The position numbers and the translations under genes were made by a program. A stretch of 64,000 nt of DNA from Leucoraja erinacea. Taxonomy: Eukaryota. The notes under the pieces are model-generated. The model saw only the letters and a list, made by a program, of their open reading frames with translations. It was not told the origin of the DNA and ran no database searches. The stretch covers positions 16,182,001 to 16,246,000 of the forward strand of contig NC_073393.1 in NCBI RefSeq assembly GCF_028641065.1, given 5' to 3'. Shown here piece after piece: positions 1 to 64,000 of the stretch (positions are counted from its first letter, which is position 1; the number at the start of each line of letters is the position of its first letter).

Positions 1-3000
1 TTTGGTTATTTCCAGGATAAACTGGAAGAGCTGCCGAAAGGGTGGAAGGCAAATTAACTGGGCTGATGGAAAATGGCGATCTGAGTTATCGATGTATGTT
101 GGTACATCACTAGTGGTCTGTGTAATATACTAATATACTTCACGGGAGAGTAGCGTATTGATTCATGCTCAAGCATGTTGGGGTAGAATTCTATCTACGC
201 ACGGGCGCGTTCATTATCCCCTCAGAATGGACTTCCACCCGGGGAACAAAACAAAAATTCCTGGAAAGTCGGGTTGCAATGGGATAATTGCACTGAACTG
301 TCTCCGGTTAATGCCCTACACGTGCCGTCCGATGGTGCAGTCAATTTAATAACATAAATATATTGGGGAAACTTAATTGGTGCTAACCGCAGTGAACGTA
401 TCTGGTGCTCTGTATTTAATTTGCTTATTTCCAAAACTGAACAGTTAGTCGCTCGGATAGTATAAACAATATTCTAACTTTAAATTTCCCTTCCCCACCA
501 GCCGGTTGTATTTGAGATGCATTTGTCTTTAACCGATTGTGTCTGAAGTGGGGCAGTTTGGACTAAATTTGCACAGTTCATTGACATCTTTCGTTTGGTA
601 ATGTCGCACGAAGTTAAATTACTAATCAAGCCCAGACTCATTCAGCGTTATGTTATTACATACATTGGATTACGTATCGAAAGAATTTCAAAGCCAAATT
701 GCGAGATTCTACGATTACAAATGGACCAATTCCTCAAACAATCTTACAAAAATATGTGCTAGAGTTGCGCTGTTATTTCAGGGGTCGCGGGTGCCCCGAA
801 GCGGAAGGATGATGACGGCTACTCGCCCGCTCAAGTTCCATACCTTTATTTTTATTTGATCAGTCCCAAATCTACACATTCAGTTATTCGGTTCTAGAAT
901 ATTAATCCCATTCCGATTGGAAATTTTAATAATTAAATGTTAAACGTTGAAATATACCAATTTCTCTTCCTTCCCATCCACCAATTGCCCCTGTCTCTAT
1001 TTCAAACCTTGTGTCTTCAGAGGAAAAAGTTGGACGAGTGAATGTGCCAACCAGCGATTGACAAAACAAAAACTTAATTTCTGGACATCTCAATTTTAAT
1101 CGTTATCTGAATAGGCTCCTTTAGGGATTATTTCTGGATATATAAATGATGTAATCTATGTTCTGTAACTTGTGTTTCCAGAAAATCCTGGTTAATTTGT
1201 GCAGTTTACAAGTACTGACACTGGCCTGAAGTTAAATAGCCCTTATTATAATTGCAAGGGACTCATCAGCTTTCATACAACCTACTTTCTTACCGTTTTT
1301 GATTTATAAAAGCCAAATTGACTGACAGACTATCCTCCCAATGCAACATGAGGATATTATTTTATTTAAAGATGTTTCATAGTATTGAGAATGTATGCAT
1401 TATTTCTGTTGCATTCTCTGTCAAAGCATGTGCCTATCCTTTAATAATATGTAATGTTCGCTGCTTTAGATTAAGTATCTATAATTGTATTGGTTTTCTT
1501 TAATTGTAGATGCTTATTAGCATTTTTAACAGAGGATGCAGCAGATAAATTGTACCACTGAAATGCATGATTTAAGCAGACCATCTTACTGTTTAAGAAT
1601 GGGGTTTGGTGGGATGGAGTTAGTGGAAAGGGGTGAGAACAAGTGGCAACAGTGTGAATATTTGGACCAAAGTGTATCATTCCTATAGGTAAAGACCTAT
1701 ATTTCATATGAATGGTCCTGGCAGCCATTTCCCCACATTATCAATTATTATTTAATTATACGATGCAAATTATATATTTTTAATATTCTAAAATGTTTCT
1801 TAATTTATCGGTAATTTATTTGACACTTTGTTACACTTTGTAGACTACAGCTTTGTATGATAATTATGCTAAATTATTTGGCAAGTAGAGTTTATTGACA
1901 TAAGCCCAAATACAGTAAGTTATAAGTACAATGAACAGCTTGCTTACAACAGCATCAAAGGCAGGCAAATTAAACATAAATTATGAAAGCCAGTGCAAAG
2001 AAAAACAATGTGTAATACAATAAATTTGTGCAAAACAGATTCTGAAGAAGGGTCTCGACCCGAAATGTCGCCCATTCCTTCTCTCTATAGATGCTGCCTC
2101 ACCCGCTGAGTTACTCCAGCATTTTGTGTCTACTTTCGATTTCACCAGCATCTGCAGTTCTTTCTTACACAGATTTAAAATCAAGTTCATTGTTGTGCAA
2201 GAGGTGGTCCATAGCATTTCGCTGCTGAGGAAGTATTAAGATCATGAAGGCCATTTCAAGACTTGATGGTGGAGGAAAATAATTGTTCCTGAACCTGGTG
2301 GTGTGGGAATTTAATGTTCTGTACAAGAAGGGTCCCGCCCCAAAACATCACCCATTCCTTATCTCCAGAGATGCTGCCTGGTCCTCAGTTACTCCAGCAT
2401 TTTGTGTTTATCTTCAATTTAAACCACCATCTGCAGTTCTTTCCTACACGTTAGTGTTCTGTACCACCTGTCTGACAGTAGCAGAGAAAAGAGAGCATAA
2501 GCCATTTGGTGGAAATCATCGATGATAGATGCTGTCTTCTTGAAGAAGTGCCTTGTGTAGATGCCATCGATGGCAAACTGCATAAAGCTTATGCTCTGGT
2601 ACAAGCATCAAAATTTCATTTTTTAAATGTTATTACATTTTGTAGAAACTAGCTTTTTATGGTAATGCTGCTGTTCTTTTGCCAAATACAAGCTTTTACT
2701 TTGTCAAGCTTTGTTTTAATAGAGACATAAATATTACCTGACAATGGAATTTTTTGATGAATGAATGAATAAGTTTATTGGCGAAGTAAGTTCACATGCA
2801 AGGAATCTGCCTTGGTGCTCCGCCCGCAAATGACAACATGACATACAGCGACAATTAAGAATGACACATAAAACAGTCAACATTAACAATAAAACATTAT
2901 TGATTAAACATGTGAATTAAATAAAATACCACAGCCAAAGGAGGCTACAGAATTTTGGTTATTGAGTAGAGCTATTACTCGTGGAGGAAAAACGCTGTTT

Positions 3001-3657
3001 TTATGTCTCAGCTATTTGATGAGAGAATGGTAGCTGCCTACTTTAACAATGTATTAATTTCACAAAATGAACACATTATATTTAAGTGCAAGACAGGCAT
3101 AATTGGAATTCAGGCTACACAACCTATATTTGGGTTTAGGCCAGGGCATCTCATTCTGTGCCAACCTAGCTCACTACTTCATTCAGTTCAGGCTGATTTA
3201 CTCGGGTATGTACCTACACGTTTGTTGAACAAAACCATTAAGTGTGCGGGATAGCTTCTTCCTTTCCCATTTCCAGCAAATGTACCAGGTCGTCTCAGTT
3301 TCATTAATGTAGGCGTAAAATATAAGTAGGCAAGTTCAGAGTTAATTTGGATTCATCATGATTGGGTCCGTTTTTAATTTTATAGCCACATAGATCTTTA
3401 CAGTGCAGAACCGAACACATTTACCCAATAAGTCCCCATTATAACATTTTTGTACAAGATGGTGTCAGATTGTTATACCAAAATGTTCTATAGACCAGAC
3501 ATGCCAGCGAATAATCCCTTTTAATAATGGAGGAGTGAAATATTACAAAAGGGAATATTCTAACATTTTCCAATGTACACCAGACAAGTATATCGGTTCA
3601 CATCTTGTTTGCAATATTGAAATCAGAACATATGTTATCTTTTAACATTTTCTACAG

Positions 3658-3948
3658 CTTCCCCAGCACCAATGACGATTATGAAATCACAAGATGCAGA
3701 TGGTTCTCTGCTGTGCAAAACCTCTGGGTTCTTTCCTGCAGACTACAGCTTGTCTTGGTATAGAGATGGTCAAATAATTACGAATGGAGTAAAAACAAAC
3801 GATCAGCTTAACGCAGAGCATCTAACTGAAGCCTCCAGCTACTTGCACGACACAGAGCCAGCGCAGGAAGGAACTATCTACACATGTGAAGTATCTCACT
3901 CCACGCTCAAAGCTCCAGCTTCGGCCACTTATACTGTCAACCTTGCAG
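3658..3948 (+). CDS. Gene A: Ig C1-set domain exon of an IgSF receptor (leader and V exons presumably upstream of the window)
   Basis: Acceptor tttctacag|, donor G|gtagaa, phase 1/1. Translation ASPAPMTIMKSQDADGSLLCKTSGFFPADYSLSWYRDG...YTCEVSHSTLKAPASATYTVNLA has the C1 hallmarks LxC, FxP, W and YxCxVxH. Confidence 0.9.
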
Positions 3949-4827
3949 GTAGAAACATCCCTCTTTTGACAAATAATTTAATTTGTATATGATTACACTG
4001 TGTCTGGTTGATTTTTTTTGTTGTAATAATACCTAGCAGGCGATGAGTTAAAATCTGAATTTTCAGAAACTGGGTTTGCATGGAGTGTCTAAGATTAATA
4101 AGAGTACACACCAGCTGCAGCAGCTAAGCTTAGTGACGTGACTTTACACTACTTCTTAAGGTCCACTTTTATTCAATATTTCCCTGGATGTAATTCTTTG
4201 CTGATGTGTTTTTGCACAATTGTTTTAACTGATGAGATATCTTAAGTTAAAAACAGAAAGTACTGGAAAAACTCTGCAGCTCCTCCAACATTTATGGAAA
4301 GATACATAGAGTTAAGAATGATCTCCAACCTGAAAGGTTAATTCTCTTTCTCTTTCCATAGATGCTGCCTGTTCTCCAGTGTGCTACTAGCATTTTCTGT
4401 ATTTTTACTTCAGATTTCCAGCATCCATGGATTTATGATTATTTTCATGCCTCGGTTACTTACTCATTCTATACATGGGATCAATATGCCACAGAATTAT
4501 AGAATGATTACATCACACAAGGAGCCCTTTTAGCCCATCATGTGTGTGCTGATTTTCTACCAGAACAAATCACTAGTCTCCCCACACCAGCACATTCTCT
4601 CCGGCATTGCATTTTTTTCTGCAGCATATATTAATACAATTCATCTCTTTGATGATATAGCAGAACCTGCTTCCATTACATCCATAGGTAATGCATTCAC
4701 TTCCCCCATTATTAATGACAACCCTTTGGTCTTTGTGTTTCACTATCTCGATACATTTTCTAGCCTTCATCGATTTATATATATATCCATCAAATCTCCC
4801 CTCGGCCTTCTCTTCTCCAAAGAAAGG

Positions 4828-5370
4828 ATGGCACAGCATGTAAAGTTGCTGTCTCACAGCACCAGAATCTCAGTTTTGAACCTGACCTCAGGTCCGTGTG
4901 TAGTTTGAATGTTCTCCCTGTGATTGTATGGGTTTCTTCTGGGTGCTCCATATTTCAGTCACATCCTAAAGACGTTCAGGTTTTTCGGTTAATTGGCTTT
5001 GTAAATTGCCCCTAGTATATAGAGAGTGGATACGAAAGTGGTATAATGCGATGGTATAAAGGGAAGACAGATGGCACAATGGGCTAAGTGTTCGGCTGGC
5101 GACCGGAAGGTAGCCGGTTCGAATCCCGCTTGGAGTGCATACCGTCGTTGTGTCCTTGGGGCAAGACACTTCACCCACCTTTGCCTGTGTGTAAATGTAA
5201 TGTAATTATGTGAAGCACTTTGGGGTCAATGCAAGTTGACTAAAAATGTGCTATATAAATAAGATTATTATTATTATTATTATAATGCAGAACTGGTGAA
5301 TGGGTGATCGACGGTTGGCATGGACTTGGCGGGCTGAATGGCCAGTTTTTATGCTGTACTTTCAATCAAT
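4828..5370 (+). mobile_element. HE1/V-SINE-like element with a nested tRNA-derived SINE (5071-5283)
   Basis: tggcacagc...gtttgaatgttctccctgtga...gggtgctcc V-domain-like core. The insert has A/B boxes (tggcacaatgg, ggttcgaatccc) and an (att)n tail. Confidence 0.65.
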
Positions 5371-6269
5371 CAGTCAATCAAACAATCAATCAAAACAATC
5401 TAAACTTCTGTCATGATTATAGCGCTAGGAACCAATTTTGTTTAACATCTTCACGTCCTTCCGATAATGTGGTGACTAGAAATTAGTATAATATTTCCAG
5501 CTGAGGCCAAACAAGAATTTTATACAGATTCAGCAAAAATTCCTGCTTTCATACTCTGTCTTTACTGATGGCACAGGATTGTGTTTGCCTTATTATCCAC
5601 TTACCTAACTTCCCCAACCACGTTTAATGATTTGTGCACAGATCCCCCTTCTCCTGCACCCCATTTAGAAAAGTATCCTTTTCTCTTCCTCATTCTTCAC
5701 AGCAAATTGCATCATGCATATTCCTCCACATTAAACTTCATCTATCACCAGCTGGTTTATATCTGGCTGTAATATATCCCTATCTTCTTTGTTAATCACA
5801 ATACACCAAGTTTTATGCCATCTGCAAATATCGAAATTTTGGCTTGACCCCCTAATTCTAGGTTATTAAAATAGATTATAAAAAAAACAATTATCCTAAA
5901 CTGACACGTAGAAGCACCACTATTCACAATTTAAGTCAGAAAACCATTCATTATATTGCTCTTGTTATCTTTTACTTTGCCAACCATAATTTTTTGTTTA
6001 TTGTCTCCTTTTAAGGATTGTGCTTCAGCTTTGCTGATAAGTGTAGTATGCGGCACTTAACACAAAACATTGCTAGAACTGCATTAATTTCATTAACTCT
6101 ATCTGTTATCTCAAATTATTTAAATATGATATGCCCTTAACAAATCCATGCTTGCAACCCTTAAACATTTCAGCCCATTAGTGAATTAGTATTTGCTTCG
6201 TTCTGCTTTAAAATTATTAACAGACTCTGTTTCCGTCCCCCTTAAAGGAAGAGTTTGTCAAAGCTTTTA

Positions 6270-8300
6270 GAGAGAATGGAAAATTCCCCCACGTCTGCCT
6301 TCAATATGTGATCCTTTTTTTAAACAATGACAACTAATCATTCTGTGAGGAAATATCCTTTCCATTTCCACCTTGTCAAGACTTCTCATGATTTTACATT
6401 TATCAATCAGGACCCTTCTCACTCTGTTGAATCGCAGCAGACACAATCCTAGCCTGTCAAACCTTTTCCTGTAAGGCACGGCATTAGTCTTTACTTGTCT
6501 CTGAACTACTTCTGTCATATTATTCTTTACTTAAACAAGGAGGCCATTACTGCACTAGATTCTCCAGATGTGGTCTCATCAATTTCCAATGTAAATAAAG
6601 CAAGGTCTTCCTACTCTTGTATTCAATTCCCCCAGCAATAAAATATAATAGAAGAAAATGTTCTGACAGGTTTGTGAATTACCTGCTGCACCTGAATGCT
6701 AGATGTTTTCAGTTCATGCACCCAGATTTCCTTGCATCTCAGAACAATGATGGCACCTCATTATCTCATGGTAGCTAAACCAGAAGACTAAGACAGAGTT
6801 TCAACCCAAAATGTCACCTATTCCATTTCTCCAGAGATGCTGCCTGACCCACTGAGTTACTCCAGCATTTTGTGTCTATCGCCAGAAGACTAAAATGCAG
6901 GGAACCACAGTGACTTGGTAGTTTGGATTCAGAACTGGCTAATCCATAGAAAAGAGGTTAGTGATGGAAGGGCATAATTCTGGTTGAAGGTGTGTGTCCA
7001 GTGGTGGCTTGCGGAGATCAGCGCAGGCACCTCTGTTCGTTTGTGATATATATAAATGACTCAGACGAAACTGTAGATGGAATGGTTAGCCAGTTTGCAG
7101 AATACACAAAAATGAGTGGAGTTGCAGACAGTTAAGAAGACCATCAATTAATACAACTGGATACAAGAGGTTTTGGGTGGACACATGGCAGATAGAGTTT
7201 AATCTGGGCAAATGTGAACTGCTGCACATTTGATGGTCAAATGTAAGAGGATTTAATGACAAAACCCATAATAATAATAATGATGTACAAAGGGGTCTTG
7301 GTGTCCAAGTACAAAGCTCCCTGTATGTAGCACCAGAAGTGGATGGTATTAAAGAAGGCACAGAGGAAGGAGCCATAGATGCTGGTTTAAATCAAAGATA
7401 GACACAAAAAGTTGGAATAACTCAGCGGGTCAGGCAGCAGGTCAGAAAAAGGTCTGAAGAAAGGTCTCGACCCAAAACATCAGCTATTCCTTTACTCCAG
7501 AGATGCTGTCTGACCCGCTGAGTTACTCCAGTCTTTTTGTGTCTATCATTGTATTAAAGAAGACATCTGGTTTGCTTGACATCGGAGGTCAAGCCATTCA
7601 GTATAAGAATCGGGAAGTCATTTTGCACCTGTGTAAAACTTTACTTATGTCACATTTGGAGTATTGTATGCAATTCTGATTACCTCATTACAGGACAGGA
7701 AAGTAGTGTAGAATTTGCAGAAGGTGATGAAGAGGTTGACCAGGATATTGCGTAGATTAGTGAGTGTTAGCTATAAGGAGAGTTTGGACAAACTTGGATT
7801 GTTTTCTCCGGAGCGTTACAGGCTGAGAAGAGACCTGATATAGGTTTACAAAGTCATGAGAGGCAAAGAAAGAGGAAACAATCAAACCAGACATAAAATG
7901 CTGGGGTAATGCAACGGGTCAGGCAGCATCCCTGGAGAACATGGACAGGTTACCTTTCGTATCGGGACCCTTCTTCAGAATCTTGTTCCCAGGGTGGAAA
8001 TGTCAAACACAAAGGGGCATTGGTTCAAGCTGAGAGTGGGAATATTTAAAGGAGTAGTGCGCTGCAAGATTTTTTGCATAGAAAGTAATGGGTGCCTGGA
8101 ATGCGCTGTCAGTGCTGGCGGTTGAAACAGTTTTGATAGTAACAGATCAGAGCCTTTTAGAGTGGCACATAAATATGCAGGGACTGGAGGGATATGGATC
8201 ATATGCAGGCAGAAGGTTTTAGTTTGATTTGGTATCAAGCTCAGCACAGGCATCATGGGGCAATGGCCTATTCAGTGCTAATCCATTCTGTGTTCTAACA
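6270..8300. mobile_element. Old CR1 RT fragments in both orientations with embedded Penelope-type repeats
   Basis: Degenerate RT and 3' motifs (catttggagtattg, tggcagatagagtttaat). Confidence 0.6.
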
Positions 8301-8684
8301 TTCATAAAATGTATTAATTGGTCAAAAACGTAATTGCTTAAATTTTGTGTGAAGAATTTGTTCTGTATTTTTCACATTATAACAGTTTAAAATAACTCCA
8401 TTAGTTAACTCAAAGGTTTTGAACCCCACCAACCAGTAATGGAACTGAGATTCTCAAAACTCTTTATACGTTAGGTTGAGGTATTATATTTTAAATGAGC
8501 TTAATCACACTATTTATTTCTGTTGGTTTGAATATTGGTTTGAACATTAGTGCTGTTTTTGCGCAGGGAGATTTACTTTATAATATAGTTTTATGCAGAG
8601 CCCTCAGAATGTCGCAACCTCCAAAATCAACATTTGACTTGAGAGTACAAGTGATTTTATTTCTGTTTTATATCTGCTTTCCAG

Positions 8685-8789
8685 ATGTCAGTTCAAAAAC
8701 TACTTTACCTTGGTGGATTCCTCTTTGTGCAGTACTGTCTCTACTGCTTCTGATTATTGTAGCAATAGTCAGTTATAAACTCTGCAAAG
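8685..8789 (+). CDS. Gene A: transmembrane exon (uncharged TM)
   Basis: ctttccag| and G|gtaagg, phase 1/1, 105 nt, the same length as the gene B TM exon. Encodes DVSSKTTLPWWIPLCAVLSLLLLIIVAIVSYKLCK. Confidence 0.85.
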
Positions 8790-10723
8790 GTAAGGGACAA
8801 TCTCTTTTCAATGATTTTAGTGTTACATTGATTCACTAATTATAACAAGCAAAAAAGTTATTGTAAATTAATCAGATAAAAACATTGTTATGTTTTTTAT
8901 TCTGTGCTGTACATTGTAATAGGATTAAGTATTGCAAATTGGACACATCCACAATGGGCATTGAATTTTCAGCTTAGACAGAGTGCCTTTTAAAGCAAAG
9001 TATTCAGTGTATTTACTGCTCTTGGATATTTATTGCAGTTATGTGGAGAGAACTAAATTGATGAAGGTTGTTTTTTGTGGTGAAGGGGATTTTAGGAGGA
9101 AGTCAAAGCCATCAATTTGCCATTTTTGATTGAACGTAGCTTGAAAGCTTTGGCCATGTCTAGCATTCATGTGTTAGGGATGTCATGATTGAGATGCAGC
9201 TTCACTTACAACTAGATTTTGTGGGATTTGCAGAACTTTCATTTGATCTATTTGTGTGAGATTGTTCAGCTATGTTAATTACATTCTGCATTTGTTGTTT
9301 AACACAATTGTAGCCCAACATTGCAGCCTCACAAAGCTAACATATCGTCATTTTTGATTTTGCCTAGTACTGCTTTTGGCATGTCCTTCTGCATTCCCCA
9401 TTCAACTAGTGTTGAATGCCAGCATGCAAGTAATGATCTGTCTCCATAAAGTTAATGGTGTGTTCCCTTCCATCAATGCTATCATGAACAGATGTATCTG
9501 CCACAGGTGAATTGGCGAGAGTGAGGTCAAGTGTTTTTTATTGTTTGTGTTGGTTCACTCACTATCAGCTATGGACTCGTTTTCAAGAGTCAGCCAACAC
9601 ACGCGCTACAAGCCAAGTTTGGGATGGAGGGTCCACAGCCACGGAATATTTTGTCTTTACTACTTCAAATTATTGTTCAACAAGAAGGATTGTTGGGAAT
9701 TGTGGCAGCTGCAATCGCCAGGCAAGTGGAGAGTATTCCATCGCACTCCTAACTTGTGCTTTGTAAGTGCTAAAAAGAACTTAGATGTTAATAGTGCAAG
9801 CAAGTTACCATAGGATATCCACCATCTGGCCTGCTTTATAGGCACGTTGTTTATCTATGGTTCAGTTGAATTTATGCTCAAAGGTGACCTTCAGGATGTT
9901 GTTGGTGGGGTATTTAAAGATGGTAATGGCATTGAATATCAGGGGTACATGACGCTAGGTATCAGCTAATAAAAGAAAGTGATTCTTAAAGATCGCTCCA
10001 GTTTTTCGAGTTCATTATGTTCCTTCCCACCTCTAATCTTCTGACATAAAAAATTCTGTGTAGTCTTGGCCCATAGCTCATGTTTCTTAATACAATTAAG
10101 GCTACTTTCACCTTCACGGCAAGATTGGAGTATTAAATTGAAGAAAAGTTAACTTTAATTTATTATTATTTCTTTAAGCCAGAAGTTTGTGATGGAGCTT
10201 CCGTTTTGTGCAGCAAAAGAAAATGCTTTGTGTTTTAAAATGGAGATGTAAAAGTTTCCGGTTGGCCGATGAGCTGCTGAGCACCAAAATCAACTTGCAC
10301 CTCAATGCTGCAATCCTTTTCATATTTCCCAAATTAATTGTCTTGTTCTTTTCTGGCTTCATGAATGAAAGTGATCAAGTTATAAATAATTTCTGGTTTA
10401 TCTTATTCATCAGAACGTGGAATCTTGCAGAGAATTCCTGCCTGTACAGAAAAGTACGGCCTTCCAAACAAACACAACATCTTTATACCATTTAATTGAA
10501 ACCCTCTGACATTAATTGACTAATTATCACATTTTGGAGGAACAGTACCTCGTATTCCGCTTGGAGTCTGCATCCTGCAGTCATGAACATTGAATTCTCC
10601 CAATTTTGTTAGCCCTTACTGACTCCTCCCCTTCCTCAGCCCTCGGGCTGTCTCCTCCCATCCCTCAGCCCTCGGGCTCCTCCTCCTTCTTTTTCCTTTC
10701 TTCTCCCCGCCACCCCCATCAGT

Positions 10724-10752
10724 CTGAAGAAGGGTTTCGGCCCGAAACGTTG
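10724..10752 (+). ncRNA. Minimal hammerhead core in a Penelope-type repeat (about 10585-10850)
   Basis: CTGAAGA-agggt-ttcg-gccc-GAAAC-GTT. Confidence 0.55.
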
Positions 10753-12975
10753 CCTATTTTCCTTGCTCCATAGATGCTGCTGCACCCGCTGAGTTTCTCC
10801 AGCTTTTTCGTGTACCTGCAATTTTCCAGCATCTGCAGTTCCTTCTTAAACATATCACATTTTATTGTTCAGTTAGAACAATATACAAGAAGTACATTTA
10901 TAGTGTCCTGGCCTACTTGCATATTAAACATGACCACTTTACAATTGTTTCTACCATTGAAGTCATGTGCAAGGATTAAAAACAAAGAAAACTACAAGTG
11001 ATCAATCATGTGTTTCCTCTGCTCCTGTTTGTTATTTCCTCAAGACTAAACCATCGCTTTATCACAATCCTTGCTGTGAGTGTTTGTGACTAAGGAGGCC
11101 CTGCTAGCAGTTTACAGTTTATAATTTCACTGTGCTGCTAATCCCTTAATAGTTAAGCAAAATTAAAATAATATATTGCCAATCTGTGTTAATACTGATG
11201 ATTATATCAGAAACAATGGAGCCCACTGGTTTTCCACATTTGAACACCAGACAGACATTATTTCACGGGTGCACCTTTTATATATTTAAATGGTAGTGAA
11301 TATTTTGATGAAAATTTCTGGTTGATAGCCTGGCTCCTCCCCCAAACCTCCACCCTCATCCTGGTCTCTATCCTTTTTTAACTTTAATTTGGATATTGTT
11401 TGATTGTTTCATCATTATTGTCCTTATAAATCAACATATCGTTCCTTTTATCTTTTACTAAATTATTGTCTTTCATCGTGTGAAATTCGCCATTATCTCT
11501 CGCTTTTCTGAAATACCTCCACCACTAAATTTGCTTTCAGGAAGCTTCATTTCCTCCTCACAGCCAAAGATTTATTTTTATTTTCACACATTCTTAGTTT
11601 TAAAATAACACCTCAGTCTTAAATTCAGTTTTTTTTCTTTGTTCATTTCCAGTGATGTGGGTGTCACTGTAAAGGCCAACATCTCTTGCCCATCCTAATA
11701 AATAGAAAGGCCTCATAATCAATGGCATACTGTTTGCCAGTAACTTTGTGCCACTCTTGCATATTTTCATTTCATACAATCTGGAACAAATCTTGTTTAG
11801 TCAGAAAAACATTAAAATATGCAGACAGTAAAATGTAAAAACATAAGGTGACTAGCTTTCAGCGTACTCTCCTTTCTCTGTAAGGGCGTTGAGTATGGAA
11901 GTTGGGAAATTATGTTGCAGTTTTACAAGACTTTGCTGAGGCCACACTTAGAGTATTGTATTCAGTTTCGGTCATCTTGCTATAGGAAAGATGCCATTTT
12001 GCTGGAACAACTACAGAAAAATACATGACCATGTTGCTAAGACTGAAAGTTCAGCAGGCTAGGACTTTATTTCTAGAGGCATAGGCGATTTAAAGTGTAC
12101 AAAATCAAAAGGGGAATAGAAAAAGTGAATGCACATTTTTTTTTACAAGGTTTTCCCTAGAGGGCATGGGTTTAAGGTGAGAGGCGTTAGATTGAATAGG
12201 AACCTTCTCACACAAAAGGTTTTAGCTATGACCAGCTCTCTGCCCCTGCCCCATTCCCTCATCTACAGTTGTATTTCACTTTTGCATTCATATTTAATTA
12301 TTGGAGTTGTGTTCCTGTTATGTATAAACATGTGGAATATGAAATGCACCATATGTACCATAGTGATAGGAAAGATATTTGAGCACAAGATCTTGAATTA
12401 TATCCCACGGAAAGGAGTGCTTATTGTCTCGTTTGAAATTTTAAATCGAGATTTCATCTATTTCTCAATAAAATCCAAATAAAAATTTACGAACATTTTA
12501 AGAGCTGAGATTCCCTCACTGAATCCTCAGCCAGTGTTTATCCCACATTAAAATCACCGACTGTGGTTATATATTTGAATCATCCAAGCACAGCTTGAGA
12601 GCAGTCCTGGACTACTATCTACCTCATTGGAGACCTTTGTACTATCTTTGATCAGACTTTACTGGCTTTATCTTGCTCTAAATGTTATTCCTTTATCTTT
12701 ACATCAGTACGCTGTGAATGGCTAGATTGTTATCATGTTTTGTTTTTCCGCTGACTGGTTAGCACGCAACAAAAGCCACGTACCTCGGTCCCTGTGACAA
12801 TAAAGAAAACTTGTATTATGTTACTGTTGTTCATAGAAACATGAGTATAATGGGTATCCATAAAGTTACAGGGACTACAATTTATAATTTGTTGGTTGCA
12901 GAGAACTTCCGTTCTTTTGAAAGGTTAAAGTGCACTAACTTAAAGTTGATTAATTTAGCATAGTGAAAACTTGTT

Positions 12976-13420
12976 ATGTTTTCACTCTTCCCTGGTGACG
13001 TCCCACTTTCCGATACAGAACAGTCTGTCCTCAACAAAGGCCTTACCTTTATACGCCTGCACCCCCACCTCAATGATTTCCGGGCTCTCCATGATGTGGA
13101 GCTCTTTTACCTCCGGGCGTTTTTCTATGGAAAGGTGTCCGCATTAAACAGTGATGACCCCTTCTCTTGTCTGCAACATTACCCTTCCTCTTGGACTCCC
13201 TCTGCTGGCTTTTTGTTTCTAACTGTTGGCCCAACATCAACCGTCTTAACTTATCTACTCCCCTCAGACACTCCAACATCACAAGCTCTGAATGAACAGC
13301 CCTCTGCTCACTTAGCACTAATCCCAACAAAACAGGGATGCTGCTCGACTTGCTGAGTTACTACAGCAATTTGAGTCCTTTTGTATATTAACCACCATCT
13401 ACAGTTCTTTGTTTCTACAT
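12976..13420 (+). mobile_element. Penelope-like ORF N-terminal fragment
   Basis: PLSDTEQSVLNKGLTFIRL...DVELF..LRAFF, followed by the terminal-repeat motif ctgagttac. Confidence 0.5.
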
Positions 13421-13842
13421 AGTATTTCATGTATTTCTTCCAGATTCCCATTCCCATCAGTCATATAGCGTGCAATTCAGGGCCTTTTCACGAGGAGGAA
13501 ATTCTGACCTTGCCAATGACGTATATGATCACCCACAGTCTGTGACAGTAGCCAGACTTTTAAGGAGATGGTTCCTGATCCCACTATACTAAATTTTATC
13601 ACACCTACCGCCTTGTAAACAACAAGTACAAGACAGGGAATTTTATTCGATCATCCCACTCTTTAGTCTTTGGACACAAGGACAATTTTAGTAATCCTAA
13701 CTTCATCTTGATGCTATGACTGAGATTTGCTGGGTCAACATTGCTTAGTATTAGTAGAAGCGCGTCAGATTGTGAAGGTAAAGTTTCTTTGGGAATATTT
13801 ATGCATTTTCTAATTTTCTGTTTCATGTTATTTTACTTTCAG

Positions 13843-14045
13843 CACGTAAAGGCAAGGTTCAAATGAAGACCTGCGTACGTTGCATGCAACCTATCATGGC
13901 AAATCCTAAAAATCTGAAAGAGGAAACAGTTAAAGGGAATACACAGATGACACAGTGGAACCCAATCACAACAGCAGACGTTACCGATGCCAAGCCAAAA
14001 GTAAAAAAACATCGTAAAAGGAAAAATATCCCAATGAATATCTGA
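13843..14045 (+). CDS. Gene A: probable terminal cytoplasmic exon (no Tyr; CxxC; basic C-terminus)
   Basis: Strong acceptor ttttactttcag|, phase 1 compatible with the TM exon, continuing into ORF 13863-14045. Encodes ARKGKVQMKTCVRCMQPIMANPKNLKEETVKGNTQMTQWNPITTADVTDAKPKVKKHRKRKNIPMNI*. Confidence 0.55.
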
Positions 14046-14267
14046 TATTTTTTTCAATCTGAGAAGCATTTTATAGTAATTATTATAGATGATTTTACAT
14101 AACTTTCAATGTTTGTACACCGTGCATTTCTTGAAACTCAAAGAAAATCCAATTTTATGAGGTCACCAGATAACTGCATTTTATATATTTATTCGCTGAC
14201 AAGAACATTGTTCTCATTTTCAAAATTGCAGAATTTATAATGGTGTTTACTGACTTATTCTAAATAT

Positions 14268-14490
14268 GAAGATAGAGACAAAAAGCTGCAGTAACTCAGC
14301 GGGACAGGCAGCCTCTCTGGAGAGAAGGAATGGCTGATATTTTGGGTCGAGACCCTTCTTAGGGGCAGACGTCTCGACCTGAAACATCACCCATTCCTTC
14401 TCTTCAGAGATGCTGCCTGTCCTGCTAAGTTACTCCAGCTTTTTGTGTCTATCTTTGGTTTAAACCAGCATCTGCAATTCCTTTCTATGC
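14268..14490. repeat. Inverted pair of Penelope-type terminal-repeat fragments
   Basis: Arms of about 90 bp (agatagagacaaaaagctg...gtcgagac / gtctcgac...cagctttttgtgtctatct). Similar foldbacks at about 4250-4430, 7370-7550, 18275-18430 and 25470-25620. Confidence 0.7.
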
Positions 14491-14629
14491 ATTTATTCTA
14501 AATATGGTTGGAAACGGGATTTTAGAAGGCCATTCACATTTGTTGTTTGTTGTTAAACATTTGAAGATTCCAGACATACAATGTCCAGTCCAGCATGGAA
14601 CTTTTGTCCAAAATAAACAGCCTTATTGG

Positions 14630-14935
14630 ATGGCACGGTTGTGCAACGGTAGAATTGCTGCCTTACAACGCCAGGTACCCAGGTTCGATCCTGACTACAT
14701 TGCTATCTGTATGGAGTTTGTACGTTCTCCACATGATCGGCGTGGGTTTTCTCCTAGAAGCTATGTTTTCCTCCCACACTCCCAAGACCTATAGTTGTGT
14801 AGGCTAATTGGCTTGGCTTAAATGTAAATTGTCCTTGGGGGGTATAGAATAGTGCTAATGCGCAGTGATCACTGGTTGGTGTGGATTTGGTGGGCTGAAG
14901 GGCCTGTTTCCGTGCTGTATCTCTAAACTAAACTA
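14630..14935 (+). mobile_element. HE1/V-SINE-like element
   Basis: tRNA-like head with ggttcgatcc, core ggagtttgtacgttctcc, CR1-like tail ending (ctaaa)n. Confidence 0.7.
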
Positions 14936-16616
14936 TTCAAAACAAAACTAATTGGGTTTCTTTGATCATCATTCATACACATTGTGTGGATTTCAGGGCC
15001 TTTTCGCTAGGGGAAATTTTGACCTTGTCCAATGGCGTATATGATGGCGAACAGTCAATGATTAATTGTTTAATTATTATTTCTGTTATTTGATTTCCAC
15101 AAATATAAGGAATTGTATGGTCACTTTTCATACCAATATATAGGATAAGGTTTTGTTCGCACATGTGATATAAAGTTACATTTTATTCAGACACTGTGCT
15201 TTGGATAAAAAATTGTTGAATAAAGTGTGAAATTTCATTCCACAGTGAATTGCATTCAATTGCACATTGAAGGATAGTAATGTAATCAACATTCACGGAA
15301 AATGCTATAAACATTCAGCAGACTGACCCCATCTGTAGACAGTACAACAGAGTTGATGTTTCAGGTTGAAGATACTTTATCAGAACTGGTAATGTGAGAA
15401 AATTAATTGGGTTTAAATTGAAGGAAAATTGACGAACCAAGAGAATACCTAAGGTAGGAAGAGGCCAGGGTTGCAATAGGTATATAGGCCTGTTGCAAAG
15501 CTGCCTGATTGTTAGATTCATAATAGAAGTGAGAGAAAGAAGGAGAGGGAATGAACACAAGGATATGTAAAGTAACTAAACGTTTCCCATGTATGTTGCA
15601 GAAAACTGAGGCCAAAAGGGGAATGGTGGACAAGGCCAGTAGATCATTCAGTATCTGTGGAGTGAGAAAAAAATCTGTTAATATTACAGATAGTGCTTCA
15701 ACACTCATCCCGGGTCACCTGATTGATGCTTGAATCCGAGAATTTTCAGGGTATATGTAACATTGTTCCATGGTATAGGAAAAATAGGTAAAATAGTTTG
15801 GGCATTAATATAACTATCTGACGGACAATCATCTGCCATGCATTTACCACAATGTGATTTCCACAACTGCCTTCAATGTTCACTCCACAATTTTCTTTTG
15901 CAGAGAACATTTCAATGTTGTGATTTCCCAAGTCATCTTGCGCATTGCTGCGTATACCTCAGTTACAGCATTCCACACTAATTATTGCAAGTGAGCAGAG
16001 AGACAAGTGACTCAACCTTTTCAGTTTACTTTTTCAGTCGGCAGCAATTCTGATTTCTCATGAATACATTTGCAACCAAGCAATTTCTACATGCTGTATA
16101 TTTATTTTATTTTCATGCATATTATATATGCTTTGTTTAAATAGCTACTGTCAATATAATAGACTTTGAAAGTGCAACTATGGGTGTAATGTAAACAGTT
16201 ACGTCTGTTTACATAATTTCAGAGCTATCTTGGTTGTGTCCCCATGGAGGTAACAAATAAAGCTTTTTGTTAAACGTTTGTCTTGTGAGATATGCTTTCA
16301 TTTTACTGTTAATAAGTCAGTACATAAGTTCTTCCTTTGTAAGCAAGTGTGCAATTAAAGTTGACATAGTGTATCCCCCAAATCAAAAGTGCATGTGTCA
16401 TTTTCAACAACTTAGTGATAATATTGAATTCATTCAATCCAGTACTGCCTGCAATGTGTACTGTAAATTGTGAAATGTCTGCATTTCAGCAGCTACATAG
16501 GAATATTAATAATAGGAGCAGTATCTGGTCACTCAAGACTGTACCACGATTCAATATGATTGAGGCTGATCAGCCCAAGGCCATTTTATTTCTGTGCTTC
16601 TTCATCTCACCACAGG

Positions 16617-16923
16617 TGGCATGGGGGAACAGCGGTAGAGCTGCTGCCTCACAGCGCCAGAGACCCGGGTTTGATCCTCACTACGGGGTGCTGTCTGTAT
16701 GGAGTTTGCACATTCTCCGCCTGACCTGTGGGTGTTTTCTCCAGGTGCTCTTGTTTCCCACACACTCCAACACTCCAAAGACGTGCAGATTTGCAGATTA
16801 ATTGGCTTGGGGAACATTATAAAACGTCCCTGGTGTTAGTGAGGGTGGATCACAGGTTGGCGCGGACTCATTGGGCCGAGTGGCCTGATTCTGCATTGTA
16901 TCATTAAACTTAACTAAACTAAA
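16617..16923 (+). mobile_element. HE1/V-SINE-like element
   Basis: Same organisation as 14630-14935. Confidence 0.7.
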
Positions 16924-17660
16924 CACCAGTTGTCAATGCAACATACTGTTTCATTTTGAAATATGTGAATCACTTTAATCAGTATTCCTTTGTGATGTAA
17001 GGGTTAAATGTGAAGATGTATTGCCCATCGGTTTGAATAAACTGATTTTTTATCAAAAATCCACAGAGCAGTATCTACTTCAATTGATGTGGTTTCTAAT
17101 ATGTTCCACTTGTATTGCAATGCTTCATTGCACTGGTTCCAGTTAAGGAAGGAAATGGTTGGTGCCTACTTAGCTTTGAGCAGATGGTCACCGTGAGTTA
17201 CAAACTTCCTGTTCATTGAGCTTTCTAAAATACCATTGTGTGTAAAAAAAAATGTCAGGTACATTTCTTCAGGGATTTCTTGGGTTTGTTTTCATGAAGA
17301 TAGTGAAGAAAACAAATCAATAAAATGTTTGTCTATCATTTACTATCATATTATGTGCAGTTGATTTATCTTTCTTTATTACAATATACATAATTGATGG
17401 GCAATCAATACACTGTGTAGGATATCCACACCCCCCCCAGCCCAACCCCCACCAAACAGAAAAGGTGGCTAAGGCAGTATGACCAATTACTAAACTTAAA
17501 TTACATATTCTCATATAAACCTGAAGTTTCAGCTCGGTATCTGCACGATAGAAGGCATCCAATCTGGATGTCCCAGAGCTTGGTTTAGCAAATGCATTGG
17601 CTAAGACCTCAGGAAATTGCAGAGTTGAAGATGCATTCCAGCCAATTAGGCAAACCAACC

Positions 17661-17697
<37 letters not shown>

Positions 17698-19070
17698 AAC
17701 TAAGCCCCCCCCTCCCAAAATCCATCCATATATTTAGATTATAAATGTGCTATTACAGAAAGAGTCTGGTCTCAGGAAAGAGGTGAAAAATATCAAAAAT
17801 GTTAGTGGGTAAACCACCACAACAATATTTCCTGTTATAACTGAAAATCTGGTCATATTTTAAGATTTCTATTACACAAGTACAGAAGCAGGAAACCTAC
17901 CTCAAGATTTTTAACTTGAAGAGGCAACGAGTTTTATGGACATTTAGGCAGACTGATTGAGAATGCTTGGGTATAATTAAATTATCTCCATAACTTATAT
18001 CTCCAAAATCTGTGATCCTGTAAGTCAAATGACACAAGCCTATGAATAAACAGTACTTCAAAATCTTCATCTTAATTTTTGGTGTAATAGAACTGCTTTG
18101 CAACCAGTGTCAGAAGGTCAACAAAGTTGCTCCGTCGTTGGTTTAAGTATGAAAAGGAAGCAAATATCTCTGCCCCAGTTGAGAATGGGGCTGACCCATT
18201 TATCCAACTCAGTTTTTTTCATGTAAATAATAAATAAAATCTGATTTCAGCCACACTTAATTTCATATTGTAAAAACAAGGAACTGCAGATGCTATTTAA
18301 TGCCAAAGGAAGACACAAAATGCTGGAGTAACATAGCAGGGCTGAAGAAGGGTCCCAACCCAAAACATCACCTATGCATATTCTTTAGGGATATACCTGA
18401 CCTCATTTAGATATTCTGTCATTTTGTGTCTTTCTTTTACACTTAATTTCCATTTAGTTCATTGTTTGTAATTGGTACAGTAGTGAGAATGGAATGAAAG
18501 ATAGTGTGCAAAATTTAATGGGCAGGCTTCCTGTTTATCATTGCCAATGTAATGGACTAGTGTATTTATATGCTTGAATACTTCAAGATACCATGGTTCA
18601 TCGTTGTATAATTTTCCAATGGATCACCACTTTCGTTAAAGTGCATCCTTTTTATAAAAGTCAGTGTTTAAAATTGATCGAGTCAATGAAATACCTATAC
18701 GTGCAGTTGCCTTGATTTAATGAAACCATCAAATAGTGCCACATGGAGGTCACTTGATCTTGGGTGCATATGTGATGCTTGAAAATGCTATAAAATTTTT
18801 AGCTCAAGCCCCATTTTATTACCAATAATTTGGCAAATTAATCCCCTGCAAATTAATTTCCAATGGCCTTTTGTAAACTCTCTTTTAAGCTGATTTTGTC
18901 AGATAATCCATCAGTTGGTGCATCTGAGATCTTAACAACACTCCATGATAGAACATTATTACCAGCTTGTGTTGGAAGGAACTACAGATGCTGTTTTAAA
19001 TCGAAGATAGACATAAAATGCTGGAGTAACTCAATGGGACAATCAGCATCTCTGGAGAGAAGGAATGGGT

Positions 19071-19100
19071 GACGTTTCGGGTTGAGACCCTTCTTCAGAC
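19071..19100 (-). ncRNA. Minimal type-I hammerhead ribozyme core in a Penelope-type terminal repeat (representative copy)
   Basis: Minus strand reads gtCTGAAGA-agggt-ctca-accc-GAAAC-GTC: CUGANGA box, stem II, GAAA box, palindromic ACGU stem III and a GUC cleavage triplet. Confidence 0.6.
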
Positions 19101-20249
19101 GTGTAATTAAACAAAATCAAAATTACACTGGAATGATAATTTTAATTATAAAGATGTTGCCGTAGAGAAAGACATCAGCCTGAATATCAATTGTGTTTCA
19201 CAATTCTCATAACAGGTTACAATATAATGAACATAGTACTGATATATGGAGCTTATTACTCAGAAAAATCATCTCCATTTATCTTATGTTCTCAACAAAC
19301 CCATGGTGTTCTTCCCAAGAGGCTTCTCCTCATGATACTGCATCATAACATGGCCGAAATGGATTTTAGATTTGACAAAGTTCTGCATAGTAGGCTGGTA
19401 GAGAAGGGCACTTGGGGGGCAATGTTAGTGGACTGATGAGTAAATGTACATTGGACTGCACATGACATTGACGAAAGAGTAGATAGCAAAGAAGATTGTA
19501 AAATGATACAGAGTGACAACGATCAGTTGGAGAGTTGGGTAGAGTGGTGGCAGGTGGAACCTAATCCAGGCAAGTGGGAGATAATGCATTCTGGGACATG
19601 AAAATCAAACAGTATACTGTATATACAGTAAATGGCTGAGACTTCAGGACTGTTGGTGTACAGAAGGACCTTGGGATACAAGTTCGTAGTGCCCTGAAGA
19701 TGGCAACACAGATGGGTAGGTGAAAAAGGGATTGTGTGTGTTTGCCTTCATCGATAAGAGTTGGGAAAACAAATTTGCTCCTGTACAAACATTGGTCAGG
19801 CTGCACTTGGTGTGTTGTATGCAGTAATATTAAATGTGATAGCTGGCTGGAAATTAGTTGTGAATTTAACAAAATCTATGAATTGTGTCTTCCATTGTTA
19901 AACATCCTCACTCCTACACTTCTAATGGAAGGAAGGTCATTAATGAAATAGCTGAAGATAGTTGTACCCAGGACACAGCACAAAGAAACTCCTGCAGTGA
20001 AGTTTTTATGGTGACATGATTATACCCATTTACTTTCTAATTCATAACCCTTTCCAGTAAGTAGTTTATTCTTCACATTTCTTTTTCTTTCCTTGTTCTC
20101 CCTTCCATACTATATTGCTTGCTTTGATTTTTACCTGCCACTGATCTCAGCATCTAACAGATGATTTATTTCATTTTTCTCCTTACTCTTCACCGACATT
20201 CCTAATATTCTATTACCTGGATTAAAAAAAATGTTTCCTTCATCCCAAT

Positions 20250-20771
20250 AGACAATAGAAAATAGGAGCAGGAGTAGGCCATTCAGCCCTTCGGCCCTTC
20301 GAGCCAGGGTACTGCCATTCACTGTGATCATGGCTGATCACCCACAATCAGTACCCCATTCCTGCCTTCTCCACATATCCCTTGACTGTAATCTTTAAGC
20401 GCCCTATCTAACTCTCTCTTGAAAGCATCCAGAGAATCAACCTCCACTGCCTTCGGAGGCAGAGAATTCCATAGATTCACTACTCTCTGGGTGAGAAATG
20501 GTCTCCTCATCTCCATTCCAAATGGCCTATTCTTAAACTGTGGCCCCTGGTTCTGGACTCCCCCAACATTGGGAACATGTTTCCTGCCTCTAGCATGTCC
20601 AATCTCTTAATAATCTTATATGTTTCAATAAGATCCGCTCTCATCCTTCTAAATTCCAGTGTATACAAGCCCAGCCGCTCCATTATTAATACATATGACA
20701 GTCACGCCATCCCAGGTATTAGCCTGGTGAACCTACGCTGCACCCCCTCAATAGCAAGAATGTCCTTCCTC
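20250..20771 (-). mobile_element. CR1 3' fragment
   Basis: FLTQRVVNLWNSLP motif; 3' UTR hairpin and tail. Confidence 0.8.
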
Positions 20772-21600
20772 AACTTTTATTTTATTTTTAATTGTGTATA
20801 TGTGGGGGGGGGGGATCTTTCGAATCTCTTCCCTGAACGGGGACGTGAACTTTTCCCTGTCATGTCTCCGTTTTTGTTGGGGCCTAACATCGTGGAGATG
20901 GCGGGCCTCCAACCGGAATCGACCTGGGGGCTCCAGTTGCAGAGCCTGCGGACTCGCCATCACGGAGCTGGCTGACTTCGGAGCACGTAGCACTGTGGTG
21001 TCGCACGTCTGTGACCCGACTTCGGAGGCTTCGGCTGCAGGCCCTGTGGACGGTAGCATCGGGAGCTCGCGGGTCCCTAGTGGGGGACCGCTTTTCGGAG
21101 CTCCCGCAACGGCAACTTCTCCCGCCCGAATCGAGGGGTTTAAATCGATTTTAAACCGTCCCGGAGCAGGGCCTCACATCGCCCAGCGCAGATTAAACAG
21201 CCGCGGGACTTACCATCGCCCGCTGGGGGCTCCAACATCAAGAGCCTCGATCAGCTCGATGCAGCAGTTTGATTGCTTGACCATGGGAGAAGAATAAAGA
21301 ACAGAGAACAGGGAAGAGATAAGACTTTTGCCTTACATCACAGTGAGGAGGTTTTTGGAGATTCACTGTGATTCAGATTCAGATTCAATTTTAATTGTCA
21401 TTGTCAGTGTACAGTACAGAGACAACGAAATGCATTGCCTACAACTGAAATACAACATACAACTGTGATGGATGTTTGTGTGGAATTGTGTTAATTGTGC
21501 GTTTTGGGTTTTTTTGCTGTTATGACTGCAGGAGCACAATTTTGTTTGAGCCTTGTTTGTTTAAATGACAATAAATGGCATTCTATTGTATTCTATTCAA
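20772..21600 (+). mobile_element. GC-rich non-coding repeat, same family
   Basis: Core catcgggagctcgcgggtcc...ggagctcccgcaacgg, and a caataaa...(attct)n tail. Confidence 0.55.
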
Positions 21601-23983
21601 TCTTAACCTCAATCTCTCTGCTGTAAACGCTAAAAACTATAAAAACTTATTAATGCCATTCGAAACTGAATTGAAATCATTCAATTGTACATCGGGCCGT
21701 CCGTAGCGGTGACTACGGTGAACAAAGGAGGAAGATTGACTAAATGTTATTGCCTTCCATCACAGTGAAGAATGTTGATTCCACTGTGGTGGATGTTTAT
21801 GTTAAACTCTATTGTGTATTGTGCTCTTTTTTGATAGCATGGCTGCATGGTAACTCATATCACTTATTTGGTGCATGTGACAAATAAATGTGAACTTGAA
21901 CTTTAAGTATTGCATTTTTAAAAAGCTTTTATAAATGGAAAGCTTAGAGAAAGAGAAAAAAATGACAGGAGTGTGAAGAAACTTGAACTAAGAACTTTAG
22001 GTGTATTAATTATGGTGTCCTATGTATTTTATATGCAAGGTGATAGAAAAAATCATGGTACAGGATGAGATGTAAGTTTGATGTGGGTAACTTATTTTGA
22101 AAACATCAATAGGATATCTATTGACATCTAAGGTACACATTTTTTTAAAGAAATATGTGCTACTTTGCTTATGCATTAATCATAGTTTAATGATTGTATA
22201 GATTTAGGTTTATTGGTTTTAAAACAGCCTTTTCTAAACTATTTATTCTTGTTTCAAGATGTGGGTATTCCATAGATGAAAGTCCAAGCAATTAACCGTT
22301 ACATTTAATAGCATTACTGTCACCATAATATTCTCCATCCACATCTGACGAGCTGAGCATTTATTGCTTTTCCTTAATTGCCCTTAAGGAGGTGCTGGTG
22401 AGCCATATTACTAATCATCTGATAAGTGTAAACACACAGTGCTGATAGAGGAAATTCAGAAAATTAGAAGAAAGATGAGTAGCTTGTAACATAAGCTTAT
22501 TTACTGGGAAAGCATGATTGGAAAAGATGCCAACACAATGAAGGGAACTTGAGGATGTTAGAAGAGGCAATGTATAGATTTATCAGGTGTAAAATTCACA
22601 TGCAACGGAAACCAGAGGTGTCCTTTATTGCAAAGATAGACACAAAATACTGGAGTCACAGTATGTGTGGGTGTCCATTTGTTACTTTATTATTCATCAT
22701 TCATCATTACTGGGATTTAAACCTGACACTCCATACTCAACAGCTCTGCTGAAGCACATTCACCAAAATGACTGCAGCAGTGCAAGACTCATTGCAATGA
22801 TAATAAATATAATTATGTGCTATGCTGGTTGAACTCTTTTTTAAATTATTTAAAAGACAAAAAAACTTTTAAAAAGCAATATAAAATGCCCATGGTATTC
22901 AAATATGCCTCTGGCAACAGGTTTATGTACCTTTGATGTAGGTGGGGTGTGATAATGAACAATGCACCTGTTTCTTTCATTATATAAGACACAAAAATTG
23001 ATAGAATTTAGTACAGTAAAGTTCAAGCTATTTGAAATGATTAAGTGCACTTATGATGTATGCACATAAAAGTTTGCATTATGTTCTAGTCAGTGTGTAA
23101 AACTGCCTCCAATGTTCCCAATTCAGCCATGAATGAATGGAGCAGTAGACTCAATGGGCTGAAGGGCCTAATTCTATTCTTATGTTTTACGATTTTATGC
23201 TGACTCAATCCCAATCAGTCTTACTCTTCTGACATTACTTCCATTTTTGTTTAATTTTCAATTTTAGAAATTCTATTATTCTCGTAATTGTTGTGCTTTT
23301 CCAAAAGGACGGATTTTTCTTGATATTCTCTAGGTGTGGTTTTGGATTATATTCTTATTGGTTTGATTTTCGGTATCAGGTGTAGCAACATACAGCAAAA
23401 GAACCTTGCTTACATTCTATCTAGTTAAATCATACTATGCATATGCAATCAACCCAGACTACAATATTTTGTGTAGGAAAGAACAAACACAGAATGCAGA
23501 ATTTAGTGTTACAGCTTTATAACATTATAGTTACAGAGAAAGTGCAGAAAAACAAAAAAGGGCGCAATGAGGTAGGTTGGGAGATAGGGATAACACTTTG
23601 GCTTATGGGAGAATGGTTCAGTGGTCTGAGTGCACCAAGGAAGACACGTTCCCAATTCTGCTGCACATACTTTCAAGCTTTTTTTATCTTCTGCCTAATA
23701 GAAGGTTGAAGAGGGAATAACTAGTTTTAAAATGGTCCTCAATAATGTTGTTAATGCCAAGTGCTTGGGCTTTTTTCCTGAGGCACGATGGTATGGGTGG
23801 AGTCCGTGAGGGAGTGACGGACTGCTTGTGTGATGAAACAAGCTACTTGCACAAATCTATGCAATTTTTTTGTACTTTTGGGCTGACCTGTTGCCAAACC
23901 AAGCTGTGATGCATCCGGATAGCATGGTTTCTGCAGTATTTCTATAGAAATTGCTAAGAATCATCGGAGGCCTGAGCAGGATA

Positions 23984-25146
23984 ACACAAAGTGCTGGAGT
24001 AACTCAGAAGGTCAGGAAGCATTTCCGGAGAACATGGATAGGTGACATTTCAGATTTGAACCCTTCTTCTGATTTATTATAGCAGGTGAGTGAACGCTGG
24101 ATGAGAGTTGGGGGTGGGGCAAGTAATAGATGGATTCATCTGAGGGATGGTTTGCAGATGGCTGGACAGAGATGCAAAGGCCACTAAAAGACTGAGAGAT
24201 AAGGAGAGAAAATGTGTGAATTTTGAATCAAGGAGAAGAGATGTAGGTGGAAGGGGGTGGAGGAAAGGGGAAAGAGGAGCAGGGTAGTGTGCGAAATGGG
24301 TATGCACAGAGAGAGAGGGTGAAGAAAAAAAGATAGAAGCTGGTTAGTTGGTAATCGAGCAGTATGGGAATGGGAAAGGGGGTTATTAGAATGAGAGCAA
24401 GTGTTTGATTAAACGGCTGTCGGCCGCTATGGCTACACTTCGTGTTGCCAATGTAAGGAAAGCTACATCGAGAGCCCAGAATGATGTAGATGAGTTTAGA
24501 GGAGGTGATTGTGATCTTTGGTCTCACATGGAAGGGCGACTGGGGTCTGTGGATGGATGTTATGGAGGAGGTGTAGGGACAACAGGTGTTACATTTCCTG
24601 CGGTTGTGGGGAAACGTACCTAGGAAGGGTGTGCTTTAGATGGGAAGGGATGAGTAAACAAAGGAGTTGCAGAGGGAATAGTTTCTGCAGAAAGTGGAAA
24701 GGAATGGGGAAGGGAAGATGTGACTGGTGGTGGAATCATGTTGATGGTAGTGGAAATGTTGGAGAATGATATGGTGGATGTAGAAGCTGGTGGGGGTGAG
24801 AGGTAAAAACCAGGCAAACTCTATCCTTTTAACAAATCAACAACTCCTCCCCTCCTCTTTATCTGCCACTCTTCCCTGTGGATGCATTTCTCCCACTATC
24901 CCCTTCTCCCCATTTGTTTCCACTTACATACCTTCCTCATGCCTCACAATTCATACATGTTCTCTATTTATATCCCTCCCCCCCTTTTCCTAGTGCTTTC
25001 ACCCGCTGACTACAATCAGTCTGAAGAAGGATTCATAGGTAGGCTGAAACATTGCCTATGCATGTTCTCTGGTTACGTTGCCTGACCTGCTGAGTTAATT
25101 CAGCAATCTGTGTTTTTTTGCTCAAGATTCCAACATCTCCAGTTAC
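23984..25146. mobile_element. Degenerate Penelope-like element with inverted terminal parts
   Basis: Remnant IYIILGSRCSFPYIGNTK (GIY-YIG-like) on the minus strand; terminal-repeat fragments in opposite orientation at both ends. Confidence 0.55.
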
Positions 25147-25835
25147 GATTCATTGGGGACATGCCACCCTGGGAACCTTCTGAGTCTTCTTATCAAGTCG
25201 AGGCATTAGTTTACTCTCCTCACCGCATCTTCAATTCGGATGGTCTAAAGCAAATTGTTGATGATAAACTCTCAAGCATTTCCACTTTGCCACCATGAAG
25301 CTGACTGGGACGTATACACCACCTTGTGATGTTAATAACTGGCAACTTCATCTTGAGGAAGAGGTTATTGCCTTAACACTATGTTACTATGTTATGGTGT
25401 TATTTAACTTAACATTATGTTACTAAGTTATGATGTTATTATGGTATTTCCGACTTCCTAATATCTACATTCAAGAAGGAACTGCAAATGCTGGAAAATC
25501 GAAGGTAGACAAAGGTGCTGGAGAAACTGAAGAAGGGTTTTGGCCCGAAACGTTGCCTATTTCCTTCGCTGCATAGATGCTGCCTCACCCGTTGAGTTTC
25601 TCCAGCACTTTTGTCTACCTTTCTAATATCTACAGTATTTTGTACCTCACGCCTCAAGATTTTTCTCTCCCCCATGTAATCATTCATGTCCTTCTACATA
25701 AATTCCCTCCAGACGTTCTGAAGAACAAAACATCAGCAGCATCCTCTCACTTTCAAGCAGAACCAAATTAGCAAAGTGGTCTTTGAGCTGCATCTCTGTT
25801 TCTCTAACTGCAGATACCACCCGTGTTAATGAATA

Positions 25836-26860
25836 TCTATATTAATAAAAGTCTGATCTTGACCACTTTCCTGTTGTTCTGTATATTGATTTTAGAAAAA
25901 ACGCTGCCACATACGGCTGTGATTTTTGGCCATCTTACTCAGAGTCTGCCTCCGCTGCGCAGGACAAGAGGATTTTTCCCATCAATGAAACATAAAAGTG
26001 TTATTAGTGTTTTAAAAATGTTGAGGATCTCTCTCCTGTCAATCACGCCATGAAGACCACACCCCTTCCGGTGGGAGGGGGAGGGATTATAAAACCCCGA
26101 AAGTGTGGGTGTGGCTCAGTTTCTGCAAGATAGGGAGGGAGAGGTCAGCACTCGGTCTGAGCTGTGAACCAACTGAACACACTGAATGTCTACTGAACAG
26201 TGAGTGGTGTTTTGTGGTGGTGTTTTGTGATGTTTTGATGTTTTTTATGTATGGTTTTATGGTGGTTTATGGTGGTTTCACCCTGCTTGAAATGGTATGA
26301 AACTGCATTTGAATTTGGTGGCCTTGCACCCTGCTTGAAATGGTGTGAAACTGCACTGGAATTTGGTGGCCTTGCACCCTGCTTGAGGTGGTGTGAAACT
26401 GCACTTGAATTCGGTGGCCTTGCACCCTGCTTGAAGTGGTAGGAAACTGCACTTGAATTCGATGGCCTTGCCCCCTGCTTGAAGTGGTAGGAAATTGCAG
26501 CTCAATTTGGTAGTCTTGCACCCTGCTTGAAGTGGTATGAAACTGCACTTGAATTTGGTGGCGTTGCACCCTGCTTGAAGTGGTAAGAAACTGCACTTGA
26601 ATTTGGTAGCCTTGCACCCTGCTTGAAATGGTAGGAAACTGCATTTGAATTTGGTGGCATTGCACCCTGCTTGAAATTGAATTTCAAGGAGTAGCCGTGA
26701 GTCAACTGCCAGCCCACCAGCTGTGAGTGAGCTGTCAGCACATCAGGCTTGAGTGACTGAGCTGCCAATCCAAGAATCCATTTGGCCCACAATGTCCATA
26801 CCAGCCCTCAGGAAACCAGCCCGTTCAGCCCTCAACACCCATACTAGCGCTCCAGAAAGA

Positions 26861-26898
<38 letters not shown>

Positions 26899-26989
26899 AC
26901 TGGCCCCCAATATTGGAATTGGTGGAGAGTGGAATATTTTGTTGCGGTACCTTGTGAACACGGGACCCAACGGGTCCCACTGAGTCTTG
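25836..26989 (+). mobile_element. Non-autonomous Helitron
   Basis: 5' A|TCTATATTAATAAAA, 3' hairpin GGGACCC-aac-GGGTCCC (26962-26978) followed by CTTG|T (a CTAG variant). Sits between A and T with no TSD. Confidence 0.7.
26279..26678. repeat. 48-bp minisatellite, about 8.3 copies, inside the Helitron
   Basis: Unit caccctgcttgaaatggtatgaaactgcatttgaatttggtggccttg; produces the 16-aa periodic ORFs in the track. Confidence 0.92.
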
Positions 26990-27414
26990 TTTCCACTATT
27001 TTCTATTTTGAAAACTTTCTCACTTTCTTTGGCTCTTCTCATAATTAGAAATATTCTTTGGGCATTCGCAACGTATCAGCATCGCATATCACAGAAAATG
27101 TATAATGTTCAGTGGAATATCTTTAGCGGACTTTGCCATAACAAATGTTCCTTCGAAACTTGCAGACAGTTTTAATGTATTATCTACACCAGTGCTCCGG
27201 AATTTGCGATTGATGAATTGGTAATTTTAGTGATAACATTAATCATTGCATGACCGAAAAGGCAAGATCCTTGATCTACACTAACGCCTGAAGTTTATTT
27301 CAAGCCGTCAGGGTTAGCTACAAACTCCGGTGAACGCGTGAATTAAACGTGAAAACCATGTTTGCTGCTGGTGTTCATAGATTGTCGGTTGACCCAAACG
27401 CGCTTAAAATCGCA

Positions 27415-27878
27415 GAAACATAGAAAAATAGGTGCAGAAGTAGGCCATTCGGCCCTTCGAGCCTGCCGCCATTCAATATGATCATGGCTGATCATCCAAC
27501 TCAGTATCCCGTACCTGCCTTCTCTGCATACCTCCTGATCCCTTTAGCCACAAGGGCCACATCTAACTCCCTCTTAAATATAACCAACTGGCCTCAACTA
27601 CCTTATGTGGCAGAGAGTTCAAGAGATTCACCACTCTCTTTGTGAAAAAAAAAAATTCTCATCTCGATCCTAAAGGATTTTCCCTCTATCCTTAAGCTGT
27701 GACCCCTTGTCCTGGACTTCCCCAACATCGGGAACAATCTTCCTGCATCTAGCCTGTCCAACCCCTTGAGAATTTTGTAAGTTTCTATACGATCCCCCCA
27801 CAATCTCCTAAATTCCAGCGAGTACAAGCCGAGCCTATCCAGTCTTTCTTCATATGGAAGTCCTGACATCCCAGGAAT
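27415..27878 (-). mobile_element. CR1 3' fragment
   Basis: IPGMSGLPYEERLDRLGLYSLE...; (gaaacata)n tail. Confidence 0.85.
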
Positions 27879-28098
27879 CGATTTAAATCTTTTTATTTTA
27901 ATTTCACAGCAATTTGCATACATACAATGATAACAGACAGTGACAGTCAAGGCATAATTGTGCAACAGTATGTAAGCGACCCTCAAAGCCCTTACCCTTA
28001 CCCACCTTCAACCCACCCAAGTCAGGTCGGAAACAAACGGGGACAAACAACACTCACATACATACACATCCACACAAATATGGTAAGATAAACGAAAC

Positions 28099-29455
28099 AT
28101 AGGTACTCGCGGTAAAGAGCGATCGATATCCCTCCATTGTTCTCCTGTTCTCGGGGTCTGTAAACGACCGCTACAGACGGCACTATGTACAGCCCCCTCC
28201 CCCCCCCGCGGAGATGATCCGCGGCTCCGCGTTCGCGAATAAGCTGCTTATTAATTGAGACCGCGGCTTCACTTTACCGCCAGTACCTAGGCCCCGCGGT
28301 CAGAGCACTTTTTCCCGGTAAATTTTCGCAGGCAGCTCCGAGATTATTTGTTAAAGACTTATTACTCTACAACAGGCTGGCATTAGTGACAATGTTTAAT
28401 TGACTGGGTTATAGTTAGCAATGTCACAAAATTTTGAGATTTAAAAAATCAAGTCTGTAATTTATCCCATCAGATAAAGCATAAAAAGAAGTTTAATTTG
28501 ACACCTAATTCACTTTCATATCTCAAGTATTTAAAAAGTTATGGCCATTTTCATACTCGGAAATTAGCATCTTGTTCCCTATTGATTTTCTATGGACATA
28601 ACAAAAAGCTGTGATCATGTGCTGTCAAAAGGCCATAACCTTCTTAAAAATTAAGAGATCTGAATGAAATTTTCAGTTATCGAAGATTGAACCATTCTGA
28701 AACAAACATAAAATAATCTAACTTGGATGACCTGAAATTAAAGCATATAATTAGTTAGTTACCCAAGTGTAGCTAATTTCAAACTTCAATTACTAGATCT
28801 AAACATCTATCCAATTCTTAATAAATGATTAACGTTTTTAAATAGCCCAAGTGTCCAAATAATATTCATAAATAATTCACAATAAAACATGATTTTAAAA
28901 TCTCATTTACATTAATTTATAGGCCAAATGGAAGGAATTTAGTGTTCAATTGCAGTAAATTAAAGGCCATTTTAAATCAGCTTTCTAGTGGGTTCCTGTG
29001 AACGCGCTGGTTTAGAATGTTCACATTGCAGTGGATGTGTGCCCTCAAATGCCCAGAAAAATACTGCGGGATATAAAGAGCCCAAAATGAACTACTCGCT
29101 ATAGAAAACTTTATATACAGGGTTCTTAAGAAGCCCCTTTTAATGTAAAAATAAGGTACATACCTTTAATTGTTTGCTTTATAAATCCCTGGGGCTGCGA
29201 GAGGTCGCGGGTTTAGAGAGTGATTTTTAAACTACTATAACTATTATACAATGCCATAAAAACGAATAATACCTTTTGCGACGGGGTCTTTCAGCGATTT
29301 TTCGTTAATGATTTACTAGGCTGAACATTTTCGATTGCAACAGCCTAGTAAAAATCGTGTTTTAAACCCGCCCCCTCTAAACAGCGCCAAAATCGCGCAC
29401 ACGGGCTGGGGCAGATTCTCAACGACGATTCAGGTAGGTTTTGCAACATACCTAT
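28099..29455. mobile_element. Putative non-autonomous DNA-transposon-like segment abutting the gap
   Basis: Short terminal inverted match ataggta...tacctat, CpG-rich ends and an AT-rich core. Family not identifiable. Confidence 0.3.
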
Positions 29456-29486
29456 TATAGTTTAGGCCCTCAATTTCATGAATGAA

Positions 29487-29947
29487 NNNNNNNNNNNNNN
29501 NNNNNNNNNNNNNNNNNNNNNNNNNNNNNNNNNNNNNNNNNNNNNNNNNNNNNNNNNNNNNNNNNNNNNNNNNNNNNNNNNNNNNNNNNNNNNNNNNNNN
29601 NNNNNNNNNNNNNNNNNNNNNNNNNNNNNNNNNNNNNNNNNNNNNNNNNNNNNNNNNNNNNNNNNNNNNNNNNNNNNNNNNNNNNNNNNNNNNNNNNNNN
29701 NNNNNNNNNNNNNNNNNNNNNNNNNNNNNNNNNNNNNNNNNNNNNNNNNNNNNNNNNNNNNNNNNNNNNNNNNNNNNNNNNNNNNNNNNNNNNNNNNNNN
29801 NNNNNNNNNNNNNNNNNNNNNNNNNNNNNNNNNNNNNNNNNNNNNNNNNNNNNNNNNNNNNNNNNNNNNNNNNNNNNNNNNNNNNNNNNNNNNNNNNNNN
29901 NNNNNNNNNNNNNNNNNNNNNNNNNNNNNNNNNNNNNNNNNNNNNNN
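29487..29947. other. Assembly gap (461 N)
   Basis: Run of N. Confidence 1.
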
Positions 29948-32900
29948 AAAATGGTGCAATTAAATTAATTAAAGTCCATACAGATAGATTTTCATAAATT
30001 CAGACTTTAATCTTACCTTTCAGTTAGTTGATTCATGGGGGCCTTCTTTGTGTTCCAGCACATCAGCAGGGACTTTGAAGGCTTTCTTGCACTTTAATCC
30101 ACTTCGCAGCACTTTCTTCAGCCTTTTTAATGCTTTTCCCACTAAATACAATCACCTGCTGCAAGTTTCCACGACATTTATTCCACAGAACAACACATCG
30201 GAATCTCCAGTAAAACAGGCATCTGTGAAGCCCCCTCAGCCATTTTGTGTGCTAGCCTGAAACAAAGCGCGTGATTGGCCAACTGGCAGACAAATCAATG
30301 TTAAATGTGCTTTGCTTGGACTAAAAAATTCCCGACATTTTTTCGGTTTTTCTCTAATTTAATACAAATGTGCAAGTCTTCTTCATATCGAGTTTCAGGG
30401 GTGATTTATATAGATGTTTTTACACAATGTGTGAAACATTTCATGTAGTTTGGTGACTTGGGTCACGAAATCCTATTTCTAGACACATTTTTGATGCTCG
30501 GCCCACAACCTATGTGTTTGACTTTCTATGTCAGCCACGGTTGCCAAAGAGGAAGTTTATTTCTTCCGCTTTGGGATGAAAAGACCCCGTGTCTTCCGAA
30601 TTACTCCCAGAAAGTCGTGTCATTGCTGCTCCACCTTCATTCCCGTTAGGGCCTCTTTCCAATCACTTTTAGCCAGCTCCCCCCTCACGCCTCTGTAGTT
30701 ACCTTTATTCAACGGCAATATCGACACATCTGATTTTATCTTCCCCCTGTCAACCGGAGAAGGGCAGGGTGGAGGTTATGGTAATATTACTGAAATCAAT
30801 GAGTTCTGCACAGGGGAGTGTGCCAGTGCACACCTGGAAAAAGAACTGTTTGACGTAAGTGACAAAAAGGCGGGCACAGCTAGGGCCCGTGTGAGTGTCC
30901 ATAGTTGTACCTTTAACTTGGAGATGGGCTTGTTTCCACTAATAAATCTAAAGTTGCTATTCTTCATAATCCATTGTGTTTTTTGCCTTGTTTACAGAGC
31001 CCCGACAATGCATTGATTCACTAAAATTGTGTTTTCCAAAGAGAAAAAAAACTGTTTTAACTTCTTGCCAAATCGTGTCCTTTGGCTTATGGTGAAAAAT
31101 CACGTAGTAAATTAATCTAAAGATCATGGAGTAGGTTTGATGGGGGTAAATATCAAGTCACTAGGTAGATGTGAACTTCGTAAATACACGTTTGCGGTTG
31201 AACAGAGCCAAATAAGCATTATACAGTTATCAAGCTATTTGTGGATGCTTTCACGTATACAACATCACTTTATTACCGTTCTTTCAGCAAGACGCCCACA
31301 CAATGTAATATTGGAGATGGGGAAAATAGAAACTCTTCTTCGGAAACATTGCAATGGAAAATAACGATTAGAATCTGCTTTTGAGGCGTGTTGCGTGTTG
31401 ATCCATGAGCTCTATGCACTTCCGTTATGCACCAAACGACATATTTTCAGACAGGTAACAGCTAAATTTGCAACGAACTGCAGAACCGTACCTACTACTT
31501 CATTAACCGCAGGAAACTAATGCGTCATTGTCGATTATATTTAGAAGCGTGTTAATATTGCGAAAGCAACTCAAAGGTAACGTTGAATGATATGTTCACA
31601 ACTAACAAGAGTGGGTAGAACGGTTCAAATAAAAAATATCAGAGTGAAGGGAAGCAGTTTGGAATCCAAATATTTCATGGCGGGTGTATCCTGGACCATT
31701 TAGTGGCAGTGCTTTCATTCGCTGAATATATACATTGTTTTGGGATAAACCTCAAACTTTAACGATGGCAACAATCTGAAACTGAGATTGGACAACTTAA
31801 AATAGATCATGTGAAATCCCGAAGATAGATATTGGCGGGGACACCTGAACGGAGAGATAGCAGCAAATGCAGATGGCAGAGAAATGTGAAATAAAACGGT
31901 ATTTTTGAAGATACAAATGAAGATGCAAATGGGCGGTGATACCTTTTGCGTAGAAAATATAACAATATTATCTGAGCCTCGGTAAAAAGGGAGAGAATGG
32001 AGAATATGGATCTTGACTTTTTGACTTCCTTTGAGTTTCTTTCGATTGCTGTCCCAAAGCTATCGTGAAAGTTCCAATTTACATTAATATAGATGAAAAA
32101 GGTGCGAAGGTGAGAGTTGACAATAGGCGACCACAATAGGCGGGCTGAGGTTATGTAGCGATTTGAGAAAGGGTCATTCAATACAATAGTTGCGGAAATT
32201 AGATGTGAACTTGCAAATCCGTAACATGTGTATAAACAATTGTTGAATTATGGCCATTGAGCAAAGTTGACATACAAATCATAGGATGGAGATGCAAAAT
32301 GCTCTACAAAATAGTTGGATTGTGTGAATTTTTAAGTTATTTTCATTTTCAGAATTTGAGTCAAATAACTGGTCCATATTTTAAGCATTTGCGTTAAAAG
32401 GAGGAATACTGATGACTATGGAGACTTTGGAGGAAGATGTAATTATTTAGAGAGAAAATAACGATGCCATTTTAATGTTGCAATGCTTCTGGCATGTAAA
32501 ACACATACGAATGTATCGATCCTCCCGTTTGATGACGTACACAAGAACTCTCCCATGACAGTAACAAAAAAGCGATGCTAATTTGCGTCGCCTTCCGCAA
32601 TTTCAAGTTCAAATACAAGCGATTAGCTGCTTCAGATGTAATAGGCGGTGGTATTCTATTCGCTCTTTCCTATGGGCTTTACATATATATGTATATATGT
32701 TTATATAAAGCGGATAGTGCTTATATCTTCACACAAATAAAATCGCACGCAGCACCCCGGAATATTGTTAGTCTTAGAAGATTCTAAAGACCGTTTTGTA
32801 AATTGATTTTCCCAGAGTTTTGGGGCTTCGGAAGTAATTGGAATATGCGGCCAGGAAAAGATTGGACAGCCAACCAGCATTGCGTACAAATATGACATTC

Positions 32901-33372
32901 TACCATCATTTAAAGTGGAATTCAGAAATTCCATGTAAGATCCAAAGAGCGGAAATGTTGTAACGAATACTCCAAGAGTGTCGGCTAGAAAAGAAGCCGG
33001 GATATACTGGATTTGAAGGGAAATTTGTTTTTTTTAATTGTCTTTCAGTTCCAGAAGGTATCTTAATATTTTTGTATAAACAATGAGATGTGATGCACAA
33101 ACAGATAGGAAAATAGCATGACATGTACAATGCATGCTGGTAATATATTTTAATAGTTTTAAATAACTAAGTTATTGTGATTATTTTTTAGAATTCATCG
33201 ATTGCAGACAGATAATCTTGAATACTTAAAGATTAATATGACTGTTGTGTAATAGGTCCAATTTCGGTATTTCTATAACATAGGTGGATGTGAACGTGTA
33301 TATAATGAAGACCCTTTACTGCATGGACCGTAAAGTATTACCAGGCCATTGTAGTCTATAGAATTTCCTTGA

Positions 33373-33528
33373 TTACTTTCCGTCATCTTTAACTCTTCGT
33401 GGATTTGCCGTCTGCAGCGCAGCATATTCCGTGATCTTATCCCTAGGTTTAACGTTACCAGCATTCCCGGGTTGAGACAATTCCACAGATGCGTATGTAA
33501 GTACTTCCCGGGCGGTCCGTTGTTTTAC
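33373..33528 (-). CDS. Gene B: terminal cytoplasmic exon with second ITIM (LTYASV) and ITSM-like motif (TEYAAL)
   Basis: ggtttttcag|, phase 0. Encodes VKQRTAREVLTYASVELSQPGNAGNVKPRDKITEYAALQTANPRRVKDDGK*. Confidence 0.82.
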   Translation of the reverse strand, partial: VKQRTAREVLTYASVELSQPGNAGNVKPRDKITEYAALQTANPRRVKDDGK

Positions 33529-34276
33529 CTGAAAAACCAACGGTTGCAAAAGATGTAATTGTTGAACCAGGTTGTGGCCCGCGGATCTAGTCAGGTATCA
33601 AAAACATCCGCACAACTTTAGACGCACCACACTACCAACGTTGGGACAAACGCAGATATTGAGTAAATAGACTGGAGTAAAAAGTGCTGGAGGAACGAAC
33701 ACTGTAGGCCTGGCAACACATGTGGAACAAAAATAACAAACTATGTGATGGATTAAAATGTCGCTTGATTTTTTCATTCCACGGATGCAGGCTGGCCTGG
33801 TGAGGCGTCGTTTTTTTTTTTTTTGCACTGGATTCCATCATCTGCAGTCGCTTGTGCCAACAATCCCAGATATTCAGTGGTTGGTCTGATATTAGTGTAC
33901 ATTATGAATGATGAGGTTTCGGGGCACTTAAAATATTGTGAAACAGGCCGGTCAGCATAGTTCTAAGGGGAGATGGACAAAGGAGAGACCATGGACCATG
34001 TTTACTTGTATTTTCAGGACGCACATGAAGTTTTTAAAGCAAAGATTGACATGTTCTTGATTAGTAAGGTTGTCAAAAATTACAGGGATATGGCAGCAAA
34101 ATTAGGTTGAGTGGGAAATATAGATCAGCCATGATCCAATGACGGAGCAGACTCGATGGGCTGAATGGCCAATACCTGCCCCTGTGTCTCATGATTTATG
34201 ACATTAGGATATGGCTCTTTTGCACCTATTTTCTGCGTCGCTTTCTATGTTTTCTTCATGTGCTGCAGAATCTTAC

Positions 34277-34375
34277 TTGTGCATAGGATGTCTCCTCTTC
34301 GCTTTTCTGTCTCCCTTTCCTTTTGGAATTGCTCATATCTACAGCAGAATAAGTCAGGATGTTGTTCGCCTCAAC
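34277..34375 (-). CDS. Gene B: cytoplasmic exon with ITIM (LTYSAV) and ITSM (TSYAQ|V)
   Basis: ttcttcctgatccatgcag| and CAA|gtaaga, phase 0/0. Encodes VEANNILTYSAVDMSNSKRKGRQKSEEETSYAQ. Confidence 0.82.
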
Positions 34376-35039
34376 CTGCATGGATCAGGAAGAAAATAAT
34401 TCACATGACTGCACAAGTGCCATTATCGTTGCTTGCGTATTTGCCAGTGAGCGCAATGGAGTAATTCCAAACACATACAAAATATATGGTTTATAAATCT
34501 AAAACTATAAGACTTGTATGGGTTTTAAGTAGAATATATCCACTGAACTTAAACTTGATGGGTTTCAGCATCACTAGGTGGAATTACTCAGTTCAAACGT
34601 AAGACTTGGAGCGCTGAATGTAGTTATTATCTACGTATATGCGGAATTAATTAATCCATTTAAGTTGTCTCTTCCTATAACCACTTACACTAACGTCGCA
34701 ACTGCCGGCAAATGAATGTTAAACACAAATTGACAGATTCGCGATAGCGATGGATACTTTTGCGAAATAGTTCTAGCAGAATACTTGTTTTACAACCTTA
34801 TTTATAGATGCTTCAACCGTTTCCTCAAATGTAATATATATGTATATATACATAAATGCATACCGATTCTTCATGGCCCACGGTACTCCTTTGCTCTAAA
34901 AGTTAATGAAATTAAATTATAAATAACGGCAATACATTTCCCCGTGTCCTATTAATACTTTTTTAATGTAACAGTTAAACAAGAGCCTATCATTGTATGC
35001 AGGGAAAGCAATAAGCAATGAGATTAAATAGAATCATGC

Positions 35040-35950
35040 AGTCATAGAGTGATACACTGTGGAAACAGGCCCTTCGGCCCAACTCGTCCACACCGGCCAA
35101 TAATGTTCCAGCTACCCTAGACCCACTTGCCTGCGCTTGGTCCATAACCATCCAAACCTATCCTATCCAGTTAGCGGTCCAACTGTTTCTTAAACGATGG
35201 GATAGTCCCCGACTCAATTACCTCCTTTGGCAGCTTGTTCCATACACCCACTGTGTGAAAAAGTCACCCCTCGGATTCCTATTAAATCTTTTCCCCTTCA
35301 CCTAGAACCTACGTCCTCGATTCCCCAACTCTGGGCAAGACTGTGCATCTACCCGATCTATTCCTCTCGCGATTTAATATATCTCTATCTCCCCTCATCC
35401 TCCTACGCTCCATGGAATAGAGACCCAGCCTACTCAACCTCTCCCTATAGCTCACACCCTCTAGCCCTGGCAACATCCTCGTAAATCTTTTCTGGACCAT
35501 TTCAAGCTTGACAATATCTTTCCTATAACATGGTGTCAAGAACTGAACACAATATTCTAAATGCGGTCTCACCAACTTCTTATACCACTGCAACATGACC
35601 TCCCAACTTCTATACTCAATACTCTGACTGATGAAGGTGCCAAAAGCCTTTTTGACCAACTTGTGACTCGACCTTCAAGGAACCATGCACTTGTACTCCT
35701 AGATCTCTCTGCTCTACAACACTACCCAGAGGCCCACCATTTACTGTGTTGGTCCTGCCCTTACAAAACCACTGACTTTTGTATCATCAGCAAACTTGCT
35801 AATCTGCCCCGTATGTTCTCATCCAAATCATTGATGTAGATGCCAAACAGTAACGGGCCCAGCACCGAACCCTGTGGCACACCACTAGTCACTGGCCTCC
35901 ATTCTGAGAAGCAACCTTCCACTATCACTCTCTGCTTCCTTCCATGGAGC
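35040..35950 (-). mobile_element. CR1 RT fragment within a gene B intron
   Basis: [13 protein letters not shown] and LVRPHLEYCVQF motifs. Confidence 0.8.
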
Positions 35951-37167
35951 ATATTCGTATCCGAGAACATCGTTAAACGATGCAGGACTTTGAGGGTTGG
36001 TGCAATTATAAGAACCGTTCTTTCTTTAACGAGGACATAATGAATTTCACGGAGAGAGGAAACATAAGATTATGTTTCTAGTACGATAGGATTAATTTAA
36101 AATAAACTCGTGAATAATTGAGTTATTTAAGACAGGCGTTATTTAAGAGAGAAACGTTATCTTACTTCAAATGCAGAATGCAACTGTCCATGCAAATACA
36201 ACGTTTACTGTTCATAAATTAATAAATTATAAGAGCAGAATTAAGCCATTCGCCCTATCAATTCTACTCTGTCATTCAATTATGGCTAACCTGTCTTTCC
36301 CTCTCAACCCCATTCTCCTGCCTTCTCCCCATAACCTTTGACACACGTACTAATCAAGAATCTATCACTCTCCGCCATTAAACCTATCCATTCACTTGGC
36401 CTTCATAGTCTTCTGTGGCAATGACTTCCACGGATTCACCATCCTGACTGACGAAATTCCTCCTCACTTTCGTTCTAAATGTACGTCATTTTATTCTAAG
36501 GCTATGGCCTCTGGTCCTAGACTCTCCCACAAGTGGAAACATCCTCAACACATCCCCTCTATCCAGTCCTTTCTGTCTCCTTCTAGTTTCCATGTTTCTT
36601 AATATTCAACGATATTTTTGTGCGTTTACAACATTATTTATTCTAAATCAGGTTAAAAAAACGACAAAATTATATATCTAAGCAACATTAACGTGTTGCT
36701 CAGCATGTCATTATCCAACGGTTACATTGAGATCTATACTGCATTCGTCACATGAGATTTTACTTCAAATACCTTTTCGAAAAAAAAGTGTTCACAACGC
36801 TTAACACTGCTGCGTCTAAATACTACCCCCCTTGACTTCGATTGCGATTGCAAACCTTGTCTATAATGCATCGTATCGCGAAAATGGTTATGAATGAACT
36901 GTGGCGGCGGGAGGTTGGTAGTTGGAGGACTCTTGCAGATACAACCAAATGAGAACTTTTGAAACAATGTTAGAAAGTTTATCAATAAGAGATCATGGTG
37001 TGAATTGAATTTTCATGTGCAGCAAATTAGGATCGTTTTCTACAATTCCTTAATAAACAGCCCAAAGTTTGCATTTGTGGTTGGAAATTATTTTGACATA
37101 TCATATTTAAGTTAAAAGAGTGATCCCGCCAAGCATCCGCTATTTCCTCTCGACTGGGCACTAATAC

Positions 37168-37190
37168 CATCCTGCTCAAAGCAGTTGCAC
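37168..37190 (-). CDS. Gene B: candidate 23-nt linker micro-exon (phase 1 to 0)
   Basis: A phase-changing exon is required between the TM exon (ends phase 1) and the ITIM exon (starts phase 0). tttcag|GTGCAACTGCTTTGAGCAGGATG|gtatta fits (SATALSRM), but both splice sites are weak. Confidence 0.3.
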
Positions 37191-37440
37191 CTGAAATTCA
37201 TCTAGATTTCACTTTTCCATATCTAAAATTCAAACATACTCTTGCAAATAAGCAGAACAATATTTCTATTTCTTTCTTCTGGGATCACTATTAAATTATA
37301 AATACTGAATTATCGGTCATGTCCGGTGCAATTCAAATTCCTGCAAAATTGCATAGCAGCTCTATCATTTAGAAATTGTATTAATTATCTACATTGTTGT
37401 CTAGGTTCTCAGAAAACACATCGGTGAGCATAATACTTAC

Positions 37441-37545
37441 TTTTATTTGTCGAACGGCACCTCAGGACAATGATAAATACAAACACCAAAATGGCGATTC
37501 CACCGACCCCAGAAGCCCAGATATAGAGATATTGGTTGGCGAGTT
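37441..37545 (-). CDS. Gene B: transmembrane exon (uncharged TM)
   Basis: catctttcag| and A|gtaagt, phase 1/1, 105 nt. Encodes ELANQYLYIWASGVGGIAILVFVFIIVLRCRSTNK. Confidence 0.85.
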
Positions 37546-38824
37546 CTGAAAGATGAGGAAAAATAATGAATTACACTGTGGGCACTTTTGATACATTAAA
37601 AGAATAGTTATTGGAATTACTTGTGACTGAACTGATTTCTAAGCTTACGATAACTACACGGAGCAGCGCGAGATAACTGTAAAAAGATAGTCAAATTTGC
37701 ATTTCATTTTTAAAGTATTTTTTATTCTGACATCCGTAATTATTTTTTACTGGCAAAATGTAACATGCGACCTGAGTAATTTGGCTGCCGTGAATAATTT
37801 GCACCGTATCAGTCTCCGGTGTACTGAGCATTATTTAAATCAGGGGAATAAGTATTGGTGGAAGGGAGTAATGTTTATTTTACTTGACTTGGCTTGGCAA
37901 TGGCGCCCCATAGTCTGACTAACAATTCGCTTGAATTGAATAAAATAGTTTATTTAATATCCTTCGCTGATCTGCAGTAGCAAGGATCAGTGCATCATGC
38001 TCATTTTATTGTGTAGGAAAGAACTGCAGATGCTGGTTTAAGGCACAAAATGCTGGGGTAACTCAGCGGGGCAGGCAGCATCTCTGGAAAGAAGGAATGG
38101 GCGCGTTTCGGCCCTTCTTCAGATCCTGCTTATGTTATTATTTGTTAGATCCTGCATCGCGATCGTGCATGTGAAACAGATATAAATAGAGGGCTCGCCA
38201 AGATTGGTCGTCAGTAGCTACTAAATCGGCTACTTCCATCAGCGAGGACAAAAAAAGTAGGCACATTTCGCATTCCACCATCATAGCCGTAGTTCCATAT
38301 ATGTTGCCCTGTGAATACACAGGGATTGCAACCATTATTGAAGGCGGAAACACATTTTCTCGAGCAGCCGGGGTTGGCAATAACCTTAGCCCTCACCATT
38401 GACGCACATATCCAGTTAAAGGTAAAATATAAATATACATTGCCATTATTTCTGTGAATCCATAATTTAGTACCATATTAGTGAAAAAGATTAGGCCATG
38501 TCAAGCAAAGGAGGGGCCTTCCGAGCCCATTGTCCATGGCTTGGAAAGGAAACATCCTGACAGCTCAAGTCTGGAATCTCGAGATGCACTATTTTAGGGG
38601 CAGGCTCCAGAACAAAGACACGTTCCTCGACATCTGTCACGAAATCCGGCAATATAAACTAAACAATAAATTTAGTATGAAGCCTCTGGAGAATGAGCAA
38701 ACGACGCAAAATGTTTAGAGGGAAAATAAATACCATCCCTTCCATCTCATATACATACTTCCAGAGTTACCAGAAATAATAAGTTTTTATGGGACCCGTT
38801 AGAATAGACAGTCATTACGACGAT

Positions 38825-38828
38825 ATTA

Positions 38829-38881
<53 letters not shown>

Positions 38882-38905
38882 ATTATTATTATATTTATTA
38901 TTATT
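38825..38905. repeat. (ATT)n microsatellite in gene B intron 3, absent from the gene C paralog
   Basis: Direct observation. Confidence 0.9.
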
Positions 38906-38994
38906 TGTGATCCCTTTAAACGTAACTTTGTCAACATCAAGAAACGCAGACTTCAATAATAAGTTATAAAATTATACAGTGTTTCAAGTCATAC

Positions 38995-39303
38995 CTTGGT
39001 CGGGTTTGCGAAGGGGTTGCGTGGCAATGGCGGGTCTTTGGAGGGAGATGTGTATCACCAGACAAATGTAAATATTCCCGTTCGCCTCCGACTGCGTCAT
39101 GGATAATGAACTGGAAGCCGTGTACAGCCCTTCACTATTTTTCTGTTTAATGGTATCGACCTTAGCTGTAACAGCAACGCTATTTTTATACCATAGAAGG
39201 GTTAGATCACCCGGGTAAAACTCGGCCGTTTTACAGACAAGCGTTGTAGCTGCAGATGAATTGCTCTCGGATATCCAGTTAATCTTCAGTGGAGTTGGAA
39301 GGT
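38995..39303 (-). CDS. Gene B: Ig C1-set exon (not in the ORF track)
   Basis: cccacag| and G|gtatga, 309 nt, open frame. Encodes DLPTPLKINWISESNSSAATTLVCKTAEFYPGDLTLLWYKN...GLYTASSSLSM...YICLVIHISLQRPAIATQPLRKPDQ. Confidence 0.92.
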
Positions 39304-39801
39304 CTGTGGGACAGAGTGCGAAAATATCATATTACTGGAATGAAATTAAACAGACAGTAGGAGAAGCTTGTTTAGAAATCCACATATTTTACCCGATCCC
39401 TTGAAGACAGAAGATAACGAATTATTGATATCTGTTACCTCATACAGCGGAGGGGAAGAACCGCCGCGGAAAGTTAATTTTGTTTCAACTAAACCAGCGT
39501 TCAATGACATGAAATGTGGAATCTTTTGGAGGTGCAATTGATAGTGATTTATGCTGGATCGTATTTGAAGGTGTGATGATCTCTTGATTGAAAGCTATTG
39601 TTACTTGTCTTGAAATACATCTTATTTGCTGTATTTTAACATATATGTTCGGCATAATAATATTGTACATTCAATAAAACGAGCATCAAATTGTATGGTT
39701 TTCACATAATTTCATGGGGCCCTTCACAAATCGGAACTCTAATATAGAGATATAATTCTTGTGCAATATTCTCAAGTATTCTGTCCACTTTTGTCACTCA
39801 C

Positions 39802-40122
39802 CACATACTGTTAGTTCTGACCCTGTTCCTTCTCCGCTAATTTTCCCCTGACGCATGACTACACAGCGATAGTTTCCCGAATCCTCGTAGGTCGTGTTCA
39901 GTAAACCAAAATATCCGCCTGATCGATTTTTGACGGTGAATCGCTTTCTGCCATCAGCGTCGCTTTGTATATATTCATTCTCCCCCTGTTTTCGCCAACG
40001 CACTTCGATTCCCGAACTGTCATCCGCTAGTGGGATTATGCAGTGAAAGGTGACGTTTGCTCCCTTCAATATAACCTTTCGTTCTGGAATTTGGGTAACG
40101 TGGATCGCAGTTTTTTCAGCAG
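39802..40122 (-). CDS. Gene B: V-set exon with germline-joined J-like G strand (NKp30/SIRP-like V)
   Basis: ccaacag| and G|gtgagt, phase 1/1, 321 nt. Encodes AAEKTAIHVTQIPERKVILKGANVTFHC...VRWRK...EDSGNYRCVVMRQGKISGEGTGSELTVC. Confidence 0.92.
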
Positions 40123-40305
40123 CTGTTGGAAAAACGTTTAAGATTTGGTTAATTATATTCAATGTAGAACCAACTCTTTTGATAGTACATTGGCATGAAA
40201 AACAAAACTAACAGACAAATAGAAAAATACATTTCATCAGTTAAGCCAGGAATAGTTTGGAATATTTTGGCATTTAGACAAGTCTATATGAGATCGTTCA
40301 TGTAC

Positions 40306-40351
40306 CTGTGAAAATAATCACGGCGAGAGACAGAATCAGGACCAGAAACAT
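40306..40351 (-). CDS. Gene B (inhibitory VJ-C1 receptor): signal-peptide exon
   Basis: ATG...ACA G|gtacat, 46 nt, MFLVLILSLAVIIFT; paralogous to 58196-58241. Confidence 0.85.
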
Positions 40352-40500
40352 TGCAGGTTTAACATTCCGAGCAAATCATTCAACTGATGCCTCACTACGA
40401 TATTCACTCTAAGCAATGGTTACTTTGAAATGTGTTGCGATGACGTTTGCCGCTTTTCTTAGGTGGGTGGGACTACACTTCGCATTCGCTGACGAAGGAA
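40352..40500 (-). promoter_or_regulatory. Conserved proximal promoter/5'UTR block of the receptor family
   Basis: The block aaccattgct...gaggcatcagttgaa...tgctcggaatgtt precedes the leader ATG in gene B, gene C (58111-58195) and the diverged relic (about 56565-56727). Confidence 0.55.
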
Positions 40501-40551
40501 CATAAATAAGCGTGCAGCAGGTAACTAACAAAATAGTGTTTGGGAGGTGTT

Positions 40552-40671
40552 TAAGAAGGAACTGCAGATGAGGGAAAATCGAAGGTACACAAAAATGCTG
40601 GAGAAACTCAGCGGGTGCAGCAGCATCTATGGAGCGAAGGAAACAGGCAACGTTTCGGGCCGAAACCCTTC
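40552..40671 (-). mobile_element. Penelope-type terminal-repeat fragment inserted upstream of gene B
   Basis: Flanked by the direct repeat ttgggaggtgtt; the gene C paralog has a single copy of that sequence (about 57601-57613). Confidence 0.75.
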
Positions 40672-42278
40672 TTGGGAGGTGTTGTCTGCAGGGCGAAAGC
40701 GAAGAGAGAAGGTTTTTGAAAATCATTGTAGAATTTGGATCTTAGATTGCAATTAAACTAGCGAATTATCGGAGTTGGGGAATTCCTAAATGCCAGAGAT
40801 CAGGGCAAGATTACCGAGAGTATGGGTCAATATGCGCCGATAATTACAAAACGTGCAATAATTTAATTAAGGGACCCTTGTTTTACTGGACGCCATTGTA
40901 ATTGATCTCGCATGGGGTTATACAATATTTTGCCATAATCGCAGCTATATCCAAGTACAACAACAGATGGAAATGACAAGTCCGAATAGTAGAACTAAAA
41001 GGTAAAATAAGGTCATAGCCGAATGCACCAGGACCATAAAGCAGAGGAAGAATCGGTACTAGGATCAAGATTCAGATTTTGTTGCTATTGGCACCGATAT
41101 TGTCCACTGCTCATCAGAGTCACTTCAACTTTCGACAGCTATCGAGAAGAAGCGTCATGGAATGCGAGAATACCTGTGAGCCCAATGATGCCGATCTAGT
41201 TTCTTAAATACTGGAGATACTCCAGATATACCGGGGGACTGAGGATCTAGTGGGAGGGAGGAACTAAAGGGAATCCACATTAGTGAGGAAATGGTGTGAG
41301 GTGAACTGTTAGGCCTAATGGCAGATAAAAGGATTCAAAGGTTTCAAATGTGTTTTATTGTCACGAGTACCAATTAATAATGTACAGTGAAACTCGGTTT
41401 ACCATATGGCCATACTAAAACATGGAACAAGACACACAACTACATAAAAGTTAACGTATACATCCACAACCTGGGATTCCCCACATTCCTCACTGTGTCA
41501 CAGGCAATAAAGTCTAGTCTTCCCTCTTTATTCTCCCGCGATCGGGGCAGTCGAACCATCTGCAGTCGGTGCGATCGAAGCTCCCGCAGCCGGCGAAGCA
41601 GCGACCCGGTGGACGTTAATAAATCCCCAGGGCCAGATGGTCTGCATCCCATACTCACGGAGGTGGCCCTAAAAAGCATGGATGTAACAGGTGTAACAGA
41701 CTGTTTACCCTCCTACCATCCGGGAGGCGCTACAGGTCTCTCCGTTGCCGGACCAGCAGGTCCAGGAACAGCTTCTTCCCTGCGGCTGTCACACGCCTCA
41801 ACAATGTACCTCTGTAACTGCCAATCACCCCACCCCCGGACACTCCTCCCACAGGAAAAAAACACTATGTCTGTATACATGTAAATAGATTAATTTATTG
41901 AAATCATATTCTATGTCGCTCTTCCAGGGAGATGCTAACTGCATTTCGTTGTCTCTGTACTGTACACTGACAATGACAATTAAAGTTGAATCTGAATCTG
42001 AATCTGATATAATGTTTGACTAATCTTTTGGATTTGTTCGAGGATATAACAAGTATAATAGATAAGGGAGTGCGAGTGGATGTGGTGTATCTGGACTTTC
42101 AAAAATACTTTGACAAGGACTCACACAAGAGTTTAGTGTGCAAAATTAGAGCACATGGTATTGCTGGTAGGGTATTGACATGGAATTGAGCTTAAAGGAC
42201 TTGATATTGCAATCCCCACAACAATTGGCACCTTCTTAATATCTTGAGGGGGTAGGGGTAAAGACATAATTGGTGCCA

Positions 42279-44215
42279 TCAGGTGGGCACCCTCCCTCCT
42301 TGGTGTTTCGTTGATAGGCCCACGACACCCCCAGAGGACTCAACAGCAACAGCTGGCGTCCCGGGTGCGCTCCCCTCCGTTTTACCCCTCTTGCTGGTCA
42401 TTTTGCAGTCCAGTTGGAGTCCTTCCTCTTCAGCCACAGCCAGTTGCTGCTTCGCTCGGCAGCCTCTCACAGCGACCTGACGGCTTGCCGGAAGGCCTGT
42501 CCTTCAGGAGTCTGGTTGTTAACATGGCTACAAACCCTCTACAACCAACCTCTACAGGGTGCACTTGGGTACACCAGCCGCGTTGTTCTGCCTTGGCTGC
42601 TAAGTCTGAATACTTCAGACATTTGCGTTCATTCGCTTCATCAACTGCAGCCTCTCAACGCACAGTTAACTCCACGATATACAGGGACTTCCGCGATGTT
42701 GACCACAAGATCGGGTCCGGCCTGCGATTAGTTGTGATGATCTCTGGTGGAAAGATGAGCTTCTAGTCTAGATCAGCCTGCATTTTCCAGTCCCGGGCAA
42801 TGTCTAGGAGGGTCGGTTTCCTACTTGCAAATGGCTTCTCTGGAAGCTGTCCTGCTTTAACAAAAGGGATGGTGTTTGAGAAACCAGGCGTTGGGGCAGG
42901 GAGGGCATTGGTGGTAGTTCTCCTTCCTTCCAAGGTAATCGCCAGTTGTCCCAGGACCTGATTGTGCCTCCAGGTGTAGCGGCGTTGTGAAAGACTGGTT
43001 TTGCAGCCAGTGAGGATGTGCCTTAATGTTGCTGGGGTTTGACAGAGAGAACATGATGGATCTTCTCCAATCCACTGGGTTATGTTCTTAGGTGTGGGAA
43101 GAACATCGTAGGTGGCTTGACAATGAAGCTAAGACGGCGTCCTTCCATCTCCCATGGATCCTTCCAGGTAATCTTACGATGCTCCATGTTTTCCCAGGTA
43201 GTCCACTGGCCCTGTTTGGACTGTGAGACTGCCTTTGCGCATCTCTCTGCCTCCTCTTGCTGACGGACCTCAGTAACTACCAGCTTTCTTCTTTGGGTGG
43301 ATGTTGCCTTGTACCATGTGGGTCGACTTGTCCCGAGTCCAATGCCACCTCTTCCCTGCTGCATCTGTCCTACAGTGCCTCCATGCCTGAGAGCGGATTT
43401 TGCTTGCTGTACAGCCTCCAATGGGGTCCACTTCCTCCCAGTTGCCAGTCTGGGAGCAGCCGCTCGTACCGCTTCATCTTGAGACTCTGTCAGGCTCATG
43501 TCCAGCCTCACTTTGGTGCATTTGTATTCTTCTGGGAGGCTAGACACAGGCAGTTCCAGAGCTCTGTCTCCAAACAAGCCGATGTTGCTGAGGCGACGCA
43601 GGAGTCCAAGCCACTTCTTGATGTATGAACTGACTGTCCTCTCCAACTTCTTCGACTTTGGCGATGGAGACCTCGTAGACCGTCAGAGGCCACATCAGAC
43701 AGGGGAGCAATCCAAACTGCAGGCACCACAGTTTCAGCTTACCACGAAGTGAGGTCTTGTCAATGCTAGCAAGGCCTTTGATGGTTTTTTCCCTAAGTTG
43801 GTCACACAGGTCTGAATCTTTGAGGCTTGCGTTGTACCACCGTCCTAAACTCTTGACTGGCAGCTCTGACACCATCTGAATGGGTGTTTCATCAATGTGG
43901 AATCGCTTGTCTTCGATTTTTCCTCCTGATGGACATGCTCCTGAATTTGCTGGGTTTCAACTTCATCCGGGCCCATGTCATGTTCGCATGAAGCTTTTCC
44001 AGCAGGCGCTTGGTACATGCCATGGTTGAGGCCAGGGTGGTCATGTTATCCATGTAGGCGCGAATGGGAGGTAGCCGCTGCCCAGACTGCATCCGCTCTC
44101 CTTCTACGACCCACTTGGAAGCTCGGATGATCACTTCCATCGCCATGGTGAAGGCTAGCGGGGAGATGGTGCAACCTGCCATTATCCCCATTTCCAGTGG
44201 TTGCCATGCTAGTTT
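42279..44215 (-). mobile_element. Degenerate RLE-type non-LTR retrotransposon (HERO/NeSL-like)
   Basis: RT motifs GIMAGCTISPLAF and AYMDNM, YIKKWLGL, a C-terminal CxxC...HILTGC...RYTWRHNQVL knuckle and an RPDLV restriction-like endonuclease motif. Many frameshifts. Confidence 0.7.
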
Positions 44216-44261
44216 CTATACATCTTTTTCTTGGGGTGGAGTTCGCATCATGCCACCATAT

Positions 44262-45075
44262 TGGTGGCTGCGCGACTCACTGTTGCAGCGGCTCCTACAG
44301 CCTGTCTGTCTTTTTTTATTTTTTGTCTTGTTAAATGTAGTTGTTTGTGTTTTTAAATAGTTTTTTTAACTGTGTATATGCGGGGGACGGGGGGAGGGAA
44401 GGGGGAACATTTTTAAACTCTCTTCCCTGTACGTGAGACCCAACCTTTTTCCTGTCGGGTCTCCGTTGTCATTGGGGCCGAGCACCGTGGAGCGGTCTCC
44501 AGCTGGAACGACCTGGAGGCTCCAGTCACGGACGAAGCCTGCGGGAGCGGTGGTGACTCGCTGCTGCGGCCCGACCACGTAGCTCGGAGGCTCCAACTGC
44601 AGCCGCAGGTCCGGTGGACTGGGACATCGGGAGCTCGCGGGTCCGGGTGGAGAGACCGATTTCCGGAGCTCCCGCAACGCGACTTCTCCAGCCCGTGTCG
44701 CGGGGTTGGAACGGCCCGGAGCGGGGCCGTACATCGCCCGGCGCGGCTATAATGGCCGTGGGACATTCCAGCGCCTGCCGGAGGCTCCAACTTTGTGACA
44801 TTTAGACCGGAAGCGGGGCCGTAAATCGCCCGGCACGGCCTAAAATGGCCGTGGGATTTATCATCGCTAGCCTGAGGCTCGACATCGGGAGAGAAATGGA
44901 GAACAGGGGAGAGAAAAGACTTTGCCTTCCATCCTGCGATGGATGTTTTTGTAAATTGAATTGTGTGTATGTCTGTAGGAAATTGTCTTTGTTTGTATGG
45001 CTGTGGAAACGGAGTTTCGTTTGAGACTCACTGAGGTTCAAATGACATGTAATAAATATTGATTGATTGATTGAT
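44262..45075 (+). mobile_element. GC-rich non-coding repeat, same family as 47752-48616
   Basis: Shared 5' end (gcagcggc...ctgtc...ttttatt), shared core (ggagctcccgcaacg), aataaa followed by an (attg)n tail. Confidence 0.6.
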
Positions 45076-45157
45076 ATGTATATATGCGAAATGGTCTAAA
45101 CTTCACAATCATCACCTCCGTCACTGGCAGGGTGGAGGGCGACAGATTCTCCCTCGT

Positions 45158-45697
45158 AGGTACACAAAAAAGCTGGAGAAACTCAGCGGGTGCAGCAGCA
45201 TCTATGGAGCCAAGGAAATAGGCAACGTTTAGCCGAAACCTTTCTTCAGACTGATGGGGCGGGGAGAAGAAAGGAAAAATGAGGAGGAGCCCGAAGGCTG
45301 GGAGATGTGAGGAAACAGCAGGAGGGCTGAGGAAGGGGTGGAGACAGCAAGGACTAACAACATTGGGAGAATTCAATGTTCATGCCCCCAGGATGCAGAC
45401 TCCCCAAGCAGAATATGAGGTGCTGTTCCTCCAATTTCCGGTGTTGCTCGCTCTGGCCATGGAGGGGACCCAGGACAGAGAGGTCAGATAAGGAGTGGGA
45501 GGGGGAGTTGAAGTGCCGAGCCACCACCAACCTGACCTCCTGGTGGCTCAGCACTTCAACTGCCCCACCCACTCCGTATCCGACCTCTCTGAATTCTTCC
45601 AATGTTGTTAATCCCTGCTGTCTCCTCCCCTTCTTCAGCCCTCCTGCTGTCTCCTCCCATCCCCCAGCCTTCGGGCTCCTCCTCCTCTTTTCTTTCT
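45158..45697. mobile_element. Penelope-like element 3' fragment (end of GIY-YIG domain) with partial inverted copy
   Basis: Minus ORF RHFNSPSHSLSDLSVLGPLHGQSEQHRKLEEQHLIFCLGSLHPGGMNIEF, followed by the terminal repeat with a degenerate hammerhead-like core. Confidence 0.72.
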
Positions 45698-45949
45698 AGA
45701 AACATGGCCTATCGGCTTAGTTAGAGTAACAAATCACCACTCTTCGTTGGGATGTTCAAACAATAATTTCACCTGGAGTTACTAGCGCTTCTGTCCAGGT
45801 TGGTAGACTTCCTGCCAACACTGTGGATTGAGATAGTGGTGATAAGAGATCACGTGACACTTGTTCACATTTTGACCCCGAGAATAACGGTTCAACATGG
45901 GCAATGTTGGGCAATGTCCCAAACGAGTATTTCTCCGCGAGAGGATAGC

Positions 45950-47220
45950 CATGGGGACTGGGGGACTTGGGGCAGTCAACGGAAGATCTTGAGAACAGTC
46001 AGTATTACAGTAGAGGAGGTGCTGAAGGCCTTGCCAAGTCTGAAGGTCGTCCAATCTCCCGGCCTGATCAGACATATCTGTGTGAGAAGCAAGAGAAGAA
46101 ATTGCAGGTGCCCTGGCTGAGATTTATGAGTCGTCATTTAATATGCACCAGAAGACTGGCGGGTGGCAAATGTTGTGCCTCTATTCAAGAATGGCTGCAG
46201 GGATACGCCTGAGTACTATTTGCCAATGAGATTAACATCTGGTGGTAAAGTTACTAGAGGGCATTCTGAGGGAGAAGATATTCGTGCATTTAGATGGACA
46301 GGGGCTAATTATGGATGGTCAGCATGGTTTGCACGTGTGTTGCACGAATCTGATTGTGTTTTTTCAAGATGTGACCAAAAAGGTTGATGAGGGTAGAACT
46401 GCAGATGTTGTATATATGGATTTCAGCACGGTATTCGACAAGGTTCCACATGGTAGTCTCCTCTAGCAGGTTAGAGCCCATGGGATCCAAGGAGAGATCG
46501 CTGAATGGATAGCAAATTGGTTTAATGGAAGAAAGCAGATAGTGATGCTGCAAGATTGCTTTTCAGACTCGAATCGTGACTAATGGTGTGCCTCAGGGAT
46601 CAGTGCCGGACACATTGCTGCTTGTCATCTATATCAATGATTTGAATGAGAACGTACATGGCATGATTAGCAAGTTTGTGGATGAAACAGAAGTGGGTGA
46701 TGTTGTAAATAGTGAAGATGGTGGTCAAAAATGGCAGCAGGATCTTGATCGGTTGGGCATTTTGTCTGAAGAATGGTTGATTGAATTGAATACAGAGAAA
46801 TGTGAATTGCTACATTTTCAGAAAACGAACATGGGCAGGAACTACACGGTGAATTGTAGGGCTTGAGGTAGTGTTGTAGAGCAGAGGGATGGTGCAGGTA
46901 CATAGTTCCTTGAAAGTGGCACCACAGGAAGATGGGGTGGCCAAAAACCTTTCGGCACATTGCCCTTCATCAGAGTATTGAGTATAGAACTTGGGTGGTC
47001 ATTTGGCAGATAATAAGATGTTGGTGAGGCCACCTTTAGAGTATACTGTTGAGTTCTGGCCACTATGTTACAGGAAATATATTGTGTAGTTGGAAATGGT
47101 GCAGAGATGATTTATGAGGATATTGCTGGGACTCGAGAGCCTGAGCTATCTAAGGCAGGATTTGATGGCATTGGAGAGGATCATAAGGTGGTTACTGAGC
47201 ATGTTCCCGGTATGATTGGG
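45950..47220 (+). mobile_element. Degenerate CR1 RT fragment
   Basis: ANVVPLFK, YMDFSTVFDKVPH and GVPQGSV motifs. Confidence 0.75.
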
Positions 47221-47751
47221 TTAGAAACATAGAAACATAGAAATTAGGTGCAGGAGTAGGCCGTTCGGCCCTTCGAGCCTGCACCGCAATTCAATATGAT
47301 CATGGCTGATCATCCAACTCAGTATCCCGTACCTGCCTTCTCTCCATATCCCCTGATCCCCTTAGCCACAAGGGCCACATCTAACTCCCTCTTAAATATA
47401 GCCAATGAACTGGCCTCAACTACCCTCTGTGGCAGAGAGTTCCAGATATTCACCACTGTCTGTGTGAAAAAAGTTCTTCTCATCTCGGTTTTAAAGGATT
47501 TCCCCCTTATCCTTAAGCTGTGACCCCTTGTCCTGGGCTTCCCTAACATCGGGAACAATCTTCCCGCTTCTAGCCTGTCCAACCCCTTAAGGATTTTGTA
47601 AGTTTCTATAAGATCCCCTCTCAATCTCCTAAATTCTAGAGAGTATAAACCAAGTCTATCCAGTCTTTCTTCATAAGACAGTCCTGACATCCCAGGAATC
47701 AGTCTGGTGAACCGTCTCTGCACTCCCTCTATGGCAATAATGTCCTTCCTA

Positions 47752-48616
47752 AGATAATAAGATAAGATAAGATAAGATACATTTATTGTCATTTGGACCC
47801 CTTGAGGTCCAAACGAAATGCCGTTTCTGCAGCCATACATACAAACACATAGACCCAAGACACAACATAATTTACATAAACATCCATCACATCGCTGTGA
47901 TGGAAGGCCAAATAAACTTATCTCTCCACTCCACCGCACCCTCCCCCCCCCCCATGTCAGAGTCAAAGTCAAAGCCCCCGGCTGGCGATGGCAATTGTCC
48001 CGCGGCCATTTAAGCCACGCCGGGTGGTGCGAGGTCGCACACCGGGTCTTGGTGTTAGAGCCCCCGGTGTGCGCTCGCAGAGTCCCGCGGCCATTCCCAG
48101 CCGCGCGGGGCGGTGATGTTAGGCCCCGCTCCAGGAGCTCTTCAACCCCGCAACTCGGGCGGGGGAAGTCGCCGTTGCGAGAGCCCTGAAAAGCGGTCTC
48201 CCTCCAGGGAGCCGCGGGCTCCCGGTGCCGCCGTCCACAGACCTGCCGTTGAAGCCTCCGACTCTCCGGTCGGGCCGCAGCAGCAGCAGCAGCAGCGCTC
48301 CTCCACCGCTCCACCCGCTCCGGACTCGGCCAGCCCCGCGACGGCGACGGTGAGTCGTAGCACCAGAGTCCCCGGTCTCTTCCTGTTGGAGGCCGCTCCT
48401 CGTTGCGGCCCCAACGACAACGGAAACCCGACGAGAAAAGGTCGGGTCTCCAGTGCAGGGAGAGATTTAAAAAGTTTCCCCCCCCCTCCCACCCCCCCCC
48501 CACACACACACCCAACAACAAAAATAACAAAAACTACATTAAAACACAGACAGAAAATAATAAAACGCGGACAGACTGCAGAGGCCGCTGCTGGCCAGAG
48601 CCGCGCCGCCCACCAC
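47752..48616 (-). mobile_element. Non-coding GC-rich ~0.85 kb retro-type element inserted into CR1 ORF2
   Basis: (taaga)n tail with aataaa on the minus strand. Related copies at about 44262-45075 and 20772-21600. CR1 resumes at cagatttggagacc. Confidence 0.65.
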
Positions 48617-50424
48617 AGATTTGGAGACCAAAATGTACGAAATACTCCAGGTGTGGTCTCACCAAGACCCTGTACAACTGCAGTAGAACCTCCCTGCTCC
48701 TATACTCAAATCCTTTTGCAATGAAAGCTAACATACCATTCGCTTTCCTTACTGCCTGCTGCACCTGCATGCCTACCTTCAATGACTGGTGTATCATGAC
48801 ACCCAGGTCTCGCTGCATCTCCCCCTTTCCCAATCGGCCACCATTTAGATAATAGTCTGCTTTCCCGTTTTTGCCACCAAAATGGATAACCTCACATTTA
48901 TCCACATTATACTGCATCTGCCAAACATTTGCCCACTCACCCAGCCTATCCAAGTCACCTTGCAGTCTCCTAGCATCCTCCTCACAGCTAACACTGCCCC
49001 CCAGCTTAGTGTCATTCGCAAACTTGGAGATGTTGCCTTCAATTCCCTCATCCAGATCATTAATATATATCGTAAATAGCTGGGGTCCCAGCACTGAGCC
49101 TTGCGGTACCCCACTAGTCACTGCCTGCCATTGTGAAAAGGACCCGTTTACTCCTACTCTTTGCTTCCTGTTTGCCAGCCAGTTCTCTATCCACATCAAT
49201 ACTGAACCCCCAATGCCGTGTACTTTAAGTTTGTATACTAATCTCTTTTGTGGGACCTTGTCGAAAGCCTTCTGGAAGTCCAGATACACCACATCCACTG
49301 GTTCTCCCCTATCCACGCTACTAGTTACATCCTCGAAAAATTCTATAAGATTCGTCAGACATGATTTACCTTTCGTAAATCCATGCTGACTTTGTCCAAT
49401 GATTTCACCACTTTCCAAATGTGCTGCTATCCCATCTTTAATAACTGACTCTAGCAGTTTCCCCACTACCGATGTTAGACTAACTGGTCTGTAATTCCCC
49501 ATTTTCTCTCTCCCTCCCTTCTTAAAGAGTGGGGTTACGTTTGCTACCAGCCAATCTTCAGGAACTACTCCAGAATCTAAAGAGTTTTGAAAGATTATTA
49601 CTAATGCATCCACTATTTCTGGAGCTAATTCCTTAAGTACTCTGGGATGCAGCCTATCTGGCCCTGGGGATTTATCGGCCTTTAATCCAGTCAATTTACC
49701 CAACACCACTTCCCGGCTAACCTGGATTTCACTTAAATTCCTCCAACTCCTTTGACCCGCGGTCCCCTGCTATTTCCGGCAAATTATTTATGTCTTCCTT
49801 AGTGAAGATGGAACCAAAGTAGTTATTCAATTGGTCCGCCATATCCTTGTTCCCCATGATCAACTCACCTGTTTCTGACTGCAAGGGACCTACATTTGTT
49901 TTAACTAATCTCTTTCTTTTCACATATCTATAAAAACTTTTGCAGTCAGTTTTTATGTTCCCTGCCAGTTTTCTTTCATAATCTATTTTTCCTTTCCTAA
50001 TTAAGCCCTTTGTCCTCTGCTGGTCTTTGAATTTCTCCCAGTCCTCCAGTATGCTGCTTTTTCTGGCTAATTTGTACGCATCATCCTTCGCTTTGATACT
50101 ATCCCTGATTTCCCTTGTTATCCATGGATGTACTACCTTCCCTGATTTATTCTTTTGCCAAACTGGGATGAACAATTTTTGTAGTTCATCCATGCAGTCT
50201 TTAAATGCCATTGCATATCCATCATCAACCCTTTTAGAATTAATTGCCAGTCAATCTTGGCCAATTCACGTCTCATACCCTCAAAGTTACCTTTCTTTAA
50301 GTTCAGAACCATTGTTTCTGAATTAACAATGTCACTCTCCATCCTAATGAAGAACTCAACCATATTATGGTCACTCTTGCCCAAGGGGGCACGTACAACA
50401 AGATTGCTAACTAACCCTTCCTCA

Positions 50425-51910
50425 TGGAAGTAGTTCCAGAGGATTGGCGGGTAGCAAACGTAACCCCGCTTTTTAAGAAGGGAGGGAGAGAGAAAACGGG
50501 GAATTACAGACCAGTTAGCCTAACATCGGTAGTGGGGAAACTGCTAGTCAGTTATTAAAGATGGGATAGCAGCACATTTAGAAAGTGGTGAAATCATTGG
50601 ACAAAGTCAGCATGGATTTACGAAAGGTAAATCATGTCTGACGAATCTTATAGAATTTTTCGAGGATGTAACTAGTAGCGTGGATAGGGGAGAACCAGTG
50701 GATGTGGTGTATCTGGACTTCCAGAAGGCTTTCGACAAGGTCCCACATAAGAGATTAGTATACAAACTTAAAGCACATGGCATTGGGGGTTCAGTATTGA
50801 TGTGGATAGAGAACTGGCTGGCAAACAGGAAGCAAAGAGTAGGAGTAAACGGGTCCTTTTCACAATGGCAGGCAGTGACTAGTGGGGTACCGCAAGGCTC
50901 AGTACTGGGACCCCAGCTATTTACAATATATATTAATGATCTGGATGAGGGAATTGAAGGCAATATCTCCAAGTTTGCGGATGACACTAAGCTGGGGGGC
51001 AGTGTTAGGTGTGAGGAGGATGCTAGGAGACTGCAAGGTGACTTGGATAGGCTGGGTGTGTGGGCAAATGTTTGGCAGATGCAGTTTAATGTGGATAAAT
51101 GTGAGGTTATCCATTTTGGTGGCAAAAACGGGAAAGCAGATTATTATCTAAACGGTGGCCGATTGGGAAAGGGGGAGATGCAGCGAGACCTGGGTGTCAT
51201 GGTACACCAGTCATTGAAGGTAGGCATGCAGGTGCAGCAGGCAGTAAAGAAAGCGAATGGCATGTTGGCTTTCATAGCAAGAGGATTTGAGTATAGGAGC
51301 AGGGAGGTTCTACTGCAGTTGTATAGGGTCTTGGTGAGACCACACCTGGAGTATTGCGTGCAGTTTTGGTCTCCAAATCTGAGGAAGGACATTATTGCCA
51401 TAGAGGGAGTGCAGAGAAGGTTCACCAGACTGATTCCTGGGATGTCAGGACTGTCTTATGAAGAAAGACTGGATAGACTTGGTTTATACTCTCTAGAGTT
51501 TAGGAGATTGAGAGGGGATCTTATAGAAACTTACAAAATTCTTAAGGGGTTGGACAGGCTAGATGCAGGAAGATTGTTCCCGATGTTGGGGAAGTCCAGG
51601 ACAAGGGGTCACAGCTTAAGGATAAGGGGGAAATCCTTTAAAACCGAGATGAGGAGAACTTTTTTCACACAGAGAGTGGTGAATCTCTGGAACTCTCTGC
51701 CACAGAGGGTAGTTGAGGCCAGTTCATTGGCTATATTTAAGAGGGAGTTAGATGTGGCCCTTGTGGCCAAGGGGATCAGAGGGTATGGAGAAAAGGCAGG
51801 TACGGGATACTGAGTTGGATGATCAGCCATGATCATATTAAATGGCGGTGCAGGCTCGAAGGGCCGAATGGCCTACTCCTGCACCTAATTTCTATGTTTC
51901 TATGTTTCTA
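50425..51910 (+). mobile_element. 5'-truncated CR1 of the same subfamily inserted in opposite orientation within the host CR1
   Basis: ORF 50680-51813 is an RT (FADDTK) ending in a (ttctatgt)n tail. Host sequence continues across the insertion (ctcat...tcaatacccag). Confidence 0.88.
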
Positions 51911-54004
51911 TTAATCAATACCCAGTCTAAAATAGCCTGCTCTCTCGTTGGTTCCTCTACATGTTGATTTAGATAACTATCCCGCATACATTCCAAGAAA
52001 TTTCTCTTCCTCAGCACCCCTGCCAATTTGATTCACCCAATCTATATGTAGATTGAAGTCACCCATTATAACTGTTTTGCCTTTGTCGCACGCATTTCTA
52101 ATTTCCTGTTTGATACCATCTCCAACTTCACTACTACTGCTAGGTGGCCTGTACACAACACCCACCAGCGTTTTCTGCCCCTTAGTATTTCGCAGCTCTA
52201 CCCATACTGATTCCACATCCTCCAAACTAATGTCCTTCCTTTCCATTGCATTAATCCCCTCTCTAATCAGTAACGCTACCCCACCTCCTTTTCCTTTCTG
52301 TCTATCCCTCCTGAATATTGAATATCCCTGGATGTTCAGCTCTCAGCCTTGGTCACCCTGGAGCCATGTCTCCGTGATCCCAACTATATCATAGTCATTA
52401 ATAGCTATCTGCACATTCAACTCATCCACCTTATTACGAATGCTCCTTGCATTGAGACACAAAGCCTTCAGGCTTGTTTTTACAACACTCTTACCCCTTA
52501 TACAATTATGTTGAAAAGTGGCCCTTTTTGATTTTTGTCCTGGTTTTGTCTGCCTGCCACTTTTACTTTTCACCTTGCTACCTATTTCTTCTACCCTCAT
52601 TTTACACCCCTCGGTCTCTACGCTCACACATTTAAGAAACCCTTTCCCTTTAACTCCACCCTCCACTATCCCATTCAACACCCCACCCCCCTTATTCAGT
52701 TTAAAGCCACCCGTGTAGCAGTGGCAAACCTGCCTGCCAGAATGCTGGTCCCACACCTGTTAAGATGCAATCCGTCCCTTTTGTACAGTTCCCCCTTACC
52801 CCAAAACAGATCCCAGTGATCTAAGAATCTAAATCCCTGCCCCGTGCACCAGTTCCTCAGCCACACGTTCAGGTCCCGTATCTCCCTGTTCCTGCTCTCG
52901 CCAGCACGGGGAACTGGAAGCAAACCGGAGATAACAACCCTGGAGGTCCTGCTTTTCAACATTTTTCCGAGCTCTCTAAAGTCACGCTGCAGAATATTCA
53001 TCCCCTTTTTTCCGACATCGTTTGTGCCGACATGCACTACCACTTCCGGATGTTCACCTTCGCCCTTAAGGATTTTCTGCACTCTGTCCGTGACATCCTG
53101 GATCCTGGCACCTGGAAGGCAGCACACCATCCTCGCATCCCGTCTGTTGCCGCAGAAACCCCTGTCCGTACCTCTCACGATGGAGTCTCCCACTACAATG
53201 GCCTTGCCTGCCTTAGGCCTTTTTGGTTTTGGCTCAACAGCCCTATTCGCATCGCAAGCCAGTCCGCCGCTCACGTCTTCTGTCCCAACAGCTTCTAAGC
53301 GGATGAACCTGTTTACAAGTGGTACACCACCCGGGGACGTTGGCATTCCATGCTTCCCTCCCTTTCTCACTGTCTCCCACCTTCTCTCTTCCAGTACCTT
53401 AGGTGTAACAATCGTACTGTAGGACTTGTCGAGGAACGACTCCGTTTCTCGGACGAACCGGAGGTCATCCACTTGCTTCTCCAGTTCCCCAACACGGCCC
53501 TTCAGGGTTAACATATGATACGTGTTTGATGGCACTTTGCCTGTAGTTGTTGGAGTTTAGAAGAATGAGAGGGGACCTCATTGAAACTAACCGAGTAGTG
53601 AAAGGCCTGGATAGAATGGATGTTTCCACTGATGAGAGAGTCGAGAAATGCAGAATAAAAGGACATACCTTTAGAAAGGAGATGAGGATGAAGTTCTTTC
53701 GTCAGAGGGTAGTGAATCTGTGGAATTAATTTCCACAGAAGGCTGTGGAGGCCGTCAATGAAAAATTTTAAGGCATAGATCGACATATACTTGATTATTA
53801 AGAGTCTCAAAGGTTATGAGAATTGGGAGAATGGGTTTGAGGTGAAAAGATAAATCAGCCAAGAATGAATGTTGGAGTATACTCAAGGTGCAAATGGCTT
53901 ACCTCTGCTCCCATGACCTATGAACTTATGAAGACTGTGCTGAAGTGTGGTGCGAATATTTGTAGAGCTTGCAAATTTCCGTCAGAATGTAGAACACGTT
54001 ATAA

Positions 54005-55720
54005 TTAACAGAGAAGCAACCTGTTGAATGTTTTGTCATCCATCTTTACTGGTTTTAATATGTGGGTCAGAAAGTCAAGGTTGCAGGTGCTGTGGGATTG
54101 CTGAGTGCGAGGTAGAAGAGTTTGAACATTCGTAATTATTGAGCTGAAGGCTAAGCTTTCGAGAATAAATAGGGGTCCGACATGCGTTCCAGGGATCAAC
54201 CTTTTTCCAGGAGATGGCGTTGCCACTGACTTATCATAGTTGAATTGCTGTGGAGCAATGTTACGTGGAAGGCTGGAGTTGTTTTGTGCCAAGACCAGCC
54301 TCGAAAAGTAGTTCATGGTGGTGGGCGACAGAGCCATCTGGTGGCATTCATCAATCCGTGCTACTTTGTCATTTAGTAATGAGATGGTCGCACACTTCTT
54401 AAAGCGAGTGGACACATCGGAATGAACTAAGGAGCAAGTAAAAATGTCCACGGTTATTCTAGTAGCAGGCTCCCCTGTGTCCCTTTGAAGGCACTGCCAG
54501 AGACTTCTTCAGTTCCTTCCTGCAGGTTCAATCTCAAGAAGATCGATTTGGCGTCAGCAATGGTGAACATGGTTATTGGTGCTCCTAAGGTTGTCGGGGC
54601 AGATAGCGTCATTCCACTGAACGTATGTTGAAAACTAGCATTGAATACAAAGAGCGACACTGGGAAGGATGCGTTGTTAGCGGCCATACTGTATGGCTTC
54701 CCATTATAGCCTATTATAGCATGCGAGCCTTGCCACAATCAACGGGTGGCTGCGCAGTTATTCTGGGATTCTAGCTTGGTCTCGATTTGTTTCTTCGCAC
54801 CCTTCATGGCTTTATTTGAGTTTGTGTTTTAGGTTAGTTTATGGTCACGTGTACTGAGGTACAGTGAAAAGCTTTTGTTGCTTGCTAACCAGTCAGCGGA
54901 AAGACAATACATGAATACAATCGAGCAGTGTACAGATACATGATAAAGGGAATAACGTGAATAACGTCTAGTGCAAGATTAATTCAGTAAAGTCCGATCA
55001 AAGAATGTCCGAGGATCTCCAATGAGGTAGATAATAGTTCTGGACTGCTCTCTAATTGTTGGTAGGGTGGTTCAGTTGCCTGATAACATAGGAAATAGGT
55101 GCAGAAGGAGGCCATTCAGCCCTTCGAGCCAGCACCGCCATAACAGCTGGGAAGAACTGTCCCTGTAAGTTTTCACACTTCTTATGCCTTTTTCCCCTTG
55201 GGAGAAGGGAAAAGTGGGACTGACCGTGCAGCGACTCGTCCTTGATTATGCTGATAGCCTTGCGGAAGCAGCGTGAGTGTAAATGGTGTCAGAAGGGAGG
55301 TTGCTTTGTGTGATGGTCTAAGCTGCGACCACAATCCTCTGCAATTTCTTCCTTTCTTGGATGGGGCTCTTGGCAAACCATGCTGTGATGGATGCATCCT
55401 GATAACATATATTCTACCGCACATCTGCAGAAGTTGGGGAAAGATGTTGGGGACTTGTTGAACTTCCTCAGCCTTCTAAAGAAGTAGAGGCGTTAGTGTG
55501 CTTTCTTAGCCATTACTTCAATATGGATGGTCCAGGCCAAGTTGTTGGTGATATTTACCCCGAGGAATTTGAAGCTTTCAACCAGCTCTACTTCAGCGCC
55601 GCCAATGCAAACGGATTCGCTTCCTGACGCCAACTACTAGATCCTTTGTCTTGCTGAAATTGCGAGAAAGATTATTGTCTCGACACCAGGTGCACTCTCC
55701 GCCGCTTCATTGTCATTTCC
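54005..55720 (-). mobile_element. Degenerate Rex1/Babar-like LINE fragments
   Basis: Remnants resembling CLNDYRPVALT..MKCFERLVL (seen here as CHQMALSPTTMNYFSRLVLAQNNSSLP). Confidence 0.45.
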
Positions 55721-56727
55721 ACGGGCAATCTGAGTGAAAATAAAATTTCCCCGATTAACTATGGTGGACGGCACTATTTGTCGTTCGTCTCAATTCCCAA
55801 TTCCGTCACCTAGCCATCGATCAGAAACACTTTTGAATAGATGTTGGAAACAGAAACAGCATACACATGATTTGGAATTAAAAAAATACACAGATGGAGC
55901 AATTGATCAGGTAAGGCAGCATACGTGGACGTCGACATTTCTGGTCGAGCTTTTTCTCCAGTTTGAGCTTTGATCCAGATTATAGCATCTACGGTCCCTT
56001 GTGGCTCCACTGTACACGATTTTGTGTCAATTCTGACATTCTCGTTAGTAATGGGCATATTTGTGTGAACACAGTACTCAGAATGCTCATTTTTGAGTTG
56101 CAAACCCACATGCCTATGTGGCTTTGAAGCACTTATCCATTCTTTTATTTTCTCTTTACTATTCGAAGATGTCGTGTTTGCTCCGTTGTACCTACATAAC
56201 GCTGCTGCGATGGCCGTTTCTAATCGCATTGGCTTCGTACAGCAGAATCTCAAAAGATGTCCGGCGAATCAGCGCCTCCGCACTTAAATTATTGCACTTT
56301 TTTGTAAATCGCTACTTAACTTCTCTTTGTATCCCTCCAATCTCGTTGTAATCTTTGATATTTGGAAATTCTTCAAAGTCGGTGTTCTAATGTTTCCCAA
56401 ATACAATTGCGATCGTGTCACCAGCTACTATGCCCAGAATTGTGCAACTGTTTCAAAAACGTATTTGCACTCTTTCCTCGTGTAAAACTCCCATCCATCC
56501 ATTTTGTTTTTCGGACTATTGTCCTGTGACTGACTTATGGTATGGCAGCAGTTGTATTCTTCTTTCCGTTCCTTCGCCAACGAATGAAAAGTGGGAACCT
56601 ACACACGTAAGAATGACGATAAACGTCAATGCGACGCTTTGCGAGGTACAACAAGGCAACCATTGCTCGCATTCATTGACGTGACGAGGCATCAGTTGAA
56701 CGATATGCTCGGAATGTTATAACAGCA

Positions 56728-56998
56728 ATGTTTCTCTTCCAGCTCCTGTCTCTCTCGATGATGTTTTATACAGGTATCCTTATATTTTCTTTGAAACTAT
56801 TTTAAATGCCAGGTTAAAACGCGCGAAATTAATTTTTCCATATGTCGCTGTTTAACGAATCATACCCAAATTTATCTGGAGTGAACCATTCCAAGCTCAA
56901 TATTACCAATCAAATTGTGTACCAGTTTTGCAGCAGGTGCCGAAGAAACTGCGATCCACGTGACTCAAATTCCGGAGATAGTGGTTATATTGATGGGC
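56728..56998 (+). pseudogene. Truncated paralog: leader exon (56728-56773) plus first ~20 codons of a V exon (from 56937)
   Basis: MFLFQLLSLSMMFYT G|gtatcc, then gcag|GAEETAIHVTQIPEIVVILMG, which matches AAEKTAIHVTQIPERKVILKG. Homology stops before the first V-domain Cys. Confidence 0.8.
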
Positions 56999-57719
56999 TC
57001 ACAGATATTCTCGAATTCCATGACGATCTACGCAATTAAAATCGAAAACTATGCAACTAAAACCACTTTATGTTCGCTAACTGGATTCCCGCTAAATGCG
57101 ATTCTTCCCGATAGCTGTCGAAAGCTGAAGTAGACTCTACTCGGTGTTAAATTTGACATCCAGATGAGCAGTGGACAATATCGGTGCCAACAGCAACAAA
57201 ATCTGAATCTTGATCCCAGTACCGTTTCTTCCTCTGCTTTATGGCCCTGATGCATTCGGCTATGACGTTCTTTTACCTTTTAGTTCTACTATTCGGACTT
57301 GTCATTTCCATCTGTTGTACTTGGATATACTTGCGATGATGGCAAAATATTGTATAACCCGATGTGAGATCAATTACAATGGCGTCCAGCAACACAGGGG
57401 TCCCTTAATTAATTTACTGCACGATTTGTAATTATCGGCGCAAATTGTTCCATACTCTCTCTGTAATCTCGCCCTGATCTCTGGCATTTAGAGATTCCAC
57501 AACTCTGATAAGTCTGATAATTCCCTAGTTTAATTGCAATCTAAGAGCTAAATTCAACAATTATTTTTAAAAACCTCCCCGCTTCGCTTTAGCCCTGCAA
57601 AAACACCTCCCAAACATTATCTTGTTAGATACCAGCTACACTCTTACTTATGTTCCTTCAGCGAATGCGAAATGTAGTCCCACCCACGTAAGAAAACGCG
57701 CCAAACTTCATCGCAACAT

Positions 57720-58110
57720 ATAAGATTGAAACATATAAGATTGTTAAGGGTTTGGACACACTGGAGGCAGGAAACATGTTCCCGATGTTGGGGGAGTCCA
57801 GAACCAGGGAGCACAGTTTAAGAATAAGTAGTAAGCCATTTAGAACGGAGACGAGGAAACACTTTTTCACACAGAGAGTTGTGAGTGTGGAATTATCTGC
57901 CTCAGAGAGCGGTGGAGGCAGGTTCTCTGGATGCTTTCAAGGGAGAGCTAGATAGGACTCTTAAAGATAGCGGAGTCAGGGGATATGGGGAGAAGGCAGG
58001 AACGGGGTACTGATTGGGGATGATCAGCCATGATTACATTGAATGGCGGTGCTGGCTCGAAGGGCCGAATGGCCTAATCTTACACCGATTGTCTATTGTC
58101 TTTTGTCTAT
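57720..58110 (+). mobile_element. CR1 3' fragment inserted in the gene C proximal promoter
   Basis: CR1 3' end (GESRTREHSL...FFTQRVV) with a (ctattgt)n tail. The empty site catcgcaacacatttc is present at the gene B paralog. Confidence 0.85.
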
Positions 58111-58195
58111 AACACATTTCAAAGTAACCATTGCTTAGAGTGAATATCGTAGTGAGGCATCAGATGAATGATTTGCTCGGAATGTTAAAACTGCA

Positions 58196-58241
58196 ATGTT
58201 TCTGGTCCTGATTCTGTCTCTCTCCGTGATTATTTTCACAG
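58196..58241 (+). CDS. Gene C (putative activating VJ-C1 receptor): signal-peptide exon
   Basis: MFLVLILSLSVIIFT, donor G|gtacat, 46 nt. Confidence 0.85.
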
Positions 58242-58424
58242 GTACATGAACGATCTCGTATAGACTTATCTAAATGCCAAAATATTCCAAACTATTCCTG
58301 GCTTAACTGATGAAATGTATTTTTCAATTTGTCTGTTAGTTTTGTTTTTCATGCCAATGTACTATCAAAAGAGTTGGTTCTACATTGAATATAATTAACC
58401 AAATCTTAAACGTTTTTCCAACAG

Positions 58425-58745
58425 CTGCTGAAAAAACTGCGATCCACGTTACCCAAATTCCAGAACGAAAGGTTATATTGAAGGGAGCAAACGTCACCTT
58501 TCACTGCATAATCCCACTTGCGGATAACAGTTCGGGAATCGAAGTGCGTTGGCGAAAACAGGGCGAGAATGAATATATACAAAGCGACGCTGATGGCAGA
58601 AAGCGATTCACCGTCAAAAATAGATCAGGCGGATATTTTGATTTACTGAACACGACCTACGAGGATTCGGGAAACTATCGCTGTGTAGTCATGCGTCAGG
58701 GGGAAATTAGCGGAGAAGGAACAGGGTCAGAACTAACAGTATGTG
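58425..58745 (+). CDS. Gene C: V-set (VJ-type) exon
   Basis: ccaacag| and G|gtgagt, 321 nt. Differs from the gene B V exon at 3 amino acids. Confidence 0.92.
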
Positions 58746-59249
58746 GTGAGTGACGAAAGTGGACAGAATACTTGAGAATATTGCACAAGAATTATATCTC
58801 TATATTAGACTTCCGATTTGTGAGAGAGAAGGGCCCCATGAAATTATGTGAAAACCATACAATTTGATGCTCGTTTTATTGAATGTACAATATTATTATG
58901 CCGAAAATATATGTTAAAATAAAGCAAATAAGATGTATTTTAAAACAAGTGACAATAGCTTTTAATCAAGAGATCATCACACCTTCAAATACGATTCAGC
59001 ATCAATCACTATCAATTGCACCTCCAAAAGATTCCACATTTCATGTCATTGAACGCTGGTTGAGTTGAAACAAAATTAACTTTCCGCGGCGGTTCTTGCG
59101 CTCCGCTGTATGAGGTAACAGATATCAATAATTCGTTAACTTCTGTCTTCAAGGGATCGGGTAAAATATGTGGATTTCTAAACAAGCTTCTCCTACTGTC
59201 TGTTTAATTTAATTCTAGTAATATGATATGTTCGCACTCTGTCCCACAG

Positions 59250-59558
59250 CCCTTCCAACTCCACTGAAGATTAACTGGATATCCGAGAGCAATTCATCTG
59301 CAGCTGCAACGCTTGTCTGTAAAACGGCCGAGTTTCACCCGGGTGATCTAACCCTTCTATGGTATAAAAATAGCGTTGCTGTTACAGCTAAGGCTAATAC
59401 CATTAAACAGAAAAATAGTGAAGGGTTGTACACGGCTTCCAGTTCATTATCTATGACGCAGTCGGAGGCCAGCGGGAATATTTACATTTGTCTGGTGATA
59501 CATATCTCCCTCCAAAGACCCGCCATTGCCACGCACGCCCTTCGCAAACCCGGTCAAG
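59250..59558 (+). CDS. Gene C: Ig C1-set exon
   Basis: cccacag| and G|gtatga, 309 nt. Encodes ALPTPLKINW...LVCKTAEFHPGDLTLLWYKN...YICLVIHISLQRPAIATHALRKPGQ. Confidence 0.92.
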
Positions 59559-60092
59559 GTATGACTTGAAACACTGTATAATTTTATAACTTATTATTGA
59601 AGTCTGAGTGTGTTGATATTGACAACGTTTGTTTTAAAAGGATCACAAATGCCATTCATATCATCGTAAACACTGTCTACTCTAACGGGTCCCAGAACGA
59701 CTCGTTATTTCAGGTAAATGTCGAAATGTGAAGGGATGGCATTCATATTCGCTCGAAATATTTTGCATTGTTTGCTCGTTACTAAGCATTCCCCGGAAGC
59801 CTCATACTAAAGCAATTGTTTAGTGCATGTTACTGAATTTGCTAACAGATGTCTAGTTACCGCCCTAAATTGGTGTAACCCCTTCATTTTGGAGACGCTT
59901 TTTAAAAAAGTTCTAGAATTCAGCTAATTGTCAGAAAGTTTCCATTACAAGCCAGGGGGCAATGGCCTTGGACGCTACTTCTTTCTCTCAGTCTGAAGAA
60001 GGGTCACAGCCCGAAATGTCATGCATTCCTTCTATCCAGAGAAACTGTCTATCTTCAGTTTAAACCAGCATCTGCAGTTATTTCCTACACAG

Positions 60093-60353
60093 CTACTGCC
60101 TTTATTCCCTTTATCCCTTCACGTCTGTGAAACGTCCGAGTTTCACCCGAGCAAGTTAACTCTTGTATGGCATAAACATGGCACTGTAGTTACAACTGGG
60201 GCTAATAGCGTTAAACAGAAACATACTGAAGGGCTGTACGCAGTTTCTACTTCATTGTCCATGACACAGTCGGAGCCGAATGGAAAGGTTTACATTTATC
60301 TGGTGTCTCATACCTCCCTCCAAAGAGTCGCAAATTCAACGTCGTTTTCAAAG
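60093..60353 (+). pseudogene. Degenerate duplicate C1 exon in the C1-TM intron of gene C
   Basis: VCETSEFHPSKLTLVWHKHG...GLYAVSTSLSMTQSEPNGKVYIYLVSHTSLQR. The second Cys is replaced by Tyr, the 5' end is replaced by a Penelope-type fragment, and the retained gtatgac donor is now phase 0. Confidence 0.8.
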
Positions 60354-61311
60354 GTATGACTTAAAAACACTTTGACGTTTTGTAACCTACGATTCAATTC
60401 TGAGTTTGTGGATGATAAATCATGAAAATTGAGAAGCAAATAATACTATCCTCGTAAATAGCATTGACACAATTCTCCAGAAAATTCCCGCAAAATTTGT
60501 TATTTTCAAATTGTGGAAACGAATTAGAAGGGGCGGTTTTGACGTTTGCTCCACACACAACCACTTGCAGCTCTTTATTGGATTCCTGTTCCTATCATTG
60601 TGGATTCACCCCGATGTGTAATCCTGTGTATAAAAAATGACGTCCCTTCCAACCTGCTTGGATTTAAAGCAGGGAACTGTTTCATAACTTGTTTCTGGTC
60701 AAGCGCCGTATGGTGGGTTTCAACAATTACTATTGGTTATTTTGATCGGCATGGACGAGCTGGGCCAATGGCCGGTTTCCGTGCTGTTTCACTCAATATA
60801 ATAATTTCATGTGGGGGGCGATGGTGGGGAGCCATTTATTGCCAATCGCTAAACGTTTTTTGAGAGGACAGGGCGTCCTGGGACTTACTACATTGTATTT
60901 ACCATATGATAATGACCGCAGGTTAATATCCTTATGATCTGCAGGCGTGTCGGGAAAAAGTACTTGATACTGTACATAAGGGAAAGAAGATTTGCCTTGG
61001 ACCTCAACCAAATCAGCACTTCCCTAAGACGATGGAGCTTTGTGTGCTGCTGCATTCCAATTAAAAGTGAAGGAATATATCCACCCCATCCCCCTCATCC
61101 TCCATCCTACTTATTTGTCTGAAATTAAACTCGGTGGCAATTTATTCATTCCACTCTTCGGGACAACGTTGTTTCTAATATCCGATTTTAGCATAATGTT
61201 TTTGCATGTAATTATGAGCGAAAGCAAATCATCAAATTCTAAAGAGATTTTTTAAAACAAACAATGGTCGGCTCAAAGTAGAATTCAGTATCTGTCATTC
61301 TAAACTTGCAG

Positions 61312-61407
61312 AAACAGCCATCTGGAGTTCTGTCCGTCCGGCGGTTGTAATCGCATTTTTGTTCATTATGACTGTCATTGTCGGATTCTGCAAACTGAAG
61401 AATAACT
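61312..61407 (+). CDS. Gene C: transmembrane exon with Arg at the outer end of the TM
   Basis: aacttgcag| and T|gtaagtattatg (same donor context as the gene B TM exon), phase 1/1, 96 nt. Encodes ETAIWSSVRPAVVIAFLFIMTVIVGFCKLKNN. Confidence 0.8.
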
Positions 61408-61535
61408 GTAAGTATTATGCTTATAATTTACATTTCGTATTCACTGTCGACTCCACTGACAAGTAATTGAATTGTTTGGTCATTTTGCTGCTCCGTGGTT
61501 CCACGCTATTTAAAATGGTAACCTAGGTCATAAAG

Positions 61536-61966
61536 GTACTCGCTAGAATTTAGAAGATTGAGGGGGGATCTTATAGAAACTTACAAAATTCTTAAGGGGT
61601 TGGGCAGGCTAGATGCAGGAAGATTGTTCCCGATGTTGGGGAAGTCCAGAACAAGGGGTCACAGTTTAAGGATAAAGGGGAAATATTTTAGGACTGAGAT
61701 GAGAAAAAAACATTTTTTACACAGAGAGTGGTGAATCTCTGGAATTCTCTGCCACAGAGGGTAGTTGAGGCCAGTTCATTGGCTATATTTAAGAGGGAGT
61801 TAGATGTGGCCCTTGTGGCTATAGGGGTCAGGGGGTATGGAGAGAAGGCAGATGCAGGATACTGAGTTGGATGATTAGCCATGATCATCATATTGAATGG
61901 CGATGCAGGCTCGAGGGGCCGAATGGCCTACTCCTGCACCTATTTTCTATGTTTCTATGTTTCTAT
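61536..61966 (+). mobile_element. CR1 3' fragment just downstream of the gene C TM exon
   Basis: Near-identical to 51490-51910; (ttctatgt)n tail. Confidence 0.85.
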
Positions 61967-62551
61967 AAATATAATTTAAGGATGTATACGGAAGTCAAAT
62001 AAACACGTTTTGTGGTAATGTACAGTGAGAAATCTCGACTTTCAGGGATATATTATGATTGGACTCTAAATGACCGATCCATACAATTTCGAGAATTGCT
62101 GTGGATTCCCGTGCCCTGTGAAACGACCGCAAACAAAACTGAAGGCAGTTCTTGAATTCACGTTTCCAGCATAATTTGGGGAAGGCAAAAGCTAAAAACA
62201 ATCTCAGATAATGAAAGCCATTTCTATCCACCTAATACCACGCACAATCCCTTTCAACAAATCTTTACATAATCGCACAGGGTTATCGCCATTATCTTGA
62301 AATTCATCCCATGGCGAAGCTTATTCGAGAAGGTATGGTTTAGCAATATGACCCAGAATTTCCCAGTTACTCAATGCTATAATCCGCATTGCCCTGTATT
62401 TCAGTGTCAGACAAAACACGGCGTGTTAATGTATTATTTATGATGCCACAATCGGAATACCTCGGTTTATGATTATGGGGGTAGGAGTACATTCTGATAC
62501 GATACTTCGCTAATTTGATCCATGGTTTAAAAGTTTTTATTTACAACACAG

Positions 62552-62616
62552 GTTTCGACAAAATACAAGAGATTATGAAACGGCAGAGAATGAAGTGGCC
62601 GTTTAAAGTCCATTAG
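62552..62616 (+). CDS. Gene C: candidate short terminal cytoplasmic exon
   Basis: Acceptor tttatttacaacacag|. Phase-1 reading gives CFDKIQEIMKRQRMKWPFKVH* (no Tyr). No independent support. Confidence 0.28.
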
Positions 62617-64000
62617 AGACAGACGGTGTTTACCCGGTTAGGATTCAGTTGGATTCCAACCCACGGCATTTGCCTTTTTCAAATCTGTCCCTCAATAACT
62701 GGAAGTAAACGTAGACATTATACCCTAAAGTTGTAAGGGACCCTTACCTTTTGAAAAGTCAAGATGGAGAAAAACATAGATTTTCCATACATTAATATTA
62801 CCACGGAGCAGACGCTTTAGGGGAGAAGTATTTTGGTAACACAGATCCATGGGACTGAGAAAGATCAGTGCTTGTCTTCAATGTGAATTCCGCAGCTTCG
62901 TTGTTAATAGTCAGGATGGATTATATAAACCGGAAGAACAGTGCGGTGCTGCATGGTGGGATGGTTCACTCCCATGACTTAAATACCAGCGGATTATCAA
63001 TCTAGCTCGACGATCTATTGATTTTGTTTTAAGCGTTGTTTACACATTTGCATCGAAGAGTTTGCAAAATGCCAGAGAGATAGGAAATGCCAGAAAATTC
63101 ATCACTTTCATTCTGTCAATTAGCGATGCCAGCAAAATTCACGGAGCATCTATGTAGCCGTCTACATTTTGCCGAAATTCATTGCTTTGCCCGAATAAAA
63201 TGTAATTTCACATTATGTTTTATGTTCATTATAAAAAATATTAAACGATCAGAAATGGTAATAGAGTGAAGATTTTAACCATTGTGATTAATTAAATATC
63301 GTCCATTTCAAGGTAAATACAAAAGGATCGGTGGCCATGGAAAGTTGGTAAGTGTATATATTAATTTCGGGAAGAGGCCTAAGCGGAAATATACATTGTT
63401 GTGTATTGAACGATCTGTCGCATCTGTCGAGTAGTGTATTGAAAAATATTAAAATCAGTATATGTGGCGTGAAGAGAAAATAAAATTGGGAAGATCATTC
63501 GACAAAAAACGCAGATGACAATTGGGTACCTTCGTCGAACCGTTAAGTTTAGAATCTGTGAATAGCTTTAAGATGCTGACAAGGTCAACACCAGAAGGCT
63601 TAACTACTGCGAATATTCTCGGTAGACCCCATAATATTTCTATAGGGTTAATTGTATGAATTACAAGCTAAACCTAACGTGCAATTCCAGAAATTCCTTT
63701 ATTCATTTCTTATATAATACTAGTTCCGTTGTCCATACACTATTCATTAAGTTATATCAGGTAGGGCTAACCCACCAGCTCATCATTAACAATGCATGTA
63801 ACACAATGCAGAACCGTAAAGTGCTGATATCGATGCCATTTTAAATCCTTCTGCAAATGCAATTTGCTATTTGTACTGCACGTCACTCCCTCGCCTTTTC
63901 TCCGAATAACAACTAAACTGATGAAGCGACGCAGCCTAGAAAATCTGAATAGTGCTCTTCCCAGAGGTGCTGACTGGTCTGATGAATTTTCTATTTTTAT

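Follow-up and report, generated by a model that had tools for sequence, protein, structure and literature searches.

Whether two linked genes of the little skate (Leucoraja erinacea) encode a paired inhibitory and activating receptor system is the question raised by the window analysed here, a 64-kb stretch of DNA (64,000 nt) that holds only members of one gene family and repeats. The two genes, B and C, lie head to head and are divergently transcribed, with their ATGs 17.8 kb apart. The original prediction was that they carry near-identical leader, V and C1 exons on an antigen-receptor-like VJ-C1 scaffold but have different downstream exons, B ending in an uncharged transmembrane (TM) segment with four ITIM/ITSM motifs and C in an Arg-containing TM segment without an ITIM tail. 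It also took the host to be a cartilaginous fish, as Leucoraja erinacea is. Each feature named in that prediction was found at the position given for it.

Old paralogues with a recently homogenised 5' part

B and C are joined by one inverted match of 1540 nt with 96.2% identity, recovered with both self-BLAST and a repeat finder, between a B-side arm (38903-40436) and a C-side arm (58111-59650). The B-side arm takes in the 5' UTR, the exons for leader, V and C1, and a further 92 nt, and the size of the match is far beyond chance. The arms differ at 59 of the 1540 aligned positions, in a graded pattern. The exons within the block are 96-98% identical at the nucleotide level (differences: leader 1/46, V 6/321, C1 15/309), with 13 amino-acid changes together and a pN/pS of about 0.45.

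Identity between the genes has three levels: a core that starts 85 nt before the ATG and stops 92 nt after the end of C1 reaches 96-100%, an older common upstream flank (40672-41115 on the B side and 57163-57613 on the C side, 88.6%) about 89%, and the sequence just past C1 65-70%, after which nothing is alignable downstream. The TM exons have 54% nucleotide identity. Thus, the 3' parts are old and the likeness of the 5' part is recent, and the predicted contrast between shared ectodomain exons and different downstream exons is borne out. As judged from sequence, the sharp identity edge of the ectodomain block agrees with gene conversion having acted on old paralogues. A public contig encodes a further, third variant of the V exon (P0001), a mosaic that suggests the existence of conversion tracts, and a truncated relic of the family is found just upstream of C (56728-57007). 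A single large palindrome spanning 38.9-59.65 kb was considered and rejected, as its two sides have no sequence in common over the interval that separates the gene arms from the LINE pair.

An ITIM-tailed product and a predicted Arg-TM product

Gene B consists of seven exons on the minus strand, with AG/GT sites throughout and consistent phases. Exon 1 (40306-40351) carries the ATG and most of the signal peptide; the leader is split by a phase 1 intron, and its final residues are encoded in the V exon (39802-40122, 321 nt). The V exon encodes a compact V/I-type Ig domain (Pfam Ig_3 and V-set, model pLDDT >85) with 59 residues between the cysteines and a J-like GEGTGSELTV end (motif GxGTGSxLxV), and is followed by a C1-set exon (38995-39303; Pfam C1-set, E 8.6e-14). 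The structure model resembles an Ig light chain in Foldseek. Split leader, single-exon V, J-like G strand and Pfam C1-set domain (E 5e-14) together agree with the VJ-C1 scaffold that had been proposed. The TM exon (37441-37545) is uncharged, with IWASGVGGIAILVFVFIIVL followed by RCRSTNK, and a helix is predicted at residues 226-261.

Three cytoplasmic exons follow, also on the minus strand. The first (34864-34895, 32 nt) comes from the joined exon model; it was absent from the exon list of the original prediction and is required for the reading frame of B. The second (34277-34375) encodes LTYSAV, an ITIM, and TSYAQV minus its last V, and the third (33373-33528) supplies that V, LTYASV, TEYAAL and the stop. 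The joined model (33373-40351, minus strand) encodes 355 aa and is identical over its full length to RefSeq XP_055504649.1. Its tail of 103 aa contains the four tyrosine motifs LTYSAV (Y280), TSYAQV (Y302), LTYASV (Y316) and TEYAAL (Y339), which are alignable in skate, sawfish, rays and two sharks, a third shark having a shorter model, and to some extent in a chimaera. The predicted product of B is a conserved ITIM/ITSM receptor, the inhibitory form of the pair.

Gene C lies on the plus strand, with a leader exon (58196-58241) that differs from that of B by 1 nt, a V exon (58425-58745) with 6 nt and 3 amino-acid differences, and a C1-set exon (59250-59558) with 15 nt and 9 amino-acid differences. 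Its TM exon (61312-61407, phase 1 in and out, bounded by AG and GTAAGT) encodes IWSSVRPAVVIAFLFIMTVIVGFC and then KLKNN; its product (...AIWSSVRPAVVIAFLFIMTVIVGFCKLKNN) has a single Arg near the outer end, four residues past the conserved Trp. Being close to the membrane edge, this Arg might lie at the interface, a point against the reading preferred below. The acceptor of this exon has a weaker pyrimidine tract than that of B, and no close match to the C TM peptide was found among about 190 fetched proteins. A counterpart of the first cytoplasmic exon of B (63313-63347) preserves the reading frame, finishes in phase 0 and is followed by a GTAAGT donor. Frame, phases and canonical splice sites are thus kept in the TM exon and the next exon despite their age. 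Between C1 and TM, directly behind a SINE piece, there is a degenerate second C1-like exon (60123-60355, plus strand) that is out of phase, 78% identical to C1, devoid of the A strand and with Tyr in place of the second Cys; we regard it as a probable pseudo-exon.

The RefSeq model of C (XP_055505063.1, 228 aa) lacks the TM exon and runs from C1 into the intron (GMT, stop). No AATAAA or ATTAAA is present within 540 nt after C1, and therefore the RefSeq end looks like that of a model that is probably incomplete. Thus, the predicted Arg is present in an in-phase exon with canonical sites, but its use in mRNA is not mirrored in RefSeq, which stops after C1. The predicted absence of an ITIM tail holds to the extent that no ITIM-type exon was found in 61408-64000; however, the C-terminus cannot be defined within the window, because at 63347 the frame is still open, and the window stops at 64000, 650 nt past the last recognisable C exon. 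Four RNA runs of unspecified tissue (5-25% of each read, about 1-2 Gb apiece), mapped to 58100-64000, gave zero depth on the C exons, which allows no verdict on expression or splicing; at 95% likeness, this implies zero depth on the V and C1 exons of B as well. Coverage was confined to the SINE piece and a LINE 3' end, from reads of other copies.

Relatives in cartilaginous fishes and in known receptor families

Relatives of B and C were found in at least twelve cartilaginous-fish species, with B searched via its RefSeq protein and C exon by exon. A whole-protein search with B matched cartilaginous-fish relatives only, and a tail-only search (P0012, residues 257-406) matched nothing outside the family; both searches are word-based, so that a blank means little. 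Both B and C are already RefSeq models, and SIRP-alpha/beta-like is the automatic name of the family in a chimaera and in many sharks and rays, with six or more different automatic names overall. The claim that the pairing is easy to miss was therefore overstated. No description of this family was found in a full-text literature search; it is annotated in databases, without description in the literature searched.

An internal Arg or Lys is present in the TM of 15 of 70 distinct family TM-plus-tail sequences, 13 of which are without ITIMs (median tail 29 aa), while ITIMs are found in 38 of the 55 sequences without such a residue (median tail 100 aa). The association is significant (Fisher p = 2e-4), with the limit that the 70 sequences are not independent. 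A TM Arg and one ITIM occur together in a single relative, P0043. The corresponding TM position, the Gly of W-x-S-G-C, is occupied by Arg in several relatives. In catshark, P0181, with an ITIM tail, clusters at 90% identity with P0165, P0180 and P0182, which have an Arg TM and a 7-aa tail; at the sequence level this repeats the B/C pattern of inhibitory versus Arg-TM forms in another species. Stingray Arg-TM relatives retain an exon of the 63313-63347 type and stop 7-15 residues after it. The activating reading of C is a candidate supported by this family evidence. Accordingly, of the predicted paired system, the linked and similar ectodomains, the ITIM-bearing member and the Arg-TM/ITIM duality in relatives all stand, but the activating role of C is inferred.

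Among known receptors, the SIRPs of mammals and birds share with B a V domain that does not rearrange, has a J-like end and precedes C1-set sequence. As probably in B and C, one member is inhibitory, with four ITIM-type tail tyrosines, another is devoid of ITIMs and has a basic TM residue, and the ectodomains are very similar within the gene cluster. The four-motif tail of B may be likened to that of SIRP-alpha; SIRP-beta-1 has a mid-TM Lys, as opposed to the Arg near the outer TM end in C. SIRPs differ in having two membrane-proximal C1-set domains, against one in B and C (plus the out-of-phase relic in C). The compact V/I-type domain of B and C has no specific match to SIRP V, and their J-like motif (GxGTGSxLxV) is a variant form with two additional residues. 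SIRP-alpha d1-d2 (2wng) was the fifth best of 177,635 PDB sequences for the family profile. Among the top five PDB matches, SIRP-alpha had the best single V-C1 stretch (66.6 bits), against 64.8 for an Ig lambda-type chain and 55.8 for UrIg2; Ig light chains score about equal to SIRP against this profile. A V-only profile did not place the V domain in PDB, where multi-domain I-set proteins dominate the matches. SIRP would be the closest non-rearranging relative, and the skate genes are at most candidate members of the SIRP family.

UrIg2 (9dmx) was the second best PDB match both for the C1 exon and for the family profile. In elasmobranchs, UrIg and UrIg2 are antigen-receptor-like genes that do not rearrange; they have a split leader, a VJ encoded in one exon and C1-type domains (PMC12227049). 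B and C resemble the UrIg family in the split leader, the single-exon VJ and the occurrence in cartilaginous fish. However, UrIg2, with its 9-11 C domains, makes IgG-like dimers, ITIMs not being mentioned in that paper (PMC12227049), whereas genes of the B and C type have a single C1, end in ITIMs or an Arg TM and occur in many copies. A UrIg-family gene would be expected to have three or more C domains, against the one C1 exon of B and C. Teleost NITRs, mammalian KIR/LILR/PIR and Siglec-11/16 occur as clusters of ITIM and charged-TM forms in which gene conversion keeps the ectodomains alike (PMC3533184, PMC5112662). The pairing logic is the same as in B and C, but those receptors belong to other lineages and combine V with I-type or C2-type domains, not V with C1. 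A few relatives of B and C carry the RefSeq names NCR3-like or NCR3LG1-like, after NKp30 (NCR3) and B7H6. NKp30 resembles B and C in its compact VJ domain, and C also in its TM Arg, but is without a C1 domain; in every PDB search made, both NKp30 and B7-H6 were absent from the best 60 matches.

Competing readings and significance

On balance, B is probably the inhibitory member and C its counterpart without an inhibitory tail, as linked members of a cartilaginous-fish multigene family of non-rearranging V-C1 genes with ectodomains alike by conversion, as far as sequence can tell. The family product would consist of a V domain encoded by a single exon with a J-like end, behind a split leader, with one C1 and a TM segment, made without rearrangement. 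Ligand binding to B would lead to phosphorylation of the four ITIM/ITSM tyrosines and recruitment of an SH2 phosphatase. C would present nearly the same ligand-binding part on an old, diverged TM exon, most likely with no inhibitory tail, and the Arg in the outer third of its TM may link it to an ITAM-bearing adaptor like FcR-gamma or DAP12. The ectodomain exons may have been kept alike through gene conversion or through recent replacement of the 5' part.

The strongest of the competing readings, which we judge unlikely yet worth serious weight, is that C does not signal, being either a soluble V-C1 protein (possibly a decoy) or a decaying or unexpressed copy with a relic TM exon. The RefSeq model that stops three codons into the intron past C1, the zero RNA reads in four runs, the pseudo-exon and SINE in the intron before the TM exon and the truncated relic just upstream (56728-57007) would all suit it. 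Against it, there is no AATAAA or ATTAAA within 540 nt after C1, and frame, phase, splice sites and a long stretch of hydrophobic residues are preserved in the TM exon and the one after it, although the intron around them is unalignable to B; the pN/pS of the common exons is also about 0.45, not 1. C could instead be a second inhibitory receptor with ITIM exons past the window end, as its in-frame copy of the first cytoplasmic exon of B, with a good donor, and the combination of TM Arg and one ITIM in P0043 might suggest. This is improbable, as the ITIM exon of B lies 490 nt past cytoplasmic exon 1 and has no counterpart in the 650 nt available in C, the stingray Arg-TM relatives end 7-15 residues past the same exon, and ITIMs are absent from 13 of 15 family members with a TM Arg or Lys.

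The names given by RefSeq, NITR (NITR 1d) for B and tapasin-related protein for C, are very probably wrong: they are automatic labels among six or more used within one family, the second domain of B is a Pfam C1-set, which NITRs lack, and C is without the tapasin N-terminal domain, passing directly from signal peptide to V and matching only Ig families. Misassembly can in principle yield near-identical inverted copies, but no sign of it was found, and an artefactual inverted copy is hardly credible given the graded differences at 59 of 1540 positions, the differing upstream repeat insertions, the entirely different downstream exons, the separate RefSeq genes for B and C and the public contig with the third V-exon variant. 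A wider and more tentative form of the preferred reading, in which B and C are an inhibitory receptor and its counterpart without an inhibitory tail, is that the family may be an undescribed chondrichthyan counterpart of NK and myeloid paired receptors, either a sister or ancestor of SIRP or a relative of antigen-receptor precursors. In it, activating forms would have arisen recurrently via Gly-to-Arg changes at one TM position and tail loss, with conversion keeping the ligand-binding parts matched.

In practical terms, the automatic gene names in this family are inconsistent and the RefSeq model of C is probably incomplete. Pairing an inhibitory with an activating receptor is an answer that has recurred against pathogens that mimic self ligands, and the best-known paired families (KIR, LILR, SIRP and NITR) come from bony vertebrates. 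If the preferred reading is true, SIRP-type pairing, or a convergent antigen-receptor-like version of it, would be placed at the base of jawed vertebrates, and a many-copy family would be added to the few non-rearranging VJ-C1 genes (UrIg, UrIg2) that inform the origin of antibodies and T-cell receptors.

The inverted block and its surroundings

Two divergent paired receptor genes had been claimed at this locus, and this observation is confirmed. Gene B, the inhibitory receptor on the minus strand (ATG at 40351), and gene C, its putative activating partner on the plus strand (ATG at 58196), carry the arms of the single long inverted match in the window (38903-40436 against 58111-59650; 1540 nt, 96.2% identity). 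In each arm the leader is followed by a 321-nt Ig V-type exon and then a 309-nt C1-set exon, with Pfam matches on both arms (V-set/Ig_3, E 5e-9 to 1e-6; C1-set, E 5e-14 and 9e-14). Further upstream is an older shared flank (40672-41115 against 57163-57613, 88.6% identity). The shared exons differ at 1 nt in the leader, 6 nt in V and 15 nt in C1, giving 13 amino-acid changes and a pN/pS of about 0.45. Past C1 the genes diverge from each other.

Starting 85 nt before the ATG, identity is 96-100% as far as about 92 nt past C1, declining slowly from 5' to 3'. It is about 89% in the upstream flank, 65-70% in the next 300 nt of intron past the block, beyond which the copies are unalignable, and 54% in the transmembrane (TM) exons. 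These tiers indicate that the 3' halves are old paralogues and that the 5' halves were homogenised recently. Gene conversion or replacement of the 5' part could have produced this pattern; conversion between old paralogues is favoured by the residual 65-70% homology just past the block boundary. That the inverted copy is an assembly artefact is very unlikely, given the graded differences between the arms, their different repeat insertions and the different exons that follow. The V exon of P0001, a family protein from a public contig, has two of three diagnostic residues as in C and the third as in B, and is either a further allele or a recombinant.

The DNA between B and C contains LINE and other retroelement debris. 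An inverted LINE pair with reverse-transcriptase ORFs (47222-49709 and 50425-51910, 97% alike) lies about midway, and the stretches separating it from the gene arms are not palindromic. The post-C1 introns of both genes hold the same piece of a SINE-type repeat (59990-60091 and 38010-38123), with heavy RNA coverage from reads of other copies. Elsewhere there is a minisatellite (26228-26755, about 11 copies of a 48-nt unit, 76-89% alike) and an N run (29487-29947).

A third family gene, A, belongs to another subfamily (3657-3947, 8685-8789 and 13842-14042, plus strand). Its C1 exon is followed by an uncharged TM exon (LPWWIPLC...) and then by a cytoplasmic exon that is basic and lacks ITIMs, and it resembles P0050 and P0060, proteins of stingray and bamboo shark. 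No V exon was detected for it in the window; this exon is probably located before the window start. A relic of another member is found 1.2 kb upstream of gene C (56728-57007, plus strand), with an intact leader exon (MFLFQLLSLSMMFYT), an intron and the first ~20 V-exon codons, after which similarity stops.

Genes B and C past the C1 exon

The seven exons of gene B agree in phase, are bounded by AG/GT sites and encode a 355-aa protein identical residue for residue to Leucoraja erinacea XP_055504649.1 ("novel immune-type receptor 1d"). Both tail exons of the original prediction (34277-34375 and 33373-33528) are in the RefSeq model; its exon list lacked a 32-nt exon (34895-34864) that is needed to keep the frame. 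The TM of B carries no charge, and the tail carries four motifs (LTYSAV Y280, TSYAQV Y302, LTYASV Y316 and TEYAAL Y339). Sawfish, manta, stingray and two of three sharks (the third being catshark, whose model is shorter) have the same four in alignment, and elephant shark has them in part, so the tail is under long-term constraint. In an AlphaFold model made from a 29-sequence family alignment, both Ig domains are confident, residues 226-261 form a TM helix and the tail is disordered; the model's best Foldseek matches are Ig light chains (E ~1e-15). The inhibitory half of the pair is well supported.

The TM exon of gene C (61312-61407, plus strand; phase 1 in and out, as in B) encodes ...AIWSSVRPAVVIAFLFIMTVIVGFCKLKNN, in which a single Arg lies four residues past the conserved Trp and is followed by 18 uncharged residues. 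Next comes a counterpart of the first cytoplasmic exon of B (63313-63347, plus strand), homologous and in frame, with a GTAAGT donor and a 3-nt length difference. No ITIM exons like B's are present in the last 650 nt of the window, after this exon, so that, with the frame and donor intact, the window does not define the C-terminus of C. The kept exon is no argument for an ITIM tail, because stingray Arg-TM members keep the homologous exon and end 7-15 residues later. RefSeq XP_055505063.1 ("tapasin-related protein-like", 228 aa) has leader, V and C1, then three intron-encoded residues and a stop. No poly(A) signal occurs within 540 nt past its end, so this looks like an unfinished model and not a genuine short form. 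Gene C can reasonably, if with moderate confidence, be taken as the activating half of the pair.

Read-through of the donor past 63347 would add 28 codons with YINF-x7-YTLL (ITAM-like; 63348-63485), with a stop at 63432, then ATTAAA at 63448 and AATAAA at 63479; this is an after-the-fact observation, with a chance of about 1 in 100 in AT-rich DNA. Directly behind the SINE piece of gene C is a degenerate partial C1 copy (60123-60355, plus strand, 78% identity to C1), out of phase, without the A strand and with the second Cys changed to Tyr, which is probably unused. In both proteins a Cys ends the J-like strand (LTVC; 39802-39807 and 58740-58745). It lies outside both intradomain pairs, is found in only some relatives and could form an interchain disulfide.

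Four species-labelled RNA runs of unknown tissue (5-25% of each run read) were mapped on 58100-64000 at 95% likeness. Depth is zero on all C exons, and likewise for B V and C1, since their reads would also map there at this likeness; only two repeats are covered.

Placement among known receptor families

Against all PDB sequences, the top match of the family profile is an IgA1 construct, with UrIg2 in second place; SIRP-alpha (2wng) comes fifth, and SIRP-gamma is in the top 25. The best single V-C1 stretches are SIRP-alpha (66.6 bits), an Ig lambda-type chain (64.8) and UrIg2 (55.8), placing the family about as near to SIRP as to the antigen receptors. With 59 residues between its cysteines, the V domain is compact, and alone it matches I-set domains and shark IgNAR V, not SIRP V; the J-like motif is longer by two residues. 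The family differs from SIRP in the number of C1 domains, and so falls outside it on this count. A split leader and single-exon VJ, stressed for antigen-receptor-type genes in the UrIg2 paper (PMC12227049), are common to the family and UrIg/UrIg2; however, the latter have many C domains, and the words ITIM and inhibitory are absent from that paper, whereas B has an ITIM tail. Of the RefSeq names, NITR (gene B) is rejected because the second domain is C1-set, and tapasin-related (gene C) because the N-terminal tapasin domain is missing.

Distribution and pairing in cartilaginous fishes

B and C are not new as genes: RefSeq includes both, and the family has automatic annotation. A full-text literature search found no description of the family or its pairing, although with few subscription journals covered this is weak evidence of absence. 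A complete HMMER scan with the V exon finds 196 proteins (E <=1e-3). All V-C1-architecture hits whose source was looked up are from cartilaginous fish (Callorhinchus, Heterodontus, Heptranchias, Scyliorhinus, Mustelus, Chiloscyllium, Hemiscyllium, Pristis, Mobula, Hemitrygon, Hypanus and Leucoraja); two reptile matches have a different architecture, with three V. Automatic RefSeq names include SIRP-alpha-like (PTPNS1-like), SIRP-beta-1-like, tapasin-related-like, NCR3LG1-like, CD276 homolog, Ig lambda-like, MHC class II beta-like and NITR. In sawfish (Pristis pectinata), gene-A-like and gene-B-like proteins (P0004, P0029 and P0191) have consecutive RefSeq accessions (XP_051884092 to XP_051884095), a hint of a conserved A-B neighbourhood in batoids.

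Among 70 distinct TM-plus-tail sequences, 15 have an internal TM Arg/Lys (13 without ITIM, two with; median tail 29 aa) and 55 do not (17 without ITIM, 38 with; median tail 100 aa), under a rule that missed several more Arg-TM, short-tail members. The association of TM charge with ITIMs (Fisher p = 2e-4) is descriptive, not a strict test, as the sequences are related. Catshark, smooth-hound and stingray members have Arg in place of the Gly of W-x-S-G-C (giving W-x-x-R-C), and the TM Arg of skate gene C lies one position later than in these relatives. Catshark P0181, with an ITIM tail, and P0165, P0180 and P0182, with an Arg TM and a 7-aa tail, fall in a common 90%-identity cluster. These catshark proteins are a second, independent case of the pairing.

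What the first reader, a model, noticed from the sequence alone, without database searches (positions are those of the whole stretch)
33373..34375. SIRPalpha-like ITIM-ITSM-ITIM-ITSM tail in two short exons absent from the ORF track
Seen: the spliced tail reads ...NILTYSAVDM...EETSYAQ|VKQRTAREVLTYASVEL...KITEYAALQT. Established: mammalian SIRPalpha has the same alternating four-tyrosine arrangement (ITYADL, TEYASI, LTYADL, SEYASV) behind J-containing V and C1 domains and recruits SHP-1/2. Inference: B is either a deep SIRP homologue in cartilaginous fish, raising the question of an ancient CD47-type 'don't eat me' axis, or a close convergence. The two exons resemble each other (LTYxxV, about 20 aa, TxYAxV/L) and may have arisen by exon duplication.
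Basis: partly seen in the sequence, partly recalled or inferred. Interest (0 to 1): 0.8.

Follow-up and report, generated by a model that had tools for sequence, protein, structure and literature searches.

The report
Skate inhibitory SIRP-like receptor tail
The two short exons are the real end of an intact, apparently unannotated little-skate immune-receptor gene whose tail carries four conserved tyrosine "off-switch" motifs laid out as in mammalian SIRPalpha. The gene belongs to a shark, ray and chimaera family that databases already label SIRP-like, and true SIRP ancestry is not shown.

Summary
Observation confirmed. On the minus strand, 34277-34375 and 33373-33528 are open exons with canonical splice sites. 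They join in phase 0 and read LTYSAV, TSYAQ|V, LTYASV and TEYAAL.

The TM exon (phase 1) cannot join the first tail exon (phase 0) directly. I found a 32-nt linker exon (34864-34895) that restores the frame. The result is a 7-exon, 355-aa model, the same length as the Mobula orthologue.

Orthologues in sawfish, devil ray and stingray, and paralogues as far as elephant shark, keep all four tyrosines. The Tyr-Tyr spacing is fixed at 22-23 residues. This fits binding of tandem SH2 domains (SHP-1/2), which is inferred and not shown.

RefSeq already names these relatives "SIRPalpha-like", "SIRPbeta-1-like" or "tapasin-related-like". I found no paper on them.

SIRP ancestry is unresolved:
- The profile score ties SIRPalpha with Ig light chains.
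- Fold searches tie it with many V-C proteins.
- The gene has one C1 domain, not two.
- No tetrapod SIRP sequence could be retrieved for a tree.

Four RNA runs gave no reads on any exon, so expression is untested.

The parts
40306..40351 (-). Leader exon of gene B (MFLVLILSLAVIIFT, phase-1 donor)
   Evidence: It matches the leader of the RefSeq gene-C protein P0167.
39802..40122 (-). V exon with a germline-joined J-like strand (GTGSELTV)
   Evidence: Pfam V-set/Ig. Splice sites and phase 1/1. 79% identical to Pristis P0004.
38995..39303 (-). Single C1-set domain exon
   Evidence: Pfam C1-set, E 1.2e-13. Phase 1/1.
37441..37545 (-). Transmembrane exon with no charged residue in the membrane span (LANQYLYIWASGVGGIAILVFVFIIVLRCRSTNK)
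   Evidence: Aligns to the orthologue TM and, at DNA level, to the gene C TM exon.
34864..34895 (-).
   Evidence: Found by scanning with orthologue linkers. Sequence and splice sites ttttag|AG...TCG|gtatgc. It restores the frame between TM and cy1.
34277..34375 (-). Cytoplasmic exon 1 = tail module 1, holding ITIM LTYSAV and TSYAQ
   Evidence: 65% identical to P0004.
34340..34357 (-). ITIM 1, LTYSAV
   Evidence: Read from the sequence.
34277..34291 (-). TSYAQ, completed to ITSM TSYAQV by the first codon of cy2 (33526-33528)
   Evidence: Phase 0/0 junction.
33373..33528 (-). Cytoplasmic exon 2 = tail module 2, with the stop codon at 33373-33375
   Evidence: 64% identical to P0004.
33484..33501 (-). 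ITIM 2, LTYASV
33415..33432 (-). ITSM-like TEYAAL (L at +3)
   Evidence: It is TEYAEL, TEYAEI or TEYAQL in relatives.
58196..61407 (+). Gene C, the paired partner. Its leader, V and first C1 exons are 95-98% identical to gene B as an inverted duplicate. It also has a second C1 exon and a TM exon containing Arg.
   Evidence: RefSeq P0167 (Leucoraja erinacea) matches its first C1 exon 100%.

Best explanation
The two exons are the last two coding exons of an intact seven-exon gene (leader, V with J-like strand, one C1, uncharged TM, 32-nt linker, tail module 1, tail module 2; 355 aa). The gene encodes an inhibitory member of a multigene V-C1 immunoreceptor family found across cartilaginous fish.

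Each tail exon is one module: an ITIM-type tyrosine followed 22-23 residues later by a TxY-type tyrosine. The likely mechanism (inferred) runs as follows:
1. Ligand engagement by the V domain brings the receptor to Src-family kinases.
2. The kinases phosphorylate both tyrosines of a module.
3. The two phosphotyrosines bind the tandem SH2 domains of SHP-1 or SHP-2 as a pair and activate the phosphatase, as the SIRPalpha bisphosphoryl module does.
4. This dampens activating signals in the same cell.

The neighbouring inverted duplicate, gene C, has a nearly identical V-C1 and an arginine in its TM. It would be the activating or decoy partner of a paired-receptor set.

Shown here: gene structure, frame, domain types, conservation and spacing. 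Inferred: phosphorylation, SHP binding, ligand and cell type.
For: - All seven exons are open, with AG/GT sites and consistent phases; the CDS is 1068 nt, or 355 aa.
- Pfam finds V-set/Ig and C1-set.
- In the V tree, gene B lies in a starred batoid clade with Pristis P0004, Mobula P0160 and Hemitrygon P0161.
- Those proteins align colinearly to every exon. Their linker resembles the 32-nt exon.
- All four tyrosines are kept in the batoid orthologues, and relatives from sharks to chimaera carry one to three of the same modules. The Tyr-Tyr spacing is 23 in almost every module and 22 in batoid module 1.
- The human SIRPalpha SHP-2-activating peptide has the same design with spacing 24 (PMC5589908).
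- Four motifs in 83 aa has a chance probability of about 9e-5.
- Gene C shares 95-98% identity through V and C1 and has Arg in its TM.
- Horn shark P0002 (no tail) and P0162 (tail) share an identical V over the aligned part, so the pairing recurs in another species.
Against: - No RNA read lies on the TM, linker, cy1 or cy2 exons in four RNA runs. Only 5-25% of each run was read and the tissues are unknown.
- No Leucoraja protein with this tail turned up in any protein search, although gene C has a RefSeq model. The gene may be silent, weakly expressed or unannotated.
- The linker exon rests on a borderline similarity score (22, at the 95th percentile of the shuffle null) plus correct phase and position. 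Its donor, TCG|gtatgc, is mediocre.
- No biochemical evidence exists for any member of the family.
Confidence: 0.75

Rival explanations
1. The gene and its family are true (co-)orthologues of tetrapod SIRPs. In that case the V-C1 ectodomain and the two-module tail both descend from a SIRP gene of the jawed-vertebrate ancestor, possibly with a CD47-type ligand.
For: - The family profile hits the SIRPalpha ectodomain (2wng) 4th of 11,765 PDB matches: V-C1 63.4 bits and domain 3 45.5 bits.
- The two nearest named ESM-Atlas clusters of the Mobula orthologue are SIRPalpha clusters, score 0.96.
- RefSeq names most tailed members SIRPalpha-like.
- The tail shares TYAxL...TEYAx[IL]Q and near-equal spacing with the human peptide.
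- Some family members have V-C1-C1, including gene C and P0026.
- The paired inhibitory/Arg-TM organisation resembles SIRPalpha/SIRPbeta.
Against: - Ig light-chain V-C scores the same (61-63 bits).
- The V exon alone finds IgNAR, TCR and FGFR but no SIRP in the top 60 PDB hits.
- No tetrapod SIRP was seen among the 150 best V-exon hits: every single-V-type hit whose source I looked up was chondrichthyan, and the only non-chondrichthyan hits looked up were reptile multi-V proteins.
- Fold searches do not single out SIRP.
- Gene B and its batoid orthologues have one C1 domain.
- RefSeq names for the family are inconsistent: tapasin-related, CD276, NCR3LG1, Ig lambda.
- ITIM+TEY tails also occur in PD-1, BTLA and Siglecs (from my own knowledge), so the tail could be convergent.
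Confidence: 0.25
2. Gene B is a recently silenced or never-expressed duplicate. Its exons are still open only because too little time has passed for them to decay.
For: - There are zero RNA reads on four exons in four runs.
- No protein model of it is in the collections, although the neighbour gene C has one.
- The TM-to-cy1 intron is full of LINE fragments.
- The linker exon is the most diverged exon and has a weak donor.
Against: - All 355 codons are open across seven exons, with canonical sites.
- The tail is about as conserved against Pristis (64-65%) as the C1 exon is (62%), and every tyrosine is kept.
- The RNA sampling was shallow and the tissues are unknown.
Confidence: 0.15
3. The tail works mainly as a switch or adaptor site for other SH2 proteins (SAP/EAT-2, SHIP, Csk, Grb2) and not as an SHP-1/2 docking pair.
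For: TSYAQV fits the TxYxx[V/I] switch motif. ITSMs can switch between SHP-2 and SHIP in the presence of SH2D1A, as summarised in PMC5413580.
Against: The second tyrosine of module 1 is TVYAQT in most sharks and chimaera, SSYAQV in Mobula and ASYAQV in Hemitrygon, so the T at -2 and V/I at +3 signature is not conserved. What is conserved is the pairing and the 22-23-residue spacing, which points to a two-SH2 reader.
Confidence: 0.15
4. The two ORFs are chance open frames, or exons of another transcript unrelated to the V-C1-TM exons upstream.
For: There is no transcript evidence, and the tail exons lie 3 kb beyond the TM exon.
Against: The same order V-C1-TM-linker-module 1-module 2 sits in single RefSeq proteins of three batoids, with 62-79% identity per exon. 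Phases fit, and the chance probability of the motifs is about 9e-5.
Confidence: 0.03

Closest known systems
RefSeq-predicted batoid proteins: XP_051884095.1 (Pristis pectinata), and the Mobula hypostoma and Hemitrygon akajei 'tyrosine-protein phosphatase non-receptor type substrate 1-like' proteins (P0004, P0160, P0161)
   Same: They have the same exon order, one V and one C1, an uncharged TM, a short linker, two tail modules with all four tyrosines and the same spacing, and a length of 355-357 aa. They form a starred clade with gene B in the V tree.
   Different: Identity is 62-79% per exon. The linker differs in sequence and length (HGDTDTADHEDL against QRSTVGHEES). They are computer predictions with no published study that I could find.
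Mammalian SIRPalpha (SHPS-1 / PTPNS1 / CD172a)
   Same: Both have a V domain with a J-like strand followed by C1-set domains, a single uncharged TM, and four cytoplasmic tyrosines in two ITIM + xEY pairs. Flanks are similar (TYAxL, TEYAx[IL]Q) and spacing is 22-23 against 24. Both have a paired Arg/Lys-TM partner gene next door.
   Different: Gene B has one C1 domain instead of two, and a much shorter juxtamembrane region. Sequence similarity of the ectodomain is no higher than to Ig light chains. Ligand, expressing cells and synteny are unknown.
Other ITIM+ITSM receptors: PD-1, BTLA, CD33-type Siglecs, PECAM-1 (from my own knowledge, apart from the list in PMC5413580)
   Same: Each has one membrane-proximal ITIM followed about 20-25 residues later by a TxY motif that together engage SHP-2 or SHP-1.
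   Different: Those have a single pair, and V-only or V-C2 ectodomains without a C1-set domain.
UrIg / UrIg2 (non-rearranging shark VJ-C1 genes, PMC12227049; PDB 9dmx)
   Same: Both have a germline-joined VJ exon plus C1-set domains in cartilaginous fish. UrIg2 is a top PDB hit of the C1 exon and of the model.
   Different: UrIg2 has many more C domains (9 in nurse shark, 11 in epaulette shark), is a single gene linked to the Ig/TCR loci, and the paper reports no ITIM. The family profile scores it lower (49 bits) than SIRPalpha.
B7-H6 (NCR3LG1) and butyrophilins
   Same: They give the best rigid two-domain superposition of the predicted ectodomain (Z 15.3, rmsd 4.0 over 193 residues). Some family members carry this name in RefSeq.
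   Different: The gene B constant domain scores as C1-set (51.6 bits), well above CD80-like C2-set (22 bits). The tails are unrelated.

Membership tests
Chondrichthyan V-C1 'SIRP-like' receptor family (database-predicted) | N-terminal V domain with a GxGxxLxV J-like strand, encoded by one exon | tested here: met
   GTGSELTV sits at the end of the V exon. The V exon scores E 1e-37 to 1e-17 against family members.
Chondrichthyan V-C1 'SIRP-like' receptor family (database-predicted) | C1-set domain beginning (V)PPTPLK | tested here: met
   Gene B has LPTPLKINW... and scores Pfam C1-set at 1.2e-13.
Chondrichthyan V-C1 'SIRP-like' receptor family (database-predicted) | Tail built of modules xxYAxL/V...(22-23 residues)...xYAxx, one module per exon | tested here: met
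   Gene B has two modules, with spacings of 22 and 23.
Chondrichthyan V-C1 'SIRP-like' receptor family (database-predicted) | Groups with family members in a tree | tested here: met
   The V-exon tree gives a 99* clade with three batoid proteins. This is a quick tree of V columns only.
SIRP family (tetrapod SIRPalpha/beta/gamma) | Ectodomain of V + two C1-set domains | tested here: not met
   Gene B has one C1 exon, and no second C1 lies between 37570 and 38990. Gene C has two.
SIRP family (tetrapod SIRPalpha/beta/gamma) | V domain with a J-like strand and C1-set constant domains | tested here: met
   The profile alignment to 2wng pairs the J strands.
SIRP family (tetrapod SIRPalpha/beta/gamma) | Sequence closer to SIRPs than to other V-C1 families | tested here: inconclusive
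   SIRPalpha V-C1 scores 63.4 bits and Ig light-chain V-C 61-63 bits. Fold Z values are tied. The Atlas features favour SIRPalpha. No tetrapod SIRP sequence could be fetched for a tree.
SIRP family (tetrapod SIRPalpha/beta/gamma) | SIRPalpha type: four cytoplasmic tyrosines in two ITIM-type pairs | tested here: met
   LTYSAV/TSYAQV and LTYASV/TEYAAL. The human motifs come from PMC5413580 and PMC5589908.
SIRP family (tetrapod SIRPalpha/beta/gamma) | Conserved synteny with the tetrapod SIRP locus | not tested
The window holds only receptor genes and repeats.
SIRP family (tetrapod SIRPalpha/beta/gamma) | Binds CD47; recruits SHP-1/SHP-2 when phosphorylated | not testable with these tools
   Needs binding and pull-down experiments.
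ITIM ([S/I/V/L]xYxx[I/V/L]) and ITSM (TxYxx[V/I]) motifs | Consensus match in a cytoplasmic segment behind a TM | tested here: met
   LTYSAV and LTYASV are ITIMs, and TSYAQ|V is an ITSM. TEYAAL has L at +3 and is therefore ITSM-like only.
UrIg / UrIg2 | One VJ followed by many C1-type domains; single conserved gene linked to MHC or the Ig/TCR complex | tested here: not met
   Gene B has one C1 domain, belongs to a multigene cluster and has an ITIM tail.

The most novel reading that the evidence does not exclude
The cartilaginous-fish family is the sister of tetrapod SIRPs, and its 23-residue two-tyrosine tail exon is the same module as the SIRPalpha SHP-2-activating motif. If so, a SIRPalpha/SIRPbeta-type paired system, and possibly a CD47-like self-marker axis, already existed in the ancestor of jawed vertebrates.
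Probability: 0.25. Interest if true: 0.65.

Novelty: new member of a known kind. Interest (0 to 1): 0.4.

Why it matters
The work gives a complete, testable gene model for an inhibitory receptor that appears to be missing from the little-skate protein set. The model includes a 32-nt exon that gene finders easily miss.

It also shows that a two-tyrosine module with fixed 22-23-residue spacing has been kept from chimaeras to rays. That is a clear prediction of tandem-SH2 (SHP-1/2) docking in the oldest living jawed vertebrates.

Together with the Arg-TM neighbour, it documents a paired inhibitory/activating receptor set in a skate. If the family proves to be sister to SIRPs, it would date that signalling design to the gnathostome ancestor.

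As things stand, the SIRP-like label already exists in RefSeq, so the gain is annotation and a sharpened hypothesis. It is not a new kind of system.

Tried and rejected
1. Direct TM-to-cy1 splicing is rejected. The phase-1 donor gives AGT TGA, and the phase-2 donor gives a stop after 7 codons.
2. My first scans for an intermediate exon used strict splice scores and found only weak candidates, such as 37213-37240 'ICLNFRYGK'. These were dropped once the linker at 34864-34895 was found by similarity.
3. A phase-0 read-through donor, TGT|gttttc, was considered. It is a very weak site and is no longer needed.
4. RNA support: four runs were laid on 33300-37700, and only repeats were covered.
5. I tried three word searches to fetch tetrapod SIRP sequences for a tree, with P0004, the family alignment and the P0086 ectodomain (one search timed out). 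Only cartilaginous-fish proteins, one tilapia protein and one unnamed MetaClust protein were returned, so no SIRP-inclusive phylogeny could be built.
7. BLASTP of cy1 against cy2 found nothing. A Smith-Waterman shuffle test did show similarity.
8. Foldseek and VIA-align did not discriminate among V-C families.
9. No search was run with a joined spliced model. Every search used single exons by reference or database proteins. In one search only phases and the four split codons were checked.
10. I did not put the human SIRPalpha peptide from PMC5589908 into any tool. The comparison with it was made by eye.

Full report
**What is there**

The finding lies on the minus strand. Stop-to-stop frames and the sequence around them show two short exons.
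- cy1 runs 34375->34277. Its acceptor is tcctgatccatgcag|GTT, with an in-frame TGA directly upstream, and its donor is CAA|gtaaga.
- cy2 runs 33528->33373. Its acceptor is ccgttggtttttcag|GTA, and the stop codon is at 33373-33375.
- Both sides of the junction are phase 0.
- LTYSAV and LTYASV fit the ITIM consensus. TSYAQ|V fits TxYxx[V/I] only because of the splice. TEYAAL has L at +3 and is ITSM-like.

**The gene**

Upstream on the same strand lie four more exons:
- a leader exon, 40351-40306;
- a V exon, 40122-39802, ending in the J-like strand GTGSELTV;
- one C1-set exon, 39303-38995 (Pfam C1-set 1.2e-13);
- a TM exon, 37545-37441, with no charged residue in the membrane span.

All Ig-type exons are phase 1/1.

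The TM donor (AAT AAA A|gtaagt) is phase 1, and the only acceptor that opens the ITIM frame of cy1 is phase 0. A direct join reads AGT TGA. Splice-score scans gave only poor intermediate exons.

The orthologous proteins carry a 10-15-residue linker between TM and module 1. Scanning the intron with those linkers pointed to 34895-34864. The sequence there is ttcattaacttttag|AG CAA AGG AGT ACC GTG GGC CAT GAA GAA TCG|gtatgc. It is 32 nt, runs from phase 1 to phase 0, and encodes (K)QRSTVGHEES. Compare HGKTAGHEDL in Pristis and KQESRTILSTHEGL in horn shark.

With this exon the model has 1068 nt and 355 aa. That is the length of the Mobula orthologue, and every site is AG/GT. I checked phases and the four split codons only.

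**More than chance**

The motif [SIVLT]xYxx[IVL] occurs at 0.0027 per residue in all open frames of the window. Four in 83 residues has a Poisson P of about 9e-5.

Conservation is the stronger argument.
- A phmmer search of the V exon against 1.84 billion representatives and word searches returned a large family.
- All its single-V members whose source I looked up, or that a search named, come from cartilaginous fish: Pristis, Mobula, Hemitrygon, Hypanus, Leucoraja, Heterodontus, Heptranchias, Scyliorhinus, Mustelus, Stegostoma, Chiloscyllium and Callorhinchus.
- Pristis XP_051884095.1 aligns colinearly to V (79%), C1 (62%), TM (51%), cy1 (65%) and cy2 (64%).
- In a V-exon tree, genes B and C sit in a starred clade with the Pristis, Mobula and Hemitrygon proteins.
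- Those three keep all four tyrosines.
- Across the family, the tail is an array of one to three (perhaps more) modules of the form xxYAxLDL...KK...TxYAxx. The Tyr-Tyr distance is 23 in almost every module, and 22 in batoid module 1.

**Exon duplication**

BLASTP sees no alignment between the two exons. A local-alignment shuffle test does: score 49 with 0 of 2000 shuffles for gene B, and up to score 72 in elephant shark. One module equals one exon here, and module number varies among relatives.

**Context**

Gene C on the plus strand is an inverted duplicate of gene B.
- The block holding the leader and V exons is 98% identical, and the C1 block 95%.
- Gene C then continues with a second C1 exon and a TM exon containing Arg (ETAIWSSVRPAVVIAFLF...).
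- The two TM exons are still alignable at DNA level.
- RefSeq's 'tapasin-related protein-like [Leucoraja erinacea]' (P0167) matches gene C's first C1 exon 100%. This agrees with earlier notes that the genome is little skate.
- No Leucoraja protein with gene B's tail appeared in any search, so gene B seems to lack a protein model.

**Expression**

I laid four RNA runs on 33300-37700. There was zero depth on the TM, linker, cy1 and cy2 exons. Only LINE and SINE parts were covered, and mostly at 90-95% likeness. Each run was read to only 5-25% and the tissues are not known to me. This is absence of evidence, and it does not refute the model.

**Mechanism**

The following is shown:
- an uncharged TM;
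- two tyrosine pairs;
- strict 22-23-residue spacing kept from chimaeras to rays.

The following is inferred. Each doubly phosphorylated module docks the tandem SH2 domains of SHP-1 or SHP-2. The human SIRPalpha peptide ITYADLNL...HTEYASIQ (spacing 24) does this and activates SHP-2 (PMC5589908). ITIM/ITSM motifs recruit SHP-1/2 more generally (PMC12975943, PMC5413580).

The T at -2 and V/I at +3 signature of the second tyrosine is not conserved: it is TVYAQT, SSYAQV or ASYAQV in relatives. A SAP-type switch is therefore less likely than bidentate SHP docking.

**Is it a SIRP?**

For:
- The family profile finds the SIRPalpha ectodomain 4th of 11,765 PDB matches, with V-C1 at 63.4 bits and domain 3 at 45.5 bits.
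- The nearest named ESM-Atlas clusters of the Mobula orthologue are SIRPalpha, score 0.96.
- RefSeq calls most tailed members 'tyrosine-protein phosphatase non-receptor type substrate 1-like'.
- The tail flanks resemble the human ones.

Against, or neutral:
- Ig light-chain V-C scores the same, 61-63 bits.
- The V exon alone finds IgNAR, TCR and FGFR but not SIRP in the top 60 PDB hits.
- I saw no tetrapod SIRP among the best 150 of 1.8 billion proteins. I looked up the sources of 20 of these hits. Fifteen were chondrichthyan family members and five were reptile multi-V proteins.
- Foldseek is swamped by Fab light chains, with B7-H6 giving the best TM-score.
- VIA-align ties UrIg2, B7-H6, PD-L2, butyrophilins and SIRPgamma at Z 14-15.
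- Gene B and its batoid orthologues have one C1 domain, not two.
- RefSeq names for the family are inconsistent: SIRPbeta-1-like, tapasin-related-like, CD276, NCR3LG1-like, Ig lambda-like.
- ITIM+TEY tails also occur in PD-1, BTLA and Siglecs (from my own knowledge), so convergence is a live option.

A proper tree, intron-phase comparison and synteny test were therefore not done. An earlier, untested note puts AMFR 186 kb from the window.

**Literature**

Searches for SIRP with shark, elephant shark, cartilaginous fish or ITIM found no description of this family. UrIg/UrIg2 (PMC12227049) are different genes with many C domains and no ITIM reported.

**Verdict**

The function is very probably inhibitory, through paired phosphotyrosines. 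The gene is a new, apparently unannotated member of a database-predicted family whose SIRP-like label already exists. SIRP orthology remains possible, at about one in four.

Noticed in passing
window 38987-39003 (minus) and 59549-59569 (plus): In both gene B and gene C, reading through the C1 donor gives the same short ending (...RKPDQGMT* in B, ...RKPGQGMT* in C). RefSeq's only model of gene C (P0167, 228 aa) ends this way. This is either a secreted V-C1 isoform or a truncated prediction.
   Followed up: partly
window 56936-57007 (+): A fragment resembling the start of the V exon (GAEETAIHVTQIPEIVVILMGSQI, 67% to gene B) lies about 1.4 kb upstream of gene C's V exon. It is probably a dead partial duplicate.
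   Followed up: no
window 3672-3992 and 8495-8839 (+): A third receptor gene, gene A, has a C1-set exon and a TM exon with a PWWIPLC motif and a KLCKGKG stop-transfer. It resembles the tail-less subfamily that RefSeq names NCR3LG1-like or Ig-lambda-like (P0049, P0062).
   Followed up: no
P0002 and P0162 (Heterodontus francisci): Over the part of the V domain present in both (P0162 begins within it), the two horn-shark proteins are identical, yet one has the two-module tyrosine tail and the other does not. The same pairing therefore occurs outside skates, or these are isoforms of one gene.
   Followed up: partly
window 38750-38971: A long AAT-type microsatellite (a poly-Asn frame) lies just downstream of gene B's C1 exon, where the B/C identity block ends (79% at 38754-38826, then nothing).
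   Followed up: no
window 48630-49450 and 50546-51366; also 47222-47755 and 51377-51910: Two reverse-transcriptase-bearing LINE copies face each other as an inverted pair at 97% identity between genes B and C. LINE fragments also fill the TM-to-cy1 intron (35312-36069).
   Followed up: no
window 29487-29947: Assembly gap of 461 N. I left it untouched.
   Followed up: no
window 26267-26792 (minus frames): A tandem repeat gives long open frames of repeated 'QIQVQFHTTSSRVQGH'-type units, next to a poly-G/poly-C run at about 26850-26930. It is probably satellite-like DNA and not a gene.
   Followed up: no

Follow-up and report, generated by a model that had tools for sequence, protein, structure and literature searches.

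The window, by which we mean the whole 64,000-nucleotide stretch of the Leucoraja erinacea genome that was analysed (G000:C17:16182001-16246000), holds two genes with V-set and C1-set exons, B and C, which lie 17.8 kb apart in opposite orientation. Gene C is predicted to encode a V-C1 type I membrane protein with a single transmembrane (TM) exon, and gene B a relative with a long tyrosine-bearing tail. Their features are given below in window positions.

58196..58241, + strand: signal-peptide exon of gene C, also the start of the NCBI model P0001
58425..58745, + strand: V-set exon of gene C (Pfam V-set), with a J-like GxGT end
59250..59558, + strand: C1-set exon of gene C (PF07654, E 3e-16)
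60123..60353, + strand: decayed second C1 copy in gene C, its front replaced by a repeat and its second Cys lost
61312..61407, + strand: predicted TM exon of gene C, 96 nt, phase 1-1, from splice signals and frame
61335..61337, + strand: Arg codon CGT of this TM exon; the next residue is Pro, and 18 residues lead to the first cytoplasmic Lys
62552..62616, + strand: candidate short Tyr-free last exon of gene C (uncertain), with AATAAA at 63194
40351-40306, 40122-39802 and 39303-38995, - strand: signal, V and C1 exons of gene B, head-to-head with gene C
37545-37441, - strand: TM exon of gene B, with an uncharged helix, homologous to the gene C TM exon
34895-34864, 34375-34277 and 33528-33372, - strand: tail exons of gene B, with four tyrosine motifs
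58111..59650 (+ strand) against 40436-38903 (- strand): tract shared by B and C, 1.5 kb, 96% identical with introns included

The V exon of C terminates in GEGTGSELTV, a J-like motif contained within one exon. Over the signal, V and C1 exons the NCBI model of C (P0001, 228 aa; tapasin-related-like, Leucoraja erinacea) is identical to ours; it then runs into the intron after C1 and is without a TM segment. The decayed C1 copy was ruled out as a second C domain, given the loss of its front and second Cys and a nearest strong acceptor that is out of frame. None of the C exons was covered in six RNA runs of unknown tissue, of which 1-32% of each was read; four were checked on 58100-63300, where repeats alone were covered, and two on 60950-61530; these reads carry no weight on whether C is expressed. 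Interspersed repeats, abundant and transcribed, occupy 57725-58105, 59991-60091 and 61536-61970 of the window, further copies lie at 20.2-20.7, 27.4-27.8, 47.2-47.6 and 51.5-51.9 kb, and a run of N of 461 bases extends over 29487-29947.

A preliminary description of this locus had placed an arginine-containing helix at 61312..61407, and an exact, in-phase AG/GT exon is found there, with its Arg codon at 61335-61337. The exon is preceded by the acceptor ttgcag and followed by the donor gtaagt, and its entry phase fits the C1 exon (59250-59558), which ends in phase 1. The translation of 61314-61406 is TAIWSSVRPAVVIAFLFIMTVIVGFCKLKNN, in which the arginine is followed by Pro and 17 more uncharged residues up to the Lys. 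No other hydrophobic exon candidate was returned by a scan downstream of the C1 exon. The same description had put the arginine near the extracellular end of the helix. The outer position holds, but the best crude 19-residue hydrophobic windows begin at the arginine or 1-3 residues past it, so that the residue lies at the very outer edge of the helix and is not clearly buried.

The TM exons of C and B are homologous along their length and splice flanks (local score 68, against a maximum of 34 in 1000 shuffles) and share 59% identity, the C exon still being open, in phase and hydrophobic. Over its 96 bases the C exon is unchanged in DNA contigs from two further organisms, one of which carries 9 substitutions and 3 indels in the 485 bases flanking it; this suggests conservation of the exon relative to its flanks, in a sample too small to demonstrate selection. 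Eight close homologues were searched for an orthologue of the C helix itself, and none was found among them.

Downstream of the TM exon, the acceptor of the candidate last exon ranks 41st among 788 AGs. We also looked past the window for a long ITIM tail and found no family-type ITIM module on the strand of C up to the next gene. Single ITIM-like hexamers do occur in 22 acceptor-led frames downstream of C, largely in repeats and introns, and are probably due to chance.

As had been stated previously, gene B has no charged residue in its TM segment, the exon at 37545-37441 (- strand) encoding an uncharged helix. Its tail carries the tyrosine motifs LTYSAV, TSYAQV, LTYASV and TEYAAL, and a tail of this type is common to the ray orthologues P0002-P0004. 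Identity between B and C is 95-98% across the signal, V and C1 exons and their introns, and the shared tract stops about 90 bases past the C1 exon. Gene conversion is the likely origin of this tract, as it would account for an ectodomain homogenised recently in genes that were duplicated long ago. The same arrangement, opposite-facing and converted, is described for Xenopus CEACAM pairs in passages of PMC5112662. The four-Tyr tail and the near-identical ectodomain segment are both consistent with the proposal that B is a SIRP-like inhibitory partner of C.

Genes B and C belong to a family of 29 V(J)-C1-TM genes, which form two clusters of a single chromosome, C17, in searched stretches of 472 kb and 250 kb; numbered by position as g01-g29, B is g13 and C is g14. 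For all paralogues, TM and tail exons were predicted from DNA by splice signals and hydropathy and picked from candidate lists, and tail modules were sought with a profile built from homologues. An arginine stands 15-20 residues ahead of the cytoplasmic boundary in 10 of the 29 predicted TM exons, the offset being 15 in g21 and 18 in C. An intact family ITIM tail accompanies none of these ten genes, as against 13 of the 19 uncharged ones. Behind seven of the ten (g02, g06, g14, g16, g17, g18 and g21) no ITIM module was found, and the tails of g22, g25 and g27 are decayed. Three of four tyrosines are replaced in g22, with the frame open and the last motif kept; the first Tyr of g25 has become His, and its three further tyrosines lie behind an in-frame stop; and g27 has one Tyr changed to Ser and a second lost by deletion. 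Possession of both an arginine and an ITIM exon made g25 a potential counter-example, which was dismissed on account of the stop upstream of the remaining tyrosines. These decayed tails indicate a direction of change from inhibitory to Arg-bearing.

Seven starred clades of the ectodomain tree mix Arg and uncharged genes on short end branches, and the uncharged side carries the ITIM tail in all seven. Fisher's test of arginine against ITIM-tail loss gives p 4e-4, but it treats as independent paralogues that are not; the fair count is that of the seven lineages. Compared with the sister gene, the arginine codon corresponds to a change from GGA to AGA in g21, CTG to CGG in g22, GGT to CGA in g25 and ATG to AGG in g27 (the last aligned by eye). 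These codons point to at least four separate gains of arginine, and the arginine of C is likely a fifth, its exon being nearest to that of B. For the helices of g02/g06 and of g16-18, no match to another paralogue exceeds the shuffles, and by this comparison their predicted Arg helices are older. Judged against the family pattern, the arginine of C is no stray substitution. C17 carries seven predicted on/off sets, several of which likely arose separately.

Several members of the family depart from this scheme or extend it. Gene A (g12), with exons at 3657-3950, 8685-8789 and about 13842-14042 of the window (+ strand) and a V exon at G000:C17:16181139-16181441, combines an uncharged helix with a tail that lacks Tyr, contains a CxxC motif and is basic at its end, and belongs to a separate conserved lineage (P0059, P0061, P0106). 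The helix of g11 (G000:C17:16143606-16143505, - strand) bears a Gln close to the Arg register and a terminal Glu, and no ITIM module was found for this gene. A four-gene block is duplicated (g01-g04 and g05-g08; G000:C17:15.92-15.98 and 16.04-16.10 Mb), the on/off pair having been carried along, and g03 seems to be without the tail exons that g07 has. Two TM-like exons are present in g09. One extra family V exon lies at 13.62 Mb of C17, where a lone member of the family (G000:C17:13622985-13651000, + strand), 2.3 Mb off, combines an uncharged helix with a tail like that of P0069.

Shark and ray homologues repeat the pattern of arginine with a short tail. We examined 123 homologues and dropped 52 (26 over 520 residues and 26 without a helix). 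Arginine is present in 13 of those retained, two of which are the g27 and g17/g18 types of the skate genome under study; the tails of the 13 are at most about 56 residues long, and three hold one loose motif. Tyrosine motifs are found in 36 of the 58 uncharged homologues and are lacking from the remaining 22. No ITIM module was found behind 6 of the 19 uncharged skate genes either, and taken together these two sets mean either that short tails by themselves are frequent or that models are truncated. Arginine carriers include the sharks Scyliorhinus canicula, Chiloscyllium punctatum, C. plagiosum, Heterodontus francisci, Heptranchias perlo and Carcharodon carcharias, as well as the stingray Hemitrygon akajei and Mustelus asterias. 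In a quick tree of 50 rows (2 rows dropped), the 15 Arg rows require 15 changes, of which starred branches force 13. Six shark helices have R-x16-D/E-H in common; descent of the C helix from this old type was ruled out, its closest TM exon being that of B.

Two further proteins are related to these genes. P0131, from a 955-base contig, joins in one frame a C1 domain, an Arg helix and a short tail of g17/g18 type, parts that are separate exons in the skate genome, and a paralogous Arg exon is thus likely spliced to a Tyr-free tail. The helix and tail of P0131 are 100% identical to g17/g18 (16.28-16.33 Mb), and no C1 in the genome is more than 57% identical to that of P0131; this protein would be either a different ectodomain fitted with the g17/g18 activating module or a paralogue that the assembly lacks. 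P0129 has the uncharged helix of g19 (19.89-19.94 Mb) and a tail closer to the short tail of g21, and is possibly a recombinant or a truncated model.

Two loci of the genome exceed the cut-off for the adaptor profile PF11628. One, at 19.50 Mb of C24, has FcR-gamma as its best solved match (E 3.5e-11) and the other, at 4.21 Mb of C13, CD3-zeta (E 7.5e-12), and both predicted helices keep the Cys and the Asp. The FcR-gamma-like gene has an intact YxxL-x7-YxxI ITAM across two exons. Exons for a CD3-zeta-like ITAM were not found by pattern within 40 kb, and a search for the ITAM family gave no match. According to passages of PMC13107469, CD89 binds the gamma-gamma dimer by means of an arginine close to its helix's upper end and needs both Asp; a one-turn shift of the arginine is tolerated and a one-residue shift abolishes assembly. 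NKp30 and NKp46 are assumed there to bind the gamma-gamma Asp pair like CD89, and top-of-helix arginines are said to go with gamma/zeta, and DxxxT/S adaptors to pair with a basic residue at the helix centre. Xenopus XFL with a helix of this kind needs or profits from FcR-gamma on co-transfection, as described in parts of PMC2413239.

Some details count against coupling. The arginine of C is 18 residues from the inner boundary and the adaptor Asp 15, which by this simple count places it three residues further out, before a Pro and at the helix edge. Passages of PMC6557307 give NxxR and a C-terminal acidic residue as typical of LRC-type helices. These features are partly kept by the shark R-x16-D/E-H helices and are absent from C, which reads SSVR and ends GFCK. 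A complex prediction of the C helix with two FcR-gamma-like helices, run without alignments or controls, scored 0.12 against a mark of 0.34 and speaks neither for nor against coupling.

We consider that C is probably an activating member of a paired-receptor set that couples to an FcR-gamma/CD3-zeta-type adaptor. Such coupling had been put forward in the preliminary description, and it stands as a prediction: arginine tracks ITIM loss over the 29 paralogues and adaptor helices with Asp exist in the genome, a combination from which C likely signals via FcR-gamma/zeta. In a dimer of FcR-gamma or CD3-zeta, both Asp would be engaged by the outer-helix arginine of C, with signalling through the ITAM of the adaptor, and B would inhibit via its four tyrosine motifs, from an ectodomain encoded by a gene segment 95-98% identical to that of C. 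Within this scheme we infer the splicing of the C TM exon, the short C tail, the binding of the adaptor and a ligand shared by B and C. A B-type gene would have been duplicated long ago, followed by gain of the arginine and loss of the tail in C, and later by conversion that keeps the two ectodomains matched. Such matching would be expected were C to act as a counter-receptor against an agent exploiting B.

C could alternatively be a non-signalling decoy or a secreted form, either through a helix that stands in the membrane free of an adaptor, its arginine capping the head groups, or through a transcript end after C1. The Arg-Pro at the helix edge, the NCBI model without a TM segment and the uncertain tail exon would all suit such a product, and passages of PMC6557307 relate that receptors with these helices often reach the surface without FcR-gamma. 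We regard this as unlikely, however, since the arginine sits at a narrow register and is confined to genes losing the ITIM in 7/7 lineages, and since the C TM exon retains its frame and both splice sites.

Still less probable is that C is a decaying duplicate of B, a pseudogene in which the arginine is neutral. The family-wide pattern of arginine and ITIM loss is unlike neutral decay; the TM exon, although 41% diverged from that of B, is open, in phase and hydrophobic, and is identical in two other data sets; and the V and C1 exons are intact. Decay would account for the degraded C1 copy and the repeat insertions within C, and for a competing out-of-frame, repeat-derived acceptor at 60093 that scores 9.5 against 6.7 for the TM acceptor. 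Activation through DAP12, DAP10 or a CD3 delta/epsilon-type dimer is very improbable: NKG2D does use an arginine with DAP10, though in mid-helix (passages of PMC13107469), while the outer position in C goes with gamma/zeta, and the DAP10 profile PF07213 had no match over the cut-off in a search that is weak for such short exons.

The single helix of C is ordinary, because textbooks already cover both paired receptors and the Arg-to-adaptor rule. The value to a comparative immunologist lies in the whole set, in which Ig-light-chain-like (VJ-C1) receptors of the oldest jawed-vertebrate lineage form seven predicted matched on/off pairs, within a little-described family whose members are mis-named in databases as SIRP-, tapasin-, B7H6- or Ig-lambda-like, and in which intermediate stages of the conversion from inhibitory to activating are visible. 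We found no description of this receptor family in the literature covered, which excludes the subscription journals where much shark immunogenetics is published. A broader proposal, which we hold to be about evenly poised between right and wrong, is that cartilaginous fishes possess an undescribed, non-rearranging VJ-C1 paired-receptor family, sister to SIRP or convergent with it, on a different chromosomal block. Its activators would arise repeatedly (at least four or five times here) by changes of one or two bases that give a helix arginine, after which the ITIM tyrosines would be lost in a targeted way, with conversion matching the ectodomains; g25, g22, g27 and C would represent successive stages. 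The set of seven pairs would show that FcR-gamma/zeta coupling is easily gained de novo, would point to pathogen-driven pressure on the ligand of the family, and would offer a testable system for the activation of shark and skate myeloid or NK-like cells.

Among known systems, SIRP resembles the skate family in several respects. The family combines a V exon with a J-like end and a C1 domain, its inhibitory member B has a four-Tyr tail, its best non-antibody solved match is SIRP-alpha (2wng), and many of its homologues are named SIRP-alpha-like by NCBI. A family tail profile built without SIRP scores the tail of a bat SIRP-alpha at 23.9 bits, where shuffles reach at most 6.8. Against this, C has one intact C1 where SIRP has V-C1-C1 (as in P0128), V similarity is weak (E 0.014 in a pairwise test), and SIRP-alpha forms a long unplaced branch in the quick ectodomain tree. 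The activating skate members use an outer Arg and no Lys, whereas SIRP-beta uses a mid-helix Lys with DAP12. Linkage differs as well: the skate clusters lie near NDRG (15.75 Mb) and CNOT1 (18.91 Mb) on C17, a block that we take to be human 16q21, while the SEP-domain genes are on C21 and C4 and SIRP is linked to NSFL1C at human 20p13. NDRG paralogues are present on C17, C21 and C4. If C21 is the counterpart of human chr20, the skate cluster and the SIRP region could lie on ancient paralogous chromosomes. C is SIRP-like, which does not make it a SIRP.

The activation of C had also been called NKp30-like. This holds for the helix analogy alone; the architecture differs, since NKp30 has a single VJ domain directly ahead of its helix and C has a C1 exon between V and TM, which rules C out as NCR3/NKp30. 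As to linkage with the MHC, all 15 MHC class I matches are on other, high-numbered contigs and none is on C17. Shark NCR3 and PRARP are candidate counterparts of the skate family among known systems.

Other clients of Arg-helix adaptors (CD89, NKp46, LILRA/PIR-A, GPVI, OSCAR, NKp30 and TM1 of Xenopus XFL) share with C, on published descriptions, an outer arginine, a short tail and ITIM-bearing relatives; they differ in having unrelated ectodomains rather than V-C1, and C is without NxxR. In PMC6557307 the NxxR helix is described as a single exon type, old and conserved, whereas the skate arginine appears to have been gained several times from an inhibitory helix. Among VJ-C1 genes, UrIg, PRARP and tetrapod VJC1 likewise have a single-exon VJ domain followed by C1 (passages of PMC10751288), and UrIg2 is among the top solved matches of the skate family. 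The skate set differs from these in comprising 29 genes for membrane receptors, arranged in on/off pairs within the NDRG/CNOT1 block. Similar in arrangement are the converted pairs, Xenopus and human CEACAM and Siglec-5/14, which in published accounts show the same opposite orientation, near-identical ligand-binding exons and divergent signalling exons. The B/C tract differs from them in covering the signal, V and C1 exons with their introns, and activation would come from a helix arginine and not from an ITAM of its own. In its predicted mode of action C is like an FcR-gamma/zeta-coupled paired receptor.
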